A program made the translations under genes and the position numbers. Shown here piece by piece: positions 1-64,000 of a DNA stretch of 64,000 nucleotides (position 1 is its first letter; every line of letters starts with the position of its first letter). The stretch comes from Psilocybe cubensis. Lineage: Eukaryota. Under the pieces are notes generated by a model. That model was not told the origin of the DNA. It searched no databases and worked only from the letters and a program-made list of their open reading frames with translations. Location of the stretch: assembly GCA_017499595.2 (NCBI GenBank), contig CM039005.1, positions 3,038,001-3,102,000 on the forward strand, given 5' to 3'.

Positions 1-1756
1 AAAGGTAAGCAGTTCATCGAACACAAAATGATTTATGATCAGTTCTTAACTAGTTAAATAGAAAAGGATAAGAAGATGGAAAAAAGGGAACAAAAAAAGA
101 AAGAGGATGAAAGACGTCGAAGAAGTATGTCCCTTTTACCTTCCACAGGAATTGTCCAGATGTCTTAACATCTTCTCAACTCGCAGTCGAGATAGAGAGA
201 ATAATCGGTGCTGACATCATTGGCCAAAAGGGACCCATCTCTTCGGTTGCGTCTGCTATCCGCCTTCGAGAAAATGGTTGGGTAGACCGAGATCGTCCTC
301 TAGTAATGCTCTTTCTTGGAAGTTCTGGCATTGGGAAAACAGAAGTTGCAAAGAGAGTTGCAATGTATCTACATGGAATCAAGGCGGAAAAAGAAGATGA
401 GAAAGTGGATGATGAACCAAGATCACCTATAAGCGAAGACGATGACGGTGACGAGCAACAAAAGGCATCGCTAACGGATATTGAAAAGTCTGGTACATTT
501 GTTCGCATCGATATGTCCGAGTACCAACATGACTACACAGTGTCTAACTTAACGGGTACGTGGATATCTGCACTGGGCTATACCGTGACATTATCCTCAT
601 TACACTCCCTCTCAGGTTCACCAAAAGGATATGTCGTACGTCTCATTTCGCGACTTTATTGAAAAATCCTTTTAATTTGTCACTTCAGGGATATGATGAG
701 GGTGGTGTTCTAACCGGAAAATTGAAGGCCAACCCCCGAGCCATTGTTCTATTGGATGAGATCGAAAAGGCACACCCTAATGTCTTGACTGTATTCCTGC
801 AACTGTTCGATGATGGTAGGATCACTGATCCCAAGGTACAGTTGCTCCTCTCTAATTCTGATTTAAATTCCTTATCATTTACATTCTTGCCCCATTATAT
901 CAGCTCGGAACGATCTTCTGTCCCAATGCCGTCTTTATAATGACCTCTAATCTTGGATCTGAGGAGATCCGGCTTGCGGCGCCGAAGCTCAATTCTCTTA
1001 TTGCAAATACAATTGACGTGAACAAACATGAGAAGTATCACAAAGGAGTGACACAATTTACCAAGGAACTTTACCCTTTGTTGAAGAGGTCTCTCAAAAG
1101 AGATGAGTTCCTGGGACGCATCAACCAGACTGTCGTCTTTTTACCGTTTACTGACGTCGAGGTAAGATCAGAACTTGGTTTTTATGACAAGGCGCTGATG
1201 CAATTCATCAGCTTGGACACATTGCAAAGGTAGAGTTAAAGAAGTGGCAGAAGAGAGCTCTGGATCAACACGATATTCACGTCACCTGGTCACCGTCTGG
1301 TTTGTCCATGCTCTGTCCCTGCTATGTTTTTGTTTTTCTTATCAAACCTTTTTCTTTTTATACAGTCATTGAAAGACTTATTCAAGGATATGACGTGAAC
1401 TACGGGGCACGTTCGATCACGAATGAGATAAAGATATGCGCCATAAGGCTGGTTGCAGAGGCACAGATCAGGGGGGACATACCGAGAAGGTTATCTCAGC
1501 TTTTTCTATTTGCAGCATATCGTTAACGAAGAACCCATCAGCTCACACGTCCGTATGATTGTCAATGCCGCAGGTGATATGGAACTGGAGACCGTTGCAA
1601 AAGCAGGTAAGCAAACATGCCTCTACATAAAGATTTTAAAAATTGAAGATGAAAAATACGTGTTTTCCTCTTCTAGGCAAAAGGGAATCTAAGGACCTAC
1701 AGAAATTAGTTCAAACTGTATCGAATTCCCCTATAATAGATGTGCCATCAGCATAA
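1..1756 (+). CDS. Skd3/CLPB-like Clp/Hsp100 AAA+ ATPase, 3' portion, multi-exon (5' end outside window)
   Basis: Spliced translation gives [48 protein letters not shown] (Walker A), [21 protein letters not shown] (pore loop), [12 protein letters not shown] (Walker B), FIMTSN (sensor 1), RDEFLGRIN and [11 protein letters not shown] (sensor 2). GT-AG introns link ORFs 306-662, 560-940, 940-1233 and 1302-1526; predicted last exon 1677-1756. Confidence 0.85.
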
Positions 1757-2456
1757 TGCTATCCGTTAATGTATTATATATTGTAGCTTTTAGTTTTATG
1801 TGCTTAACGAACAATTCGAACGACTTTTATGCATTCTAGGAGCGATGAAATAGCCAATAAATGCGGATCCTGTATTCTTCAGAAAGCTCTAGTCGTCATT
1901 AGTCCCACTTGAGGGGAGATTGTTACATAGGCATCTTAGTTGACAAATGGAAATCTGATGTTGAAACTAGAAGAATGCTTGATACAGAGCAAAATAGTCA
2001 ATGTTTCAGTGGTGCGAGTAGAACGTCATCATATATATATACAGGTCAATTCAGAATAGTTACAAAGTACTCCGAGTGATATGCTTGCAAAAGCTGTGTA
2101 GTCTCCCAAATTTATGCAGTCTAAGAAGAGGTATAACGGCTACAGGACGGGATGTTAGTGCAGGTTAGTGCAAGGCTGGACTAATTATTCACTCATTTGG
2201 AAAATTATTGTGCCAGATATGCATAGCTTGTCACCTTTCTGACACTGGATCTCCTCCTCGCTTTGAGGGAAGGCTTCAAAGTGGCTGTGCCGGTTCAGTG
2301 TATGGCAAATCACCGTCAAAATTCCCACGAGTACCGCCACACTTGTGATATTTCGATAGAAACATGATAATTGTGGTGCTTTATTATACACAAACTCGTA
2401 ACTAATTGTTTTGTATCTCTCATTTGTTGAGCGATATTCAGAAAGCAATAAACTAC

Positions 2457-2836
2457 TCAGTGAATTAAGACGCTCTCCCAGTTAACACTAAACAAACCCA
2501 GCGGTTAACAAACAAACTAATACCTCATCGAAAAAAGTATCCTCACCCAGTGGGAGCAGTCGCACATCCTGAGCCAGCACCGCGGGTGAGCTGGGATCCG
2601 TGTGTGCACGAGTCGTGTCCCCCGCCAGAGATGTAGAACTCGATAGAGGACGGGACGCCGGAGTAGCTGATAGACCTGACGGAGGCGGAGCCCAAGGTAA
2701 GGCAGGTATTAGAGCCGCCGCTGCCTGAGGCGACTTGGGATCCAGTGCAGTCTGCTCCTGCGAAGCCAGTGATGGTGGCGGACATTGCTGCAGAGGCGCA
2801 TGCGAGGGTGGTGAAGGCTGCGGTGGTGAACTTCAT
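2457..2836 (-). CDS. Small secreted 4-Cys protein, MiAMP1-like family, copy 1 (106 aa)
   Basis: Signal peptide MKFTTAAFTTLACASAAMS; intron 2546-2488 (GT..AG) adds VNWESVLIH*; 5'UTR intron and TATAAAA upstream (~2995). Confidence 0.85.
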
Positions 2837-5088
2837 TGTAGTGTAGTAATCGTTTGTAATTCTGGATTATCATGATATAAGAACAGCATTATTAGCTTGG
2901 ATATATTATTGCAAGTGAGAGAGAAGCCTTTGCGAACCTGTATGAACGATGTAACGTGTTGTTCTGAGAGATACTAAGGGAACACATAGCTTCTTTTATA
3001 CCTTTTCATGAACCGCCACATGTACGAAGCCTTTAGCATGCACCAGGTGGTTGTTAATGTTAAAGCCGTTCATTCCAATGCCTTTGTCATGCCGGTTCGA
3101 GGGAAGTGTGCTGGATCCACCTTGGTAGAAATCTGTGGAGAACGATGCTTGGGATATAGTTTCATATCCATGGGTAACTCAGAAATTTTGATTTTGGGGC
3201 GCCACACTTGCAGTCACCGGAGGTGTTAGAAAAATGGATTGTTACGCCCTACTTCGCTCTCCAACTTCAGAGAATTATTGTCAGATAATTTGTCTCAACT
3301 GGTATATTTACAATAGCATAATTGGGAAGAGCACAGAAACATTCTTACGATTGGTTTCTTGCAGTTCCAGCCTTTCAGTATGTACTGTCCGTACTCGGTG
3401 CTATGCATAGGCTGCGTATATCTATTCCTGTCCATATGATGTTGCATCATTTTCGTCATGCCGTCCCGAGAGAGTGATTACCTTGGTAGAAATCATTGGA
3501 GAAGTAGCCTATAAAATTAATTTCATGATCACAGTGTGGGATGGAAGCTTCGATTACACAGTGTTATGCAGTGCAAACTAACATTGGACGGAAATTAAAG
3601 CAGACTCTGGGAAACACAGCGGCCACCCAGTTTGAAATAGGACTGAAAACTCAAATAGTTATATTGAAGCGGCGAAACCTAGAGATACAATGTTAAAACC
3701 AGCAATGAGCACCATTGTTGTTAGTATATTTCTCCGAGAAGCAAAGCCAGTAGTACCGGCGGGTGTTACGCGCCTATAAATTACGTGATCCCAATACCTG
3801 ACTGAGAATTGATAGGCTAGTCTCCATTCTGAATGCGGACAAGGTGATAACCGTCGATGCATCCCGATGAACCACTACGTTCTCCACAATATGGGTACAA
3901 CCTAAAGTACTCCGGGTAGACACGGATCGAGCCAGTGGTTTCGTCGTTCTTCGAAGCTCCATGAAGAACCAGCTGATACACATAGTTGGATGCCGAAGGT
4001 ACGAATCTCCGAAGCTCACGGTTTCTGAGGAAGTAACGTTTAAACAAAACTTCGAAGCACTTCCCAGCTCCAAATCGTCTAGTAATTCATGACACAGTTT
4101 GATTCCTTTTTTTTGTTGAGGTAACTTTTCATGTAATGCGGTGAATCCTATGACTTGCAAAGCGTTTCAGTGCGCTCATGCCGGTGTCCCCAAATCAGAA
4201 TTAAAAGAGGTATGAATCCAAGAAAAGACTATTAGAGACCGGGATCCGGAGAAAATAACACTCAATGTATGTTTGTCCGTCTCTCTGGACAAAAATCTCA
4301 GCGAATAGGAGAACGTGTACATGGTACACTTGACCCGTCAAATTTGAGAATTCCACGAGCATTACCTCTCAAAGTTATGTCCCTCAGCGTAATGGATGCC
4401 AGTATTCACGTTCAGGGAGACGAAATGGAACGACGGTTCTTGACGAGCACCAGATGAGTTTCCTTGCGCGGGTGAGGTTTCTGTGCACTGTGCAATCACA
4501 ACCATGTGGATCGTACAGGTAACGTAGGATAGCATGATACATCTCCTCATGACGTGGATGTAGACGATGAAATAGATGTGATTGTGTGCAGCAGATGCGC
4601 GCCTCGTTAGAGGGGCAGGATGACAGCGAAAGCAAGGTTGAGGTGACAAACAAACCCTGAAAAGAGCCACGTGATATCGGCCTTTGAAAATGCAGAGTCT
4701 AGACTCTTAGCCCAGGCCCTCCTCTCATTGGCTCTTCTACTTCACACAAAGTACAGCAGCCATTCTTGTTTATGCCTTTCATTGAAATAATTCTTCTGGC
4801 TTTCAAGCTTTAACTCTGACACACACAAGGAATACGATGCTCGATATATAAGCTGTACAACTATCGTTACTCATGTTCTGCTCTATTCCGTGGATGGCAA
4901 CACCTCCTTGACACTTCCCCAAGCCACTCTGGTCAGTCTTCTACACATTTCTGTCTCCCTTGTTATGTCTTTCGATGTTCAGGATAAGATATTATAAAAT
5001 TCAGGAGGGACCAGACATCTCGTACGTATGCTCGTAGGCAGGTTGATCACTGCCGAGAGTCCCATATGATCATTACATGATAATCTTT

Positions 5089-5481
5089 TCACTGAATGGC
5101 AGCACCCCACCAATTGGAACTAGATCAAACATAATCAGTATCAGCAACCAACATAACAGCTAAAACAAACATATAGGCTTACTTTTGCGGGGCGGTTGCG
5201 CATCCTGAGGCAGGGGGAAGGACGAGCTGCGGGCCGTTGGTACACCAGTCATGATGGCCGTCAGCGACGAAGAATTGGATAACCCCGGCGTTGAGCCCGG
5301 TGTAGCTGATGGATTTGACAGTGGTCAAGTTGAACGTCAGGCACATCCCGGCACTGCCGCTGACGGAACCAATGGCAATGCCTGTGCAGGCTGCGCCGTT
5401 GAAGGCGATGAGCGTGGTGCTGGCCACGGTAGACACAAATGTACTGGAGATGAGGAAGAGAGTAGCACGGGTGAACTTCAT
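5089..5481 (-). CDS. Small secreted 4-Cys protein, MiAMP1-like family, copy 2
   Basis: Signal peptide; FNGAAC..C..KSISYTG..FF..HDWC..GCATAP; same phase-2 intron, last exon NSNWWGAAIQ*. Confidence 0.82.
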
Positions 5482-6449
5482 TGTTGAGTAGTGTAGTCTC
5501 TCGATATGGGTACCTGGAATGATTTTATTTTATGTTAGTTTGCAATGAATAAGGCGAGAGGGAATCGTATGTGCACCTGGAGAAGACGTTGTACGTTGAT
5601 GAATACACTTGAGAGGGGATGTATAGCATTCAGAGTCATTTCTTCCCTGGTATAAAGCAATCTGTCAGGGCGACAAAGTTCCTGTGTACGTAAATCATCC
5701 TTCAGTAATGTTTAAATGACTGGATCCCCCATCATTCAATACCGCCTGGTAAGAATCTATGCGGATGTAGGCTGGAGATGTATGATCATTTGACCTCTTC
5801 ATGAATATCAATCTGTTTCTGCTATATCGTGGCTTGTTGGAGGCGAAGTCAGGGCGGAGGTTAAATAGCTTTGGAAATAGCAAAGACAAGCAATGCGTTG
5901 CTGAAATCTTTCTCCCGCCGTTGTCGTCTCTTGTTTATCGAAGGTCGACAATTCGAACAGAGGGAACACTGCAAAAAACGTTGTGCCCGAAGTGGTTCCT
6001 CTATCCATGTTTTGAGAATGAACCAATCCAACAATAAATATAAAGCTATATGTGATCGTATTCGAGATAAAATTTGTGAGGACGTGCAGCTCCTACTTTG
6101 GTTTGCTCTTGCCTACTAATACACCTACTTAACGCAAAGCCGGCCTGCTCTTTACCCATTTCGAGTGCATATCTCGAAGTACATGGCCTCAAATCAAGAA
6201 TCTGTGTAATTTTGTGTACAATGAATTAAGAAAACGACTTCCAGTGTCTAGCATACGTTTATATAAATATACATCTGTGATTATAGCTACATATCATGAT
6301 AGAAGTCATTGTTCGTCAGAGTCGAATGATAAAGATAGGACAACCCGGTGCCACCGATAATGATTGTTTGGTGTATATGCTCGGTCAGGCGATTCGACCT
6401 TCTGATGCACAGCGCGTTGAAAGCTTAGGGAATACAAAGTAGCCAGAAA

Positions 6450-6834
6450 TCAGAAAACTGAGACGCTTTCCCAGTTAAGCCTAAATCAAAAGATAAACAC
6501 TCAAGTACATGACAGCAGAGAACCGAGAGAAATCATACCCGTTCGGTGCAGTAGCGCATCCTGTCCCCCCAGGCATGATGCTGCTCGGTGTACCTGTACA
6601 TGAATCGTGCTGGCCACCTGAAGCGTAGTACTGAGACTGGGTAGGAACATCTGTGTATTGAAATGATTTTGTGGATTGTCCGCCCAGGCTGAAGCATTCC
6701 CCGACGATGACATTGAAGCTTTCTCCTTGTGTGCCGGTGCAATCCGCTCCAGAAAACCCGGTTATGGTTGCTGACATTGCTCGAGAAACAAAGATGATGA
6801 AAACCATGCTTGTGTATAATGTAGAGTGGTGCAT
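6450..6834 (-). CDS. Small secreted 4-Cys protein, MiAMP1-like family, copy 3
   Basis: ATITGFSGADCTG..C..KSFQYT..YY..HDSC..GCATAPNG; conserved intron, last exon LNWESVSVF*. Confidence 0.82.
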
Positions 6835-9062
6835 ATGAAAGTGTTCCTAGCGTGTATGAATGGATGATTAGGCTACGAAATTGTGTGTAAATGATGGGCA
6901 TACTGGACAGATAAGTTGATCAGGGGAGATACTGAACGTCAAAGACTTTGGTGCTTTTTAACTTGTTCCTTAGACAGTTTAATAGTTCAGTCCCATTTCT
7001 ATCTCATAATAGCTTTCAGATCTCCATACGTTGCAGCCTCAACTCTTCAATTGGTGGCATAGGCTTCATTTGTTGTTTTGTTCTCTTGGAAACTGTTCGG
7101 AAACGATGAAGACTTGATGGTCCTGAACCCTTGCGCCTTGTATTGTCTAGCACGTGATGTCCAGACGCGTCCCACGCGTTATTCAGGGGTAAGGCCAAAA
7201 CATTATTTTCACTGCTGACACGATTAGAATGGTATTGAAATCTACATACTACGTTAATCAACAGTTGTATAAATGATCAAAAGAAGAAATCATCGTTATA
7301 CGTAAAAAAACTACGAGTTTCAAACAATGAATCATCAACGAGAATATATCTTGAAATTTGAAAACTCACCTTGTCAGTCATGGTTGTACCTAAGTGTATC
7401 TTATCAAACGCTGAAGATTGAATAGTAGTATTTGGATTTGATGAGGGTAGCGTAATATATCCGCGTCCTCATAATACGGTTTTATACCTACTTAGAGCAT
7501 TTCATTGCTGCTAATATCATCACGATGTAATCTAAAAAAACATTTTTTGCTTTGCCCTTCCAGGTACAGGCTTATGCCATCAGAACTCACCTCAAATAGT
7601 CAAATGGTCTGAATGAAATTACCCCAGAGGTTTAAATTTGGTCGCGCTGTTCAAAGCTTGAATTGAAAAGGTCAAAAGACGATATAATAGTTACCACGAG
7701 ACAGAGTTTCAACACGGCCGTTTCCGCGGCAGTGATGAGCCGCCATATCACCCCAGAAGCATCAGCTCTACCAGGGCTCTACCTCATACGGCATACTAGG
7801 ATACATCATGCGGGATACGAAGCCCGACCGTTGTCACTGGCACGTTGATGCAACCGTTCGATTCAGAGAGAAACACCTTGGAAGTTGCGACGCATGCACG
7901 CTAAGCGCCTAAGATAGACTCAGGAATGCGCAGCAGGCGAGAGCGCGTCTCAGTGCGCGCTTGGGTTGCTGCGCGCCTCCTTCAGCTTCAATGCCAAGCC
8001 TTTGCTCTCTTCGCCGCTCCACAGCGCCCCCCGACAATTTTGAATCCAGGCACATCACCTTACATCACCCCCCATAAAAATACAGAACGCCAGATCAGTA
8101 GTTCCTCATTTTAAAATTAGACACGGTCTAACTGTTTTTGTTAATTGGGTGGCCTACGAATTGTAGTGGGTTTTCTGTGCTATCGTTGTGAGAGTTGGAA
8201 TATGACTTTTAGTCAATGAATAATCTTTTACACTACAACGAGCTTCAAACATGAACTTATGAAGCTACAAGACCATTGATCTAACAGCAATAACACCCGC
8301 ATCCGATGTGCGCGGGTGCACTCTCCGGGTATCACTGTCCGGCATGCCAGCGGCACAGGTCGTCTGGGCCACCTGGGCAGCGGAAACGGGGCAACGGCTC
8401 GATAGGCGTGTCATCCCGTCTAACATCCCCTGTTGAATTTTCTCTCATGCGCCGTCGTGCACTGGATTTTCACCCAGGCTTCACAGGGTCACACCCGGCG
8501 TTGATCACCGTTTACTGCTACGACGACGATTTATTTGCAGTGGATTGTTGGTGAGGTTGGGTTCTTCTCTGACCCTCTGACTTTTTGAATTTTTGGACTT
8601 GCTTTTGGCTTTACCCCTGTCTATTGTACATTGCACATCGCACATCGCACATCGCACCACATCACACATTACACTTCGTTCTCGCTCTCATTCGCTAGTT
8701 TGATTCCCATACCATACCCCGCATTTTCAATCTGCTTTGGATCTAACACATTTGCACACGGAACCGCCACGACGACTCATAGCTTGAGGCTCTCGGACCA
8801 ACTTATCCTGCCCGAACGACTACGTAGCACCAATTCCGCCGTTTAGCGTACAATTTGGACCCGGATCTATCTATCCATCTATCTATACATAAGGCTGGGA
8901 GACGTGAGGGCGGACCGCAGAGGACTCGGCCACTCTTCATCCGTTCATCTTTGCTTCACACTCCCACCATCGTCAGCGAGCTCCCCTCGAAGTTGCTACC
9001 GCCCGACGACCTACGCTACTCTTACGCCCCCAACCTAGCAAGATTTGGATTTTGCCTGCGAA

Positions 9063-12000
9063 ATGGAGACCTCTGCGAGATGGAAGGGTAAAGCTCGTGC
9101 GACCGAGTTCGATTTCCTGTATTCGCGAGCGTACTTTGCTGAGAGCCGTAGCTCTAATGCTAGAGAAGCAGAGGGCGACTACGGACGCCAGCGGCATGGT
9201 GTGAGGGGCTATGATGAGGGTATGGGAAGGAAACGACGGGCGATGAGGACAGGGCGGTTTGGGAGAGAGGATATTGGGATTGGTATGAGCAAGAGAGATG
9301 GTGTGAATGCCGAAGGCAGTGGGGGCTCTGGGGGCATTGTCCTCCCGCTGGATATGGTTGGAAGTGGTGTGACGGATGTGTGAGTCTTTTTATTTCACGT
9401 TTGCTTTTTCTATCTCTGTTTCGGTGTGTGGAGGGTGATTAATGAAGAAAACTTCTGCAATTTTTCACTGCTTTCTCTCTTTCTGCCTGCGATGGATCGG
9501 AGAGGGGTCAGGAGAACGGTTCCCCGCATTTGATATGCGTTGTGGGGGTGCATCAAAAGTTTATCCAACGTTTTTTTTCATCCTTTAGCCACCTCCTTCG
9601 ACCATACTGCCGCAATGACCATGCTGCTTCGACGTCATGCACAGTGACAGCGTCAGAGGCGTCGCAGCACGCTGCGATCGGGGATCGACGTTGATTGCAG
9701 GCGGCTTCTGTGTGATCGCGATCACGAATTGCGGGCATTATTTTGTTGTGTTTTTTGCTGGTTAACATTTACCTTCCCCTACTTGCCTTTTTTCTTCAAT
9801 CTCAACCCATATTTGTGGTGTCGCTGACACTCTACACAGAGCATATACGTTGCCAGTTAAATTTGGCAGCACCGACAATGGTCGCCCGCAGCAACAGTTC
9901 TCGTTACAGGTAGACACCGGCTCGTCTGACATGGTGCGTTTTCTCTATTTGCATATACTCAACCATACGTCTAAATGTCTCGCCAGTGGATTGCATCGAC
10001 GTCATGTTCGACCTCCTCATGCAAACTCACCGACGGCCGATTGTACGACCCCTTGCAGACTCAGGCGCGCGCGACAGGTGTGGATTTCAGTATACCCTAT
10101 TTATCTGGCTCGGCGAGCGGACCAGTATACTGGGACAGTGTGACGATTGGAGGATATACGATTGATAACCAGGCACTAGGTGCGTTTTCTCCTGCCCCTG
10201 CCACTCCCTAAACTAACACTTGCAAAGCCGCCGCCTCCGACGTCGACTCTGAACCCCTTTCCTCAAAATTCAGCGGCATACTTGGCCTCGCGCTCCCGCT
10301 CAACTCGATCATCGCAGCGTCCATCCCGCCAGTCACATCCAACGCACCCGACGGCGCCGCATGGGCGTCGAATCTCTTTTCCATCACACCCACATCCTCC
10401 GCGCCCTCCGCGCGCTTCCTCTCTCTCGCACTGGAACGGCCAGGCTCAGACCGTGTGCCCAGCGTGCTGGGCATCGGGCGACACCCTCAGGCGCTCGTCC
10501 CGGACCCGAGCAAGGTGCAGTATGCGCAGCTCGTGGCGGAGGCGAGCGGGACGCTCTTTTGGAAGGTCGGGGTTAGAGCGATCACGGTGTATGTTGATGG
10601 GCAGAGGAAGGAGGTGGATGTGGGCCGTGGAGGTGCTGGTGGTGCGTTTCCGAGCGCGGTGGTGGATAGCGGTGTGCCGCTGATTTTGGCGACGAGTGCG
10701 ATTGCGAATGCGGTGTATGGCGCTTTGGGTGTTGAGCCTGCCAGTGATGGAAAGTGTGCGTGGACTTGTTCATTTTAATTTCTTTTTGCTGTTTGCTTAT
10801 GAGGATATGCGCTATAGATTATATCCCGTGCACTACTCCGCTCAACTTGACATTCACGCTCGATACTCGCTCTGAATTGCCCATACACCCCCTGGACCTC
10901 ACTACTCTCGCCGACCCCTCCTCCGCCTCGACCTACTCCCCATCGACATCAACGTGCGTCGGCCTCATCCAATCAGCAGACGCCTTTCTTGGCCCTGGAT
11001 CGACTAGTGGTATCGGGGATATGATTCTCGGTGTCCCCTTTCTGCGGAATGTGTACACCGTCATGGCATACGTTGCACCAGGCAAAGACGGCTCCTTCCC
11101 CGTAGGCAGTGGAAGCAGCAACACCGGCGGAGACGTCAAACCGCGCCTTGGCCTGCTCGGGCTGACAGACCCGACAATTGCGCTGGAGGAATTCCACACG
11201 GTCCGCGTGCTCAATCAGCCTTTATCGTCCTCCCCCTCGTCGTCGTCGCCGTCTTCGGGGGGTGGGAGCGGGAGCGGCACGGGCTCGGATCATAATACGA
11301 AGACGGTGTCGTCGCCGAAGAAGCTCAGCACGGGTGCGATTGTGGGTCTGGCGTTCCTTGCGTTCTTCGTGTTGTGTGTTGGGGCTGTTGGGGTGAGGTA
11401 TTTGCTTAATATGCGCACGCGCGCGGCGCGGAGAAAGGAGCGCGAGCGCGAGCTTGCGGAGCTGGGGATGCCGGGGTCGCTAGGTGGTATGGATAAAAGT
11501 GGGTATGGCGGGTATGGAATGAGTATGGACCAGCGCGCGGCGTATGATATTGTCAGAGGAAGAGGCCGTGGGTTTGATGGCACGGGTGTTGGTGATGTGA
11601 CGATGGTAGCTGGACGTGGGGTTGGAGAGGACGGGGTGTTGCTGAGAGAGAGGGAGAGCGAGCGTACGCTGCTTGGGAAAGACGCAAGTGAGAAAGGCAA
11701 AGGCGAGGAAGGCGGTGAATTTGGTGTGAGGGGTGGTAAAGACTTTGTCGACATCGACGATGTGCATGGTGAACCAGACGATACCCTCGTCGCGCGCGGC
11801 GATGTCCATTCCAAACCCACGAACCACGACGACGACGACGATTTTTATGCCTCGCCGAGCCCTCCTGCGTCGCCTGATATCCCGACTTTCCGGACACCTT
11901 CAGCCGCTGCCGTAGGTATGCCGCTACTCTCCCACCAACATCAGCATCAATACACAGACTCGGACTCAACCCCGATCTCCTTCCCAACAAATACCACGCA

Positions 12001-12235
12001 CCGGCCCCTAGACAGCGTTGACATCCCACTGCTTTCACATCGCACACAGGACTCGCAGGACTCTGAGAGCTCTGGAGATGGAGGAAGCGGTGTGGACAAG
12101 GATGGCGACGCGCAGAGTCGAAAGAGCGGGCGGAGGGGAAGAGCTATGAATTATAGTATGCCCCGGCCGATGGTCGAGCGGGATGTGCGTGCGGATGCGG
12201 GTGGGGATGCGGTGCGCGGTTTTGGTGTGGAGTGA
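9063..12235 (+). CDS. Pepsin-like (A1) aspartic protease with C-terminal transmembrane helix and long low-complexity tail, multi-exon
   Basis: Catalytic motifs VDTGSSD(M)W and VVDSG; Y-x-x-G-S flap (YLSGSASG), GILGLA, ILGVPFLRNVYTV; hydrophobic helix AIVGLAFLAFFVLCVGAVGV followed by basic RAARRK; GT-AG introns at ~9380-9839, ~9933-9986, ~10180-10226 and ~10755-10817. Start codon uncertain. Confidence 0.85.
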
Positions 12236-13159
12236 TGTTGAGGGGATATTGGAAAGAAGGGTGAATATGGCACGGCGTTCAACTTTATTGGGAAATTGCC
12301 CACGGCTCGGCCGTTCAAGGTCGAGAATGTAAAAGAGGCTTCGGTGGGATGTGTCGGTTCGTCCTGTTTACATGCGGCTTGGGTCCCCGGCGCGCTCAGT
12401 CGACTAGTGTCAATAACGCCACCCTGGAGGAACAAAAAACACAATGCACTTTGGACCAGCTCAACTGTCGATATCAATTTTGGCTAAACACACTGCATGT
12501 TTCCTTGGTGGGGCGCTTTGAACGTTGAAGGAGGGGTGCACAACACACGCAAAATGCGCATTGCATAACTCGAAGCAACGCATGTACCTTCTTCGTCTTC
12601 GCGATCTTCTGGATTTTGTCTTTGTTGGACGAGATCGTCATCATATTTATGTATATCTTGCATATCGCACCACGATCTTTTCCTTTCTTTTCTGTTGGTT
12701 TGCAATCCGTCATCGCTGCTCCGTTTCTTGTTTTATTTGTTATAAGCATTTTTGCTTTCTTATCTAAGTTATTGTCAAACTCTGTATATCCATCCTCTTA
12801 TTCTCTATCTCTTTATTCATGCTCGTATCCATACCACTCGCTCGCTCAACTGCTTTTTTACCTAGTTATTTATTCAAGCTTCTATTGATTTTTTGGATTC
12901 GGACTGTCTCTCTCTCTCAGTACTCTCTTTTTCTTTTGATTTCACTCGTACAGTGATGTGGTAGTGGGAAATATCATTCACTGACTCTGCTGTCAGTGTC
13001 ACATCATCATCATGCCCTAACGATGACTAACGTGTATTCCTTGTTTCCAACCAACCTCCTTCATCCCAGGATCATCGAGTTCTTGACCCCTTTATACTTT
13101 CCGTCCTTTCTACACCGTAACACCATTGAAAATACGACGAACTTCAAAGATTTCTGACG

Positions 13160-16063
13160 ATGAAGCGCATGCGAAGGGATGGGCAAGTTCCAAACTCGAC
13201 TTCTACGCACTGGGAAAATACATCACCGCCAATTTTCGATCTGCCTCATGACGTCCTACGTACCATTTTCTCCTTAAATGCTCAGCATTTCGTTGATCTC
13301 GAGCAGAGTGAAAATGGTTTTTCTGTTATGGAATCCCCAAACTCGGATGATCCCCTCTTGACTACTCGTCGGGCATCTCAGGTCTGCCGCCAATGGCGAG
13401 ATCTCATTCTCTCCTCTCCGACGTTGTGGGAGAAGGCATTGGATTTGAATTCACTCGCCGCGGGAAAACCAGAGTGGACGACGGAGGTTCTCAAACGGAC
13501 AGGAAATGCACCGTTAACTGTCGTAGGCCAAATGATCAATCGTCAAAAGTTCCCGGTGTCCTTCCTGGAAACCATAGTACTTTGCCATTGGTGTCGAATC
13601 AAGGCTCTAATTATCATCAGATTCCACAGTTTTCGTACAAACGGCAATGCTCATTTTGACAAAGTTATCCGCAATCTACTTACTCGGCCAGCCCCTAACC
13701 TCCAAAATTGCATTATCATTGACACAAACGATAATTACGCACGCGTTGTTGGAGACCAAACTGACCCTTTGTTTGGCGGTCAAGCACCAAAGCTTCAATC
13801 GATGACTCTACTAAACGACTCATGCTTTGATGGGTCAAAATTATCCAACCTTCGACGATTTTATTTGCTTTGGACTCAGCTTTACCCCGTCGATGTAATT
13901 CTGACAGCGCTGGCTGGCATGCCATTACTCGAAGAACTGGAGCTGGAAATGGACCCTGACGAAGGCCTAACAAAACAACGAACTGTACGTTCTTCAGTTA
14001 TAGAGCTGCGATATCTGCGAAAGATCGCTCTTTACAACTCATTCAAATGGCTCGGCCACCTCGTTCAGTGGGTTGTGCCGAAACACGGATGCACCCTCTT
14101 TCATTACGTGACAGATAGCTGTGATATCGACACGGATTTGACTACGGTAGAAGTAATAGAATTTGGACGTGAAGCATACACGACCTTTCTGGGGAGATAT
14201 CTTGACGCAACGGAGCTAACCGAGTTATCCTACACCATGGAATGCGGCAATGAGGATGAAAGCCCTTGTTTGGAGATAAAGGCCCGACGCAAAAAGATGA
14301 TTCATCCTGAATTGCGGGTAAACGAAGACGGTGATGAATATCCTCTATTCTTCACATACGTGAAAAAAACGTTCCCCACCATACACTATCTTGGACCTAT
14401 ATTATCCTTTTTTAGGAAGGCGTTGTCATCTTGCGACCTCTCAAACATCAAGACCTTGACTTTTTCGATGTCACTGGAAAATGCCATAGACCGCAGTCAT
14501 GGTTATAAAGAACTTATCGCTCGTGAAGACAATGCCATAATTGAATTCTTCAATATGCTGACTGGAGTCACTGAGCTCGTTGTATATGGCTGCCCAAGTG
14601 GGGAAATATTCCCCGTAAACATAATTTGCTTATTTTTGAGAAGTGTGTCAAGAATAGAAAATGATTTATGCGCGGAAACATTTGTTTGGTGCGCAGATTG
14701 CTTTCTGAGGCAGTTTGATGAATCCGTAAACACAATTGTCTGCGCGGAAACATATTTCAGACATAATTTGCAAGTGAGAGTGCAATATTTCTGCCCCAAA
14801 TTAAATTCAACGTGTAAATTACATGCGCGTAAATAAAATTTGTGCGCTGAACAAACCTTTCAATGCGCGGAAAACATTATTCGAAATGACATTTTCTTGA
14901 CCAAAGTGGCCAGCCGCGATTGCCGTGATTATGTAAATCGATCCATTATGGCACTTCGGCATAAGTTCAACGAGTTAAAGCTCCGACTGTCCTGTGCAAC
15001 AGGTATCTTGCCATTACCATTTTGTAGGGTAAGGTATCAATAAGTTTTTGGGCTCCATATATATAGTAACACCTATCTGGTGCTTTTAAAAGCTCCACAT
15101 TGGTGGTTCAGCTTGTGCACTATCTCAGACAGCCCTGGGACTGTTTGAAAACTGTATATATTGTGGGAATAACATCAATCAGTACGTCTCTGCCTGTATG
15201 TTGCACGTCTGTAAAGTTAAGTATGTCTAGATAAGATTAGAAAGTCATATTAAGACAATATTTAATGAGTAAAAATGTAATTAATGGCCAATAGTGCTTC
15301 ATAAATGGCAGTACAAGAAAACGACACTTTGTATTGAATTGCAATTCTAGGTTATGCCTTCAGTCGGAGCTCTTAACTCCATGAGAATGTGCCGAAGTGC
15401 CAGAGTGGATCAATTTACATAATCACGGCAATCGCGGCTGGCCACTTTGGTCAAGAAATGGTCATTTCAAATAATGTTTTCCGCGCATTGAAAGGTTTTT
15501 TCAGTGCACAAAATGTACTTACGCGCATGTAATTTACACGTTAAATATCATTTGGAGCAGAAATAATGCACTCAAGCTTGCAAATTATGCAAAAAATATA
15601 TTTCCGTGCAGTCAATTTTGTTTACGGACTCGTCAAATTTACCTCAAACTCAATCCGGGCACCAAACAAATGTTTCCGCGCACAAGTTTTGTTCTATTAT
15701 TGACGCACTTCTTGAAAATAAGGAAATTATATTTACGGGGAATATTTCCCCACTTGGGCAGCCATAGTTGTATCACTCGACGAGCTAGAATTTCTCAGTT
15801 CTCTTCTGTCGCGAACACCCTTCATCATGCTACCTCAACTGAAAACAATAAATTTAATCGGTTTAACTTATGACGATGGCTACCCCCTAGAAAGGTTTCT
15901 TTTCGAGAGAGAGAAACACAAAGCGAAACCAATTGAAACAATATACCTCGGGGAGGAAGAAGCGGACGTTTGGGAGTCTTTTATGGAAACACTTTCGAAG
16001 CTTAAAGACGTAAGTATCATCTGGAAGGAGAAATCGAACACGGGAGAGCCTATCGAGTTCTAG
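13160..16063 (+). pseudogene. F-box/LRR-like protein gene interrupted by a TIR element
   Basis: F-box-like IFDLPHDVLRTIF...ASQVCRQWRDLILSSPTLW and LRR-like LxxLxL motifs. Removing 14585-15772 joins ..VTELVV to SLDELEF.. and to ORF 15827-16063 in frame (571 aa). Confidence 0.85.
14585..15766. mobile_element. Non-autonomous TIR DNA transposon (1182 bp), IS3EU-like termini
   Basis: Perfect terminal IR TATGGCTGCCCAAGTGGGGAAATATTCCCCGTAAA extending imperfectly to ~400 bp; 6-bp TSD GTTGTA at 14579-14584 and 15767-15772; no coding capacity. Confidence 0.92.
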
Positions 16064-19000
16064 TTTTTACGACTTTCATCATTTTTCTTTTTTGATTCGC
16101 ATTTTTGCTCTCTCGCTCTCATTTTTCTTCGTATAATGCAGTAATAGGAACATTATCGTTTGGCTCAGTATTTAACTCATGCATCCGTCGGGCATAGATT
16201 ATTACCAGTATTCCCCATCTGCTCAGATAAAGGGACGTAAAAATATGATCCACTATGTATCGCGCGTTACGGAGGGGCGCAAAGGGAATACCCGTGCACA
16301 GTACGAGTGATTTTTAGATTATTAACGAACATCGCATCTGTGCACTCACGATTTCACATGTCACAGCTTCAAATACAAAAAAGAGGGGCAGGGTGAACGA
16401 GGCCGAGCATTCTTGAGTGGATGGTCGGGAAAGCTGAAAATATTCTATAGATGAGACGAGACACAGTCAAGCCTGCTGAGCGCAGCTCGATTTGCTTAGG
16501 AAGCAGTCTCCTTCTAATGCTCTCTACACCCCTTTTAATTGTTGTCTTTTGTACATGTTCTACCCAAATACTAGATCGGAATTACCATACTTATATGAGG
16601 ATATGTAGTGTGGCATATGGCTTATGTCTATTCACACTGGGAAACCTGAAAGAATAGAGTATATTATCCATAGGTAATAAACGTTAGTCATGATGACTAT
16701 CAAGCTCACTGATTGCCTTTGAACAGGTTTCAAGAAGGCAGAATAGATATCTCACTGGTGTTGATAATTGTTGCTAGACCCTGGTGATCCACCCCCTCTC
16801 CAACTATGTCCAACCAGGCAAATGAGTATCAGCTGTCCATGTTAAGAAGTAATCTCAACTACAAAGAAGTATATATGGAAAGCGACAGTCAAAAGGCGGT
16901 CATAACTAATCCACTTCTGCGTGATGTCAGGAGTTACGCTTGCTTTTGTTCTTGATTATTACCAATGGCTTCAGTTGACCGACATTGCGAATGAGGTTCT
17001 TGAGATATTTATACCATTATAGTCGCTTCTATCTTCGATTTATGTCAAATCCATAATCTTGGATTTTGGTGGTAGCATGATGTTACTGAATCGTCAACCC
17101 GGAAAAACTGACCAGAGAAAGCTTCTTTAATCTTAATAAAAATCGTAATAATCCCCTGACATCTCTCAGTAACGCATTGTCTGATATATATTAATGATAA
17201 AACTGTATTTTCACAGATTGCGATTTACTATGGACAAGCAGCTGACAAATTTTATCGTCTCCGCATAACCCGCCTCCATGAAGTTTTGCGTGGTTTGAAC
17301 GGTAAAAAATCTCAAAAGAGAAAGAAGTTAGTACTCGCCTCTAAGTACTACGTTACTACAACAGTTACACATGCATTGCCTTACGTACATTGCATACGCC
17401 ATTAGGCTTGACTACGGGGCTCACCCTGAAGGCCTGAAGCTCCAAACCCTGCCAGTTATCAAATCTGCACAAAGCGGATTCTGTTCCCTTTTGTGACCTT
17501 GGCACGGCCTTGATCCGTGCAGGACGCGTGCAATGAGCCATCTGATCATTAATCAACGATGCAATAACGCGCTCTAATTAGATGCGTGGTTCTAAAAATA
17601 ATGGAAGGGCTTGGCTAGGGACTGCTAGGGAGACACGCCTTCAGCCATACTCCATTCGGCAGCTCATGAGTGATGCCTAGGCAGCAGCACCACAAGCTTG
17701 CAGCCTTGGGGTATTATACGATAATCATTATTCTCAGACCGTCGTAGAGCTGTTCATAAGATATTCATGTAAGCGGGGATGTGTCCGTGCATATGTAGAA
17801 TTAGGCCATACATTTGGGCCAGTCTGCGAGGGGAAATATCCAAATTAAAACTGGATTGATTTTTCTAAGAGCTGTATTTATGATAGGGTCTGGTTTGGTG
17901 TTCGAACATGACCTATCTTGAAGTTAAAAACCATACACGAATCATTAATCATCTAATAAATGTAGGTAAACAGTCGTTAAAAGCAAATGTACCACAATAC
18001 TACATGAAGAGATAAAGAAAAGGAAATTATGATTTTTCCTAGCCCGACGGAGGAAAACGTAAGGCGAATGAAAACCGGTGATTATTGTCGTTGCACATGA
18101 ATGCAAATATTGAGTCTCGGCCTCAGAAGGTTTCAGTACTCGATCTGGGTCATCGTCGGGGTAGGTCAGAGTCTCGATGCATTGCACAGCACGTCCCAAG
18201 AACGCTCCGATCTGTACAGACCTCTGGCTTATAATCCCCTTCCCGCTCAACCCGACCTGTACAGCTTCCTTTATTTCAAATATTGAGCGCTGTTGGAAGT
18301 CCAAGGGTACCACTACAGTAGCTAGTTTCGCAGTCGAGAAAGACCTGCAGAGTACTGACAGAATAATGTATTTTAAAACTCTTAGACTTCAGTAATAAAC
18401 GTCGACACAGTTGAATGTGTGTCAAACCGAGATGTTAAGTCATTTACTGTCAAAATATATTTCTAGTTACTGTATTTTTCCGCCTTGACAGATCATAATC
18501 AATTACATCTTTGGAAATAAGATATGCCAAGTACTTCCAAGTCTTTTGTTGACCTCGGTTCGGCAATTACCTTTAACGCCTACACATCGCCGAAGCATTA
18601 TTAGGCAAAACATGAGGAATTGTAAAGTACATAGTGAAGATTCGAGACAGGTATAGGGGACATTTATTTACATTGGTACTTAGGTCATTGGAGATATAGA
18701 AGTGTATAGTTCAGTACCTAACCGAAGAGAACATGGAGGGGAGACGGTAGGTCATTTGATGCATGTAATACAAGTTCATTTCCGTCTGGTCAAAAAAGGG
18801 ACCTCGACAGAGCCATCACGGACTGCGTAAAGAAGAGCTTCCATTCGATTACGTGAAATCACTCCGTATGACACGGAGCGCTGACCGTGCAGCCAGAAAT
18901 CATTGAGCTTGGAAATCGCCAGAGGTATACACCCCCAAAAATCGTATAAATACGAGTCCGTCTACACTTTTATCCCTCAGCTCCTCTTTCAGCAGTCAAA

Positions 19001-19091
19001 CAGGTTAGTAGTTAAATATCTCTCGCTCTAGAAATTCAAATATACTCATATTCACCATTGACGCGCAGAAGCTATTCATACACAATTCATA

Positions 19092-19483
19092 ATGAAGTTC
19101 ACCGCTGTCCTCGCCTCTATCCTCGCCTCTGCGTCCGTCGCCATGTCCGCTACCATTGTCGGTTTTGCTGGTGCTGACTGCACTGGTGCGAGGGTTACCA
19201 CCAACAATGTCAACAGCCGTGTCTGCCTGTCCCTTGGTAGTGGATCTGTCAAGTCGATCAGCTACTCCGGCGTCGGCAGCTCGATCCAGTTCTACGTTTC
19301 TGGTGGTGCGCATGACTCGTGCACCAACGGCTCCCAGCTCACGCGTGGTGCTGGCTCTGGCTGTGCTACAGCTCCTGCAGGGTAAGCAATAACGTGTCGA
19401 AATTTTGATCCTTCTTGACTCATTTTTTCCCTCGTTGTTTGGATATGTACAGATTCAACTGGCAAAGTGTTGCTGTCTTCTAG
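19092..19483 (+). CDS. Small secreted 4-Cys protein, MiAMP1-like family, copy 4
   Basis: MKFTAVLASILASASVAMS signal peptide; closest to copy 1; intron 19382-19452, last exon FNWQSVAVF*; TATAAATA at ~18946 and a 5'UTR intron. Confidence 0.88.
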
Positions 19484-20561
19484 GCTATTTACGTAGAACT
19501 ATTACGGTCCAGACTTTGTACTCTGATACATGTACTGTAAACGGATTCGTCAAAGTCCAATACAATCATTTGACCTGTATCTTCGTGTTCAGTGTTTGGT
19601 TTTGTGACCGGTGAGATTGCCCCTCTCGCGAATCGAGAGAATGGGACGCGCCAATTGTATTAACGGTAGCATAGTGACAATAGTTTGCACTAACGCCTGC
19701 CAAAAAAAGGTTTCCAGAGCCTTCATATGTGTATTGCTCATCTATGAGGCATTTATACACCCAAAAAGCGGTATAATATCATCACCTCTTCCATAAAAAT
19801 TCCTTGTGCATGTCATTGTCTCATGGAGGGACGATCAAAGTTTATCTGATTGTCATTGACACATGTACACACGTACATAAAGTATGATTGCCGCAGACTC
19901 GGCATTTGTGGTGGGCGCTGAGATTGGCGCCCAGGGGGGTCGATCCGTTCTTGACGAGATGCCCGACTTTGACATTACCACTACACACCGCGTGTAAAAT
20001 TGCGCTTCTGGTGCCTATAATTCGACTTGAACCTTACACTGTAACGTTGGCTTGTCATCTGTGAGACTGCCTCGCGGCGGTGCATGTGAAGGTTTTTAAT
20101 CTCCCAAGGTCGAATGGAAGAATGCATTTGATATTACATACAGAAACAACAGGTAAAGTCAGGTCTAAGGTTTTTCCACTGCCAAAACACTGCGTACACA
20201 GATGTCCATTGGATATCAGATCCTCCGAAAACGCGCTACGCGAGACTTTTGCAATGGGACGATATCGTTTGCGAACCCCGAGCGAAGACGATGATAAATA
20301 TATCATGAAATGACTTAAACTAAAGGGGTTGAGGAGGTTGAGGAGAGCAACTATGTAATACAAGAATTTAATTTAAAAAACAGCTAAGAAAGTTTGAGGA
20401 TTTTGCATTCCGCGGACTGAACAAAAATCAGAACTTTCCTACACGGAGCGGATGCTATCGCACTTGTTTTAGTGGGCCACCGCGGAGCGTGGCATGACGA
20501 GTCTTTACGATTCAGCGTCACGCTTTGTAATAATATAATATATATATAATATAATATAAAT

Positions 20562-21529
20562 ATGTCCAACTTTGACGTGGATATCGGTACAATGGACGAA
20601 GTGATATTCAGACTCCAAGGCATAGTTAGCGACAAGATGCTACCACCAATGGCAAAGCCTGCTTTGTATGTCCACTCCATTGAGGTGAATTAATTACAAA
20701 TGAGGACTGTTACAGCTGCGACAGAACGGTCAAGCAACAACCATATTTACGTACCACCATTGCTATCACGGGACTCGGAGACATTGTATTCAATAAGGTG
20801 ATGGAAAAGCTGTTTTCCTCTGTTTTGCAAACAATTTTCCCGCGGACAGCGTCAGCGGCTATGATCCAGTTCTTCACAAAGACACGGGTTTCAATGTTTT
20901 CCATGCGCATAGCCAATATTTCACGAAGGTATCCGCATATCAAGACAAATCTGACAACATAGGTTTTCATCCCCTGGTCGACCCTGATAACGTGTTGGCG
21001 TCCATGGTAGGGGACAGTTTCATCCACGCAATCGATAACAAGGTACAGTTTCTTCGTCGGGAGATACTTCCTGACGGAACAGCCAGGTATGTTTAGGAAA
21101 TACCAACAATGCATCACAACCAAACTAACATCATGTTGCAACAGATATTATCCTTATAATCCTGCCTCCATACAAATTGGAGACATTGTCAAGATCAGTG
21201 TTGCCTTTGTTGCATTTCCTGCCCAAGGAAACAAGTACAAATTTGTTGTCGCTCTTTGTGAAATACTTGTCTTGGACCAGGAGGCAAGAGAGGTAAGCAA
21301 TGTTACGTTGAACAGTCTCATAGCCATTCATAACTTCCAACAGAAAGCTGATATTCTCAGAATGCGGTTGCGCTATACTCCAGCAAAAAGACAGGTGGCT
21401 GTTTTGCGTAGGACAAAGAGGCAGCTATACGAAGGTCAGATTGACATTGAAGACACGCAACAGAGGATGGCATGTATGCGCTTAAACGAGGACACAGTCC
21501 ACAATAGCAATACTATGTCCCAAGATTAA
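20562..21529 (+). pseudogene. Agaricomycete repeat-associated hypothetical protein (possible OB-fold), frameshifted
   Basis: Spliced pieces EVIFRLQGIV..LPP / YLRTTIAITGLG / VDPDNVL..DNKVQF / IQIGDIVKISVAFVAF..ILVLD; GT-AG introns; at least one frameshift near 20.8-20.95 kb. Confidence 0.55.
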
Positions 21530-21676
21530 TACATATGTAGTACATAGAAAGACAAGGATATCATAAATGTGCTAAACAAACAATCAATCCATTTGCGAGA
21601 ACATTGTGAATAACAAGGAATAATTTGTCAAGTCATTTTCATGACAGAAATTATCTGAAGGTGTTAGTTGGCACCC

Positions 21677-21719
21677 CGTGGGAGAATCCTGCATACACTG
21701 TACGCAGGATATTCCCACG
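21677..21719. repeat. 43-bp near-perfect palindrome, copy 1 of 3 (others 23539-23581 and 23775-23817)
   Basis: CGTGGGAGAATCCTGCATACA-C-TGTACGCAGGATATTCCCACG, lying between the 3' ends of two convergent genes. Confidence 0.9.
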
Positions 21720-21815
21720 CTCATCCGCAAGTCAAACTTACAAATTAAGACAAAAAGAATGAGGACGAGAACACAAGTTTATTTTGAACAAAAATTTGAC
21801 TAAGGATGGAAGAAA

Positions 21816-24771
21816 TTACAAATATCCATTCCACAAGAGGCTTTGTGGTTGAGGGCAATGCAACCAAAAAATATCTGCCTTTCTGGATATCAAATACAAA
21901 ACAGTTGCATGTACACGGTCATCTTTTTGCCTACATTACAGGAATTAAATTGACAAATACTAAAACTAAAGAGCACACACCTTATACCCCTTTCCCAGGA
22001 TTTGATAGCTTTTTTGACGCGCTCGTGTAATTGGTAAACATCTGCCGCTGTGTAGTGAAAATCTAATGCAATACCGCTGATGCGACGGACACCAAAATGC
22101 AAACAATCAAATTCATTGAGCAACAATGCCCACGAATTGGCTTCAACAAAGGAAGTCTGATTTGCTTTGGGTAAAAGAGGCAAAGAATAAATCCAACAAT
22201 GCCTGTCGCCAACCCGTCTAATCCCAGGAGAGAACAACTCTGGATAAGGATCGTAATCCAGCACAACAAGAACATGATCACGAGATGAACTATACCCAAC
22301 ATTTACGTTGTCCCTGATAGACTGTATCCTGCTTTGGATATGGCGGTCCATTTTCAAAGTTTGCGATGGAATGGAAAGAACAAATTTCAAGCCACGGGAA
22401 TGATATTTTGCAAGAAATTTTTGAGCGCGCTTGAGGTCGGTAGAAGGTTGCAACAGAGAGACTTGATGTCCAAAGGTAGCATTTGGATACAAGCTGTACA
22501 CCTTCTCAAAGGTAACAAAATTTATGACGCCGGCTGCAGTAGAACAAAATTGAAGTTAACATTGTTTTGACACATGACATTGGGGACATACTGCTATGAT
22601 ACCCCAAAATGCACTCTACCACCGATTGACAAGTTGTAATCAGTTGGACAAAAGAACCTTGGCACCATAGGTTAACAACCACTCCAGTGGTATTGTAATG
22701 TCGATGAAGAGGATGTTTCTGAAGGACAATTTTTTCCATTTTCAAAATTTTTTCCGCTGTGGTGTTGTCCGGATATTTGGGATGCGGCATGATAGTAAAT
22801 CCAATGGACATCATCCAGGAAAGAACAGGAAGAGCATATCTGTGCTCGACATACATGTCCATGTCACCTGGAATCCATATATTAGCACGATTGATTACGA
22901 AACTTTATGTAAGTAAAGCGAGTTCTTTGATCCCCACAACCCACTGTACAAAAATATGTCCTTGCCAATTGTCCCCATCAGTAAATCATTGATGCCATCA
23001 AAATTGCGTGATTAATACCGGTTTTTTACTTAACCGGTATGCTTGACTTAATAATCGGTTACTATCATAGAATTTCTGTTAGTTTTTGTTCCTACCAAGG
23101 GGATATAGAAATTAAAATACTAGATATTAGCTAGGTAGATAGGTTAGCTGCCATATGGTAGAAAACAAAATTAGATACCATTACATTATGACTTTTTAAT
23201 TGCAAGTTAAACATTTTGACACAGATAATCATAGCTCATAACCAAAAATTTTATAATAATGACCTCATTCAACTGATTTAAGGCCATTAATTAGTCACAA
23301 TCAATTACATACCAACTGTTTTGCATGCTTTATACACCTTTAACGGCAAGTAGAGGTAAATAGAATGCTTTATTGTTATCAAAAAAAATTTAGCATGAAT
23401 GACTAGCAGACTGTGGTGGCATAGAATAAAGAATAATAAACATTATGTATCTAGCTATTATCTTTAATGCCACTTCAAATAACTTGTCATATTAAACTTG
23501 TTGTGCTGTTCATACTGGCCATGAATTAATAAGCAGACTGTGGGAATAACTTGCATATAGTGTATGCAAGTTATTCTCACGGTTGCCGCACTTTGCATTG
23601 AGCAACTTGAACTTCTCTGGTAATTCCTGATATATTACTGAGATGCATTGCATATACTTTAGGTAAAATACAAGTATTTTTGGCAATAATAATTATTTTC
23701 AGTCCTAGTTTAGATGATCTTATTATATTTTACTTGCTGTGGTGTTTGTACTGGCCGTGAATTAATAAGCAGGTCGTGGGAATATCCTGCGCACACTGTA
23801 CGCAGGATATTCCCACGGTCACTACACTCAATTTGCATTGAGCACTGGCCACTTTGGTCAAGAGATGGTCATTTTGAATAATGTTTTCCATGCATTGAAT
23901 GTATTTTGGGGAAGAAATAATGCACTAACACTTGCAAATTATGCTTGAAATATGTTTCCACACAGCCAATTGTGTTCACAGCAACATCAAACTATGCCAA
24001 AAAGAAATATGCGCACCAAACAAATGTTTTTGCACACAATATTGTTTCACTCTTGATGCACTTTTCAAAAATAAGAAAATTATATTTATGGGAAATATGT
24101 TCCCACTTGGGCAGCCATACACATGAGCATTCTTCCATCAGTTTTCCATACGGGATTCTCCCAGCAGATCTGGAATTCTTCAATATTTAGCAGGTATGAA
24201 AATTATAATAGACAAGTTCTTCCTTACAATTAGGCCTTATAACCTGTGCAGCTATTTTTTGTGTCTGACACAACTAAGCTTGTAGTAGACCTAAGTCATA
24301 GTAATTAATCATAACCTTGCCCAGTATCTGGCTGTGCATTCATAACATATTAATATATATTAACTATGTTATATAAATCTAGATTAAAAAATATTTTATA
24401 CAATTGTGAGATGTAAAGTCTTGTCATGCCACACTTTGCGTTGGACCACTAAAACAAGTAAAATGCAAAACGGTGGAACCTGAAATAACCAGGCCAGTCT
24501 TGAACTGGAGAAGACAAAACAGCAAATGTTCATTGGGTTTGAAGATAGGAGCAAATAAATTTTTGGGACGGAAGGCGTGGCGCATATAGCCCAAAACGCG
24601 GTTGTTTAGCTCCTTGCAAGTCCAAGAGAAATGGTAGAGGGTTTTCAGATCCATCTGATCCATGTACACATCGTCCATGGGAGGCGGAAAGACTCTAAAA
24701 AATAAGTAATAACCAAATGAGATAAAACAGTGAACATACTGTTGGAAACGGGGGGATAACGCGGAAGCCAT
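21816..24771 (-). pseudogene. F-box-like N-terminus plus putative nucleotidyltransferase-like domain, split by a ~1.56-kb insertion
   Basis: LKTLYHFSWTCK..TGLVISGSTVLHF (to ~24460) resumes as INRANIWIPGDMDMYV (from ~22895), then SLYPNATF, KYHSRGLKF and RRVGDRHCW; the intervening DNA is AT-rich and non-coding. Confidence 0.6.
23843..24119. mobile_element. Degenerate right TIR of the same family as 14585-15766
   Basis: CTGGCCACTTTGGTCAAG...CCCACTTGGGCAGCCATA aligns with 15438-15766, with many C>T/G>A changes; no matching left end found. Confidence 0.8.
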
Positions 24772-25995
24772 GGGTAAAACAGTGCGGAGAAAAGTGCATT
24801 GTCTATACTACGTCAATAAATATATTAACCGTAAGCCGATAGACGCCCAACGTAGGGGAAGAACAAATTGGTATGCGTGAGAAACGATCATGAATCAGAA
24901 AATCAAATTCAAATAGTACAGAACGCCCAGAACCCAAGAACACGTAATTATTTCTATTTGAACTCTGATTGATGAAGCTACCAATATCAAGGAACGTGTG
25001 TGCCTGCACAGTTCTATTTCCAACCTTTCAGACCCATAGTTCAAAGAGTGCATTTGTTCCATCTCTAAGTATTAGTACAATATATCAGCACGTTGGCTAG
25101 ATGGTTCCACATGGTTTTAAAAATTAAACAACAACGCAAAAAAGTGAATTGAGTAGGACTATTGTTGTTGGGTATAATTAATTTTATGGGAACGCACATT
25201 CACATTGCGATCAAAACAAATCGAAAACAACCTTTAAAGTAACCAATGGTAAAAAGAAGTTGTAGAATGAATTGGAAAGGGGTTGCTTAGAGGGTCCGGT
25301 GACCGCCTAAGGAAAATACCAATAGCGGTAACGACATTGATCGCATCAATAATATTTTGATGGGGACAATTGGCGAGGACATTTTTGCTCGCTGGGTTGT
25401 GGGGATAAAAGAACTCATCTTTACTTACGTAAAGACTCGTAATCGGCAAACTCTCCCCCCGGTCCGACGTACGTACTGTGTACAAATTGTGTAACGGCAT
25501 TGACATATGTAATTACTCACACATACATCGTTTTTTTGTGAAACTTACTCATCCCATTCTTTGGTACCAGGTTCCACGGGAAAGCATTACATGTTACATT
25601 TACAAGCGTCAAGTGTGATTGTAATAAATTTATGACTATGACAGAAACCAAAATTCCAGGAGTACAACGCGTAAAACCAGTAAAATATTATATTAGTGTA
25701 CTGTAGAATAGCGGAATAGGAATAGCTTGATTAGAATAGTAGCGAGAGGTCTTGTTATATCACAAACAAACACGATTGAAAAAAAAAGCAAATAAAATGA
25801 AGCGACGAACGTAAGGAAAAAGTGGATGATCACAATTATTATAATATATCCAAGTTCATATCCTAGTCCAATTCTAAATCAAGTCCAATTGGCGTCTACT
25901 TCACACTTAGCATTGCAGGTCCATTATACCATTCGCTGCCTCGTTCGCCCGACCATAAATCGAACTCTGATAAAAGTCTCACCATACGCACGACC

Positions 25996-28900
25996 CTACA
26001 TAATCCGACAATCCTTATCCTCCACTTTAGCGCCGTGGATCCCCATCTCTGCAAACGTCTGCGGTCTCTTGCCTCCACCGTTTCCATCTCCTACACTGTT
26101 GATGGTGCTCGCGCTCGGACGATGCGTCGCCTGCGGTTTTTGCGACTGTCCCTGCGCTAGCGGGCGCGATTGTTGGGCCTGTGATTGCGGCGAAGACTGG
26201 GACTGTGGTTGTCCATGCGAATGCGAGGGCGTATTTCGCCCACTTCCACTTCCACCAGTATACCGACCCAGATTTGGATTTGAGTTGGACGCCGAGGCGG
26301 AGAATGGCGGATAGGGCGAATTGCCAATGCCCGCGCTGGTACCAGTTGCAGAGCGCAGGTCGTCAAAGCCGCCTGCATATCCCGTATTAGAGTTTGAGTT
26401 GGGAAGGTTATTGAGTCGCATGCGTTCGAGTTTGCTTTGCATTTGCGTCTGTCCCGCCTGTGCTTGCCCTTGTCCTGCCTGTCCCCCTAGACCTTGAGCC
26501 TGTGCAGGACGTCCAGGCGACCCAGAATTGGTCGACGGCGCGTTGGCAGGAACGCTTCCACCTCCAATCGGAAGTCGTGCGGGGCTTTGCGCTCTCCTCG
26601 CCGCGCCAGGACTCTGTGTTCTTCGTCCCGGGCTCGCCATCCTTCCATGCTGGCTGTTTACACCCATGCCAACAGAGGAATCGTATCTCCCCCTCGCCGG
26701 TGACGCATCCCGTCCTCCATAGCCTTGTGGCTGCGTCCCTGGGTACCCCTGACTGTACGATCCAGAAGCAGAGAGTGACGACGAATGCGATGGCGGCAGG
26801 CGACCTCCAACAGGTATGGAGGATATAGTCCCTACCCCGCCCTGCGATTGCGAGTTTTCTGCGTGAGCCATCGAGTTCTTGCGAATCAAGTCCACGACCG
26901 CTCGGCCGTCCGGCCTCTTCTGTCCTTGTCCTTGTTGGATTCCTCCCGGTAATTGCTGTTGTTGCTGTCCGAACTGTTGCTCTCCTCCAACACCTGCACT
27001 CGCCATACTGGGGAATACCTTCCCTTCCCATGGCGGACTCACTGGCTCCTCCTCTGCCCTCCTTGCGGCCATTGTCCGTCTCCTTATTAGCTTCTGCTCA
27101 GTTATTTGGGCGTGTTCGGCACGCGTAAGCGTATGCGGTGTCGAGGAGGACGTTAGTGCGAGAAGGCGTCCTGGGGCGTCCGGATTGCCGTGGGATTTGG
27201 CCTGTGACAAGGAGAGTATTAGTTGATGTCCTCTCGAAACGATGACCATTCAATTAAACTCACCAGCTCGTACCACCCAATTGCCTTGTTCACATCACGC
27301 ACCTGTCCAACACCGACCTCGGCGTAATATCCCATTGCGAACTCTGCGCTCGGTAATCCCTTTCTCGCAGCTTTTTCAGCAAATAGAAGAGCAAGGGATT
27401 CGTCTTTTTCAAATCCTCCAACGGTATCCTGTACGTCTTTAGCATCATATTCAAGATGAAATAAATAGGCTTACGGATCCGTGAGCAAGACCTGCTCCCC
27501 CACTCCCACACAAAAACCACTTGCTCAGCGCCATATCCGCCTCTTCCATCCCTTCCGCCCCACTCTCACTCGCCAAGCTGTAATACTGAACACTAAGTAC
27601 GGGGTCGAAGCCAAAGGGCGCCTCTGCAAACTCGTATGCGTGACCGAGTTTGTACTGGGCCGCAGGAAAGTGCAAATACGCTGCTCTTTCCAGGTGCTTT
27701 CGTGCTTCAAGAGTTGGGCTGGACCCAACAGGAATGAGCGGTCCAGATGAAGGTGGTAGAGAGACCAAGGAAGAGAGAAGAGAGGGTGGTAAAGGAGCAG
27801 GAAGCAATGTGAATTCGGAGAGCAGGAGGAGTGCATAGACGTATGCTGGCTGGGGCGTGTGCAACGAGGAGAGGAGGGCAGCGCGATGGAGTAGCGGCAG
27901 TGCGGTGGCGGGGGATGCGGGTAATGCGAGTTGGCCTAGGAGGTGGGCCATCCCTAGACGCTGTTACACGATTATCGTTAGAATAATTAAAATAAAAAGG
28001 AGAAGCACGCACATAAACACAACTCTCAACTCCCATCTTTGCCCCACGCTCAAAACACTCCCTCGCCCGCTTCTCATCTCCAAAGTTCTCGTAATCTCTC
28101 CCCAATCTAAACCATGCGGCGCCGTACCCTCCCCTGGCAGCCGCCTCGTAGTCTCGAAAAGCCACGCGAGGGTTATGCGGCACGCGCGCGGGGAAGAGGC
28201 CCGTTGCGGCGAGATGGGCGCGGTACGCGATCGCTTCAGCCACATGTGGCGGCATGTCCACTTTCTTGCCCTGTGATGACGGCGGCGGAGACCATGATGA
28301 GGCAAGCGATAGCACCACGCCCACAGCCTCCTCCGCCAATCTCGCTAGCTCTGGGTCAACGCGGGACGAGTGTGATGAGGATAGGGGTCCCACGGGCGGG
28401 TCGGTCGGTGCACCCTGTGCGCGGTGGAGCAGGAAAAAGATGTCGCGTACCCAGGCGATGGTGAGATGTGGTGGGTGCGCTGGTGAGGTGGCGAGGATGG
28501 TTGGGAGGGCCCCGGCGAGATGGACTAGTGATGGTAGGGGTGCCGTTAGCGAGGGTTGTGAAGTTGTTGATGATGATGTTGATGTCGATGTCGATGTGGA
28601 GGGTTGGGCGGCGAGACGCGGTGGTGAGGACGGTCCAGGAGCGTAATACGTCTGTGCTCCCTGGATAGTCGGCGGTGGAGGCGGCGGGATGATGGAAGTC
28701 GCCATATTTGAGTTGCTTGTGGTGGTAAGAGGCACACTGGATTGGAGCGACAGACTCGCGATCGATGCGTGCAGATCAGTGTCGGACACGGGCTGTGGCG
28801 ATCCGACCCACGTCGCGTGCTGCTGGCCCTGTTGGGATTGGGAAATTTGTTGAGGAGGGCGGGAAAGGACCATGAATCCAGGGTTGTAATTGATTTCGTT

Positions 28901-29229
28901 GGTACTGGGTTGGGACTGCGAGAGCTGCTCGTCCAGCGTACGTGCCATCTAACAAGGACGATCGGTCTCGTTTTGTCTTGCAGGATCTAACCACTCACAT
29001 TAACAGGTATACTTTTATCAACTCGATGCGGACGGGGCGCAATCATCGGCCGCTCAAAGTGCGGGGGCGATTCGTACTCGTACTGGCTCGGTGTGTCGTA
29101 CTTTTCGGCTTGCCGCAGGATCTCGGGTGGGAGCGGTGGAAGCGGTGGGGGCGGGCCTGGGTTTTGGATATGAGAAGATGAATTAGAGGAAAGTTCATAA
29201 GGTCTCGGTGGGACTGGTGGTGCGGACAT
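25996..29229 (-). CDS. Sel1-repeat chitin synthase regulator (Chs4/Skt5-like) with C-terminal CaaX, multi-exon
   Basis: Sel1 repeats AAWFRLGRDYE, YRLGMAHLLGQ, AAQYKLGHAYE, EADMALSKWFLCG and SAEFAMGYYAEVG; low-complexity termini; ends DCRIM* (prenylation motif, as in Chs4 CVIM). Confidence 0.85.
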
Positions 29230-32200
29230 TGCTGCGTTGGATGGGTTTGATAGTGGATGTGATGAAGGGTTAGATTTGGTGACGATGCTGCATCAGAATC
29301 AGTCTAGGTGGTCGTTATAGTGGTCGTTGTCGTCGTGCTTCACAGCCCAATCGCGTGGATCGGAAGTAGGTGGGTAGGGGGTGTGTCGTATCGTAGATGG
29401 AGAAACGCAGCAACCAACGGGTTTGAATATATATAAAGCCGTAAAACGCACAAACGCGCTCCGTGCCCGTGAGTGTGCGCAGTCGGGTCACAGTATTTGG
29501 CTTGGCTTGAATTGATGGGGCACAGCCATCCCGGTGTACTATTCTTGCCTTTCAGCATGTCAACTACCAGGCGCACAAAGTCGAATGACGACAATGAATA
29601 AAAGGGGAGTTAAGGTACTGCTTTAACCAGTTGTGTGAGAAAAGGAGGCAGCGTAACGCACTTCACACACAGCCATAAGGACCCAATGATTTTAGGAGAA
29701 AACACGGGAGTCATTTATTTTTCTACCAGACTTGCCTTATGCTGTCCAGAAATGGCAATTAAACGTGACTTCTACATAAAAAAACATAAAAACATACCGA
29801 AATAGGTAGTTCTTGATGTTATTGAGCGATAGCATGGAGTATGGATGCCAAATTGAAAGTAACTTTTTATGGTGTAGTTTTACTGCCCATGAGCGCCAGC
29901 AGGTTTTGTTTTAGTATGAATTTTACACCGAGTCGGAGGCGCTCCCCCTTTTCCGCTCGCGGGACAACATATTCCGGCGAGTTCCTTGGATTCGGTGGAT
30001 TCGGCACCGCCTTCGCCTACGTATTAAAACATGGTTCACGCCCGCGCCTTTGGTTTTTTGGCTTGTGTACTCACCAGTATAACCATCACATTCACTCTTT
30101 TAACTTACTGTGATTGTATCGCGCTCACCTACCCATCAACCGTTTCCTGTGTTACCGACAAGTTCCTGGCCATCACGAATATCAACGAAAAAATAGTAAC
30201 ACTGAGAGTATCATGTTAAGTGCAGGAGACATATGATTGATGATCGGATGATCCATATCGTTATGACCTCCATGGGATGGGCGTTCAAAACTCATCCAAT
30301 GTGATGGACGGACGCCCACACAAACACGCGTAGGTGAGACTCAGAAACTCGACGTCAAACGCCGCTATCGCCGTATGTAGTTATTTTTTGTAGGTGACAT
30401 CACAACAACGGGTCATTGTCTGGCGCTTTTCTATTCTTATATATGTACATCACTCTAGGCGCTGGATTGAGAATAGAAAAGGTGGATGAATGATTAAGGT
30501 TTCTATTTGAGCATATTGATAATTAGAGCAATGTGGTGGCATAGACAAAATTCAGGCCTCGAGTAATAGCCTTGAGTGAGAAATGAAGTTGTTTTTGGTA
30601 TTTTGGGCCTCAAATAATCACTTGATGTCCTTTTTTGTACAATTAATGTGTGATATAGGCATTAATGTTGCCTAGAATATTTGCATTTTAACAAAAGCGC
30701 GATAGAAGGAAGTTATACACTTTTGGTTGGGAAGGTCAGAAAGGTAATACAAAGATTAATATGACCTTAATAAAAAGACGTTTATCACAGGAGGTAGTCA
30801 GCTTTCTGTATACTTTGTATCTGCTTGAACAAGGCTTAGAGGTCATTTCTCAAGTAAACGACGCCTTCTGAATGAAAATCGGTCCGATATGCCTAAAAAT
30901 AGGTTGCGGAATGACGCGGATCATACGGATCAAGAGCCGTTGATCGCGCACGGGCCCGTCCGAGGACCCACATTAAAAGCGCAGTTGAGATTCGCATTTC
31001 CCGACTTCGCATTTCAATCCCCCCCACTACATACACCATCACCACTCCATGTTGGTCTGTTCCGTGCCTTTCGCTCTGATTCTGCGGGATCGATAACGTT
31101 GACGATATTCTCTTACGCTTCAAGCGCGTTCGACCGTCGCTTCCCAGCGCGTACGGCGCACAAGCATTTGGGGCGCATATAGTCGCGTTTTCCGATGCAA
31201 ATTGGGCATATGCGCGTTTTCTCAGATTCCAGTGCTCTTAGAAGCTTCTGAATTTGTCAGCGTACGATCCAAGGTGGAGGTTTTCGGTAAGCCCTTCAAA
31301 GAAAGTTCTCAGTGAACCTCTATAGCTATTTTCCTGCGTCGATCTTTTTGTTCTGGTCGCTGGTACCTTCTTTCTCCACCCAGTGGAGGAATCATCCTTT
31401 GGTTCTATGATATCTGTGGTACTCAATCACATTTCCTCTGAATCCACGAAGCATATCATGCACCAAAAACGCGCATATATGCTGTTGTGCTCTTCCACAG
31501 GGGTATGTTTTCTCGAACCGTCGTTTTGCTTTTCTGTGGTTCTCTGTCGACTCTGCAAAACCAGCTGTCCACCATCGTGCCTATATCTGTCTTTCTTGGT
31601 CTGGTTTGGCGCATACATTCATCTCTCTACTCTCCTCTTGACAATGATGCTTTGGCATCTTTTGCCCCTTTCACTTCTGTACCTCTCATGGGATTGACTG
31701 GTGCACTCTCCGCTTTCGTGACTTGCTCTGCTGTCATGCTACAGGGACACTGAAATGCAGCAGTGAAATCTGTCATGGTAAGAGCTATCACTGGTGGTTT
31801 TCCGGCATCCCATGGGATGAACTAAACCTCCGATGTCACCTTTATCGCCAATCTTGGTCAATGCAACACTGTTCTCGGTGTTTACTCGCTGGCATGAATC
31901 CAATGCCCTTTCTTGTGCTGAGATCGTCAGGGCTTTATTTCGCGTACTCTTTTCCAAGGCAACACCACATTCGTTGTGTAATGCGGATACAGGTCTCTTC
32001 GAACGCGCACTACTTGTCAGCCCTCCTTCCTCTTCGGGGCACGTCTCGACTATTGGATGAGATCCTGAACCCTTGGGTGATATCTACTTGTGACTGCACT
32101 CATGCGCATTTGCATAGGGTTTGTCAGACGCAAGTTGATGTATCCTCTTATATCTACGGGTCTGAATCTCATCCGATCGATGCCGTGCCTCGTACTCCTC

Positions 32201-33693
32201 GCTTCTTCTAGGCTTTTAAGACTGATTAAACTGATCAGTCTTAATGATGTTACTCTGGCCAAAAGATTGCCATTTCACTCTGTCCTCTTTATGATGAGGT
32301 CTGTTCATTTTCTCGGTCATCCTATGCTCCATCTACGCAAGAGATCCGCGTGGATGCTGTCTTGGTCTTCCACAGGGGATATCATCTCTCAAGCTAGCAA
32401 TCGTCTTTCTGCGATAATCTGTCGACTCCAATATCTTAAGTGCCTGTGATGATCGTGCCCCATTTTATGGGCCATTTTGCGCATATATTCATCCATCTAC
32501 AGGCCTCCAAACGCCTGCTGTCTCTTGTCCCTGGCCTTGTGTAATACGCATACGGGTCTACATTCCTTGAACTCCCCGCGCTCCAACGCACATTTAAGTA
32601 TCAGATGAGATGCTGAACCCTGGGGTGGTAATTTCGTTTGACGAGGCATAACCTTTGTCGGATGTAAGCCCTCCCTAGGGATCTGTATCTCATTTGATTA
32701 TTGCTCAGGTCATACCATCTAGCGTACCACGTGGGGGTATAAAACTGCGTAAGATGACGCAAGGCAAGCCCCGCAAAACCCATTGACTTTGTGGATGAAT
32801 TAAAAGAAAAGGAGATTCTTTCTGATGTGATTTGCTCATTTCTTCTGCGATCCCATGCTCCGCCTATCTTTCAGACTCACAGCCGCTCGCAGCTCCACTG
32901 ATCTGAGTTAATTAATATGCGGGGATCGGTCGCAATGACTACGGATGCAATTATTTATACTTGGATGTGTTTGGATAATTGAATACCGAGGCCGTCGCCG
33001 ACGTTCAGACCTCTGAACATGAAACATACTCATCATTATTGAACAGCTGTGTAGGCGCTCAACGGGAGGATTGACCGCTTTTACACTGCTCCATCAATAA
33101 CGGGGATCCTTACCTTTGCACCCAAGGATACAATGGTATTGGAAATTCGCTTACTAGGTTGGTTTTAGGCCTGCGTTAAGGGTTTATCGACGAGTCGACA
33201 ATGCTACATATAATTATAATTAAATGCCGACAATCTTCACCGGGTATGTGTACTTCGCAGGCAGTGCGCTCCGCTTAAACCCAAAGTATTTCAGTCGATT
33301 TCCGTTCTGCAGATCTTTGTCACATTATATTTTGGATGCCGGTCCATCCAGTACGGTGCAGTACGGTGAGATGCATGCGTAGTCAGTAGTCAGCATAGTC
33401 ATTTTGGCCTGTTTACATTCATGTTAATGGAGGAGAATGGTGCGACGGGTTGATGCCCCGTCGGCTTTGAAGATATCGTGAGATGCTGGATGGCTATCCT
33501 GTTCAAAACGTGTGGTCTACTCTCACGTTGGGTGTAAACAGTATAAGAAGAACATATTTCATCAGAGGCTGTATCGGCTACGGATGTAAATACTTCTTAT
33601 TAATTGTCGCGTCGTCGTCAGGCGCTCAATTTTCTGGAATGGTACTTATAACTATAAGACCTTGTGCGGAGTTGTAATTCGCGTATCATTGAG

Positions 33694-35064
33694 ATGTCCC
33701 AACCTAGTTTGATTGAGCTAGTAAAGGTTGAGAATTATGCGTTGAGTTCGATTCTCAACGCGTCGATGCTCTATAATTTCCTGATGGGTGAGTAGAACTT
33801 CTTCTGATGAACGTGGATAAAAATTGACATTGAATAGGGATCTACACGATAGTATATGCCGGGACACTCTACGTATACCGTAGGTACCTCCACCCCTCCC
33901 AGAAGAACCAGTATCTGATGCCATACCGCATTCCTCTAAATCAAAGTATCGAAACGATCGTCCAGTACCGGTCGCTGGATCGTTCTAACTTGCATCTCTG
34001 CGCTCTACGTATTCTCCGTCGTCAACTTTATCCTCCACTGGACATTCCTATCCCGTGTATTTATTGCGCACGGAGACACTAAGACGTCCATCTTCCTCGC
34101 GTCGCTCGTTAACCCGGCGTGGTTTGATATCACGGATGAGCTGTGTCAGGGTCTCCCGCTTGTAATTTCTGATGCGCTTTTGGTTTGTGGTTTATGTTGA
34201 GGGGTCAAAAATGGGATATTACTGAGATGTTGTGTGGGTTTTTGATAGACTTGGAGGTGTTATCATGCATGGGGACAATCTGTGAAAATAGCAGCAGTTC
34301 TATCACTACTGTGCATTGCAGAACTCGGTACGTCTCTATACCCATCGCTAGCGCACGACGGATAATCCTGACATGACTGCTCCTTTCCATGCAATGCAGC
34401 GCTGGGCATTGCATACGTCGTATTCCAATCTACAAGCGCGAGCGCACGCGCACCGCATGTAGGCGTGAACATAGAGACCGCACTGGCATTCATATCCCTC
34501 CTCGCCACATCCTCCGCCACATTCCTGATCGGATACCGCATCCGCATCGTCTCGGACACCCTCGGCGGGCCTGTGAGACAAGGGAGATCTAGTAGAGCGA
34601 TACGTGCGAAGGCGTACACACGCATCGTGGTGACGATTGTGGAATCGTCCGCGGTGTATGCGGTCGCGCTGTTCATGTTTGCGCTGACGACTGTTGTGCC
34701 TGTCTTCCGCGACGCGGAGTCGCCGATGTCGCAGGCGGGGTTGTATATCGATGCTGTGTTGTTGATAGTTGCGGTACGTTACAATTACACGCTGGAAAGT
34801 CACCCGAGAGTTTACTTTGATGCCTTTTGTTTATAGGGTCTGGCGCCGACTGTGATGGTCCTGCGTTTAGCGCTGGCTAGCGCTAACTCCAACAATGCGG
34901 CTTCGTCCAACACGCTATCTAATGTCGTCGGGGTAGAATTTTACGTTTCTAGTCATGGTGGGAATACAGTGGGTACGGGTATTGGCGCCCGTAGAGAGAA
35001 TAGCTGGCCGTCTCCCGTCGAAGGTTGTCAGATTGACTACTCTCCGAATGACCTAGAGAAATAG
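33694..35064 (+). CDS. Multi-pass (7TM-like) membrane protein, paralogue A, multi-exon
   Basis: Spliced: MSQPSL..LNASMLYNFLM/GIYTIVYAGTL/..SDALL/TWRCYHAWG../..IVESSAVY../GLAPTVMVLRLA; motifs typical of the expanded agaricomycete 7TM-like family. Confidence 0.75.
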
Positions 35065-36473
35065 ACAATCTACATTATGGTATGTTGTTATAGCCTCCCG
35101 AATCCTCTACACATCATGAACTCCCTGCTATTAATTGCAGATGTATTGTATTTGAACTCTGTCGAGATAAATGGTATCTAAAGCTAATTGTAACATAAAT
35201 TGCTCTGTCTGCAAGTTCACCGATATGCCCGGGCATTACTGATTCAGGGGATTTATTAACCGTTGCAGTGTATCTTATCTGCCACTCACCCGTCTTTCTC
35301 ACAAATGTACTTCAGGTCTCTAAATCTCGTACTTTAAATAAATAAGGTTGTACATATGACCTGTAGCTAATTTCTATGTAAGTACTTTACATTGGGAGGA
35401 GCGTCGGCGAGGGGCTCAGAGGCTCAGAACCTGATCTGCAGGCCGAGATTTCCCGGTGCACAGCCACCTACGGACTCCGAGAAAATCTGATGCTCGTAAC
35501 GTTCACAAGTACTGTGCCTGCATGTGAAACTTAGGAGTAATATTTTCATAACATAAATATCTGCAGTTTTACTTGAAAACTTCCAAATTGGATGTTTATT
35601 TCTGACTGAAAATATCAAAATCGGTGAGACTCCCTCGCCGAACACGCGCTAGTCGGGAGTTCGTTGGATATTTTTGTCACACATCAGATGTTCTTAGAGA
35701 AAATGCACCGCTTGGTGCGTTATCTAACTTCAATAAAATTGGCATAATATGTAGTAAAAACGTCTTCAATAAGGTCACTTCTTCGTTTGCCGTGTTTTGT
35801 GTCTACCTCTGGGCTTGATAGTCTTTCAACCATTCCTTGATAGTCGCTACATTGAAACAGATTGAAACGCTTCCCATTTACTTTTGATTCATTCTAGGTG
35901 GTTTTGACAGATGGTTCGGGGATGGGGTTCCTTGATGAATGTGCTCCAATCTATAGTTGTTCACAGAAGGCACACACCCACGGCTCTCTTATCAATCATC
36001 TGGTCCATGTTTTGTTGCAGATTTCCTCCCTGGTCATGGTAATATGGTTCTTCTACAGGCATTATGCTGTGCGGCAACGTTTCCGAAATGGTCGTGTTGA
36101 CCACGTGAAAAGAATACATTTGTTTTTGAATGCTACAAAGCTGGAGTTTTCATGATGAACATATATTATTATTAAGGACTTTGTGTCCAACCGACATTTC
36201 AGGGTATGATGATGATGGACCATTTTATTTATGATGTTCGTTGACTTCGGGAATGGCGAATTGTTGATGTTTTCGGTTATTGGGAAGTTTGTTATTTTTT
36301 ATGTTGTTGATTGATTCATCCAGAAATATGAGTTTAATTAGGGTTGCAATGTGTAAAAATTTCCAATACGAGCATTCTGGACGACGCATCTTTACAGAGA
36401 CCGAGCGATATAAGACATTGCATAGTTTTGGAATGCTCCATTGAGTGGTACTGGTACTCGTACATCTTCTGCC

Positions 36474-37761
36474 ATGTTCCAATTGAATGTAACCCTACCA
36501 GCTAATGTTGAAAATTATACAATCAGCGCCAACTTAAATGCTTCAATGCTCTATTGCTTCCTCATGGGTGAGTTATTTTATGGTTCCATTAACAGCAAAC
36601 AAAACGTATCATAATCAATTCAACAGGAATATATACTATCGTCTATGGTGGTACCCTCTACGTGTGCTGTATGTGTTTTGACATTCTTTCAGCTTAGACA
36701 AGGCTAATAACTGTGTTTCTGCAGTAACAAAAACGACGCCCAATACGAGCAATCGAGTAGTTTTACCCACCATCACAATTTTATACCTGTTTGCTCTTGT
36801 CTACTTCATCCTCGTGTGGTATATCCTGAACTGGACATACGTTTTGCATGGCGACACCAAAGCGTCGATTTTTGTGGCGTCCTACGCTCCTCCGGGATGG
36901 TTTAACATTGCGGACGAGTTGTTACAAGGGTTGCCGATTGTCATTGCGGATGCACTTTTGGTATGTCATGCGCATCTAGGGTTAAATAAATGAAATGATC
37001 CAATTAGGCACTGCAATAGATTTGGAGGTGTTACCACGTTTGGGGAAAGTCATGGAAAGCAATTTCGTTTCCGTCATTTTTCCTTGTTTCAGAGCTCAGT
37101 ACGTGCGATATATACCATTCAACGCATTGATATATAAATCATTAACTCGCAGTTTTGGGTATTTCGGACGTCATATTGGAATCCCAAGTCCCCCTGTATT
37201 CTATGGCTGGAAGCAGCACTCTTGCGCGAAAAATCAAAACGGCACTAGCCTTCACCTCTGTCATCACCACGTCCTCTTCAACCTTTCTGATCGGATACAA
37301 AATACGCACAGTATCCAACGGCATCGGCCAGTCTTCAACACGGTACATCCGCATTTTCACCATCATCTTGGAATCTTCCGCGATTTATTCAGTTGTGCTG
37401 CTTATGTTTGCGCTCACCTTCTTGCCAGTGTTTGATTCGGACAATCTGGAGTCACCCTTGTCGCAAGCGGGCATCTACGTTGCTTCACTCCTAAATATTA
37501 TATCGGTATGTGAGATGCGTATATCAGATCTTTTGGATGCTGAAGACCCGTATTTAGGGACTGCCACCGACCATTATGGTCCTGTTGATTGCGCTATCCA
37601 CTTCAAACAGCAAGACTTCGACGGCTATAAAAACCAACGTGTCTACAATGAACTTTAGTACACCCTCGAAGGTTACAGGTAAAATGGAAAGTACCGTTAT
37701 AATGACCAGAGATGAACATATCCATGTTACTTCACTGCGTCACATGGAAAGGGGCAAATAG
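36474..37761 (+). CDS. Multi-pass (7TM-like) membrane protein, paralogue B, multi-exon
   Basis: Same exon structure and motifs as paralogue A (LNASMLYCFLM, ADALL/IWRCYHVWG, ILESSAIY, ESPLSQAG, GLPPTIMVL). Confidence 0.75.
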
Positions 37762-37766
37762 AAAAA

Positions 37767-38685
37767 TAAGTGCACGCAAGTGCATGCAAGTGCATGCAAG
37801 TGCATGCAAGTGCAATGCAAGTGCATGCAAGTGCAATGCAAGTGCAGAGTCGCGTGTGACAAATGTGCCAATATGTCACAATTATTTCCTCGGGACTAAG
37901 GTGCCGGTGCATGCCGAGTGAGGAGAACATGCCATGTTTTGCTCGTACAACTGAGGTCTGAGGCAAATGAACAATTTTTGCTGCTAGCATTAGTTTTGAA
38001 TACTGCCTCTGTTAGACTATTTATTCTAAAATATGCTTCAGACAGTTTGTGCGCCATTTTATGTCACATTGCACTGCCAGGGATGTGTTGTCACGGACTT
38101 GTGATCTGTCGTCACATGGACCAATGAACTCGTTGTAAATACACCTTGTGCCTTGGAGTATGAGCAAATGAAACATAAAACTTACATATTTCGGTCTGTG
38201 TGGTGTACCCATTCTCCCGAATGGTGTTTTTTATTCTCTTTGGGCAACTTGGGGCGAAATAAATTGAAAATAAGTTTGAATATTCTCTCTACAATGATGA
38301 GGTACTACATCAAGCAAAACAATGTCTGCCTGCTAAAACCTCCGCTATTCGGATTACGTAATTGGGTAACATTAAAAAGTATGCTTATAGCTGGAGATTC
38401 TGCTGGCAATTATACAATAATTGACTCGTCTCCGATAACCTTCTAATTTATGTCACATTTATGTCACATGCACTTGCGTTACACTGCACTTGCACTGCAC
38501 TGCACTTGCGTGCACTTGCACTGCACTCGCGTGCACTCACGTGCACTTGCGCGCACTTGCATGCACTTGCATGCACTCGCACTGCACTTGCATGCACTCG
38601 CACTGCACTCGCACTGCACTTGCATTGCACTTGCGTGCACTTGCACTGCACTTGCATGCACTTGCATTGCACTTGAATGCAATTA
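37767..38685. mobile_element. Foldback/MITE-like element with modular TGCAAG/TGCACT inverted termini
   Basis: Left (AAGTGCATGC)n-type array 37767-37847 plus TGTGACA; right ATGTCACA plus (GCACTTGCA)n-type array 38449-38685 in inverted orientation; TA at both outer ends. Confidence 0.6.
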
Positions 38686-39277
38686 AGTTTACTGCATAGT
38701 ACTTGAGTATCACCGTGCCTATTGAAGGCTTTTAGTGGGGTTGACGCGTGACATGTCTAGAATTAGAGACCGTGACTTCGTCAACCGCTTCGTCAATCAA
38801 CAGCTGTCTGAGAACAAAAGGGTTGGATTGGGTATGCTTAATCCATAATCTGTAAAGCAGGTACACTGTGAAAGGTAAGTATATACTATTACTTGATATT
38901 TTTCACGGTAGTTAACTGATGATATTCATTTATGTGATACTGGCAGATAAATGTTTATTATATAGTGCAAATGGGTGGCCCTTCACGGAGGTCTCACTAT
39001 ACTTTTTGAGAAGATATGTGTTTTTCTATCATGCCTATCAATCTTACTGAACCTGACGAATAGGTTTATTTCATTACTTCTGTCCGTATTCCAAATCAAT
39101 TCCTTATTTTGCCAAGAAGATAATTTGGTTCCGCTCAATCAAACCCGAATTCATGTGATAGTAAATTTTCACCGGTGATCCTTGCCTCTAACCATTATTC
39201 TAACGAATTCTGCTACTGGATGACATTTTTTGTGAGTCTGAACTATAACCTTGCCAATCTTTGAAACCTCTAATGGT

Positions 39278-40612
39278 ATGGCATTTGTGCAGACATTTAT
39301 CAAGCATGTACTTCGGTACTTTGATCCCGACGATGGATTGAACACAAAAACTCAAAATATTGATGACTATATTCGAGGTATCTCTCTTAATCTATCCGTG
39401 TTTCTATACTATACTTAAAAATCTACTCAGAAACTGTATCTCAGCACATTCAACAATCGCTTGGAACACCAAGGCCAAAAGACTTTCAAGGTTATTTGCT
39501 TCAAAGTTTAAGCGCCCAAATCTAATAGTGAGCATCTCAAAACAGGTCTCCCAAAGGACAAACAGATTCTATACGTGAAAAATGAACAAGGAGACTTTGT
39601 ACCAGTCTCTTCTATAGCGGATGCATCTTCTAGGAAACTTGAGACTTCTGTGGCGACTTCAAAAGAATCTGGCAACAATTCTACATCGACTGTTGACTGG
39701 GATGGCTGGCCTAATGGGAATTTTGAACGTGATTTCACTTTCTCTGAGATTAAAAAGACCTCAAATCTGCGATGGCACTGGGCGTCTATTACTAGTGGTG
39801 ACCGCAAAGGTGATATAAACGCAGCATGCTGGGAAGACGGAAAACTATCTCATCGATTCTGCTTGGGAGTTATCAAGTGTGATAACCCTACATGTTTGCT
39901 TGTTGTTCGCCCCCACACCCGCCTAGAAATACGCAATAAGCAGAAATTACAGCAATGTGATTGTGGTGGGTCTCGTATCTACTTTCCATGCGACGCCAGT
40001 GCCACTCTTTATAAATGGGCCGGAGGTGTTCACTATGTGAATCAAGGTCATCATACCCATATTCGGCCAACCCAGCTCAAGCACGCCTTTCCTCATGAAA
40101 TGGAGAAGTTTAAATCGATTATAAACGCGAATCCAAAGGTGCGACCCACTCAGCTAATTGCTGGTGTTCCTACCCTCAAAGGCCCAGGTGAATCGGTTGC
40201 TGATATTTCGAGCGTGTTTCTTAATGCACATCGAGTCGGTAAAGAACGCAACAAGATCACTAAATCAAATCTGAAGGGTGCCGATGCCGTTGTTGCTGCC
40301 TTTGAGCAATTTTCGAAGGACAATCCTGATCTTGTTCTACATTCAACTCTGGCCCCTACTGTTTTCTCGATTCAATCGCCATTCATGCGTTCCCAGCTTG
40401 TCAAAAACATAGAAATCGATGGACCTATAAATGGACTTGTCAACGATGCTGCACATGGCTTTTGGAAGGAACGCACCTCTGTTCTCATTGTATCATCAAC
40501 ATACTGCGAGGTTCTAAACTGCTGGGTCCCTGGAATTATGTCATATAGCAGCGGAGTATCTGGCGACCATTTTACATATCACTTTTATGCTTTGCTTCGC
40601 AGCCAGCCTTAG
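39278..40612 (+). pseudogene. GCM-domain DNA transposase-like gene, 3'-truncated
   Basis: ORF 39575-40612 has the GCM-type Zn motif CLGVIKC-x4-C..VRP..KQ..CDC..FPC..QGHHTHIRP, then VNDAAHGFW (candidate first catalytic Asp). It stops abruptly at HFYALLRSQP*, where the KDZ terminal region begins. Confidence 0.65.
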
Positions 40613-40776
40613 CTGCTACTTGAAACCTTCATACCCTGGCAGTTGCCAGGTGTATGGTATATATCTACGGAGGCAACTGCCAGGTGCCACATTTGATGTG
40701 TTCACCTGTGCGGCACGCGGTTAGCCAGGGGTATGAACAATACGACCAAACAAAACGTCAACAACAGCGAGCGGGG

Positions 40777-41460
40777 CCCCCGCGGGCGCGAAAAATGCGT
40801 TGCTCATCGTCCGGGCGGCCGATTTTGGCGGGAAAAAATTCGTCGGGACCGCCTCGACGAGCAGATTGCGTCGGCGTCGTTTGCGCGCGGGTACGGGCAC
40901 TGGGCGGGATGGATTGGGCGGGTCGACTCTGGATGACGCCCAGCATTAATTCTGCGCGCCTTCCGTTTTAGGTACAGGGGTTGTCACGGATGTATTAGTT
41001 ACACGCGTGCAAATTCATGGGCCGATCCAGGCCAATCCTTCATTGATGGGAATGATGATCAAAATGATCATCATGCCGCGTCGCGCGCGTCACGCACCGA
41101 TACCGTTGGACGCAGCCTGCACGCCCCCGCGCCTTCAAAACCAGGGGTTGCTCGTCGTCTGGTCGGCGAATTTTGGCGGGACAAAATGCGTCGGGATCGC
41201 CGCGACGAGCAGATTACGATGCCGTCGTTTGCGCCTTGGTACGGGTAGGGGGCGGGATGGATTGGGCGGGTCGACTCTGGATGACGTTTGCATTACTTGT
41301 GCGCACCTTCCGGATTAAATCGACGGATCATAGACGGATGCACTATAATTAGATACACCCGTGGCGCACACGGGTCCGTTCATCCGATCAACACTGATGG
41401 GAATGATGCGTGAAAATACTCGCCACGCAGCAGCCCCTAGCAGCCCCCGCGCGCTTCTGC
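40777..41460. repeat. GC/CpG-rich subterminal direct repeats, ~348-bp period (2 copies plus start of a third)
   Basis: Identical 37-mer GGGCGGGATGGATTGGGCGGGTCGACTCTGGATGACG at 40902 and 41250; TGATGGGAATGATG at ~41044 and ~41396. Confidence 0.85.
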
Positions 41461-41739
41461 ATCTGCCCCGCCGCCTTCAGTATGGACGGTTGCTTGCTTT
41501 CTGGAGTGTATTTCTTCAGCCTGTGGAAGCGCTCAGTGGCAGATTTGAATGTCATGCATGTGGGTGGAACGCCTTATCACGGGGCCTATTCAATGTTGAC
41601 CATGCCAGCCAGACCGTCGTAGACTAGCTTCGGCACCGGATAGATTGATTCCCGGTACACCTTAGAAAAAAACGCCAATATATGAGGGATTGGTATCAGT
41701 TAGGGTATCAGTAGATTTTGTTTAAAATCAAATCAAACA

Positions 41740-44700
41740 TTAATCTAATTCTTCTATTTCATCTAACTCAGTATTGTCTAGATAAACAACTTCCCCATTC
41801 ATTGATACCTTCACAGCTTCATCCTCCTCCTCATCTCCCACAACTGTCACATCATCCACAATCGTGTCGTCATCGCCGTCATCATCGCCATCCTCCTCGT
41901 CAACGATAGGGCCACGTGAATTGGCGGTAGTGCCATCGGAAGTTGAAGTTCCTTCAGCAGCGGTAGGAACCTGCAAACTTGTCCTCCATAACGTGCTGAA
42001 GTGGTCAGCAAGAGAGTCTTGGAGGGCAGCCTGTGACAATGCATACGCTGAGATGGCCTCTAGTACATCTTTCTTCCCGGTAGAAATTGCCTTTATTCGC
42101 TGCCTCTACCAATTTGCTTTCCATCGGAGATAAACAAGAACTCGCCTCATCTCCTCCTTAAGCAAAAGGACTTCTTCTCTGGCACGTTGCATTCTGGCTC
42201 GACTCTTGGACCACTCTACCCGGAGAATGTCAGCGCGATCTTCGTCTGGGGCCGCTGAAGTGCCGTCGGCTCCGATCATTTCAGCTGCGCTGGAAGATGT
42301 GGGCGTTACAACCGTCCAAATCCAAGAAAGTGTTCGTCGAGTCTGTCCGCTACCTTGATGGAGTGTCCGCTCTTCGTTGAACAAGAAAAGATCTCCCTCC
42401 TCTGTGGGCGCATTTTCTCCTGCTGCGACCTGCTCGTCTTCTAGGGTTCCTCGTCGACCTACTCGAGGGCGTAGACGATCGGGGTCTTGATAGCTACGGA
42501 TATCCTTGTCGTCAAGTTTACGAAACGTCTTCTCCCAGTCTCCGGGGCCAGCCAGAGCTAGATGTGCTTCCCGCCCCTTCCGATATTTGTCGGCAGCAAA
42601 TCTTGCGCGCTCGTGAACGCGATCAATCACTGCCGTTGATCGAGTGCCTCCGCGTTGACCCCGGATATTCTTGTTCTTGAAGGCAATCATTCGCGCCTTG
42701 ACCTTCAAAATTTGACGTATGGCGTTCAGAGAATCAGTAAGTTGGGCTTCTCTCAGTTGTCGTTCAATATTAGGCAAGTTGTGCGCACTAATTTCACTGC
42801 GATGCGGCTCAGGGATTGTAGATGGCAGCCAGAGTTGTAAATCTTCAGCATGTGTGGACGCCTCATGGATGGGGTGGTCGGCTTTATACTGGATAATTCC
42901 AGGCATATAAATTGGCAGGAGCTGCTCCCATGCCCGTATACGCGTTGTGAGAGCATTTCGCTGCTCTGTCAGGTTCCCGGCTTGTCGAATAGTGGAATCC
43001 TCCCCTGTATTTTTTGCCAGGCGTCGAAGCCGATGTCTATTTCATGAATTCAGTTTGATTACAAGAACAATTGCGCCAAAAGACTTACTGAGTTTCTTCA
43101 AGATCTAAGCCCATACTGACAAACACAGATGGGGTGGTTCTATGTGGCATTGTTCCACCAGATGCCAGAAAGGCAGCTTCAGAATCTGCCAATAGTTTCT
43201 TGACATGGGCCTCTGTGATGCCTATGCCCAACCATGTTAAGTTAACTACTATACAAATGTGTAAAAACATACTGGTGTCTTTCATCTCATAGGGGTTTTT
43301 CTTCTTCTTCGGAAACACATCTGATTCCCACTCGGCGCACATCTTCTCCCAGCGCTCTATCAGATTAGGATTTGCCTTTTTTATCGATTCCGACAGACCC
43401 TCGTGCCCCTCCGTCTGGATATTGCGCTGGGCAATCGCGTCCCTGTACCTACGGAGCAATGTAGTGCCCATAGATGTGTATTTTTGCCAGTTCCAGAACC
43501 CGAAGTGGTCGTCGAGCGTGTCCTGGCGTGAACCCGGGCCTTGAGTTTTCGTAGCGTTTGCAAGAGAATTGTGGGGCGCCCATACTCGCTCCGGGCACTC
43601 GCCATCGGTTTGCCCAACCCCAGGAATGAAGTTTAGTGAGTACATTTGATGGTTGGTCTGGTTGTGCATCGGTTCATGCAGCTTTGGAATCACTGGAATG
43701 AGTGTGATGTTGGCGGGGGGTTGAATGTGTTGGGGCCAATCAGATTGCATCCGCCGTAGAAGGTTGATGAACCATTGACAAGCGATGTCATAGCTCACCA
43801 ACACAAGGCGAACGGCAACCAGGCGGAGAAACCACGCAAATATGTAGTCCATATTTGCATATCTTTATGAAAAAATTAACATTGAGATGCTGGAATGTGT
43901 AGATGCTCGCACCGTTCTCCCTTGTGCATATTTCCGACAGTCATGATCATTTCTGATCTCCCGCATACTGTCATACCAAGGCCCGTGTATCGAAGTCCAA
44001 CAGAGAACTTCGTATTGGCTTTCGCCAGCGCCTGAAACCCCACGCATGTGCTTATCTACAGAATCTTTAGATCAAGGCGCAGTGAAATTTGCAAACAATA
44101 CGTACATCTTTATCGGTGGCGCGACTGGCCACATACTGTTCATATCTATGCCTAGGCAGCATGTATGCCATTCCAATTCCTAGGCCCGGATCCTGAGAAT
44201 AGTTTGACACGAGTTGATTTTTAAGTCGAAAGTTTGCATCCATGCAGACAATAAGCATGTACAAAAACCTGTCTAATTATCAGCAACATTATAAGATCAT
44301 TCACAGAACAAACAAACTTTCTATCATCCGGCGCGCTTTCCCAATCGTCGGGAAGATTGATTTCGGGATGAGGACATGATGGACACTTGATGGCGAGTTC
44401 TCCATCAGCAGTGCCTGCTGCACCTGAAGGGTCATGCCCTCTACCTGCCCACTTCAGCATCTGCAGATGTCTCCACTGCAGCACCATTTGAAAGAGAGCA
44501 CGATAGCGAGATGGCGGAGTATTCATGCCGGTATTTGTGGTCATTTTCTCGAGGCACCTGTAAAAGTCATACGTAGATGCCTTTGTTGTCAAGGCAAGCT
44601 TGTGAAGAAGCGTTAGCAACTCGAAGCTTGCGCATGTCTTGATGGTGATCTGGGATGCAGGGTATAACCCTCGCCGTAGAAGTTGAAGGTGGTGCGGAAT

Positions 44701-45524
44701 GGCTCGCGAACAGTTGCAATACTGAACGTCGACAGAGTGTATGCCGTTGGTGTGAAGTATCAGCATTTTCGAGTGACTTGGGACGGGATTTTCGCAATAG
44801 CCGCTCGCGTGATTCAACTGCACCTTGGCTCCTAAAGAGCGAAGGGACACTGAGACAAAGTACAACTCATTCCACCCCTTGAGATTGGGTTAGAATTGCG
44901 CCAGATCCAAACATTTTAACATACCTCAATTCGATGAAAAGGGTGCTGCTTATGCCGCCGCACGCAACAGCTTTGACACACCAAGTCCGGTGTGAAACAT
45001 TCCTGGCAGCGATACTCTGCAGGTCTAGGGGGATGAGCGGATCTAATCTTGCAATCCGGGCACTCTGTAGTATGCCAAAAATCCCCGCGACCAGCCCATC
45101 GAAGGATTTCTTCCAGGTAGCACTGACGATGCAGCTCCTTCCATACTTTGTGAGGCCGTTTCTAATATTGGGTCAATAAAAACAAAAAAAAGAACCACGC
45201 CAATCTCACCGATACGGCACTCCTTGTCCTTTTGGGTAGTGGGTCCTCCGTCACAATATCTGCCTCAACCTCTGTATCATGAAGCTCGCCCGTAGGATTC
45301 AGTGCAAATTCGTCGTCATCTGGCGGCGACCAGTCCGTTATTTGGTCCCAGGACCTAGCCGCGCGGACAGGAGACACGTCCACCCTTCGTGTTGCGCGTT
45401 CAGCACCGCCTACATTTCGAACAGCGACCTCGCTGGCCTGTATCAGTTCGAATCCATCGGCCGAAGGAATGATGTCGTGGTAGTAAGACCCCACGCGACG
45501 GCGCTTATTTTTAACAGACGCCAT
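41740..45524 (-). CDS. KDZ transposase with CxC2 cysteine cluster, multi-exon; one premature stop (TAG at 42106-42108)
   Basis: CxC2: CQECF..CQSCCVRRHKQHPFHRIE/W..QLNH..HTNGIH..YCNC..QLLRRGLYPAS; KDZ core: DANFRLK, GERYANMDY, SYDIACQW, IPKLH, GQTDGECPERVW, DTLDDH, RVEWSKSRAR..EEMRR. LRWKANW*RQR continues in frame into AYA..QA..LA..F..W. Confidence 0.92.
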
Positions 45525-45740
45525 GAATGATTGTGGAGGGTCCCTGTAGTGTTCAAAAGGTTAATTTGGACCCTGGTCAATGGTCTGTTGATTAGATTCC
45601 CGTGATCACAGCGTGGGAACTTTTTGGACTTGGTAAACACTCATCGTCCTGACTCTGACCCATTTATCTCGCTTATTCGCTTAGATCAAACTGAGGTGCG
45701 CCCCTATCGTCCGTTTCAACCCCTTTTTCTTTGGCTGCAA

Positions 45741-45857
45741 AGACACAGGAACGTTCAGGCATGGACATACACTGTGTCTCGTATGCCCTACTTGTGTATT
45801 CTTGCGTGCAGAGACACAGGAACGTTCAGGCATGGACATACACTGTGCCTCGTATGC
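45741..45857. promoter_or_regulatory. Tandem 46-bp repeat in the divergent transposase/TET promoter
   Basis: AGACACAGGAACGTTCAGGCATGGACATACACTGTG(T/C)CTCGTATGC at 45741-45786 and 45812-45857 (1 mismatch); regulatory role is inferred. Confidence 0.6.
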
Positions 45858-45936
45858 TTGATATCTTTACAGCTTAATATGATTTTTTATTTTCATTCCT
45901 CATACTAACTACACCTCCTCTACTCACTAGGTTATT

Positions 45937-47380
45937 ATGGTGGCTCTTCAGGCGCTGTTTGACCTGCCTACTCGCCTTTTAAACGCGTTTATTTTGCAAG
46001 AGGCCTCACAGGATGATAATTTGGACGATGAAGAAGTTGAGTTACCTACACCAGCCCTCAAAACGTCGAAGGCGACAGATTACAACGACATTGTCGTGGA
46101 CATCACTGAAGAACAACCTGGTGACGACCATCGCAAAGCAAGGCGCAACCTAGCAGCCAAAAACAGGCGTAAAAAGAGACGTGCGGAGGCTAAACAAGGA
46201 CCTCTCGCGTATCATAATCCACGAGAGCATCCGCGGCACAAATCGGGCTCGAAGGCGCAATACGTCGATTTTAACACAGGCGACATTCCAGTGGTTCAAA
46301 CTGGATACACCGCTTTGGATCGGGGCCTTGGAAGCCGTCGGGTGTACAAGCTTGCTGAGTTGGTAGGGGAAAAGTCGAAGTTCAAATTCACGTTGGTTAA
46401 GGCTCAATCGTACGCCCACTTACTTTTATCTTTGGAACTTGAACTGAAAAACATGAACCTCAGGGCGTCTATTCCAATTATTGACTCAGAAAATCACATC
46501 ATCGGCGTCATCGCAAACCACCCGAAGGATGAATCCTGGGCCGAGCTTCAAAAACAAGCGGCAGATGCTCTAGAAAGGAACAGATCTGGCTGCCATGTTC
46601 CTCCCAAAGAACGTACACACCGACGAGGAAAGTTCACGACACTGCGCGCTGGGGTATCTCACGGAGGGGGCCAACGCGCACCTGGTAATCTGAAGAATCA
46701 GAAAGGAAATGCGAAGATACTTGAAGAACTCAATAGTCTCGAGCCTTTCAAACGATTTGCGGGCTTTGCTTCATGTAAGTAACTCAGTATATTTGATTAT
46801 GCGTGTTTATTTTCTGATACGGATCCCAGCTGTTATGCATACATGGTTCAAGGATCTGTACAATTATTACGCCTCGACGCTCGACAAGCTTCATACCGAG
46901 TACCCACTTCTTCAGCGAATTTTTCCTCAGAGTATATTCAGCGCCGTATCTTACAACCTCGGACCATGTACCGCATGCTTTCCTCATAAGGACTTTGCCA
47001 ACCTCGCCTTTGGAATGTGCGCGATCACCGCTTTAGGAGACTTTGACCACACCAAGGGCGGTCATTTGATACTCTGGGAGCTCAAACTGGTCATAGAGTT
47101 CCCGGCTGGGTGTACCATCTTGATTCCGTCGGCCTTGCTTACCCATTCCAACGTACCCGTCTCAAAACATGAACGTCGATATTCCTTTGCACAATATACT
47201 GCTGGCGGGATTTTCAGATGGGTGGAGAACGGCTTCAAATCGCGAGAAGAATATCTGTCAACATTGTCGAAGGCCCAACTTGAAGAGGATGTTGAGAAGA
47301 ATACGAACAGATGGAAATTTGGGCTGTCATTACTGTCGGATGTACTGAAAAACAATCATATGAACGAGGGAGTACTGTAA
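45937..47380 (+). CDS. TET/JBP-family 2OG-Fe(II) dioxygenase (fungal CcTet-like), 3 exons
   Basis: RRGKF..GVSHGGGQ..PGN; HKD (HxD); GMCAITALGDFDHTKGGHLILWELKLVIEFPAG; THSN (distal His); RRYSFAQYTAGGIFRW (2OG-binding Arg). Introns ~46410-46463 and ~46775-46829; no lesions seen. Confidence 0.92.
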
Positions 47381-47948
47381 TAGGACTCTTAACATACAAT
47401 ATGAATGTCGTATAAATGTTACATACATGTATTATTGTTGCATAGGATCATTTGTACTCGCAGCGTTAGTTATATGTCTTGATGGATCCTCTTTGGTGAT
47501 CTCGGAGACGCAAATTTGAGAGTATTTTCAACTTTCTGAGCTCAATTTTCAACCAGGAGTGATAAAATTTGCATCATCTTGATCGCATTTTCATAACAAA
47601 CAAATAAGTAATGCTTTTAAGTGGAGCCACTTGATATGTGCAAAGGTGATCTCTGTGGACCATTTTACAGAATCTCTGGAAAACGACATCGACCTTTCGG
47701 GCTCAAAGCACACCTTTGAATCTGATTTTTTTTTTTTCTTTCGAAAATCGACACATTACTATTTTACATTATTTGTGGTCATCTTAAATAGCGTGGTTGA
47801 TCATCAGAATAAGTAGCTGTTGAATATTTTAGAATGCTGGACTCTCATCTCTCGCGCATAAAGGCAAATATAAAGACGCCGATGAGCTCTATTTTAGGAT
47901 ATCGGTAGAAATAAGCAACTTGACCACTAATTGTACAGAAATAGTGCC

Positions 47949-48508
47949 ATGGCAAGACGTGCTGCCTCCAAAGCTTTCAAACATATCAATCGTCCCTTGT
48001 ATTTAAGGCGTCGACAAGCATACTATGAGGCGTAAGTATTTCAATACTTATTCAACGCGAGTACGACTGCATGTTGATGTACGATACTTCAGATATCGAG
48101 ATGTCGAAAAGCGCAAGTCAGCAGAACGATCGCGTAGGTGAGTAGAACTAGTGCTAAATTTACAAACTTAGAAATTGACATTGTTCTAGGCGTAAAAATT
48201 TGCCTGAAGATGAGCTCGCCGCTGCTCGACAGAAGCATAGAGAAGCACAGGCTCGTTACAGGGCCAAAAACCGCACACTTCTCAATGCAAAAGCAAAAAT
48301 ATATTACAGGTATTTTATTTCTTAACAAGACTGTCCTACAAATACTAATCTATGCAACAGACGACGTAAACTTAAAGCTGAAAAGGCGCAAAGGGGGGAG
48401 GAGAGTGAAGAAGAGCTCGACGACGAAGCAGAATGGATCCGATTGAGTGCCATGGCCGAAGAGATTTCAGAGGAGGAATGGCTCCGCAGGCACGGAAGGC
48501 CATTATGA
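47949..48508 (+). CDS. Small basic alpha-helical protein (131 aa, 4 exons), not in the ORF track
   Basis: Exons 47949-48031, 48093-48137, 48190-48309 and 48361-48508 with canonical GT-AG give MARRAASK..RQKHREAQARYRAKNRTLLNAKAKIYYRRRKLK..EESEEELDDEAEW..RPL*. Confidence 0.7.
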
Positions 48509-48833
48509 CGTGGCTCCGCAGGTACAGATGGCCATTTGGACGCCTGTTGAGAGCTTTCCGAGCTTATTGAATGCTATTTCTTGTTACCACGCGGTATAGA
48601 TGTGTAAATACAGTAATTATGCCCTTAGACCAGCTCAGACCACATGTTTTTCTGTTGTTGTTCACTCAATTTGGCAGGGTAAACTTCTAGAAAGTTATGG
48701 TGCATGTTGCCTGTGATTAATCTTATCATGCAATTGGAATTTTGTTGCAACCCAAGCGCAAAAAACAGAACCACAAGTCAATTTCAACCACAGGGCGGTA
48801 CAGAACAACACATGTAATCTACATATTTTGTAC

Positions 48834-50645
48834 CTACTGAGTTCCAGACCCAGGCTCACCCGACCTGTCCAAGCCATTGCCCAAGACTTTGCCATCTCCA
48901 GAAGTGTCCATGATGACTGAAGACTCAGTATCCGCTGGCTGACTCTGTGAAGAAGAGCCTGCACCTGTGTTTAGAGATAAGCAAGAGAACAAGCTAAGAA
49001 AAAGTAAAAAATACCTGTGTTTTCAGTTCCATGCCCATTTGCCCCAGTCGAGGATGATGAGGACGCCTCAGGTCTTCTCGGATACAATGCCACCATGTGC
49101 TGCCCAATTGCACGGAGAAGATTCCGTCGACGTTCATGCGCCTCGTCCGAAAGAGTTGGCCAATCAGCAGGGGTTGCCGCTGTAGCCCATTGATGACGTA
49201 TAACCTCTCCAAGACGATCGAAAAGAGCCTGGTCCTCCCTGGTGAAGCTCCAGCGACCCGAATAGAAGTCATCTTCACTGTAGGGGGGGTAAGGAGTTGC
49301 TGGACGCGAAGGAACTTGACCCCAGCCGGAACTTGTTGGTGCTGCCGAAGGACTTGAAGGCGTCGCGGATACCGGCGCATCAGACGGTGCGGAAGAAGTG
49401 GAGGGTGCATCAGATTGAAGTGGGGGAGGGTTTGACGAGCTTGATGCTACTGCAGCAGAATACGAGGGAGGAGCTCCTGTACCAAATACATCGTTGTCAT
49501 TGTTGCGAACGGGAGCTTTACCTTTGTTCTGACGAGACTTAATGACCGGGGCCTCGTCGTCCGAATCATCCCAAGATGGGGCCTTGCCTTCCGTAGTATG
49601 CTTCCGGGACTTAATGATCCTGAGCCTTTTGGAGGGCCGAACAGGACTACCAAGAGATCCACGAGCCCTGATGCGTGATGTAGAGCTGCGTGTCGGGCTG
49701 ACATATTGTCGTGACAGACGAATTGCACGAGCCGTGAGTGGAGAACCGAATCCAATAGGGATTGGATTCGGTTCTGTGCCAAACCGTGCAGTGGGATCCA
49801 ATACCTTTGCTGAACTTGAAGCTACTGCAGACCTCGAAGACTCCAATGATCGAGAGGCATTGGAACATGCAGGGCGTGTAGAGGCCAGAGATTCCGGGGC
49901 CTTGTTCGATGCAGAAGTGGCGGAATGGGCAGCAGATGCAGTGGGTGCAGTACGTCGTGGTGGATCTGAGCTGGGAGGAATAGCCGCCGATGATGAAGGA
50001 GCGGGCGCCAATGATGAAACCGTGGGAACTGGGGGCCGGACAGGCTGCACAATTCGGACATCGCCCGCATTAAACCGTTCCGTGTAGTAGGCAATAGCCT
50101 CTGCCCACGAAAAGAATTGCCGAACGGCATATCCAGGGACCAAAAACAAAATATTCATGTCGACTTGACTGTGTGTGTGAAGACAAATAATCAGATATTA
50201 AGAAGTAAAATAACCGTGTAAATACGTACTCTTCCCGATCAAAGATACCCACAATGTAGCCTACAGTAATAACCAGAAGTATCATAGCCGGCGACACAAG
50301 CTCCATGGGGCGGGGGACACGACTAGAGGAAAAATTCACCCCATAGAAAGGGAGGGCAGACAGATCCGTAGTGGCTGGCATGGAAGTTTGAGAGGCAGCG
50401 CTGACGGAGGTGGCAGAATCCATGTGGGTAGGTGCAGTAGGGACTACGGACGGTGCGGGAGGAGCTTGCTGCGCGGACGATGCGGGAGCAGGAGCTTGCT
50501 GCGACACAGAAGAGTTGGTCGAAGAAAGAGTGGATGGCTGAGAAGAGTCCGGCAAAGACGTTGGGTCGTTTGCAGGAGGTTGATCTCGAGAGCCACCCAT
50601 GGGTGGCTCTCGAGAGCTTGACGGCGAAGGTGGGGGAGGATCCAT
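48834..50645 (-). CDS. Low-complexity protein with an RNase H1 N-terminal (Cauli_VI-like hybrid-binding) domain, 3 exons
   Basis: Spliced LVITVGYIVGIFDRE/DQVDMNILFLVPGYAVRQFFSWAEAIAYY fits the YxVxxG..GI....G..+xF.SxxEA pattern; flanked by S/P/A-rich disordered sequence. Confidence 0.6.
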
Positions 50646-50795
50646 AGTGGGCCAGAAGTCCAAGCTTGGATCTTTTTAATGTTAAAATAATGTTCCAAAA
50701 ATTTTGCAATGTGGAAACTCGCGTATTTTCAAATTTAAAGCATGTGGTTGGGTGTCTACGACCCAGGCCGTGTCCACAAGGACGCCTTTGTGCGT

Positions 50796-52424
50796 TGAAG
50801 ATCGAAGTTTGTGATTGGTTATAAACTATATGTAATCCAACAAACACAAACCCCAGGGAAAGAGTAGTCCAGACTGGATAGGACGAAACCTTCTCCTAAG
50901 TTTCTTAAGGGAGGACGCTGCCTAGGATTTAAGTAGATTAGGATGGTGTGGATTGTGAAGGGTAATGAAAGCGAAATAGTAAGAAGAGGATAACCGGGTC
51001 GTCTGGGTACAATAGTAAATAAGCCTTCCGAAAATGGGATGGAACCGTGGAATTGGATGGCGGGTGTATATGGAAAGCGTGAAGAAGATGCGTAGATTGC
51101 GTATGAGAAATCAATAAATGTGAATCTTAGAGGGGTTGTCTGAAGTGAGTGGGGAACGTTCCGAGGGGAGATAAGAAGATGACTAGGAGTCGGAATGTCG
51201 TTAACGGGCTGAATCTTGAAGAATGGTGAAAGTGTCTTTAAATTGACAATCTTTCTGAAGCTTGGAATGAAGCTATACGTCGCAGGAGTATTGACTGAAT
51301 CGAGGATGAAAGACTAAGTCTGTCTCGAATGAAATCGCTCCAGATGAGTTGACGGAGGGAAAGGATGTCTTGAATACACTCCTAACGGCGATGGTTGGAA
51401 GGTGTAGAAAGAGTAGGAGCGGTGACGGATTGAATGGAGGAGAGGAAGTAGGGAAGTACTGGAGGTCTGGATAGAAGTTGGATATTCAATGCTGAGAAGA
51501 AGAGGCGTTGGATGAGGAGGATGACTGGTCTCGGATGAAATCCTCTCTTAATGGAAAGCGAGATGACTTCGGATGAATGGAAGTAAACTTGGTCTCGACG
51601 GAGGGTGGAACTGATGACTGAATTGGACTTGGGTTTGGGCTTGGCTTGAACTTGAGCTTGGAATTGAAATGAATCGATGTGGATTGACTTGAAATTGACT
51701 TGACTTAGATGAAAATTGACTTGCTTTGAAGAAAGTGGGGACTGGGTGTAACTTTCCTATCGTTTCGTGTAATTCTACTACAGCTTTTATACTAAAAGCT
51801 ACGTGAACGAAATACCAATCTAAGCTACTGAAAACCGAGTCATATACTGTACAAAGTGTCAAGAATGAGGCTACGCAAGTGTAACAATAAGCAAGAACAA
51901 TAAGACATGTCAATATCGACACGACGACAGATAAGAAATGAATAGGATGAGTAAGAAAGAAGTGTATGACGAAGGTGAATGGTAATACAGATTAGATAAA
52001 AGAAGCAAGGATGAGTCAGAAAGCATAGAAGATTGGTAAGACAAAGACAATAAAAGCGCAATAGACAATAGAAAAGATATAAATAAACACAAAAGGATGA
52101 GTAAGACAAACCAAAAATAAGTTGGAATGAGTAATCCGCAGCCTGACGCTGAGTAAGACCATTGAATTGATAAAAATAGAGTTGACAGTCCGGCTGTGCA
52201 AGGCAGTGTAGAAAGCTATGCAGTTTGATGGTTGACTGATCCGTCGCATAGCCTTGATGATCTGACGAAGTGACATGATCCGGAATAACTTGGCTTCCAT
52301 GTGACAAGTGTTGATAAGATAAGATGTGTGGATGACTTATGGAAAGAATGACTGCTTGGGTTGAGGGCGTCGTGTGTAGATCCAAAATGAACATCTCATC
52401 TCCAATCAGGATTGGGGTATGATA
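50796..52424 (-). repeat. 3' LTR (1629 bp)
   Basis: Direct repeat of 60588-62216; only four substitutions noticed by eye. Confidence 0.95.
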
Positions 52425-52482
52425 TCCGTCCCAAACTTGAGAAATCAACCGTCCCCGGTTGCGGAAGGAAGGGGGGGATAGA

Positions 52483-55400
52483 TTAGAAATCGTCCATATC
52501 GTCGCTCCATGTGTCTTCATCTTCCTCACTCTCGTGTCCAAGTTCTCTGATCATCCGGTCTAGCTGAGGTCGAGGAATGACTGAACCGTCTCGTGGAAAA
52601 TAGCGAAGAAGTCGGAAAGCAGCTACGCCTTGAGCCAGTTGCGTACCATTAAGTTCTCTAAGCACATATGATCCTCCTCGTGTCTGTCGTACAACTTCGT
52701 AAGGTCCAAGGTATCGTGGCTTGTGCTTGCGATTCATCTCCTTCTCGACTTGACTGTTCCTAACGAGGACTAGATCACCAAACTTGAAGCTTTCTTGTCG
52801 AAGACGTCGAGCAAATCGTCGTTCAAAAGTAGCTTTGGATTGAAGTCGTGATTGTTTCAGAACGTCGGCTATGTTGGCTAAGTCTTCATCTCGTTCCATG
52901 AGTTGTCGAACACGGAGAGCTAGGAGATCTTCGGAACTCATTCCTTGTCGGAATCCATCAACTAGAAATGTGGCTTCAAGGAGATCAAATGGAAGAACAG
53001 GATGAACACCATGCATGACGTAGAAAGGGGATGTGGCCAGTCTAGAGGTCGGTCGCCGCAAGCTTTGAGAATGGATTCACGGAAGTCAATGTGACCACGT
53101 TCAATAGATCCATTGGCTTTAGAGTTGTAAGGAGAAATGCGAACTTGAGGAATGCCGTACTTTTCCATCAAAAGACTGAAAGCGCCAGAGACTTCTACTC
53201 CATTGTCCGTGCGTACAATAGCAATAGCACCATATCGGCATATGACTTCTTCCCAAAAGAAAGTGGCCAGCTCTTCGGAACGTAAAGACTTGAGGGCACG
53301 TCCTTCAGGTGCACGTGATAAGTCGTCTCGGGCTAGGACTACGTATCGGAAGCGTCCAGACTTGGGCATGTACATGACGTCGACATTGATGATAGTGAAG
53401 ATAGTTGGGGTAGCTGTGATAGTGATAGGAACTTCGCTTTTCTTGGTGGATCTGATCTGACATTCATGGCAAGTAGCGAGATGATGCTTGATATCCTGAA
53501 AAAGAAATGGCCAGAAAAACCGAATGCGAATAACTCCAAACACACCGTATACTCCTCGATGTCCGAGTTCTTCATGAGCTTGAGTAAGAATGAGACGTCG
53601 CTTGTCTGGATCTAGAATAACCAAGAGTGGAGGTCTTCCTTGTCGTCGTCGATAGAGTTGATCATCTTTGAGATAGTACTGAGTAGCGCGAGCAAGGAAT
53701 CGTCGTCGGGACTGCAAATTGGGAAAAGGGGGTATAGTTTGGTCTGTAAGAAATTGAAGAATTTGTCGAAGTGTCCGTTCTTGAGAAGAAGAAGAAGCAA
53801 TAAAAGAAGGAAGCGAGATAGAGTCATACGATGGCATAGAAGAGGGAGTAAAAAGAAAAGTAGGGAAAAATTTGACCGTATTAAGAAGAGCAATATCGTC
53901 GAGCCAGTCATCGTCTTCTTGAGGTTCTTCTAACTCTTCAGAAGTTGGTTGTCGCCTTGAAAGTCCATCAGGTCCACGATGATTACCGGCCTTTACATGG
54001 ATGAGCTTGAAGTCAAAGAGAAGAATGCCTTGTATCCATCGATTCATACTAGCACTAGGCTGCAAGTCAGGCTGATTGAGCATGCCTTTGATGTACTTGG
54101 CGTCGACTTCAACGTAGAGGTTCTTGACTCCAATAAGATAGAGGCGGAATTCTCGAAGAGCACGGAAAAGACCATATAACTCAAGCTTGGGCTGACTGTA
54201 TCGTGCTTCTCGTGGATTAAGTGAGATAGAACCATAGCGGACAGGTCGTCGGATGCCTTCTTTGTCAAGCTGATAGAGAATAATACCAATAGCAATGTGA
54301 GAAGTGTCCACGGCAAGAATAACTGGGCGATCGGATGAATAGTCAATAGAAGTGAGAACAGGAGGATTGGAAATGATTTCTTTGAGAGTTTGGAAAGAGT
54401 CTTCTCGTTGTTGAGTCCAGACAAAGGGTTCGTCCTTACGATAGAGTTCTGTGAGTGGTCGGACAAGGGCTGAGTAATTTCTGATCCAAACACGCATTGT
54501 TCCGCATAGACCTAGAAAGGATCGGATGTCGTGAACAGACTTTGGTCGTGGCCAATCAGTGACTTTCTGTATCTTACTCTGATCGGGTAGTCGTCCATCC
54601 GGAGTGCATAACTGTCCAAGGATAAGAACTTTAGGCTGAGCGAGCTGAGTCTTTGGTCCAGAAAATGTAGCACCAGCACATCCCATGCGGTGCATAACTC
54701 GATGAACATCTTGAGCGTGTTCCCAGACAAATCGTCGTATTCCTGGATTTTCTGGAAGTGTTTCTGGATTGCCGTCCTCGTCTAAGTACTGTGTTGGAGG
54801 GACTTTGATAGGAACATCGTCGATAAAGACATTGGCTACGTGAGGGATCTCGTCACGAAGGATGAAAGTTGTACAGGCTTGAAATTCCGCTACTGCATTC
54901 GTATATCCCATAGGCATTGAAGTAAGTCGAAGAGGTCCAATAGGCGACTGGAATGTGGTAAGATCTCGGCTCATAGGATGGATTTTGCGTGCGTCATATC
55001 CCCAATATAAGTCAAAGACCGTGTAAATAGAATGACCAGCAAAGGGAACCACAAAGTCGTCAAGAACTGGAGGAACTCCTGCGTCGCGATAGGAAATAGA
55101 GTTAAGAATCTGCAGATCATGAACTAGACGGATAGCACCAGATGTCTTCTTCTTGACCCAGAAAATTGGAGAGCGATACGGAGCTTGGCTTGGTTCGTAT
55201 ACTCCAGCGTCTATCTTTTCACGTAAGAGACTGATAACTTGATCCTTGATGCCGGGTGGAATAGGAATATTTCGGACTACCCAGGGCTCGTGATCCTCAA
55301 CAGGAAAGATGTATGGAGAGAAGTATTCTTCAGAAAATGTTCCACGTTCGGACTGATGAAAAGCGAGTGAGCGTTCATTGAGTTTAAGAATATGAAGGAA

Positions 55401-56495
55401 AAGCTTTTCTTCTTCCGGCCATAGGAATTTGTTGGCGTTAATGTTCATTGATTGTATGCGTTCAAGAGTGAGTCTGGTTGTTGGCGTAAAGGCAGGGGGA
55501 TGGAGTGGGAGAGGTGGGAGAGATAATAAGGGATCAACAGGAATTCGTCGTATAACTTTGGCCGATTCTGGAGTAACCCGATTTATAGGTCTAACTTTCC
55601 GATCGACTCGTTTATAGGCTGTATTGGCAGAAGAGGGGGAAAGAATAGGTGATATGAATTGATTCATGGAGGCTCGGAAGGTTGATAGTGTCGATCCTGA
55701 CGCGGCAGTGAATACAAAACCAATTGTAGGATAGCTTGACGACCTTGCCGAATTAGTTCGGTTGACGGTGGGTTTAGCAGTAATATCTGAATTGAGTGAC
55801 CATGATCTCGCATAAATGCTTTGATCTATCCGAAATTTCTGTAGGTCTTGACCCATCAGAGGTAATGGAGTGGTCGTCCTTCTTATCTTGTCCGTAAGCT
55901 TGATTTTTCGCTCTTTGTGGATAAGATGAAGCCCTTTCCGATTCTGTAGGAGTTCGAGGTGTATTGGAGGCGTGATGGTGGTGTATATTGGAGATAGAGA
56001 TTCCGTATAGCATTCCTTTGGGAGGTTGCGCGTATTTCTCCAAGAACTCTGCAATAGGTGACCTGAGGATTTGTTTGCGGACTGAAGTGGTAAAGCGGGG
56101 GTGGAACAAATAAATAAAAGGGAGGAATAAATAAAGGTTAGTTTAACGACTTTTCGGTCGACGTACATACAAATGGATAAAGTGGAAAGAAAATGAAAAT
56201 AAAAGGTAAAGGAAAAGGTTGTATGGCGTGGAGTTGCCATTGAGAGTGTGAATGTGAGGAAAAGGCGCATAAAAGAAAAGTGGAGGCGTTCAAGAACTCG
56301 TTGCACAAATGAAAAATCTACATAAGTGTCCGTGAAATGGAAAAGAGAAACGCAAAATGTGGAAATAAAATGGGAGGTGGAATAAAGGCATAACGATGAG
56401 GAAGAAGAAACACCAGCAACAGCAAAGGTGACAAAGAAAAATTGAGGGGATCGGAGAACAAAGAGAGGGCGTTGAGGAAGCAAGCTGATGTCCAT
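52483..56495 (-). CDS. pol: Pol: reverse transcriptase, RNase H, integrase (deletion/frameshift near 53035)
   Basis: RT VHDLQILN, FDLYWGY, MPMGYTNA, FIDD; RNase H LAVDTS, YSQPKLE, VEVDAK; IN HHCC (AHEELGH..CHEC), INVD, RTDNG, NGSIERGH; C-terminal GPY motif in a shifted frame (52483-53061); no chromodomain seen. Confidence 0.93.
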
Positions 56496-56510
56496 GCACC
56501 GTCCAGATAG

Positions 56511-58943
56511 TCAGTACAATGTGTTGGCGTCCAAGGGATGCTCTTCCGTGTTGTCAATACAAAAGGGACTTTCTTCTCCATACTGATAGTACCATTCGTT
56601 TCCATCGTCCATATTTGAAGCTCGCGATTCGTGCATTGTGCTGGTTATTGGAAAAGGTAAAAGGGAAGAATTGTGGTCGACCTCTTTGCCATTTTGAGCG
56701 ATTCGTAGCTCTTCTTCATCCTCGTTTAATGGCTCCTTCGGACTGTCGTGGGCTACTCGCAGAGGATGTACCAAAGCTTTTGGGCCTCGATGATGCTCGT
56801 CTACATTTGCGGTGACCGTCGATGATACACGTGTTTCTTGGTGAATCATAATCGAAAGAGGCGTCTCTGGAAGAGCAGAATTTCGGGAATGAGGTTGGGG
56901 AATAGAAGAAGCGTTTTGAGAGCGAATGGATTGGGGAATAAAATGAGTCCAGGATGCTGAGTGACGTTGGCCCATTGGATAGGCACTGACTGAAGCAGAG
57001 TGGTTAGATTGAGACGAGATACCAGTGCGACTGAAGTGTAGAATAGTTGGAGTCGTCGTCAAGTTTATATGGCTGTCTCTCTGCGGATAAACATAATGGA
57101 CAAAGGCCGTTCCTGTTCGGTCAGAAACAACACAAGTAGGAGAAGAATAAGTGGCGTCGTATAGAATCCAGTCTTCAAAGCGCAAGTGGGGGTTGAGCAT
57201 TCCCATAGCCGTAAGGTGAGTATTGTCAGAAGAGAATTGAATAGCTTCTACTTCGGGTGAGCTCAATTGTTCCATTTCTGGATCGTCGTCAGCTGGTTCT
57301 TCTTCATGTGGGTTGTTATTGTCTGAAGTGTGGGATTTGATGGACGGATTGACAGATGGTGATGGTGGCTGTTCTATTTGTGGGGCCTCATGTGTGGAAT
57401 CGTAAGGTGGTGTGGAAATATGACCATAATGGGCTGTCGCATTGAATTGAGAAGTTCCCGAGTCATCTTGATACATTGAGTCATAATCGGAAGCGTAGAG
57501 ACCGTGAGAGGAGTCCTGAGTCGAGTCATGTTTGCAGTTGGAGTCAGAGAAAGAGGGTGCATCTTGTGAAGTGGATAAGTCCTCATTTGGGTTAGCAGAT
57601 TCGTCCCGATTCAGAGATTGTTGCCTAGTAAGGATAGATAACTCGATCATAGAAGGGGTAGGTGATGGATAGCGAAGGTCGTCCAATAATTCACCGGATT
57701 CTAGATCTTCTTCAATTTCACCTTCTTCGGCATCCGGATTAGCTAAGGAGAGGTCGTTGTGTGCTAACATTGTGTGGGGGGTCTTGTCGTAAATGGTATC
57801 CGTGAAGTAACGCCGGTCGTGCTGAGTATCAGGTGTCACAAGGAATTTCTGCTCACGTGTAGGATCTTTGACGTCATAGAAGGCAATGAAGGTCCCTTCG
57901 GGTCGTTCTAGAATGTCCACATAGTTGTCACGGGTCCATGGACGTCCCAAGAGTATATCAAACTGGACTTTGTCGGATACATAGCAATGAGCACGCGTCC
58001 TGACTGTACCAATATCAAGTTGAACATTTCCAACGAATCCAAGCATGTGGGATTTGCCGCCATGAATATCGACCATAACAATAGTATTCCGGCTGTCCAT
58101 CGGCAACTTGACAATCTTCTTCCAAGCCTGTTCGCTTAGAATGTTCTGCGTAGATCCACTGTCAATCAAGGCATTGAGTTCGTGACCATTACACATTAAT
58201 GTGATTCGAAGAAGGGGCTCGTGAGCGCGAAGGGATTCGACTGAATTGGTCTCGTGCATGTATTGAACAGGTACGTCCTTTTCGGCACTGCGAATGATGT
58301 CTAGAACTTCCTTATCGGAAAGCTTTAAGTTGCCGTTTGCCAATGAAGCTTTGAATTCGTCGACAGTAAGGGTCTTGCCTTTGATGCTGTTGATAAGAAG
58401 GGTCCTAAGGTCCTTTGAAACTCCAAGTAGCTCGCCGAACGTCGCATTAACGGGTTGATTAAGGCATCGTCTGAGAATGGCCATAGTGTCGACAGTTTGG
58501 GATATGTCAGAGACACGTTTCTGAGGTGCTGCACGTGGCTTGGTAACTGATTTGCCTCGTTCTAGACTAGGAGTGACATCTTCCATGATTTGATCATCAT
58601 CGGCCGGATCAAAAACCTCGTGTCGTTGGGCAGTCTCGGGATGTTCCGTTGGATTTGCCCTAATCGGGACATTGGGTTGAGCTTGTTTGACAGGAATTGA
58701 TGGATTCATTTCGGCAGAAGGTTGATTAATTGACGGGATTGGGACAGGTTGAATGGAAGTGGAGCTAGGCACATTGTTCGGCAATCCAGAGTTAGCCGGA
58801 CGTTTAAGAATAGATGGGATCTGAGAAGAATCCTTAGCTTTACTCATTTCCGCTCGCTTCCCTTTCAGATACGCGGGTTCCGGAGGTACCACAGCGTCCA
58901 TGACCTGTTTGCGTGCAGCACGTGTTCGCTTTTCAGTTGGGAT
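56511..58943 (-). CDS. Retrotransposon aspartic protease region with long acidic/low-complexity tail
   Basis: ALIDSGSTQN and FDILLGRPW motifs; same frame as gag and pol. Confidence 0.88.
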   Translation of the reverse strand: MPTEKRTRAARKQVMDAVVPPEPAYLKGKRAEMSKAKDSSQIPSILKRPANSGLPNNVPSSTSIQPVPIPSINQPSAEMNPSIPVKQAQPNVPIRANPTEHPETAQRHEVFDPADDDQIMEDVTPSLERGKSVTKPRAAPQKRVSDISQTVDTMAILRRCLNQPVNATFGELLGVSKDLRTLLINSIKGKTLTVDEFKASLANGNLKLSDKEVLDIIRSAEKDVPVQYMHETNSVESLRAHEPLLRITLMCNGHELNALIDSGSTQNILSEQAWKKIVKLPMDSRNTIVMVDIHGGKSHMLGFVGNVQLDIGTVRTRAHCYVSDKVQFDILLGRPWTRDNYVDILERPEGTFIAFYDVKDPTREQKFLVTPDTQHDRRYFTDTIYDKTPHTMLAHNDLSLANPDAEEGEIEEDLESGELLDDLRYPSPTPSMIELSILTRQQSLNRDESANPNEDLSTSQDAPSFSDSNCKHDSTQDSSHGLYASDYDSMYQDDSGTSQFNATAHYGHISTPPYDSTHEAPQIEQPPSPSVNPSIKSHTSDNNNPHEEEPADDDPEMEQLSSPEVEAIQFSSDNTHLTAMGMLNPHLRFEDWILYDATYSSPTCVVSDRTGTAFVHYVYPQRDSHINLTTTPTILHFSRTGISSQSNHSASVSAYPMGQRHSASWTHFIPQSIRSQNASSIPQPHSRNSALPETPLSIMIHQETRVSSTVTANVDEHHRGPKALVHPLRVAHDSPKEPLNEDEEELRIAQNGKEVDHNSSLLPFPITSTMHESRASNMDDGNEWYYQYGEESPFCIDNTEEHPLDANTLY

Positions 58944-60392
58944 TCAATTACCAGGACCTGCCAGCGTAAACTCAAACTCGTCTTCTCCATCCCAGGTTCC
59001 AATGTCGTCCTCTTCTTCTTCTGCAACCATGGCTCTGTAGTTCTTGAACATCTGACCATAATATGCTTCGGATATGGCTATGCTTGTGGTAGCAACTTGA
59101 GGAGGAGGAGGAGGAGGCTGTTGTTGACGAAGGACTGCTTGTGCGATTGACTCTCCATTCTGGCGAATAATGCGGGATCCATCAGGGAAGACAACTCGAT
59201 TGCTACTGTCTCTGGAGATGAGCTTGCGGTTTGTAAGATCAATGAGCGTCGGGCAGTTGTTGATTCCATGGCCTTGTTGGTGGCAACCATAGCAGATGAT
59301 CTCGGATGCGGACTGACGTGGTGCTCGTGGTGCTGGAGGTGCTGACTGACTTGCGATTGGGACTGGCTGAGCTGGCTGTGCACTTGGATTCATAATGGCC
59401 GGAGCAATGAGCATGTTAGCAAGAGCGGGTTCCAACTTGATGGCGCGAAGATAATAAATGGCGTACGAAGAATCATGGATGGTGAGCTTCGACATCTGCT
59501 TGATCAAGTTCTCCACTTTGTCGTCCTTGTGCGCTTGCTTCTCTTCCTTGTCTAGATCCTGAAAAATGCGCTTGGTCTCTTCCGGGGGATTGTATGGACG
59601 TTCACGGGCATCGCGTGTCTCAATGTTAGGAAACATCTCCTGTAAGTACTTCTTGATCTCGTCAAAGACTGATGAGCGCTCTGGATACGAATCCTTTGGA
59701 GGAATAAGAGACGTGAAGGGGCGTGCAGAAGGATTGTCAAAGATTCCAACGTCAAAGCGGTCTCGTTTAAAGATGATTTCAACTGCCTTGGTGACGTCTT
59801 CAATGGAAAAAGGTGAGGAGAGATCGATATGAGGATTAAAGACCATGATCTTGCTTTCGAGCGCAGGTCGGAGGGATTCATTGATTCCTAGCCAGAAGTA
59901 TTGATTGTATTCCGTCTTGGATATCTTGTTGTTGTTGAGAAGCCAACCAGCGATGTGAATGTATTGCTTCTGATACTCGCGGAAGTCGTCGAGAGAGCGC
60001 ATAGAAAGATTGGAGTGTTGGAAAGCGTAAGCACGAAGAGTACTCAACGTGAACTTCTGCGTTGTCCTAGCATGATCAAAGATCTTGAGCATATCAGTCT
60101 TGAGTCGTTCCCATTGCTTGGCATGGTGGCTGGGTAAACCTTCAATGATTTCTCTGCTCTCTTGGTTGCAGCATTGAACCATGTATCGTACTTTGTCATC
60201 GTCGAGAGTGACATTGTACTGATCAAAAATGCGGTCGCAGTGATCCAAGAAGTTCTTGACGTCAATGTAAGATCCAGTGAATTTTGGAGCAGCACTAGAT
60301 TTAGGAACAGGCATATCGACAGGAGTACGTTGGATGATGGTAGTAGCCATAGTGGGAGTAGAGGATGGAAGCGGATTGCCAGAATCAGTCAT
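58944..60392 (-). CDS. gag: Gag with CCHC zinc knuckle
   Basis: APKFTG..VKNFL capsid-like start; CYGCHQQGHGINNC knuckle. Confidence 0.9.
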   Translation of the reverse strand: MTDSGNPLPSSTPTMATTIIQRTPVDMPVPKSSAAPKFTGSYIDVKNFLDHCDRIFDQYNVTLDDDKVRYMVQCCNQESREIIEGLPSHHAKQWERLKTDMLKIFDHARTTQKFTLSTLRAYAFQHSNLSMRSLDDFREYQKQYIHIAGWLLNNNKISKTEYNQYFWLGINESLRPALESKIMVFNPHIDLSSPFSIEDVTKAVEIIFKRDRFDVGIFDNPSARPFTSLIPPKDSYPERSSVFDEIKKYLQEMFPNIETRDARERPYNPPEETKRIFQDLDKEEKQAHKDDKVENLIKQMSKLTIHDSSYAIYYLRAIKLEPALANMLIAPAIMNPSAQPAQPVPIASQSAPPAPRAPRQSASEIICYGCHQQGHGINNCPTLIDLTNRKLISRDSSNRVVFPDGSRIIRQNGESIAQAVLRQQQPPPPPPQVATTSIAISEAYYGQMFKNYRAMVAEEEEDDIGTWDGEDEFEFTLAGPGN

Positions 60393-60567
60393 AGCGTAAA
60401 CCAGTTACAGAGTCAGAAAGTGTCGCCTAGAATTGTTGCCTAGAGTTGCCTAGAGAATAGACCAGCGAAGCGAAGTAACCTGTAAAGAAAAAGAGTCGAA
60501 ATGGATGGAATGGAAGTGATAAAGTGGTAGATTGCTGTGTTCCTAATACAAAATCCTAATTAACCCT

Positions 60568-60585
60568 CCCTCGCGGTGGGCTCCA
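60568..60585 (-). other. Primer-binding site, probably tRNA-Lys
   Basis: TGGAGCCCACCGCGAGGG begins 2 nt inside the 5' LTR end; complement ends GGUGGGCUCCA, like eukaryotic tRNA-Lys 3' ends (tRNA identity inferred). Confidence 0.7.
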
Positions 60586-60587
60586 GA

Positions 60588-62216
60588 TGAAGATCGAAGT
60601 TTGTGATTGGTTATAAACTATATGTAATCCAACAAACACAAACCCCAGGGAAAGAGTGGTCCAGACTGGATAGGACGAAACCTTCTCCTAAGTTTCTTAA
60701 GGGAGGACGCTGCCTAGGATTTAAGTAGATTAGGATGGTGTGGATTGTGAAGGGTAATGAAAGCGAAATAGTAAGAAGAGGATAACCGGGTCGTCTGGGT
60801 ACAATAGTAAATAAGCCTTCCGAAAATGGGATGGAACCGTGGAATTGGATGGCGGGTGTATATGGAAAGCGTGAAGAAGATGCGTAGATTGCGTATGAGA
60901 AATCAATAAATGTGAATCTTAGAGGGGTTGTCTGAAGTGAGTGGGGAACGTTCCGAGGGGAGATAAGAAGATGACTAGGAGTCGGAATGTCGTTAACGGG
61001 CTGAATCTTGAAGAATGGTGAAAGTGTCTTTAAATTGACAATCTTTCTGAAGCTTGGAATGAAGCTATACGTCGCAGGAGTATTGACTGAATCGAGGATG
61101 AAAGACTAAGTCTGTCTCGAATGAAATCGCTCCAGATGAGTTGACGGAGGGAAAGGATGTCTTGAATACACTCCTAACGGCGATGGTTGGAAGGTGTAGA
61201 AAGAGTAGGAGCGGTGACGGATTGAATGGAGGAGAGGAAGTAGGGAAGTACTGGAGGTCTGGATAGAAGTTGGATATTCAATGCTGAGAAGAAGAGGCGT
61301 TGGATGAGGAGGATGACTGGTCTCGGATGAAATCCTCTCTTAATGGAAAGCGAGATGACTTCGGATGAATGGAAGTAAACTTGGTCTCGACGGAGGGTGG
61401 AACTGATGACTGAATTGGACTTGGGTTTGGGCTTGGCTTGAACTTGAGCTTGGAATTGAAATGAATCGATGTGGATTGACTTGAAATTGACTTGACTTAG
61501 ATGAAAATTGACTTGCTTTGAAGAAAGTGGGGACTGGGTGTAACTTTCCTATCGTTTCGTGTAATTCTACTACAGCTTTTATACTAAAAGCTACGTGAAC
61601 GAAATACCAATCTAAGCTACTGAAAACCGAGTCATATACTGTACAAAGTGTCAAGAATGAGGCTATGCAAGTGTAACAATAAGCAAGAACAATAAGACAT
61701 GTCAATATCGACACGACGACAGATAAGAAATGAATAGGATGAGTAAGAAAGAAGTGTATGACGAAGGTGAATGGTAATACAGATTAGATAAAAGAAGCAA
61801 GGATGAGTCAGAAAGCATAGAAGATTGGTAAGACAAAGACAATAAAAGCGCAACAGACAATAGAAAAGATATAAATAAACACAAAAGGATGAGTAAGACA
61901 AACCAAAAATAAGTTGGAATGAGTAATCCGCAGCCTGACGCTGAGTAAGACCATTGAATTGATAAAAATAGAGTTGACAGTCCGGCTGTGCAAGGCAGTG
62001 TAGAAAGCTATGCAGTTTGATGGTTGACTGATCCGTCGCATAGCCTTGATGATCTGACGAAGTGACATGATCCGGAATAACGTGGCTTCCATGTGACAAG
62101 TGTTGATAAGATAAGATGTGTGGATGACTTATGGAAAGAATGACTGCTTGGGTTGAGGGCGTCGTGTGTAGATCCAAAATGAACATCTCATCTCCAATCA
62201 GGATTGGGGTATGATA
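60588..62216 (-). repeat. 5' LTR (1629 bp)
   Basis: Element-strand termini TATCATACCCC...GATCTTCA; followed by the PBS. Confidence 0.95.
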
Positions 62217-62526
62217 GCATGCCTTGGCTGTATTGGCAAATTATTTGATTTGAGCGGTAGATATGGAGGATAACTCTGCAAATCTATCAAAAACATACTC
62301 ATTTCAATAGATCCTCGGATTTATTTAGAAAAAAGGAGTGCTAAAGTACATATTTCTGCCATGTTTGTATCAAAGTAAGGTCATTCTATGCATTGATGTG
62401 TAGAAAAAGTCAAGGTCTCTCAAAATTTGTTCATTTTTAATCGTTGTGCTCGGGGAATTGTTCAATTTTTTCGCTGCTGTGCTTTCTAAAAAACCTCTCT
62501 TATATTCAGCTAGTGTCGTCGATCCA

Positions 62527-63587
62527 ATGCCAAACCCTGGAATATTCAAAGGTGCTCGCAAAGAATTTTTGCTTACACAAAAGGGCATATACGCAGATGC
62601 TGTCAAGAACGGGCATGTCGCTGAGACGCTGATGACTATCCAACGTCGGTATTTCAAGCGATTCCCCGTCGAAATGCCTCTCGACCAAGAACCAACTTCA
62701 GAGGCTCTGGCGGCAGTAAATGATGACGCCCCCGATGAAGACATTGTGGAACCGGACCGGGACTTGTTATCCGAAGACGAGTATAATGCGCAGATGGCTG
62801 CTTTCAAGTCTAGGCAGACTGTGCTTGTTGTTCGAAAAGGAGTAAGATTCATTCAAAACAATAAATTCATGTCTGTTGATAACATTTTAATGAAGCAATT
62901 GAGACGATGGTTTGCCTACCAGTATGCCCGTGAAAATGGTTCCAAGATGAACGCCAACATTACTCTGCTCGCCGGTCTTCTTCAACGAATTTATAATCCG
63001 GGTCAGGAATCACAGCGTCCTCGACTCAAAGCTCCAGTTAATGTGTGGAGAAAGTCTCAGCGTGAGGCAATTGATAAGGCCTATGAGGACGAAGTTGCGC
63101 GTGCTAAAGAGCAAGGAGAGACCAGGGCAAAGGCAAACAAGGCAGCGGATCGAGATAGGATTGCCAGATCCATGTTTCAAGCCCTTCCGATTGGCGAGCA
63201 GGCCTACTGGAAGAAAGTGGCTCAAGAAGAACACGATGCTGCGATGGCAAAGTTCAAAGCCGAATCATCAGGCGCTCCCCCTTCAACTGATCCAAGAGAG
63301 CGTCAGAGGTATACATTATTGTAAAATCTTGAACATATTTGCTAATTTGTAAACGTAGATCGATTCAAAGTTTGCCTCAGATTCTTCAGCCTATCTTGGA
63401 TGCGATATGTGCCGCAACGGGATGGAAAGCTACGCTCATCGCTGGGGGTCCAGAACCTGCGAGAGGAGGTCATTTGAGTGTGATTAGGTAGGCAGTTCTT
63501 CTTTGTTTGCTTAGTTGTAAACCTTTACTCACGAGTCACTTCAATGTATGTGCCTAGTTTACATTCAGGGGTGACGTCGGGGGACGT
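62527..63587 (+). pseudogene. KDZ-associated HMG-box-like protein gene, interrupted by an LTR
   Basis: MPNPGIFKGARKEFL..IQRRYFKRFP..LRRWFAY..VNVWRK..DRIARSMFQALPIGEQAYWKKVAQEEH..AMAKF (HMG-like helix 3), then LQPILD..TGW..TLIAGGPEP; cut at 63588. Confidence 0.7.
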
Positions 63588-64000
63588 TATCATACCCCAA
63601 TCCTGATTGGAGATGAGATGTTCATTTTGGATCTACACACGACGCCCTCAACCCAAGCAGTCATTCTTTCCATAAGTCATCCACACATCTTATCTTATCA
63701 ACACTTGTCACATGGAAGCCAAGTTATTCCGGATCATGTCACTTCGTCAGATCATCAAGGCTATGCGACGGATCAGTCAACCATCAAACTGCATAGCTTT
63801 CTACACTGCCTTGCACAGCCGGACTGTCAACTCTATTTTTATCAATTCAATGGTCTTACTCAGCGTCAGGCTGCGGATTACTCATTCCAACTTATTTTTG
63901 GTTTGTCTTACTCATCCTTTTGTGTTTATTTATATCTTTTCTATTGTCTGTTGCGCTTTTATTGTCTTTGTCTTACCAATCTTCTATGCTTTCTGACTCA
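63588..64000 (+). mobile_element. Start of a second LTR of the same Ty3/gypsy family, opposite orientation
   Basis: TATCATACCCCAATCC... is the reverse complement of the end of 60588-62216; preceded by ACGT; runs off the window. Confidence 0.93.

Follow-up and report, generated by a model that had tools for sequence, protein, structure and literature searches.

Gene content of the locus

Positions 40604–64000 of the window (the 64 000-nt stretch of Psilocybe cubensis DNA that was analysed) contain a CxC2-KDZ transposase gene, a TET/JBP dioxygenase gene, two genes designated g3 and g4, an HMG-like gene and a nested Ty3 retrotransposon. The genes follow one another as KDZ (minus strand), TET/JBP (plus), g3 (plus), g4 (minus) and HMG-like (plus), forming two divergent promoter pairs, and all five were found at the positions first given for them. 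The features comprised the following.

40604: left end of a block that is present or absent between strains, taken as the terminus of the element; begins with CA and coincides with a break in a contig of read set X11
40635–40684: terminal hairpin with two perfect 13-nt inverted arms and a 24-nt loop, within a multi-copy stretch
40799–40965 and 41147–41312: two subterminal direct repeats of ~167 bp, 84–86 % identical and G+C-rich
41740–45524, minus strand: CxC2-KDZ DDE transposase gene, identified by Pfam, with its ATG at 45524 and natural stop at 41740
45525–45936: divergent KDZ/TET promoter region, 412 bp between the KDZ ATG and TET
45937–47380, plus strand: TET/JBP dioxygenase gene JR316_0009429, with introns at 46410–46463 and 46775–46829
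47949–48508, plus strand: g3, encoding a basic protein of 131 aa, with exons at 47949–48031, 48093–48137, 48190–48309 and 48361–48508
48834–50645, minus strand: g4 (JR316_0009431), encoding a Ser/Pro-rich protein of 566 aa, the length of the annotated protein
50796–62216, minus strand: Ty3/gypsy LTR retrotransposon of 11.4 kb, with LTRs at 50796–52424 and 60588–62216
62527–63587, plus strand: 5' part of the HMG-like gene JR316_0009433, with exons at 62527–62841, 62896–63309 and 63360–63488 and a short exon piece running up to the LTR
63588–64000, plus strand: LTR of the Ty3 element, third copy, in the opposite orientation to the first two, which cuts an HMG-like exon and runs off the window

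The two domains proposed for the transposase were both matched by their Pfam profiles, PF18803 (CxC2) at 3.8e-36 over the whole profile length and PF18758 (KDZ) at 1.8e-32 over profile positions 98–217, the latter in the ORF at 43085–43864. The exons preceding this KDZ-domain ORF carry a segment beginning DANF, and introns 1–5 of the gene are canonical, with lengths of 47–50 nt. The ORF contains an in-frame TAG at 42108–42106, where the homologues in two metagenome loci (L005 and L010) have Trp; this residue belongs to a W-K-A-x-W-W motif that both homologues retain. The transposase is probably of the Kyakuja type. The promoter region shared with the TET/JBP gene, expected to span ~410 bp and measured at 412 bp, holds two 56-nt direct repeats (45731–45786 and 45802–45857) that are 93 % identical.

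The names TET, HMG-like and RNase H1-N-like, as used here, derive from fold comparisons, from relatives and from a language-model look-up rather than from Pfam. The TET translation was 100 % identical to the protein P0001, and the 18 residues corresponding to the first intron are missing from the closest TET paralogue. Residues H332, D334, H385 and R396, corresponding to the HxD...H iron ligands and the 2-oxoglutarate Arg, were invariant among 27 aligned sequences, and the prediction of an intact TET/JBP gene is upheld in that all catalytic residues are present. An AlphaFold model (pLDDT 82) has a double-stranded beta-helix with the residues that bind iron and 2-oxoglutarate, and its ten best Foldseek rows were chains of CcTet (E 2e-13 to 2e-12), after which came NgTet1, TET2 and CMD1. 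CcTet of Coprinopsis cinerea (PDB 7vpn, 7w5p and 8jkk) is therefore the best structural match, with the iron and 2-oxoglutarate ligands conserved in both proteins, although identity in the structural alignments was only 14–17 %. PF12851 (Tet_JBP) was matched by 9 of the 27 aligned relatives (best 3.3e-08); the TET of the window itself gave no match to this family at E≤0.1 and no sequence-level match in the PDB.

The HMG-like assignment held at the level of the fold but not in Pfam. Residues 142–234 of the predicted model form an L-shaped three-helix HMG fold and align to HMG boxes, which made up 27 of the 28 structure rows with Z≥5 covering this segment. The best was Abf2p (Z 8.2, rmsd 2.4, 75 residues), a Z of 6–8 for a helical domain being middling by the structure tool's own note. 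A Foldseek search with the same model returned nothing at E≤0.001, the Pfam HMG_box was matched by none of eight relatives at E≤1, and nine of ten full-length relatives, which are 600–870 aa long, had no Pfam family at all. The homologues run on past the junction with the LTR at 63588. The family is unannotated, Agaricomycete and comprises 1073 clusters at 50 % identity; by locus tag, just 2 of 24 named members adjoin a listed TET, so the family is much wider than its TET-linked subset.

The original prediction of a basic helical gene was borne out at least weakly by g3, which does encode a basic protein. Searches of the PDB and the Atlas with g3 returned nothing, and the sole Pfam row for its exon translations was unrelated (0.27). 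Assignment of g3 as a bZIP protein was considered and rejected, there being no Pfam bZIP match for three exon translations at E≤10 and no heptad leucines after the basic stretch. In g4, residues ~120–187, which span intron 1, are predicted to resemble the RNase H1 N-terminal (Cauli_VI) domain. This proposal gained weak backing from an Atlas language-model look-up with residues 105–190, in which the best three clusters all carry PF01693 (score 0.86, a lead-level value; 183 shared features), and from structure rows covering 120–187 (TM 0.49–0.62), all of these values lying below the tool's naming bar; it was not borne out in Pfam, where no family, PF01693 (Cauli_VI) included, was matched at E≤10 (P0136 and P0137).

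The Ty3 element separates g4 from the HMG-like gene. Its LTRs are 1629 bp each with four internal differences, its domain order (Asp protease, RT_RNaseH, Integrase_H2C2, rve) is that of Ty3/gypsy elements, and its read depth is ~10 times that of single-copy sequence; the insert is young. With the Ty3 element removed, the start codons of g4 and the HMG-like gene lie 150+310=460 bp apart, the distance that had been proposed for this second divergent pair. The third LTR forms an inverted repeat of 413 nt with 100 % complementarity. The copy in the window is thus decaying: its transposase carries a nonsense codon, a Ty3 element sits in the g4/HMG-like promoter and an LTR interrupts the HMG-like gene. 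Subtracting the nested Ty3 elements leaves a unit of ~12 kb or more, whose right end falls outside the window.

Left end and insertion polymorphism

Of the two boundaries originally proposed, the left one at 40604 coincided with a discontinuity in the read data, whereas position 64000 is merely the window edge. Sequencing run X11 had zero read depth over 41669–50339, a region spanning KDZ, TET, g3 and g4. An X11 contig of 3918 nt matched 39027–40603 and then continued with 2341 nt unlike the window, and a contig from run X8 ended at the same base. As one run lacks the block and a contig breaks at 40603|40604, position 40604 is taken to be the real left end, and we infer that the X11 allele represents the empty site. 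The read comparison reached position 56999, which falls within the Ty3 element and short of the HMG-like gene. The break interrupts an ORF 9 nt before its stop codon, and a transposase-like ORF seems to have been the site of insertion; the 7 bp immediately to the left of the element are 40597–40603.

In the raw reads of X12 the depth over the element equalled that of the flank, and depth at 40634 rose to 336 as against about 45–50 in the flank. At 40620 and 40627, loose ends led into other genomic contexts, and the read data indicate a multi-copy terminal stretch whose flanks vary. Three runs also contained a shorter variant without 40652–41248. The copy in the window as a whole was single-copy at ≥90 % identity in the read data. 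Mobility is evident from the insertion polymorphism in X11 combined with paralogous copies on other contigs.

Recurrence of the gene set and the fate of TET

Thirteen metagenome loci were retrieved with the HMG-like protein. One of these (L005) has all five genes in the order and orientation of the window, and L010 has KDZ, g3, g4 and the HMG-like gene in order; order and orientation are also shared with L007 and L001, and protein identity to these four loci is 30–60 %. Within P. cubensis, positional locus tags place a TET (JR316_0010502) and a g4 (JR316_0010500) on one contig and a TET (JR316_0001628) and an HMG-like gene (JR316_0001625) on another, and in Gymnopilus a TET (CVT26_006141) and an HMG-like gene (CVT26_006140) share one 13-kb contig. 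No helper neighbours were found for four other P. cubensis TET paralogues, JR316_0005316, JR316_0011710, JR316_0012692 and JR316_0012061. The proposed co-occurrence of the cargo genes across copies was thus recovered, with conserved order and orientation, in metagenome loci, other P. cubensis copies and Gymnopilus. The original idea thereby withstands the refutation that a lack of such co-occurrence would have brought.

The small genes could be followed in the same way. Relatives of g3 occupy the same position and strand in L005, L007 and L010, so that g3 was found in the expected interval and strand in three of four testable loci, compared with 0 of 200 shuffled queries; it was not found in L001, and a search for g3 with default composition statistics gave no match at E≤0.05. 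Nine loci have 1.3 kb or more of sequence upstream of the HMG-like gene, and in eight of them the g4 domain is encoded there on the minus strand; the exception is L008, where it was not found in 1.3 kb of upstream sequence. The matches in L013 (8e-14) and L001 (1e-8) are from loci outside the set used to build the profile.

TET was degraded, a remnant or absent in three of the four related metagenome copies that were long enough, while g4 and the HMG-like gene persist. The TET of L005 lacks the profile segment holding HxD, L007 retains only a remnant, and in L010 no TET profile match was found at E≤1. With TET decayed or absent in these copies and the helpers retained, TET looks like a dispensable passenger rather than the centre of a kit, and comparison of the loci suggests that the helper genes more probably belong to the element's core than serve as accessories to TET. 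The original prediction therefore stands for a mobile, TET-bearing KDZ element with three co-occurring genes; what counts against it in its first form is the TAG codon, the LTR inside the HMG-like gene and the decay of TET elsewhere.

Nature of the element and possible roles of its genes

The block is likely to be a single representative of a cut-and-paste DNA transposon lineage of the Kyakuja type, with a KDZ transposase and a conserved set of five genes. It is highly improbable that the transposon consists of KDZ and TET alone, with g3, g4 and the HMG-like gene as host neighbours or a separate adjacent element. Such an arrangement would be in keeping with a right end beyond the window, with the large size of an HMG-like family for which a TET link is seen in few members, and with the main text describing Kyakuja elements, which names no further Kyakuja proteins (PMC12730594). 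It is already disfavoured, however, by the order and orientation kept in L005, L010, L007 and L001 at 30–60 % protein identity, by another two P. cubensis copies located on different contigs, and by a region absent from X11 that takes in g3 and g4 besides KDZ and TET. Scarcely any probability attaches to a duplicated, non-mobile cluster of a domesticated transposase and its partners, with the polymorphism arising by deletion. A single copy at ≥90 % identity, a truncated transposase and the lack of a visible target-site duplication, the right end being beyond the window, would agree with such a cluster, but the break is sharp, falling at a CA terminus 9 nt before the stop of the interrupted ORF, the terminal stretch is repeated elsewhere next to different flanks, and copies occur on several contigs as well as on many metagenome contigs, mostly short, as is typical of repeats.

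Within the five-gene transposon, the DDE transposase would move the whole block. TET, for which 5mC or 6mA is the putative substrate, may oxidise 5-methylcytosine within the element or close to it, thereby countering silencing by methylation. The HMG-like protein may bend DNA, either assisting the transposase architecturally or opening chromatin; g3 may bind DNA, perhaps at the subterminal repeats; and the predicted Cauli_VI-like domain of g4 may bind double-stranded RNA or RNA–DNA hybrids. Together, such activities would make up a putative 'anti-silencing kit'. A layered counter-defence, in which TET is an exchangeable part, g4 sequesters double-stranded RNA or RNA–DNA hybrids and thereby blunts RNA-guided silencing, and the set, with the HMG-like protein and with g3 as a small basic DNA binder, keeps the element's two divergent promoters and its ends accessible, is a rather doubtful reading; if it were true, the unannotated HMG-like family would be largely transposon-borne. 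That the helpers instead serve transposition, with the HMG-like protein and g3 as architectural or end-binding cofactors of KDZ and TET as an optional passenger of the lineage, is a possible explanation, held tentatively. HMG-box proteins assist other transposases, for example RAG and Sleeping Beauty. A role in transposition would also fit the retention of KDZ, g3, g4 and the HMG-like gene in L010 without a TET match, the degraded TET of L005, the remnant in L007, and the repeated passive transfer of TET between transposon lineages set out in the main text of PMC12730594. Against such a role, no function in DNA cut-and-paste is apparent for the Cauli_VI-like domain of g4, and members of the HMG-like family are also found where no listed TET is nearby.

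The five-gene element is a variant of known TET-carrying Kyakuja transposons, to which it adds three further order-conserved genes. Iyer et al., in 2014, reportedly described divergent KDZ transposase and TET/JBP genes in basidiomycetes, with lineage-specific expansion of both, and the original prediction credits that work with a linked HMG gene as well. Kyakuja-1_LB and Kyakuja-2_LB likewise combine KDZ and TET/JBP in one element of an Agaricales host, and the main text describing them gives Kyakuja termini as 5'-CA..TG-3' with a 7-bp target-site duplication (Kojima 2025, PMC12730594). There, TET-positive Kyakuja elements are reported to have a 5'-CA terminus without obvious terminal inverted repeats, and the left end here also begins with CA; the role proposed for TET in that text is escape from methylation silencing (PMC12730594). 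The same main text, to which this comparison applies, mentions no further conserved genes, the terms 'HMG' and 'other protein' each occurring zero times, whereas three more genes are found here (PMC12730594). In the literature searched, no combination of Kyakuja with HMG was found.

A more distant parallel is KDZ1 of Cryptococcus neoformans, a 'gigantic' mobile KDZ element of ~11 kb with a transposase and two genes of unknown function; unlike the element in the window, it has a CxC1 cluster, is drawn with terminal inverted repeats and is described, in the text available for it, without a TET (PMC11343200). The idea that a DNA transposon brings along a factor of its own against silencing is shared with plant VANDAL elements, as outlined in the main text of PMC12730594; the VANDAL proteins are unrelated to those found here, where several factors would act.

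No mobile element bearing a DNA-methylation eraser is a clearer example than the TET-carrying transposons of fungi, and prior descriptions, in their main texts, have comprised the transposase plus TET. If the three additional genes belong to the unit as conserved components, a DNA-bending protein, a putative binder of double-stranded RNA or hybrids and a small basic protein would offer handles on silencing avoidance or transposition assembly, and more than 1000 unannotated mushroom protein clusters would have a likely origin. The polymorphic insertion among P. cubensis strains provides a natural comparison, with and without the element, for methylation and expression.

Gene content and layout of the element

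Within the window a KDZ transposon, probably of Kyakuja type, carries a transposase gene, a TET/JBP gene and three helper genes (g3, g4 and an HMG-like gene), together with nested LTR insertions.

45524 (ATG) to 41740, minus strand: KDZ transposase gene, six reading-frame pieces (45560-41740), Pfam CxC2 and KDZ
45937-47380, plus strand: TET/JBP gene (JR316_0009429), introns 46410-46463 and 46775-46829
47949-48508, plus strand: g3, four exons, 131-aa basic protein
50645-48834, minus strand: g4 (JR316_0009431), three exons, 566-aa Ser/Pro-rich protein of the same length as JR316_0009431
50796-62216, minus strand: Ty3/gypsy insert, 1629-bp LTRs with four internal differences; protease, RT-RNase H and integrase in order
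from 62527, plus strand: 5' part of the HMG-like gene (JR316_0009433), cut at 63588
from 63588, inverted: third LTR copy, cutting an HMG-like exon

The genes form two divergent promoter pairs. The transposase ATG and the TET start are 412 bp apart and, once the Ty3 is removed, 460 bp separate the start codon of g4 from that of the HMG-like gene, in keeping with the ~410 and ~460 bp of the original prediction. The CxC2-KDZ transposase named there was likewise recovered, its pieces matching Pfam CxC2 (3.8e-36, whole profile covered) and KDZ (1.8e-32). The KDZ/TET promoter contains two 56-nt direct repeats (45731-45786 and 45802-45857; 93 % identical), each enclosing a short inverted repeat, which may be binding sites.

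Introns 1-5 of the transposase gene are canonical GT-AG introns of 47-50 nt. An in-frame TAG at 42108-42106 is followed by 121 further codons to the natural stop; at this site two metagenome contigs with related elements (L005 and L010) both have Trp, inside a conserved W-K-A-x-W-W motif. A greedy splice-finding script removed the TAG as a 114-nt 'intron', a model that was rejected because the residues it deletes are conserved in L005 and L010. Damage in this copy comprises the transposase TAG, the Ty3 parting g4 from the HMG-like gene and the third LTR truncating the latter, while the TET, g3 and g4 frames are still open.

The TET reading frame is 100 % identical to the hypothetical protein JR316_0009429, encoded on a 3,335,923-bp P. 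cubensis contig. The public annotation (462 aa) keeps the first intron, 54 nt in-frame, and the protein is likely to be 444 aa long; the 18 residues of this intron are absent, exactly, from the closest TET paralogue and are disordered in the AlphaFold model. The window protein had no Pfam match at E up to 0.1, PF12851 was matched by nine of 27 aligned TET relatives, and PDB sequence searches with a TET piece and with the TET profile gave no match. In Foldseek searches with the model (pLDDT 82), the ten best rows were chains of CcTet, the Coprinopsis cinerea TET, only (E 2.3e-13 to 2.1e-12), followed by NgTet1, TET2 and CMD1, with 44 matches at E 0.001 or better. Judged from its coding sequence the TET is intact, as predicted, since the iron/2-oxoglutarate residues H332, D334, H385 and R396 are invariant in all 27 aligned sequences and the model has a CcTet-type fold.

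No recognisable family was found for g3 by Pfam, or by PDB sequence and Atlas (protein-cluster) searches with exon 3; only two of the ten best named Atlas matches to this exon agreed in family. For g4, Pfam and PDB sequence searches were empty. The three Atlas clusters nearest to g4 residues 105-190 all belong to PF01693 (Cauli_VI, RNase H1 N-terminal domain; score 0.86), and structure rows match residues 120-187 to the same family. The RNase H1 N-terminal-like domain originally proposed for g4 is thus retained as a lead from these cluster and structure matches, although Pfam does not recognise it. Single ORFs of g4 gave no domain because the Cauli_VI-like stretch spans the first intron, which interrupts it. 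A perfect 32-nt palindrome lies at 50584-50615, inside g4 exon 1, and contigs of sequencing runs X6 and X8 stop beside it, at 50613.

The window carries only the first third of the HMG-like gene, given that full-length members of the family are 600-870 aa; the third LTR cuts an exon, since relatives of the protein read on beyond 63588. The family comprises 1073 representative clusters at E 0.001 or better, and nine of ten full-length members lack any Pfam family. None of eight relatives matched the Pfam HMG box at E up to 1, and Foldseek with the model gave nothing significant. In exhaustive structural alignment, however, model residues 142-234 fitted HMG boxes (best Abf2p, Z 8.2, rmsd 2.4 over 75 residues), and 27 of the 28 rows scoring Z 5 or higher were HMG boxes. 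These Z values are middling, but the rows agree strikingly with one another. The predicted HMG-like assignment is supported by the modelled fold and not at the level of Pfam. An initial view of the gene as single-copy, from only 15 matches of 145-464 aa, was dropped in light of the 600-870 aa relatives and several P. cubensis paralogues.

The flanks of the Ty3 show an unclean target duplication (ATGC versus ACGC). Its polyprotein (52962-60404, minus strand) is read as three contiguous ORFs in one frame with TGA breaks at 58946-58944 and 56513-56511; RVT_1 was not among its Pfam matches, and the LTR starts with TA, not TG. From read depth, the internal part seems to be present in ~10 copies and the LTR in more.

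Co-occurrence of the helper genes in other loci

HMG-like relatives were encoded on 13 metagenome contigs (L001-L013) among the matches listed (591 pattern matches). L005 (9.9 kb) contains all five genes in the same order as the window: KDZ (minus), TET (plus), g3 (plus), g4 (minus) and HMG-like (plus). L010 (11 kb) has four of them, KDZ, g3, g4 and the HMG-like gene. In L001 a TET gene, and in L007 a TET remnant, precedes g4 and the HMG-like gene; L007 has g3 too. The original prediction of a co-occurring cargo set is supported by these loci.

A profile built from seven g4-domain peptides recovered two non-seed loci (L013, 8.2e-14; L001, 1.1e-8) and found nothing else in the window below E 0.49. 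In eight of the nine loci with at least 1.3 kb upstream (exception L008), the g4 domain precedes the HMG-like gene and is encoded on the minus strand; four of the 13 loci were left out as too short. The seeds were chosen by a motif search limited to that strand and region, and the seed loci therefore agree by construction. Independent sequence support for g4 comes from L001 and L013 by profile, and from L001 (8e-4) and L006 (0.003) by tblastn, in which two of 60 shuffled control queries reached E 0.05 or better. Weaker second matches to the domain (E 0.001-0.015), all on the minus strand, occur in L007 (1860-2054), L012 (493-819), L013 (1246-1539) and L010 (6440-6697). As these sit just downstream of the main match, some g4 relatives seem to carry two tandem Cauli_VI-like copies.

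Matches to g3 were obtained with composition statistics off only (E 6e-4, 6e-4 and 0.007), there being none at E up to 0.05 under default statistics. In three of four testable loci their position and strand were those expected for g3, and none of 200 shuffled g3 sequences matched those intervals. The g3 frames share a basic motif and an identical exon pattern across loci; the L005 copy contains a stop codon. An assembly artefact is the likelier explanation for the 122-nt inverted arms in L010 (1-122 and 10694-10815; 100 % complementary), which had been weighed as terminal repeats. On this contig, 30-nt tandem repeats (9260-9799) fall in the Ser/Pro-rich stretch of the HMG-like gene.

Further copies were traced in named genomes through positional locus tags. 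The closest TET paralogue in P. cubensis (JR316_0010502, 83 % identity) and the only g4 paralogue found (JR316_0010500, 64 % identity) are on one 3.08-Mb contig; low-complexity candidates swamped the search for g4, in which only two of 8000 scored were significant. The TET JR316_0001628 and the HMG-like JR316_0001625 lie three tags apart on one 4.33-Mb contig, which is the window spacing without the Ty3. A single 13-kb contig of Gymnopilus dilepis encodes both a TET (CVT26_006141) and an HMG-like protein (CVT26_006140). Only two of 24 named HMG-like proteins were tag-adjacent to a TET when compared with the best 120 of 284 TET matches, and no helper gene was found next to four further TET paralogues of P. 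cubensis. A TET relative (P0012) and an HMG-like relative (P0150) of Flammula alnicola are both on an 807,652-bp contig, possibly the same one; their protein numbers are non-positional.

TET as an apparent passenger and relation to known elements

The 13 metagenome loci were searched in all six frames with the TET profile. In L001 the matched TET is cut by the contig end. The L005 match lacks profile positions ~339-379, which hold HxD, and L007 retains a 20-residue remnant (E 0.0019). L010 gave no match at E up to 1, and only ~1 kb separates its KDZ gene from g3. As the helper genes remain where TET is damaged, a remnant or unmatched (L005, L007 and L010), they seem to belong to the core of this lineage, with TET apparently a dispensable passenger. 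Kojima 2025 (PMC12730594) proposed, in agreement with this view, that transposon lineages exchange TET genes passively.

Under the proposed mechanism, the DDE transposase would excise and insert the whole block and TET would oxidise the element's 5mC. DNA bending by the HMG-like protein would serve transpososome assembly or open chromatin, g3 would bind DNA, and g4 would bind dsRNA or hybrids.

Iyer et al. 2014 reportedly described the KDZ-TET association. A characterisation of complete TET+ Kyakuja elements appeared in 2025 (PMC12730594); the main text of that report names no further conserved genes, whereas the window element has g3, g4 and the HMG-like gene. Cryptococcus KDZ1, as described in PMC11343200, is ~11 kb long and carries two genes of unknown function beside the transposase. 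Literature searches found no paper for Kyakuja with HMG, none for JBP, HMG, Coprinopsis and transposon, and none on the subject of KDZ, HMG and TET. The original prediction, that two extra genes lie outside the usual description, holds for the main text of PMC12730594, and the three helper genes are an addition to the known TET+ Kyakuja type, some of which may be listed in the older PNAS paper (Iyer 2014) or in the supplementary tables of PMC12730594.

Left terminus and insertion polymorphism

Four sequencing runs, among them X8, X11 and X12, were compared with the window over 37000-56999, an interval that stops short of the HMG-like gene. Over this interval the element is polymorphic for insertion among P. 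cubensis runs. Depth in X11 is zero over 41669-50339, and a 3918-nt contig of this run matches 39027-40603 and continues with 2341 nt unlike the window, a candidate empty site. Since the match breaks at 40603 and an X8 contig ends at the same base, the element begins at 40604, with CA as its first bases. The CA at this end is compatible with TET+ Kyakuja elements, for which PMC12730594 describes 5'-CA..TG-3' termini, 7-bp duplications and no terminal inverted repeats.

40635-40684: terminal hairpin with 13-nt arms
40799-40965 and 41147-41312: subterminal repeats, from repeat comparison within the window

In X12 raw reads the element has a depth of ~25-43 per mate orientation, equal to that of the single-copy flank, and the Ty3 is about tenfold deeper than this flank. 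The first ~150 bp of the element, which include the hairpin, are several-fold deeper and have loose ends into other contexts, as expected of a transposon terminus common to other copies or derivatives. No second copy was found within the window (blastn).

A 366-aa ORF (39512-40612, plus strand) ends only 9 nt past the left end of the element, so that the insertion has probably interrupted it. The N-terminal part of this ORF is rich in Cys and His and its C-terminal part resembles transposases; Pfam gave nothing for it at E up to 10, and it may be a Mutator-like transposase carrying a zinc finger of the WRKY/GCM1 type. A nearby minisatellite (38480-38694) of ~21-nt units, with seven overlapping 48-nt copies, sits in a region that varies among the reads and is several-fold in excess there. 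Elsewhere in the window, ordinary-looking genes occur at 13130-14836, 111-662 and 10212-12235 (all plus strand), namely one for an F-box-like protein (9e-06), one AAA/Torsin-like fragment and one matching aspartyl proteases weakly, and G+C-rich stretches occur at 10-12 kb and 26-30 kb.
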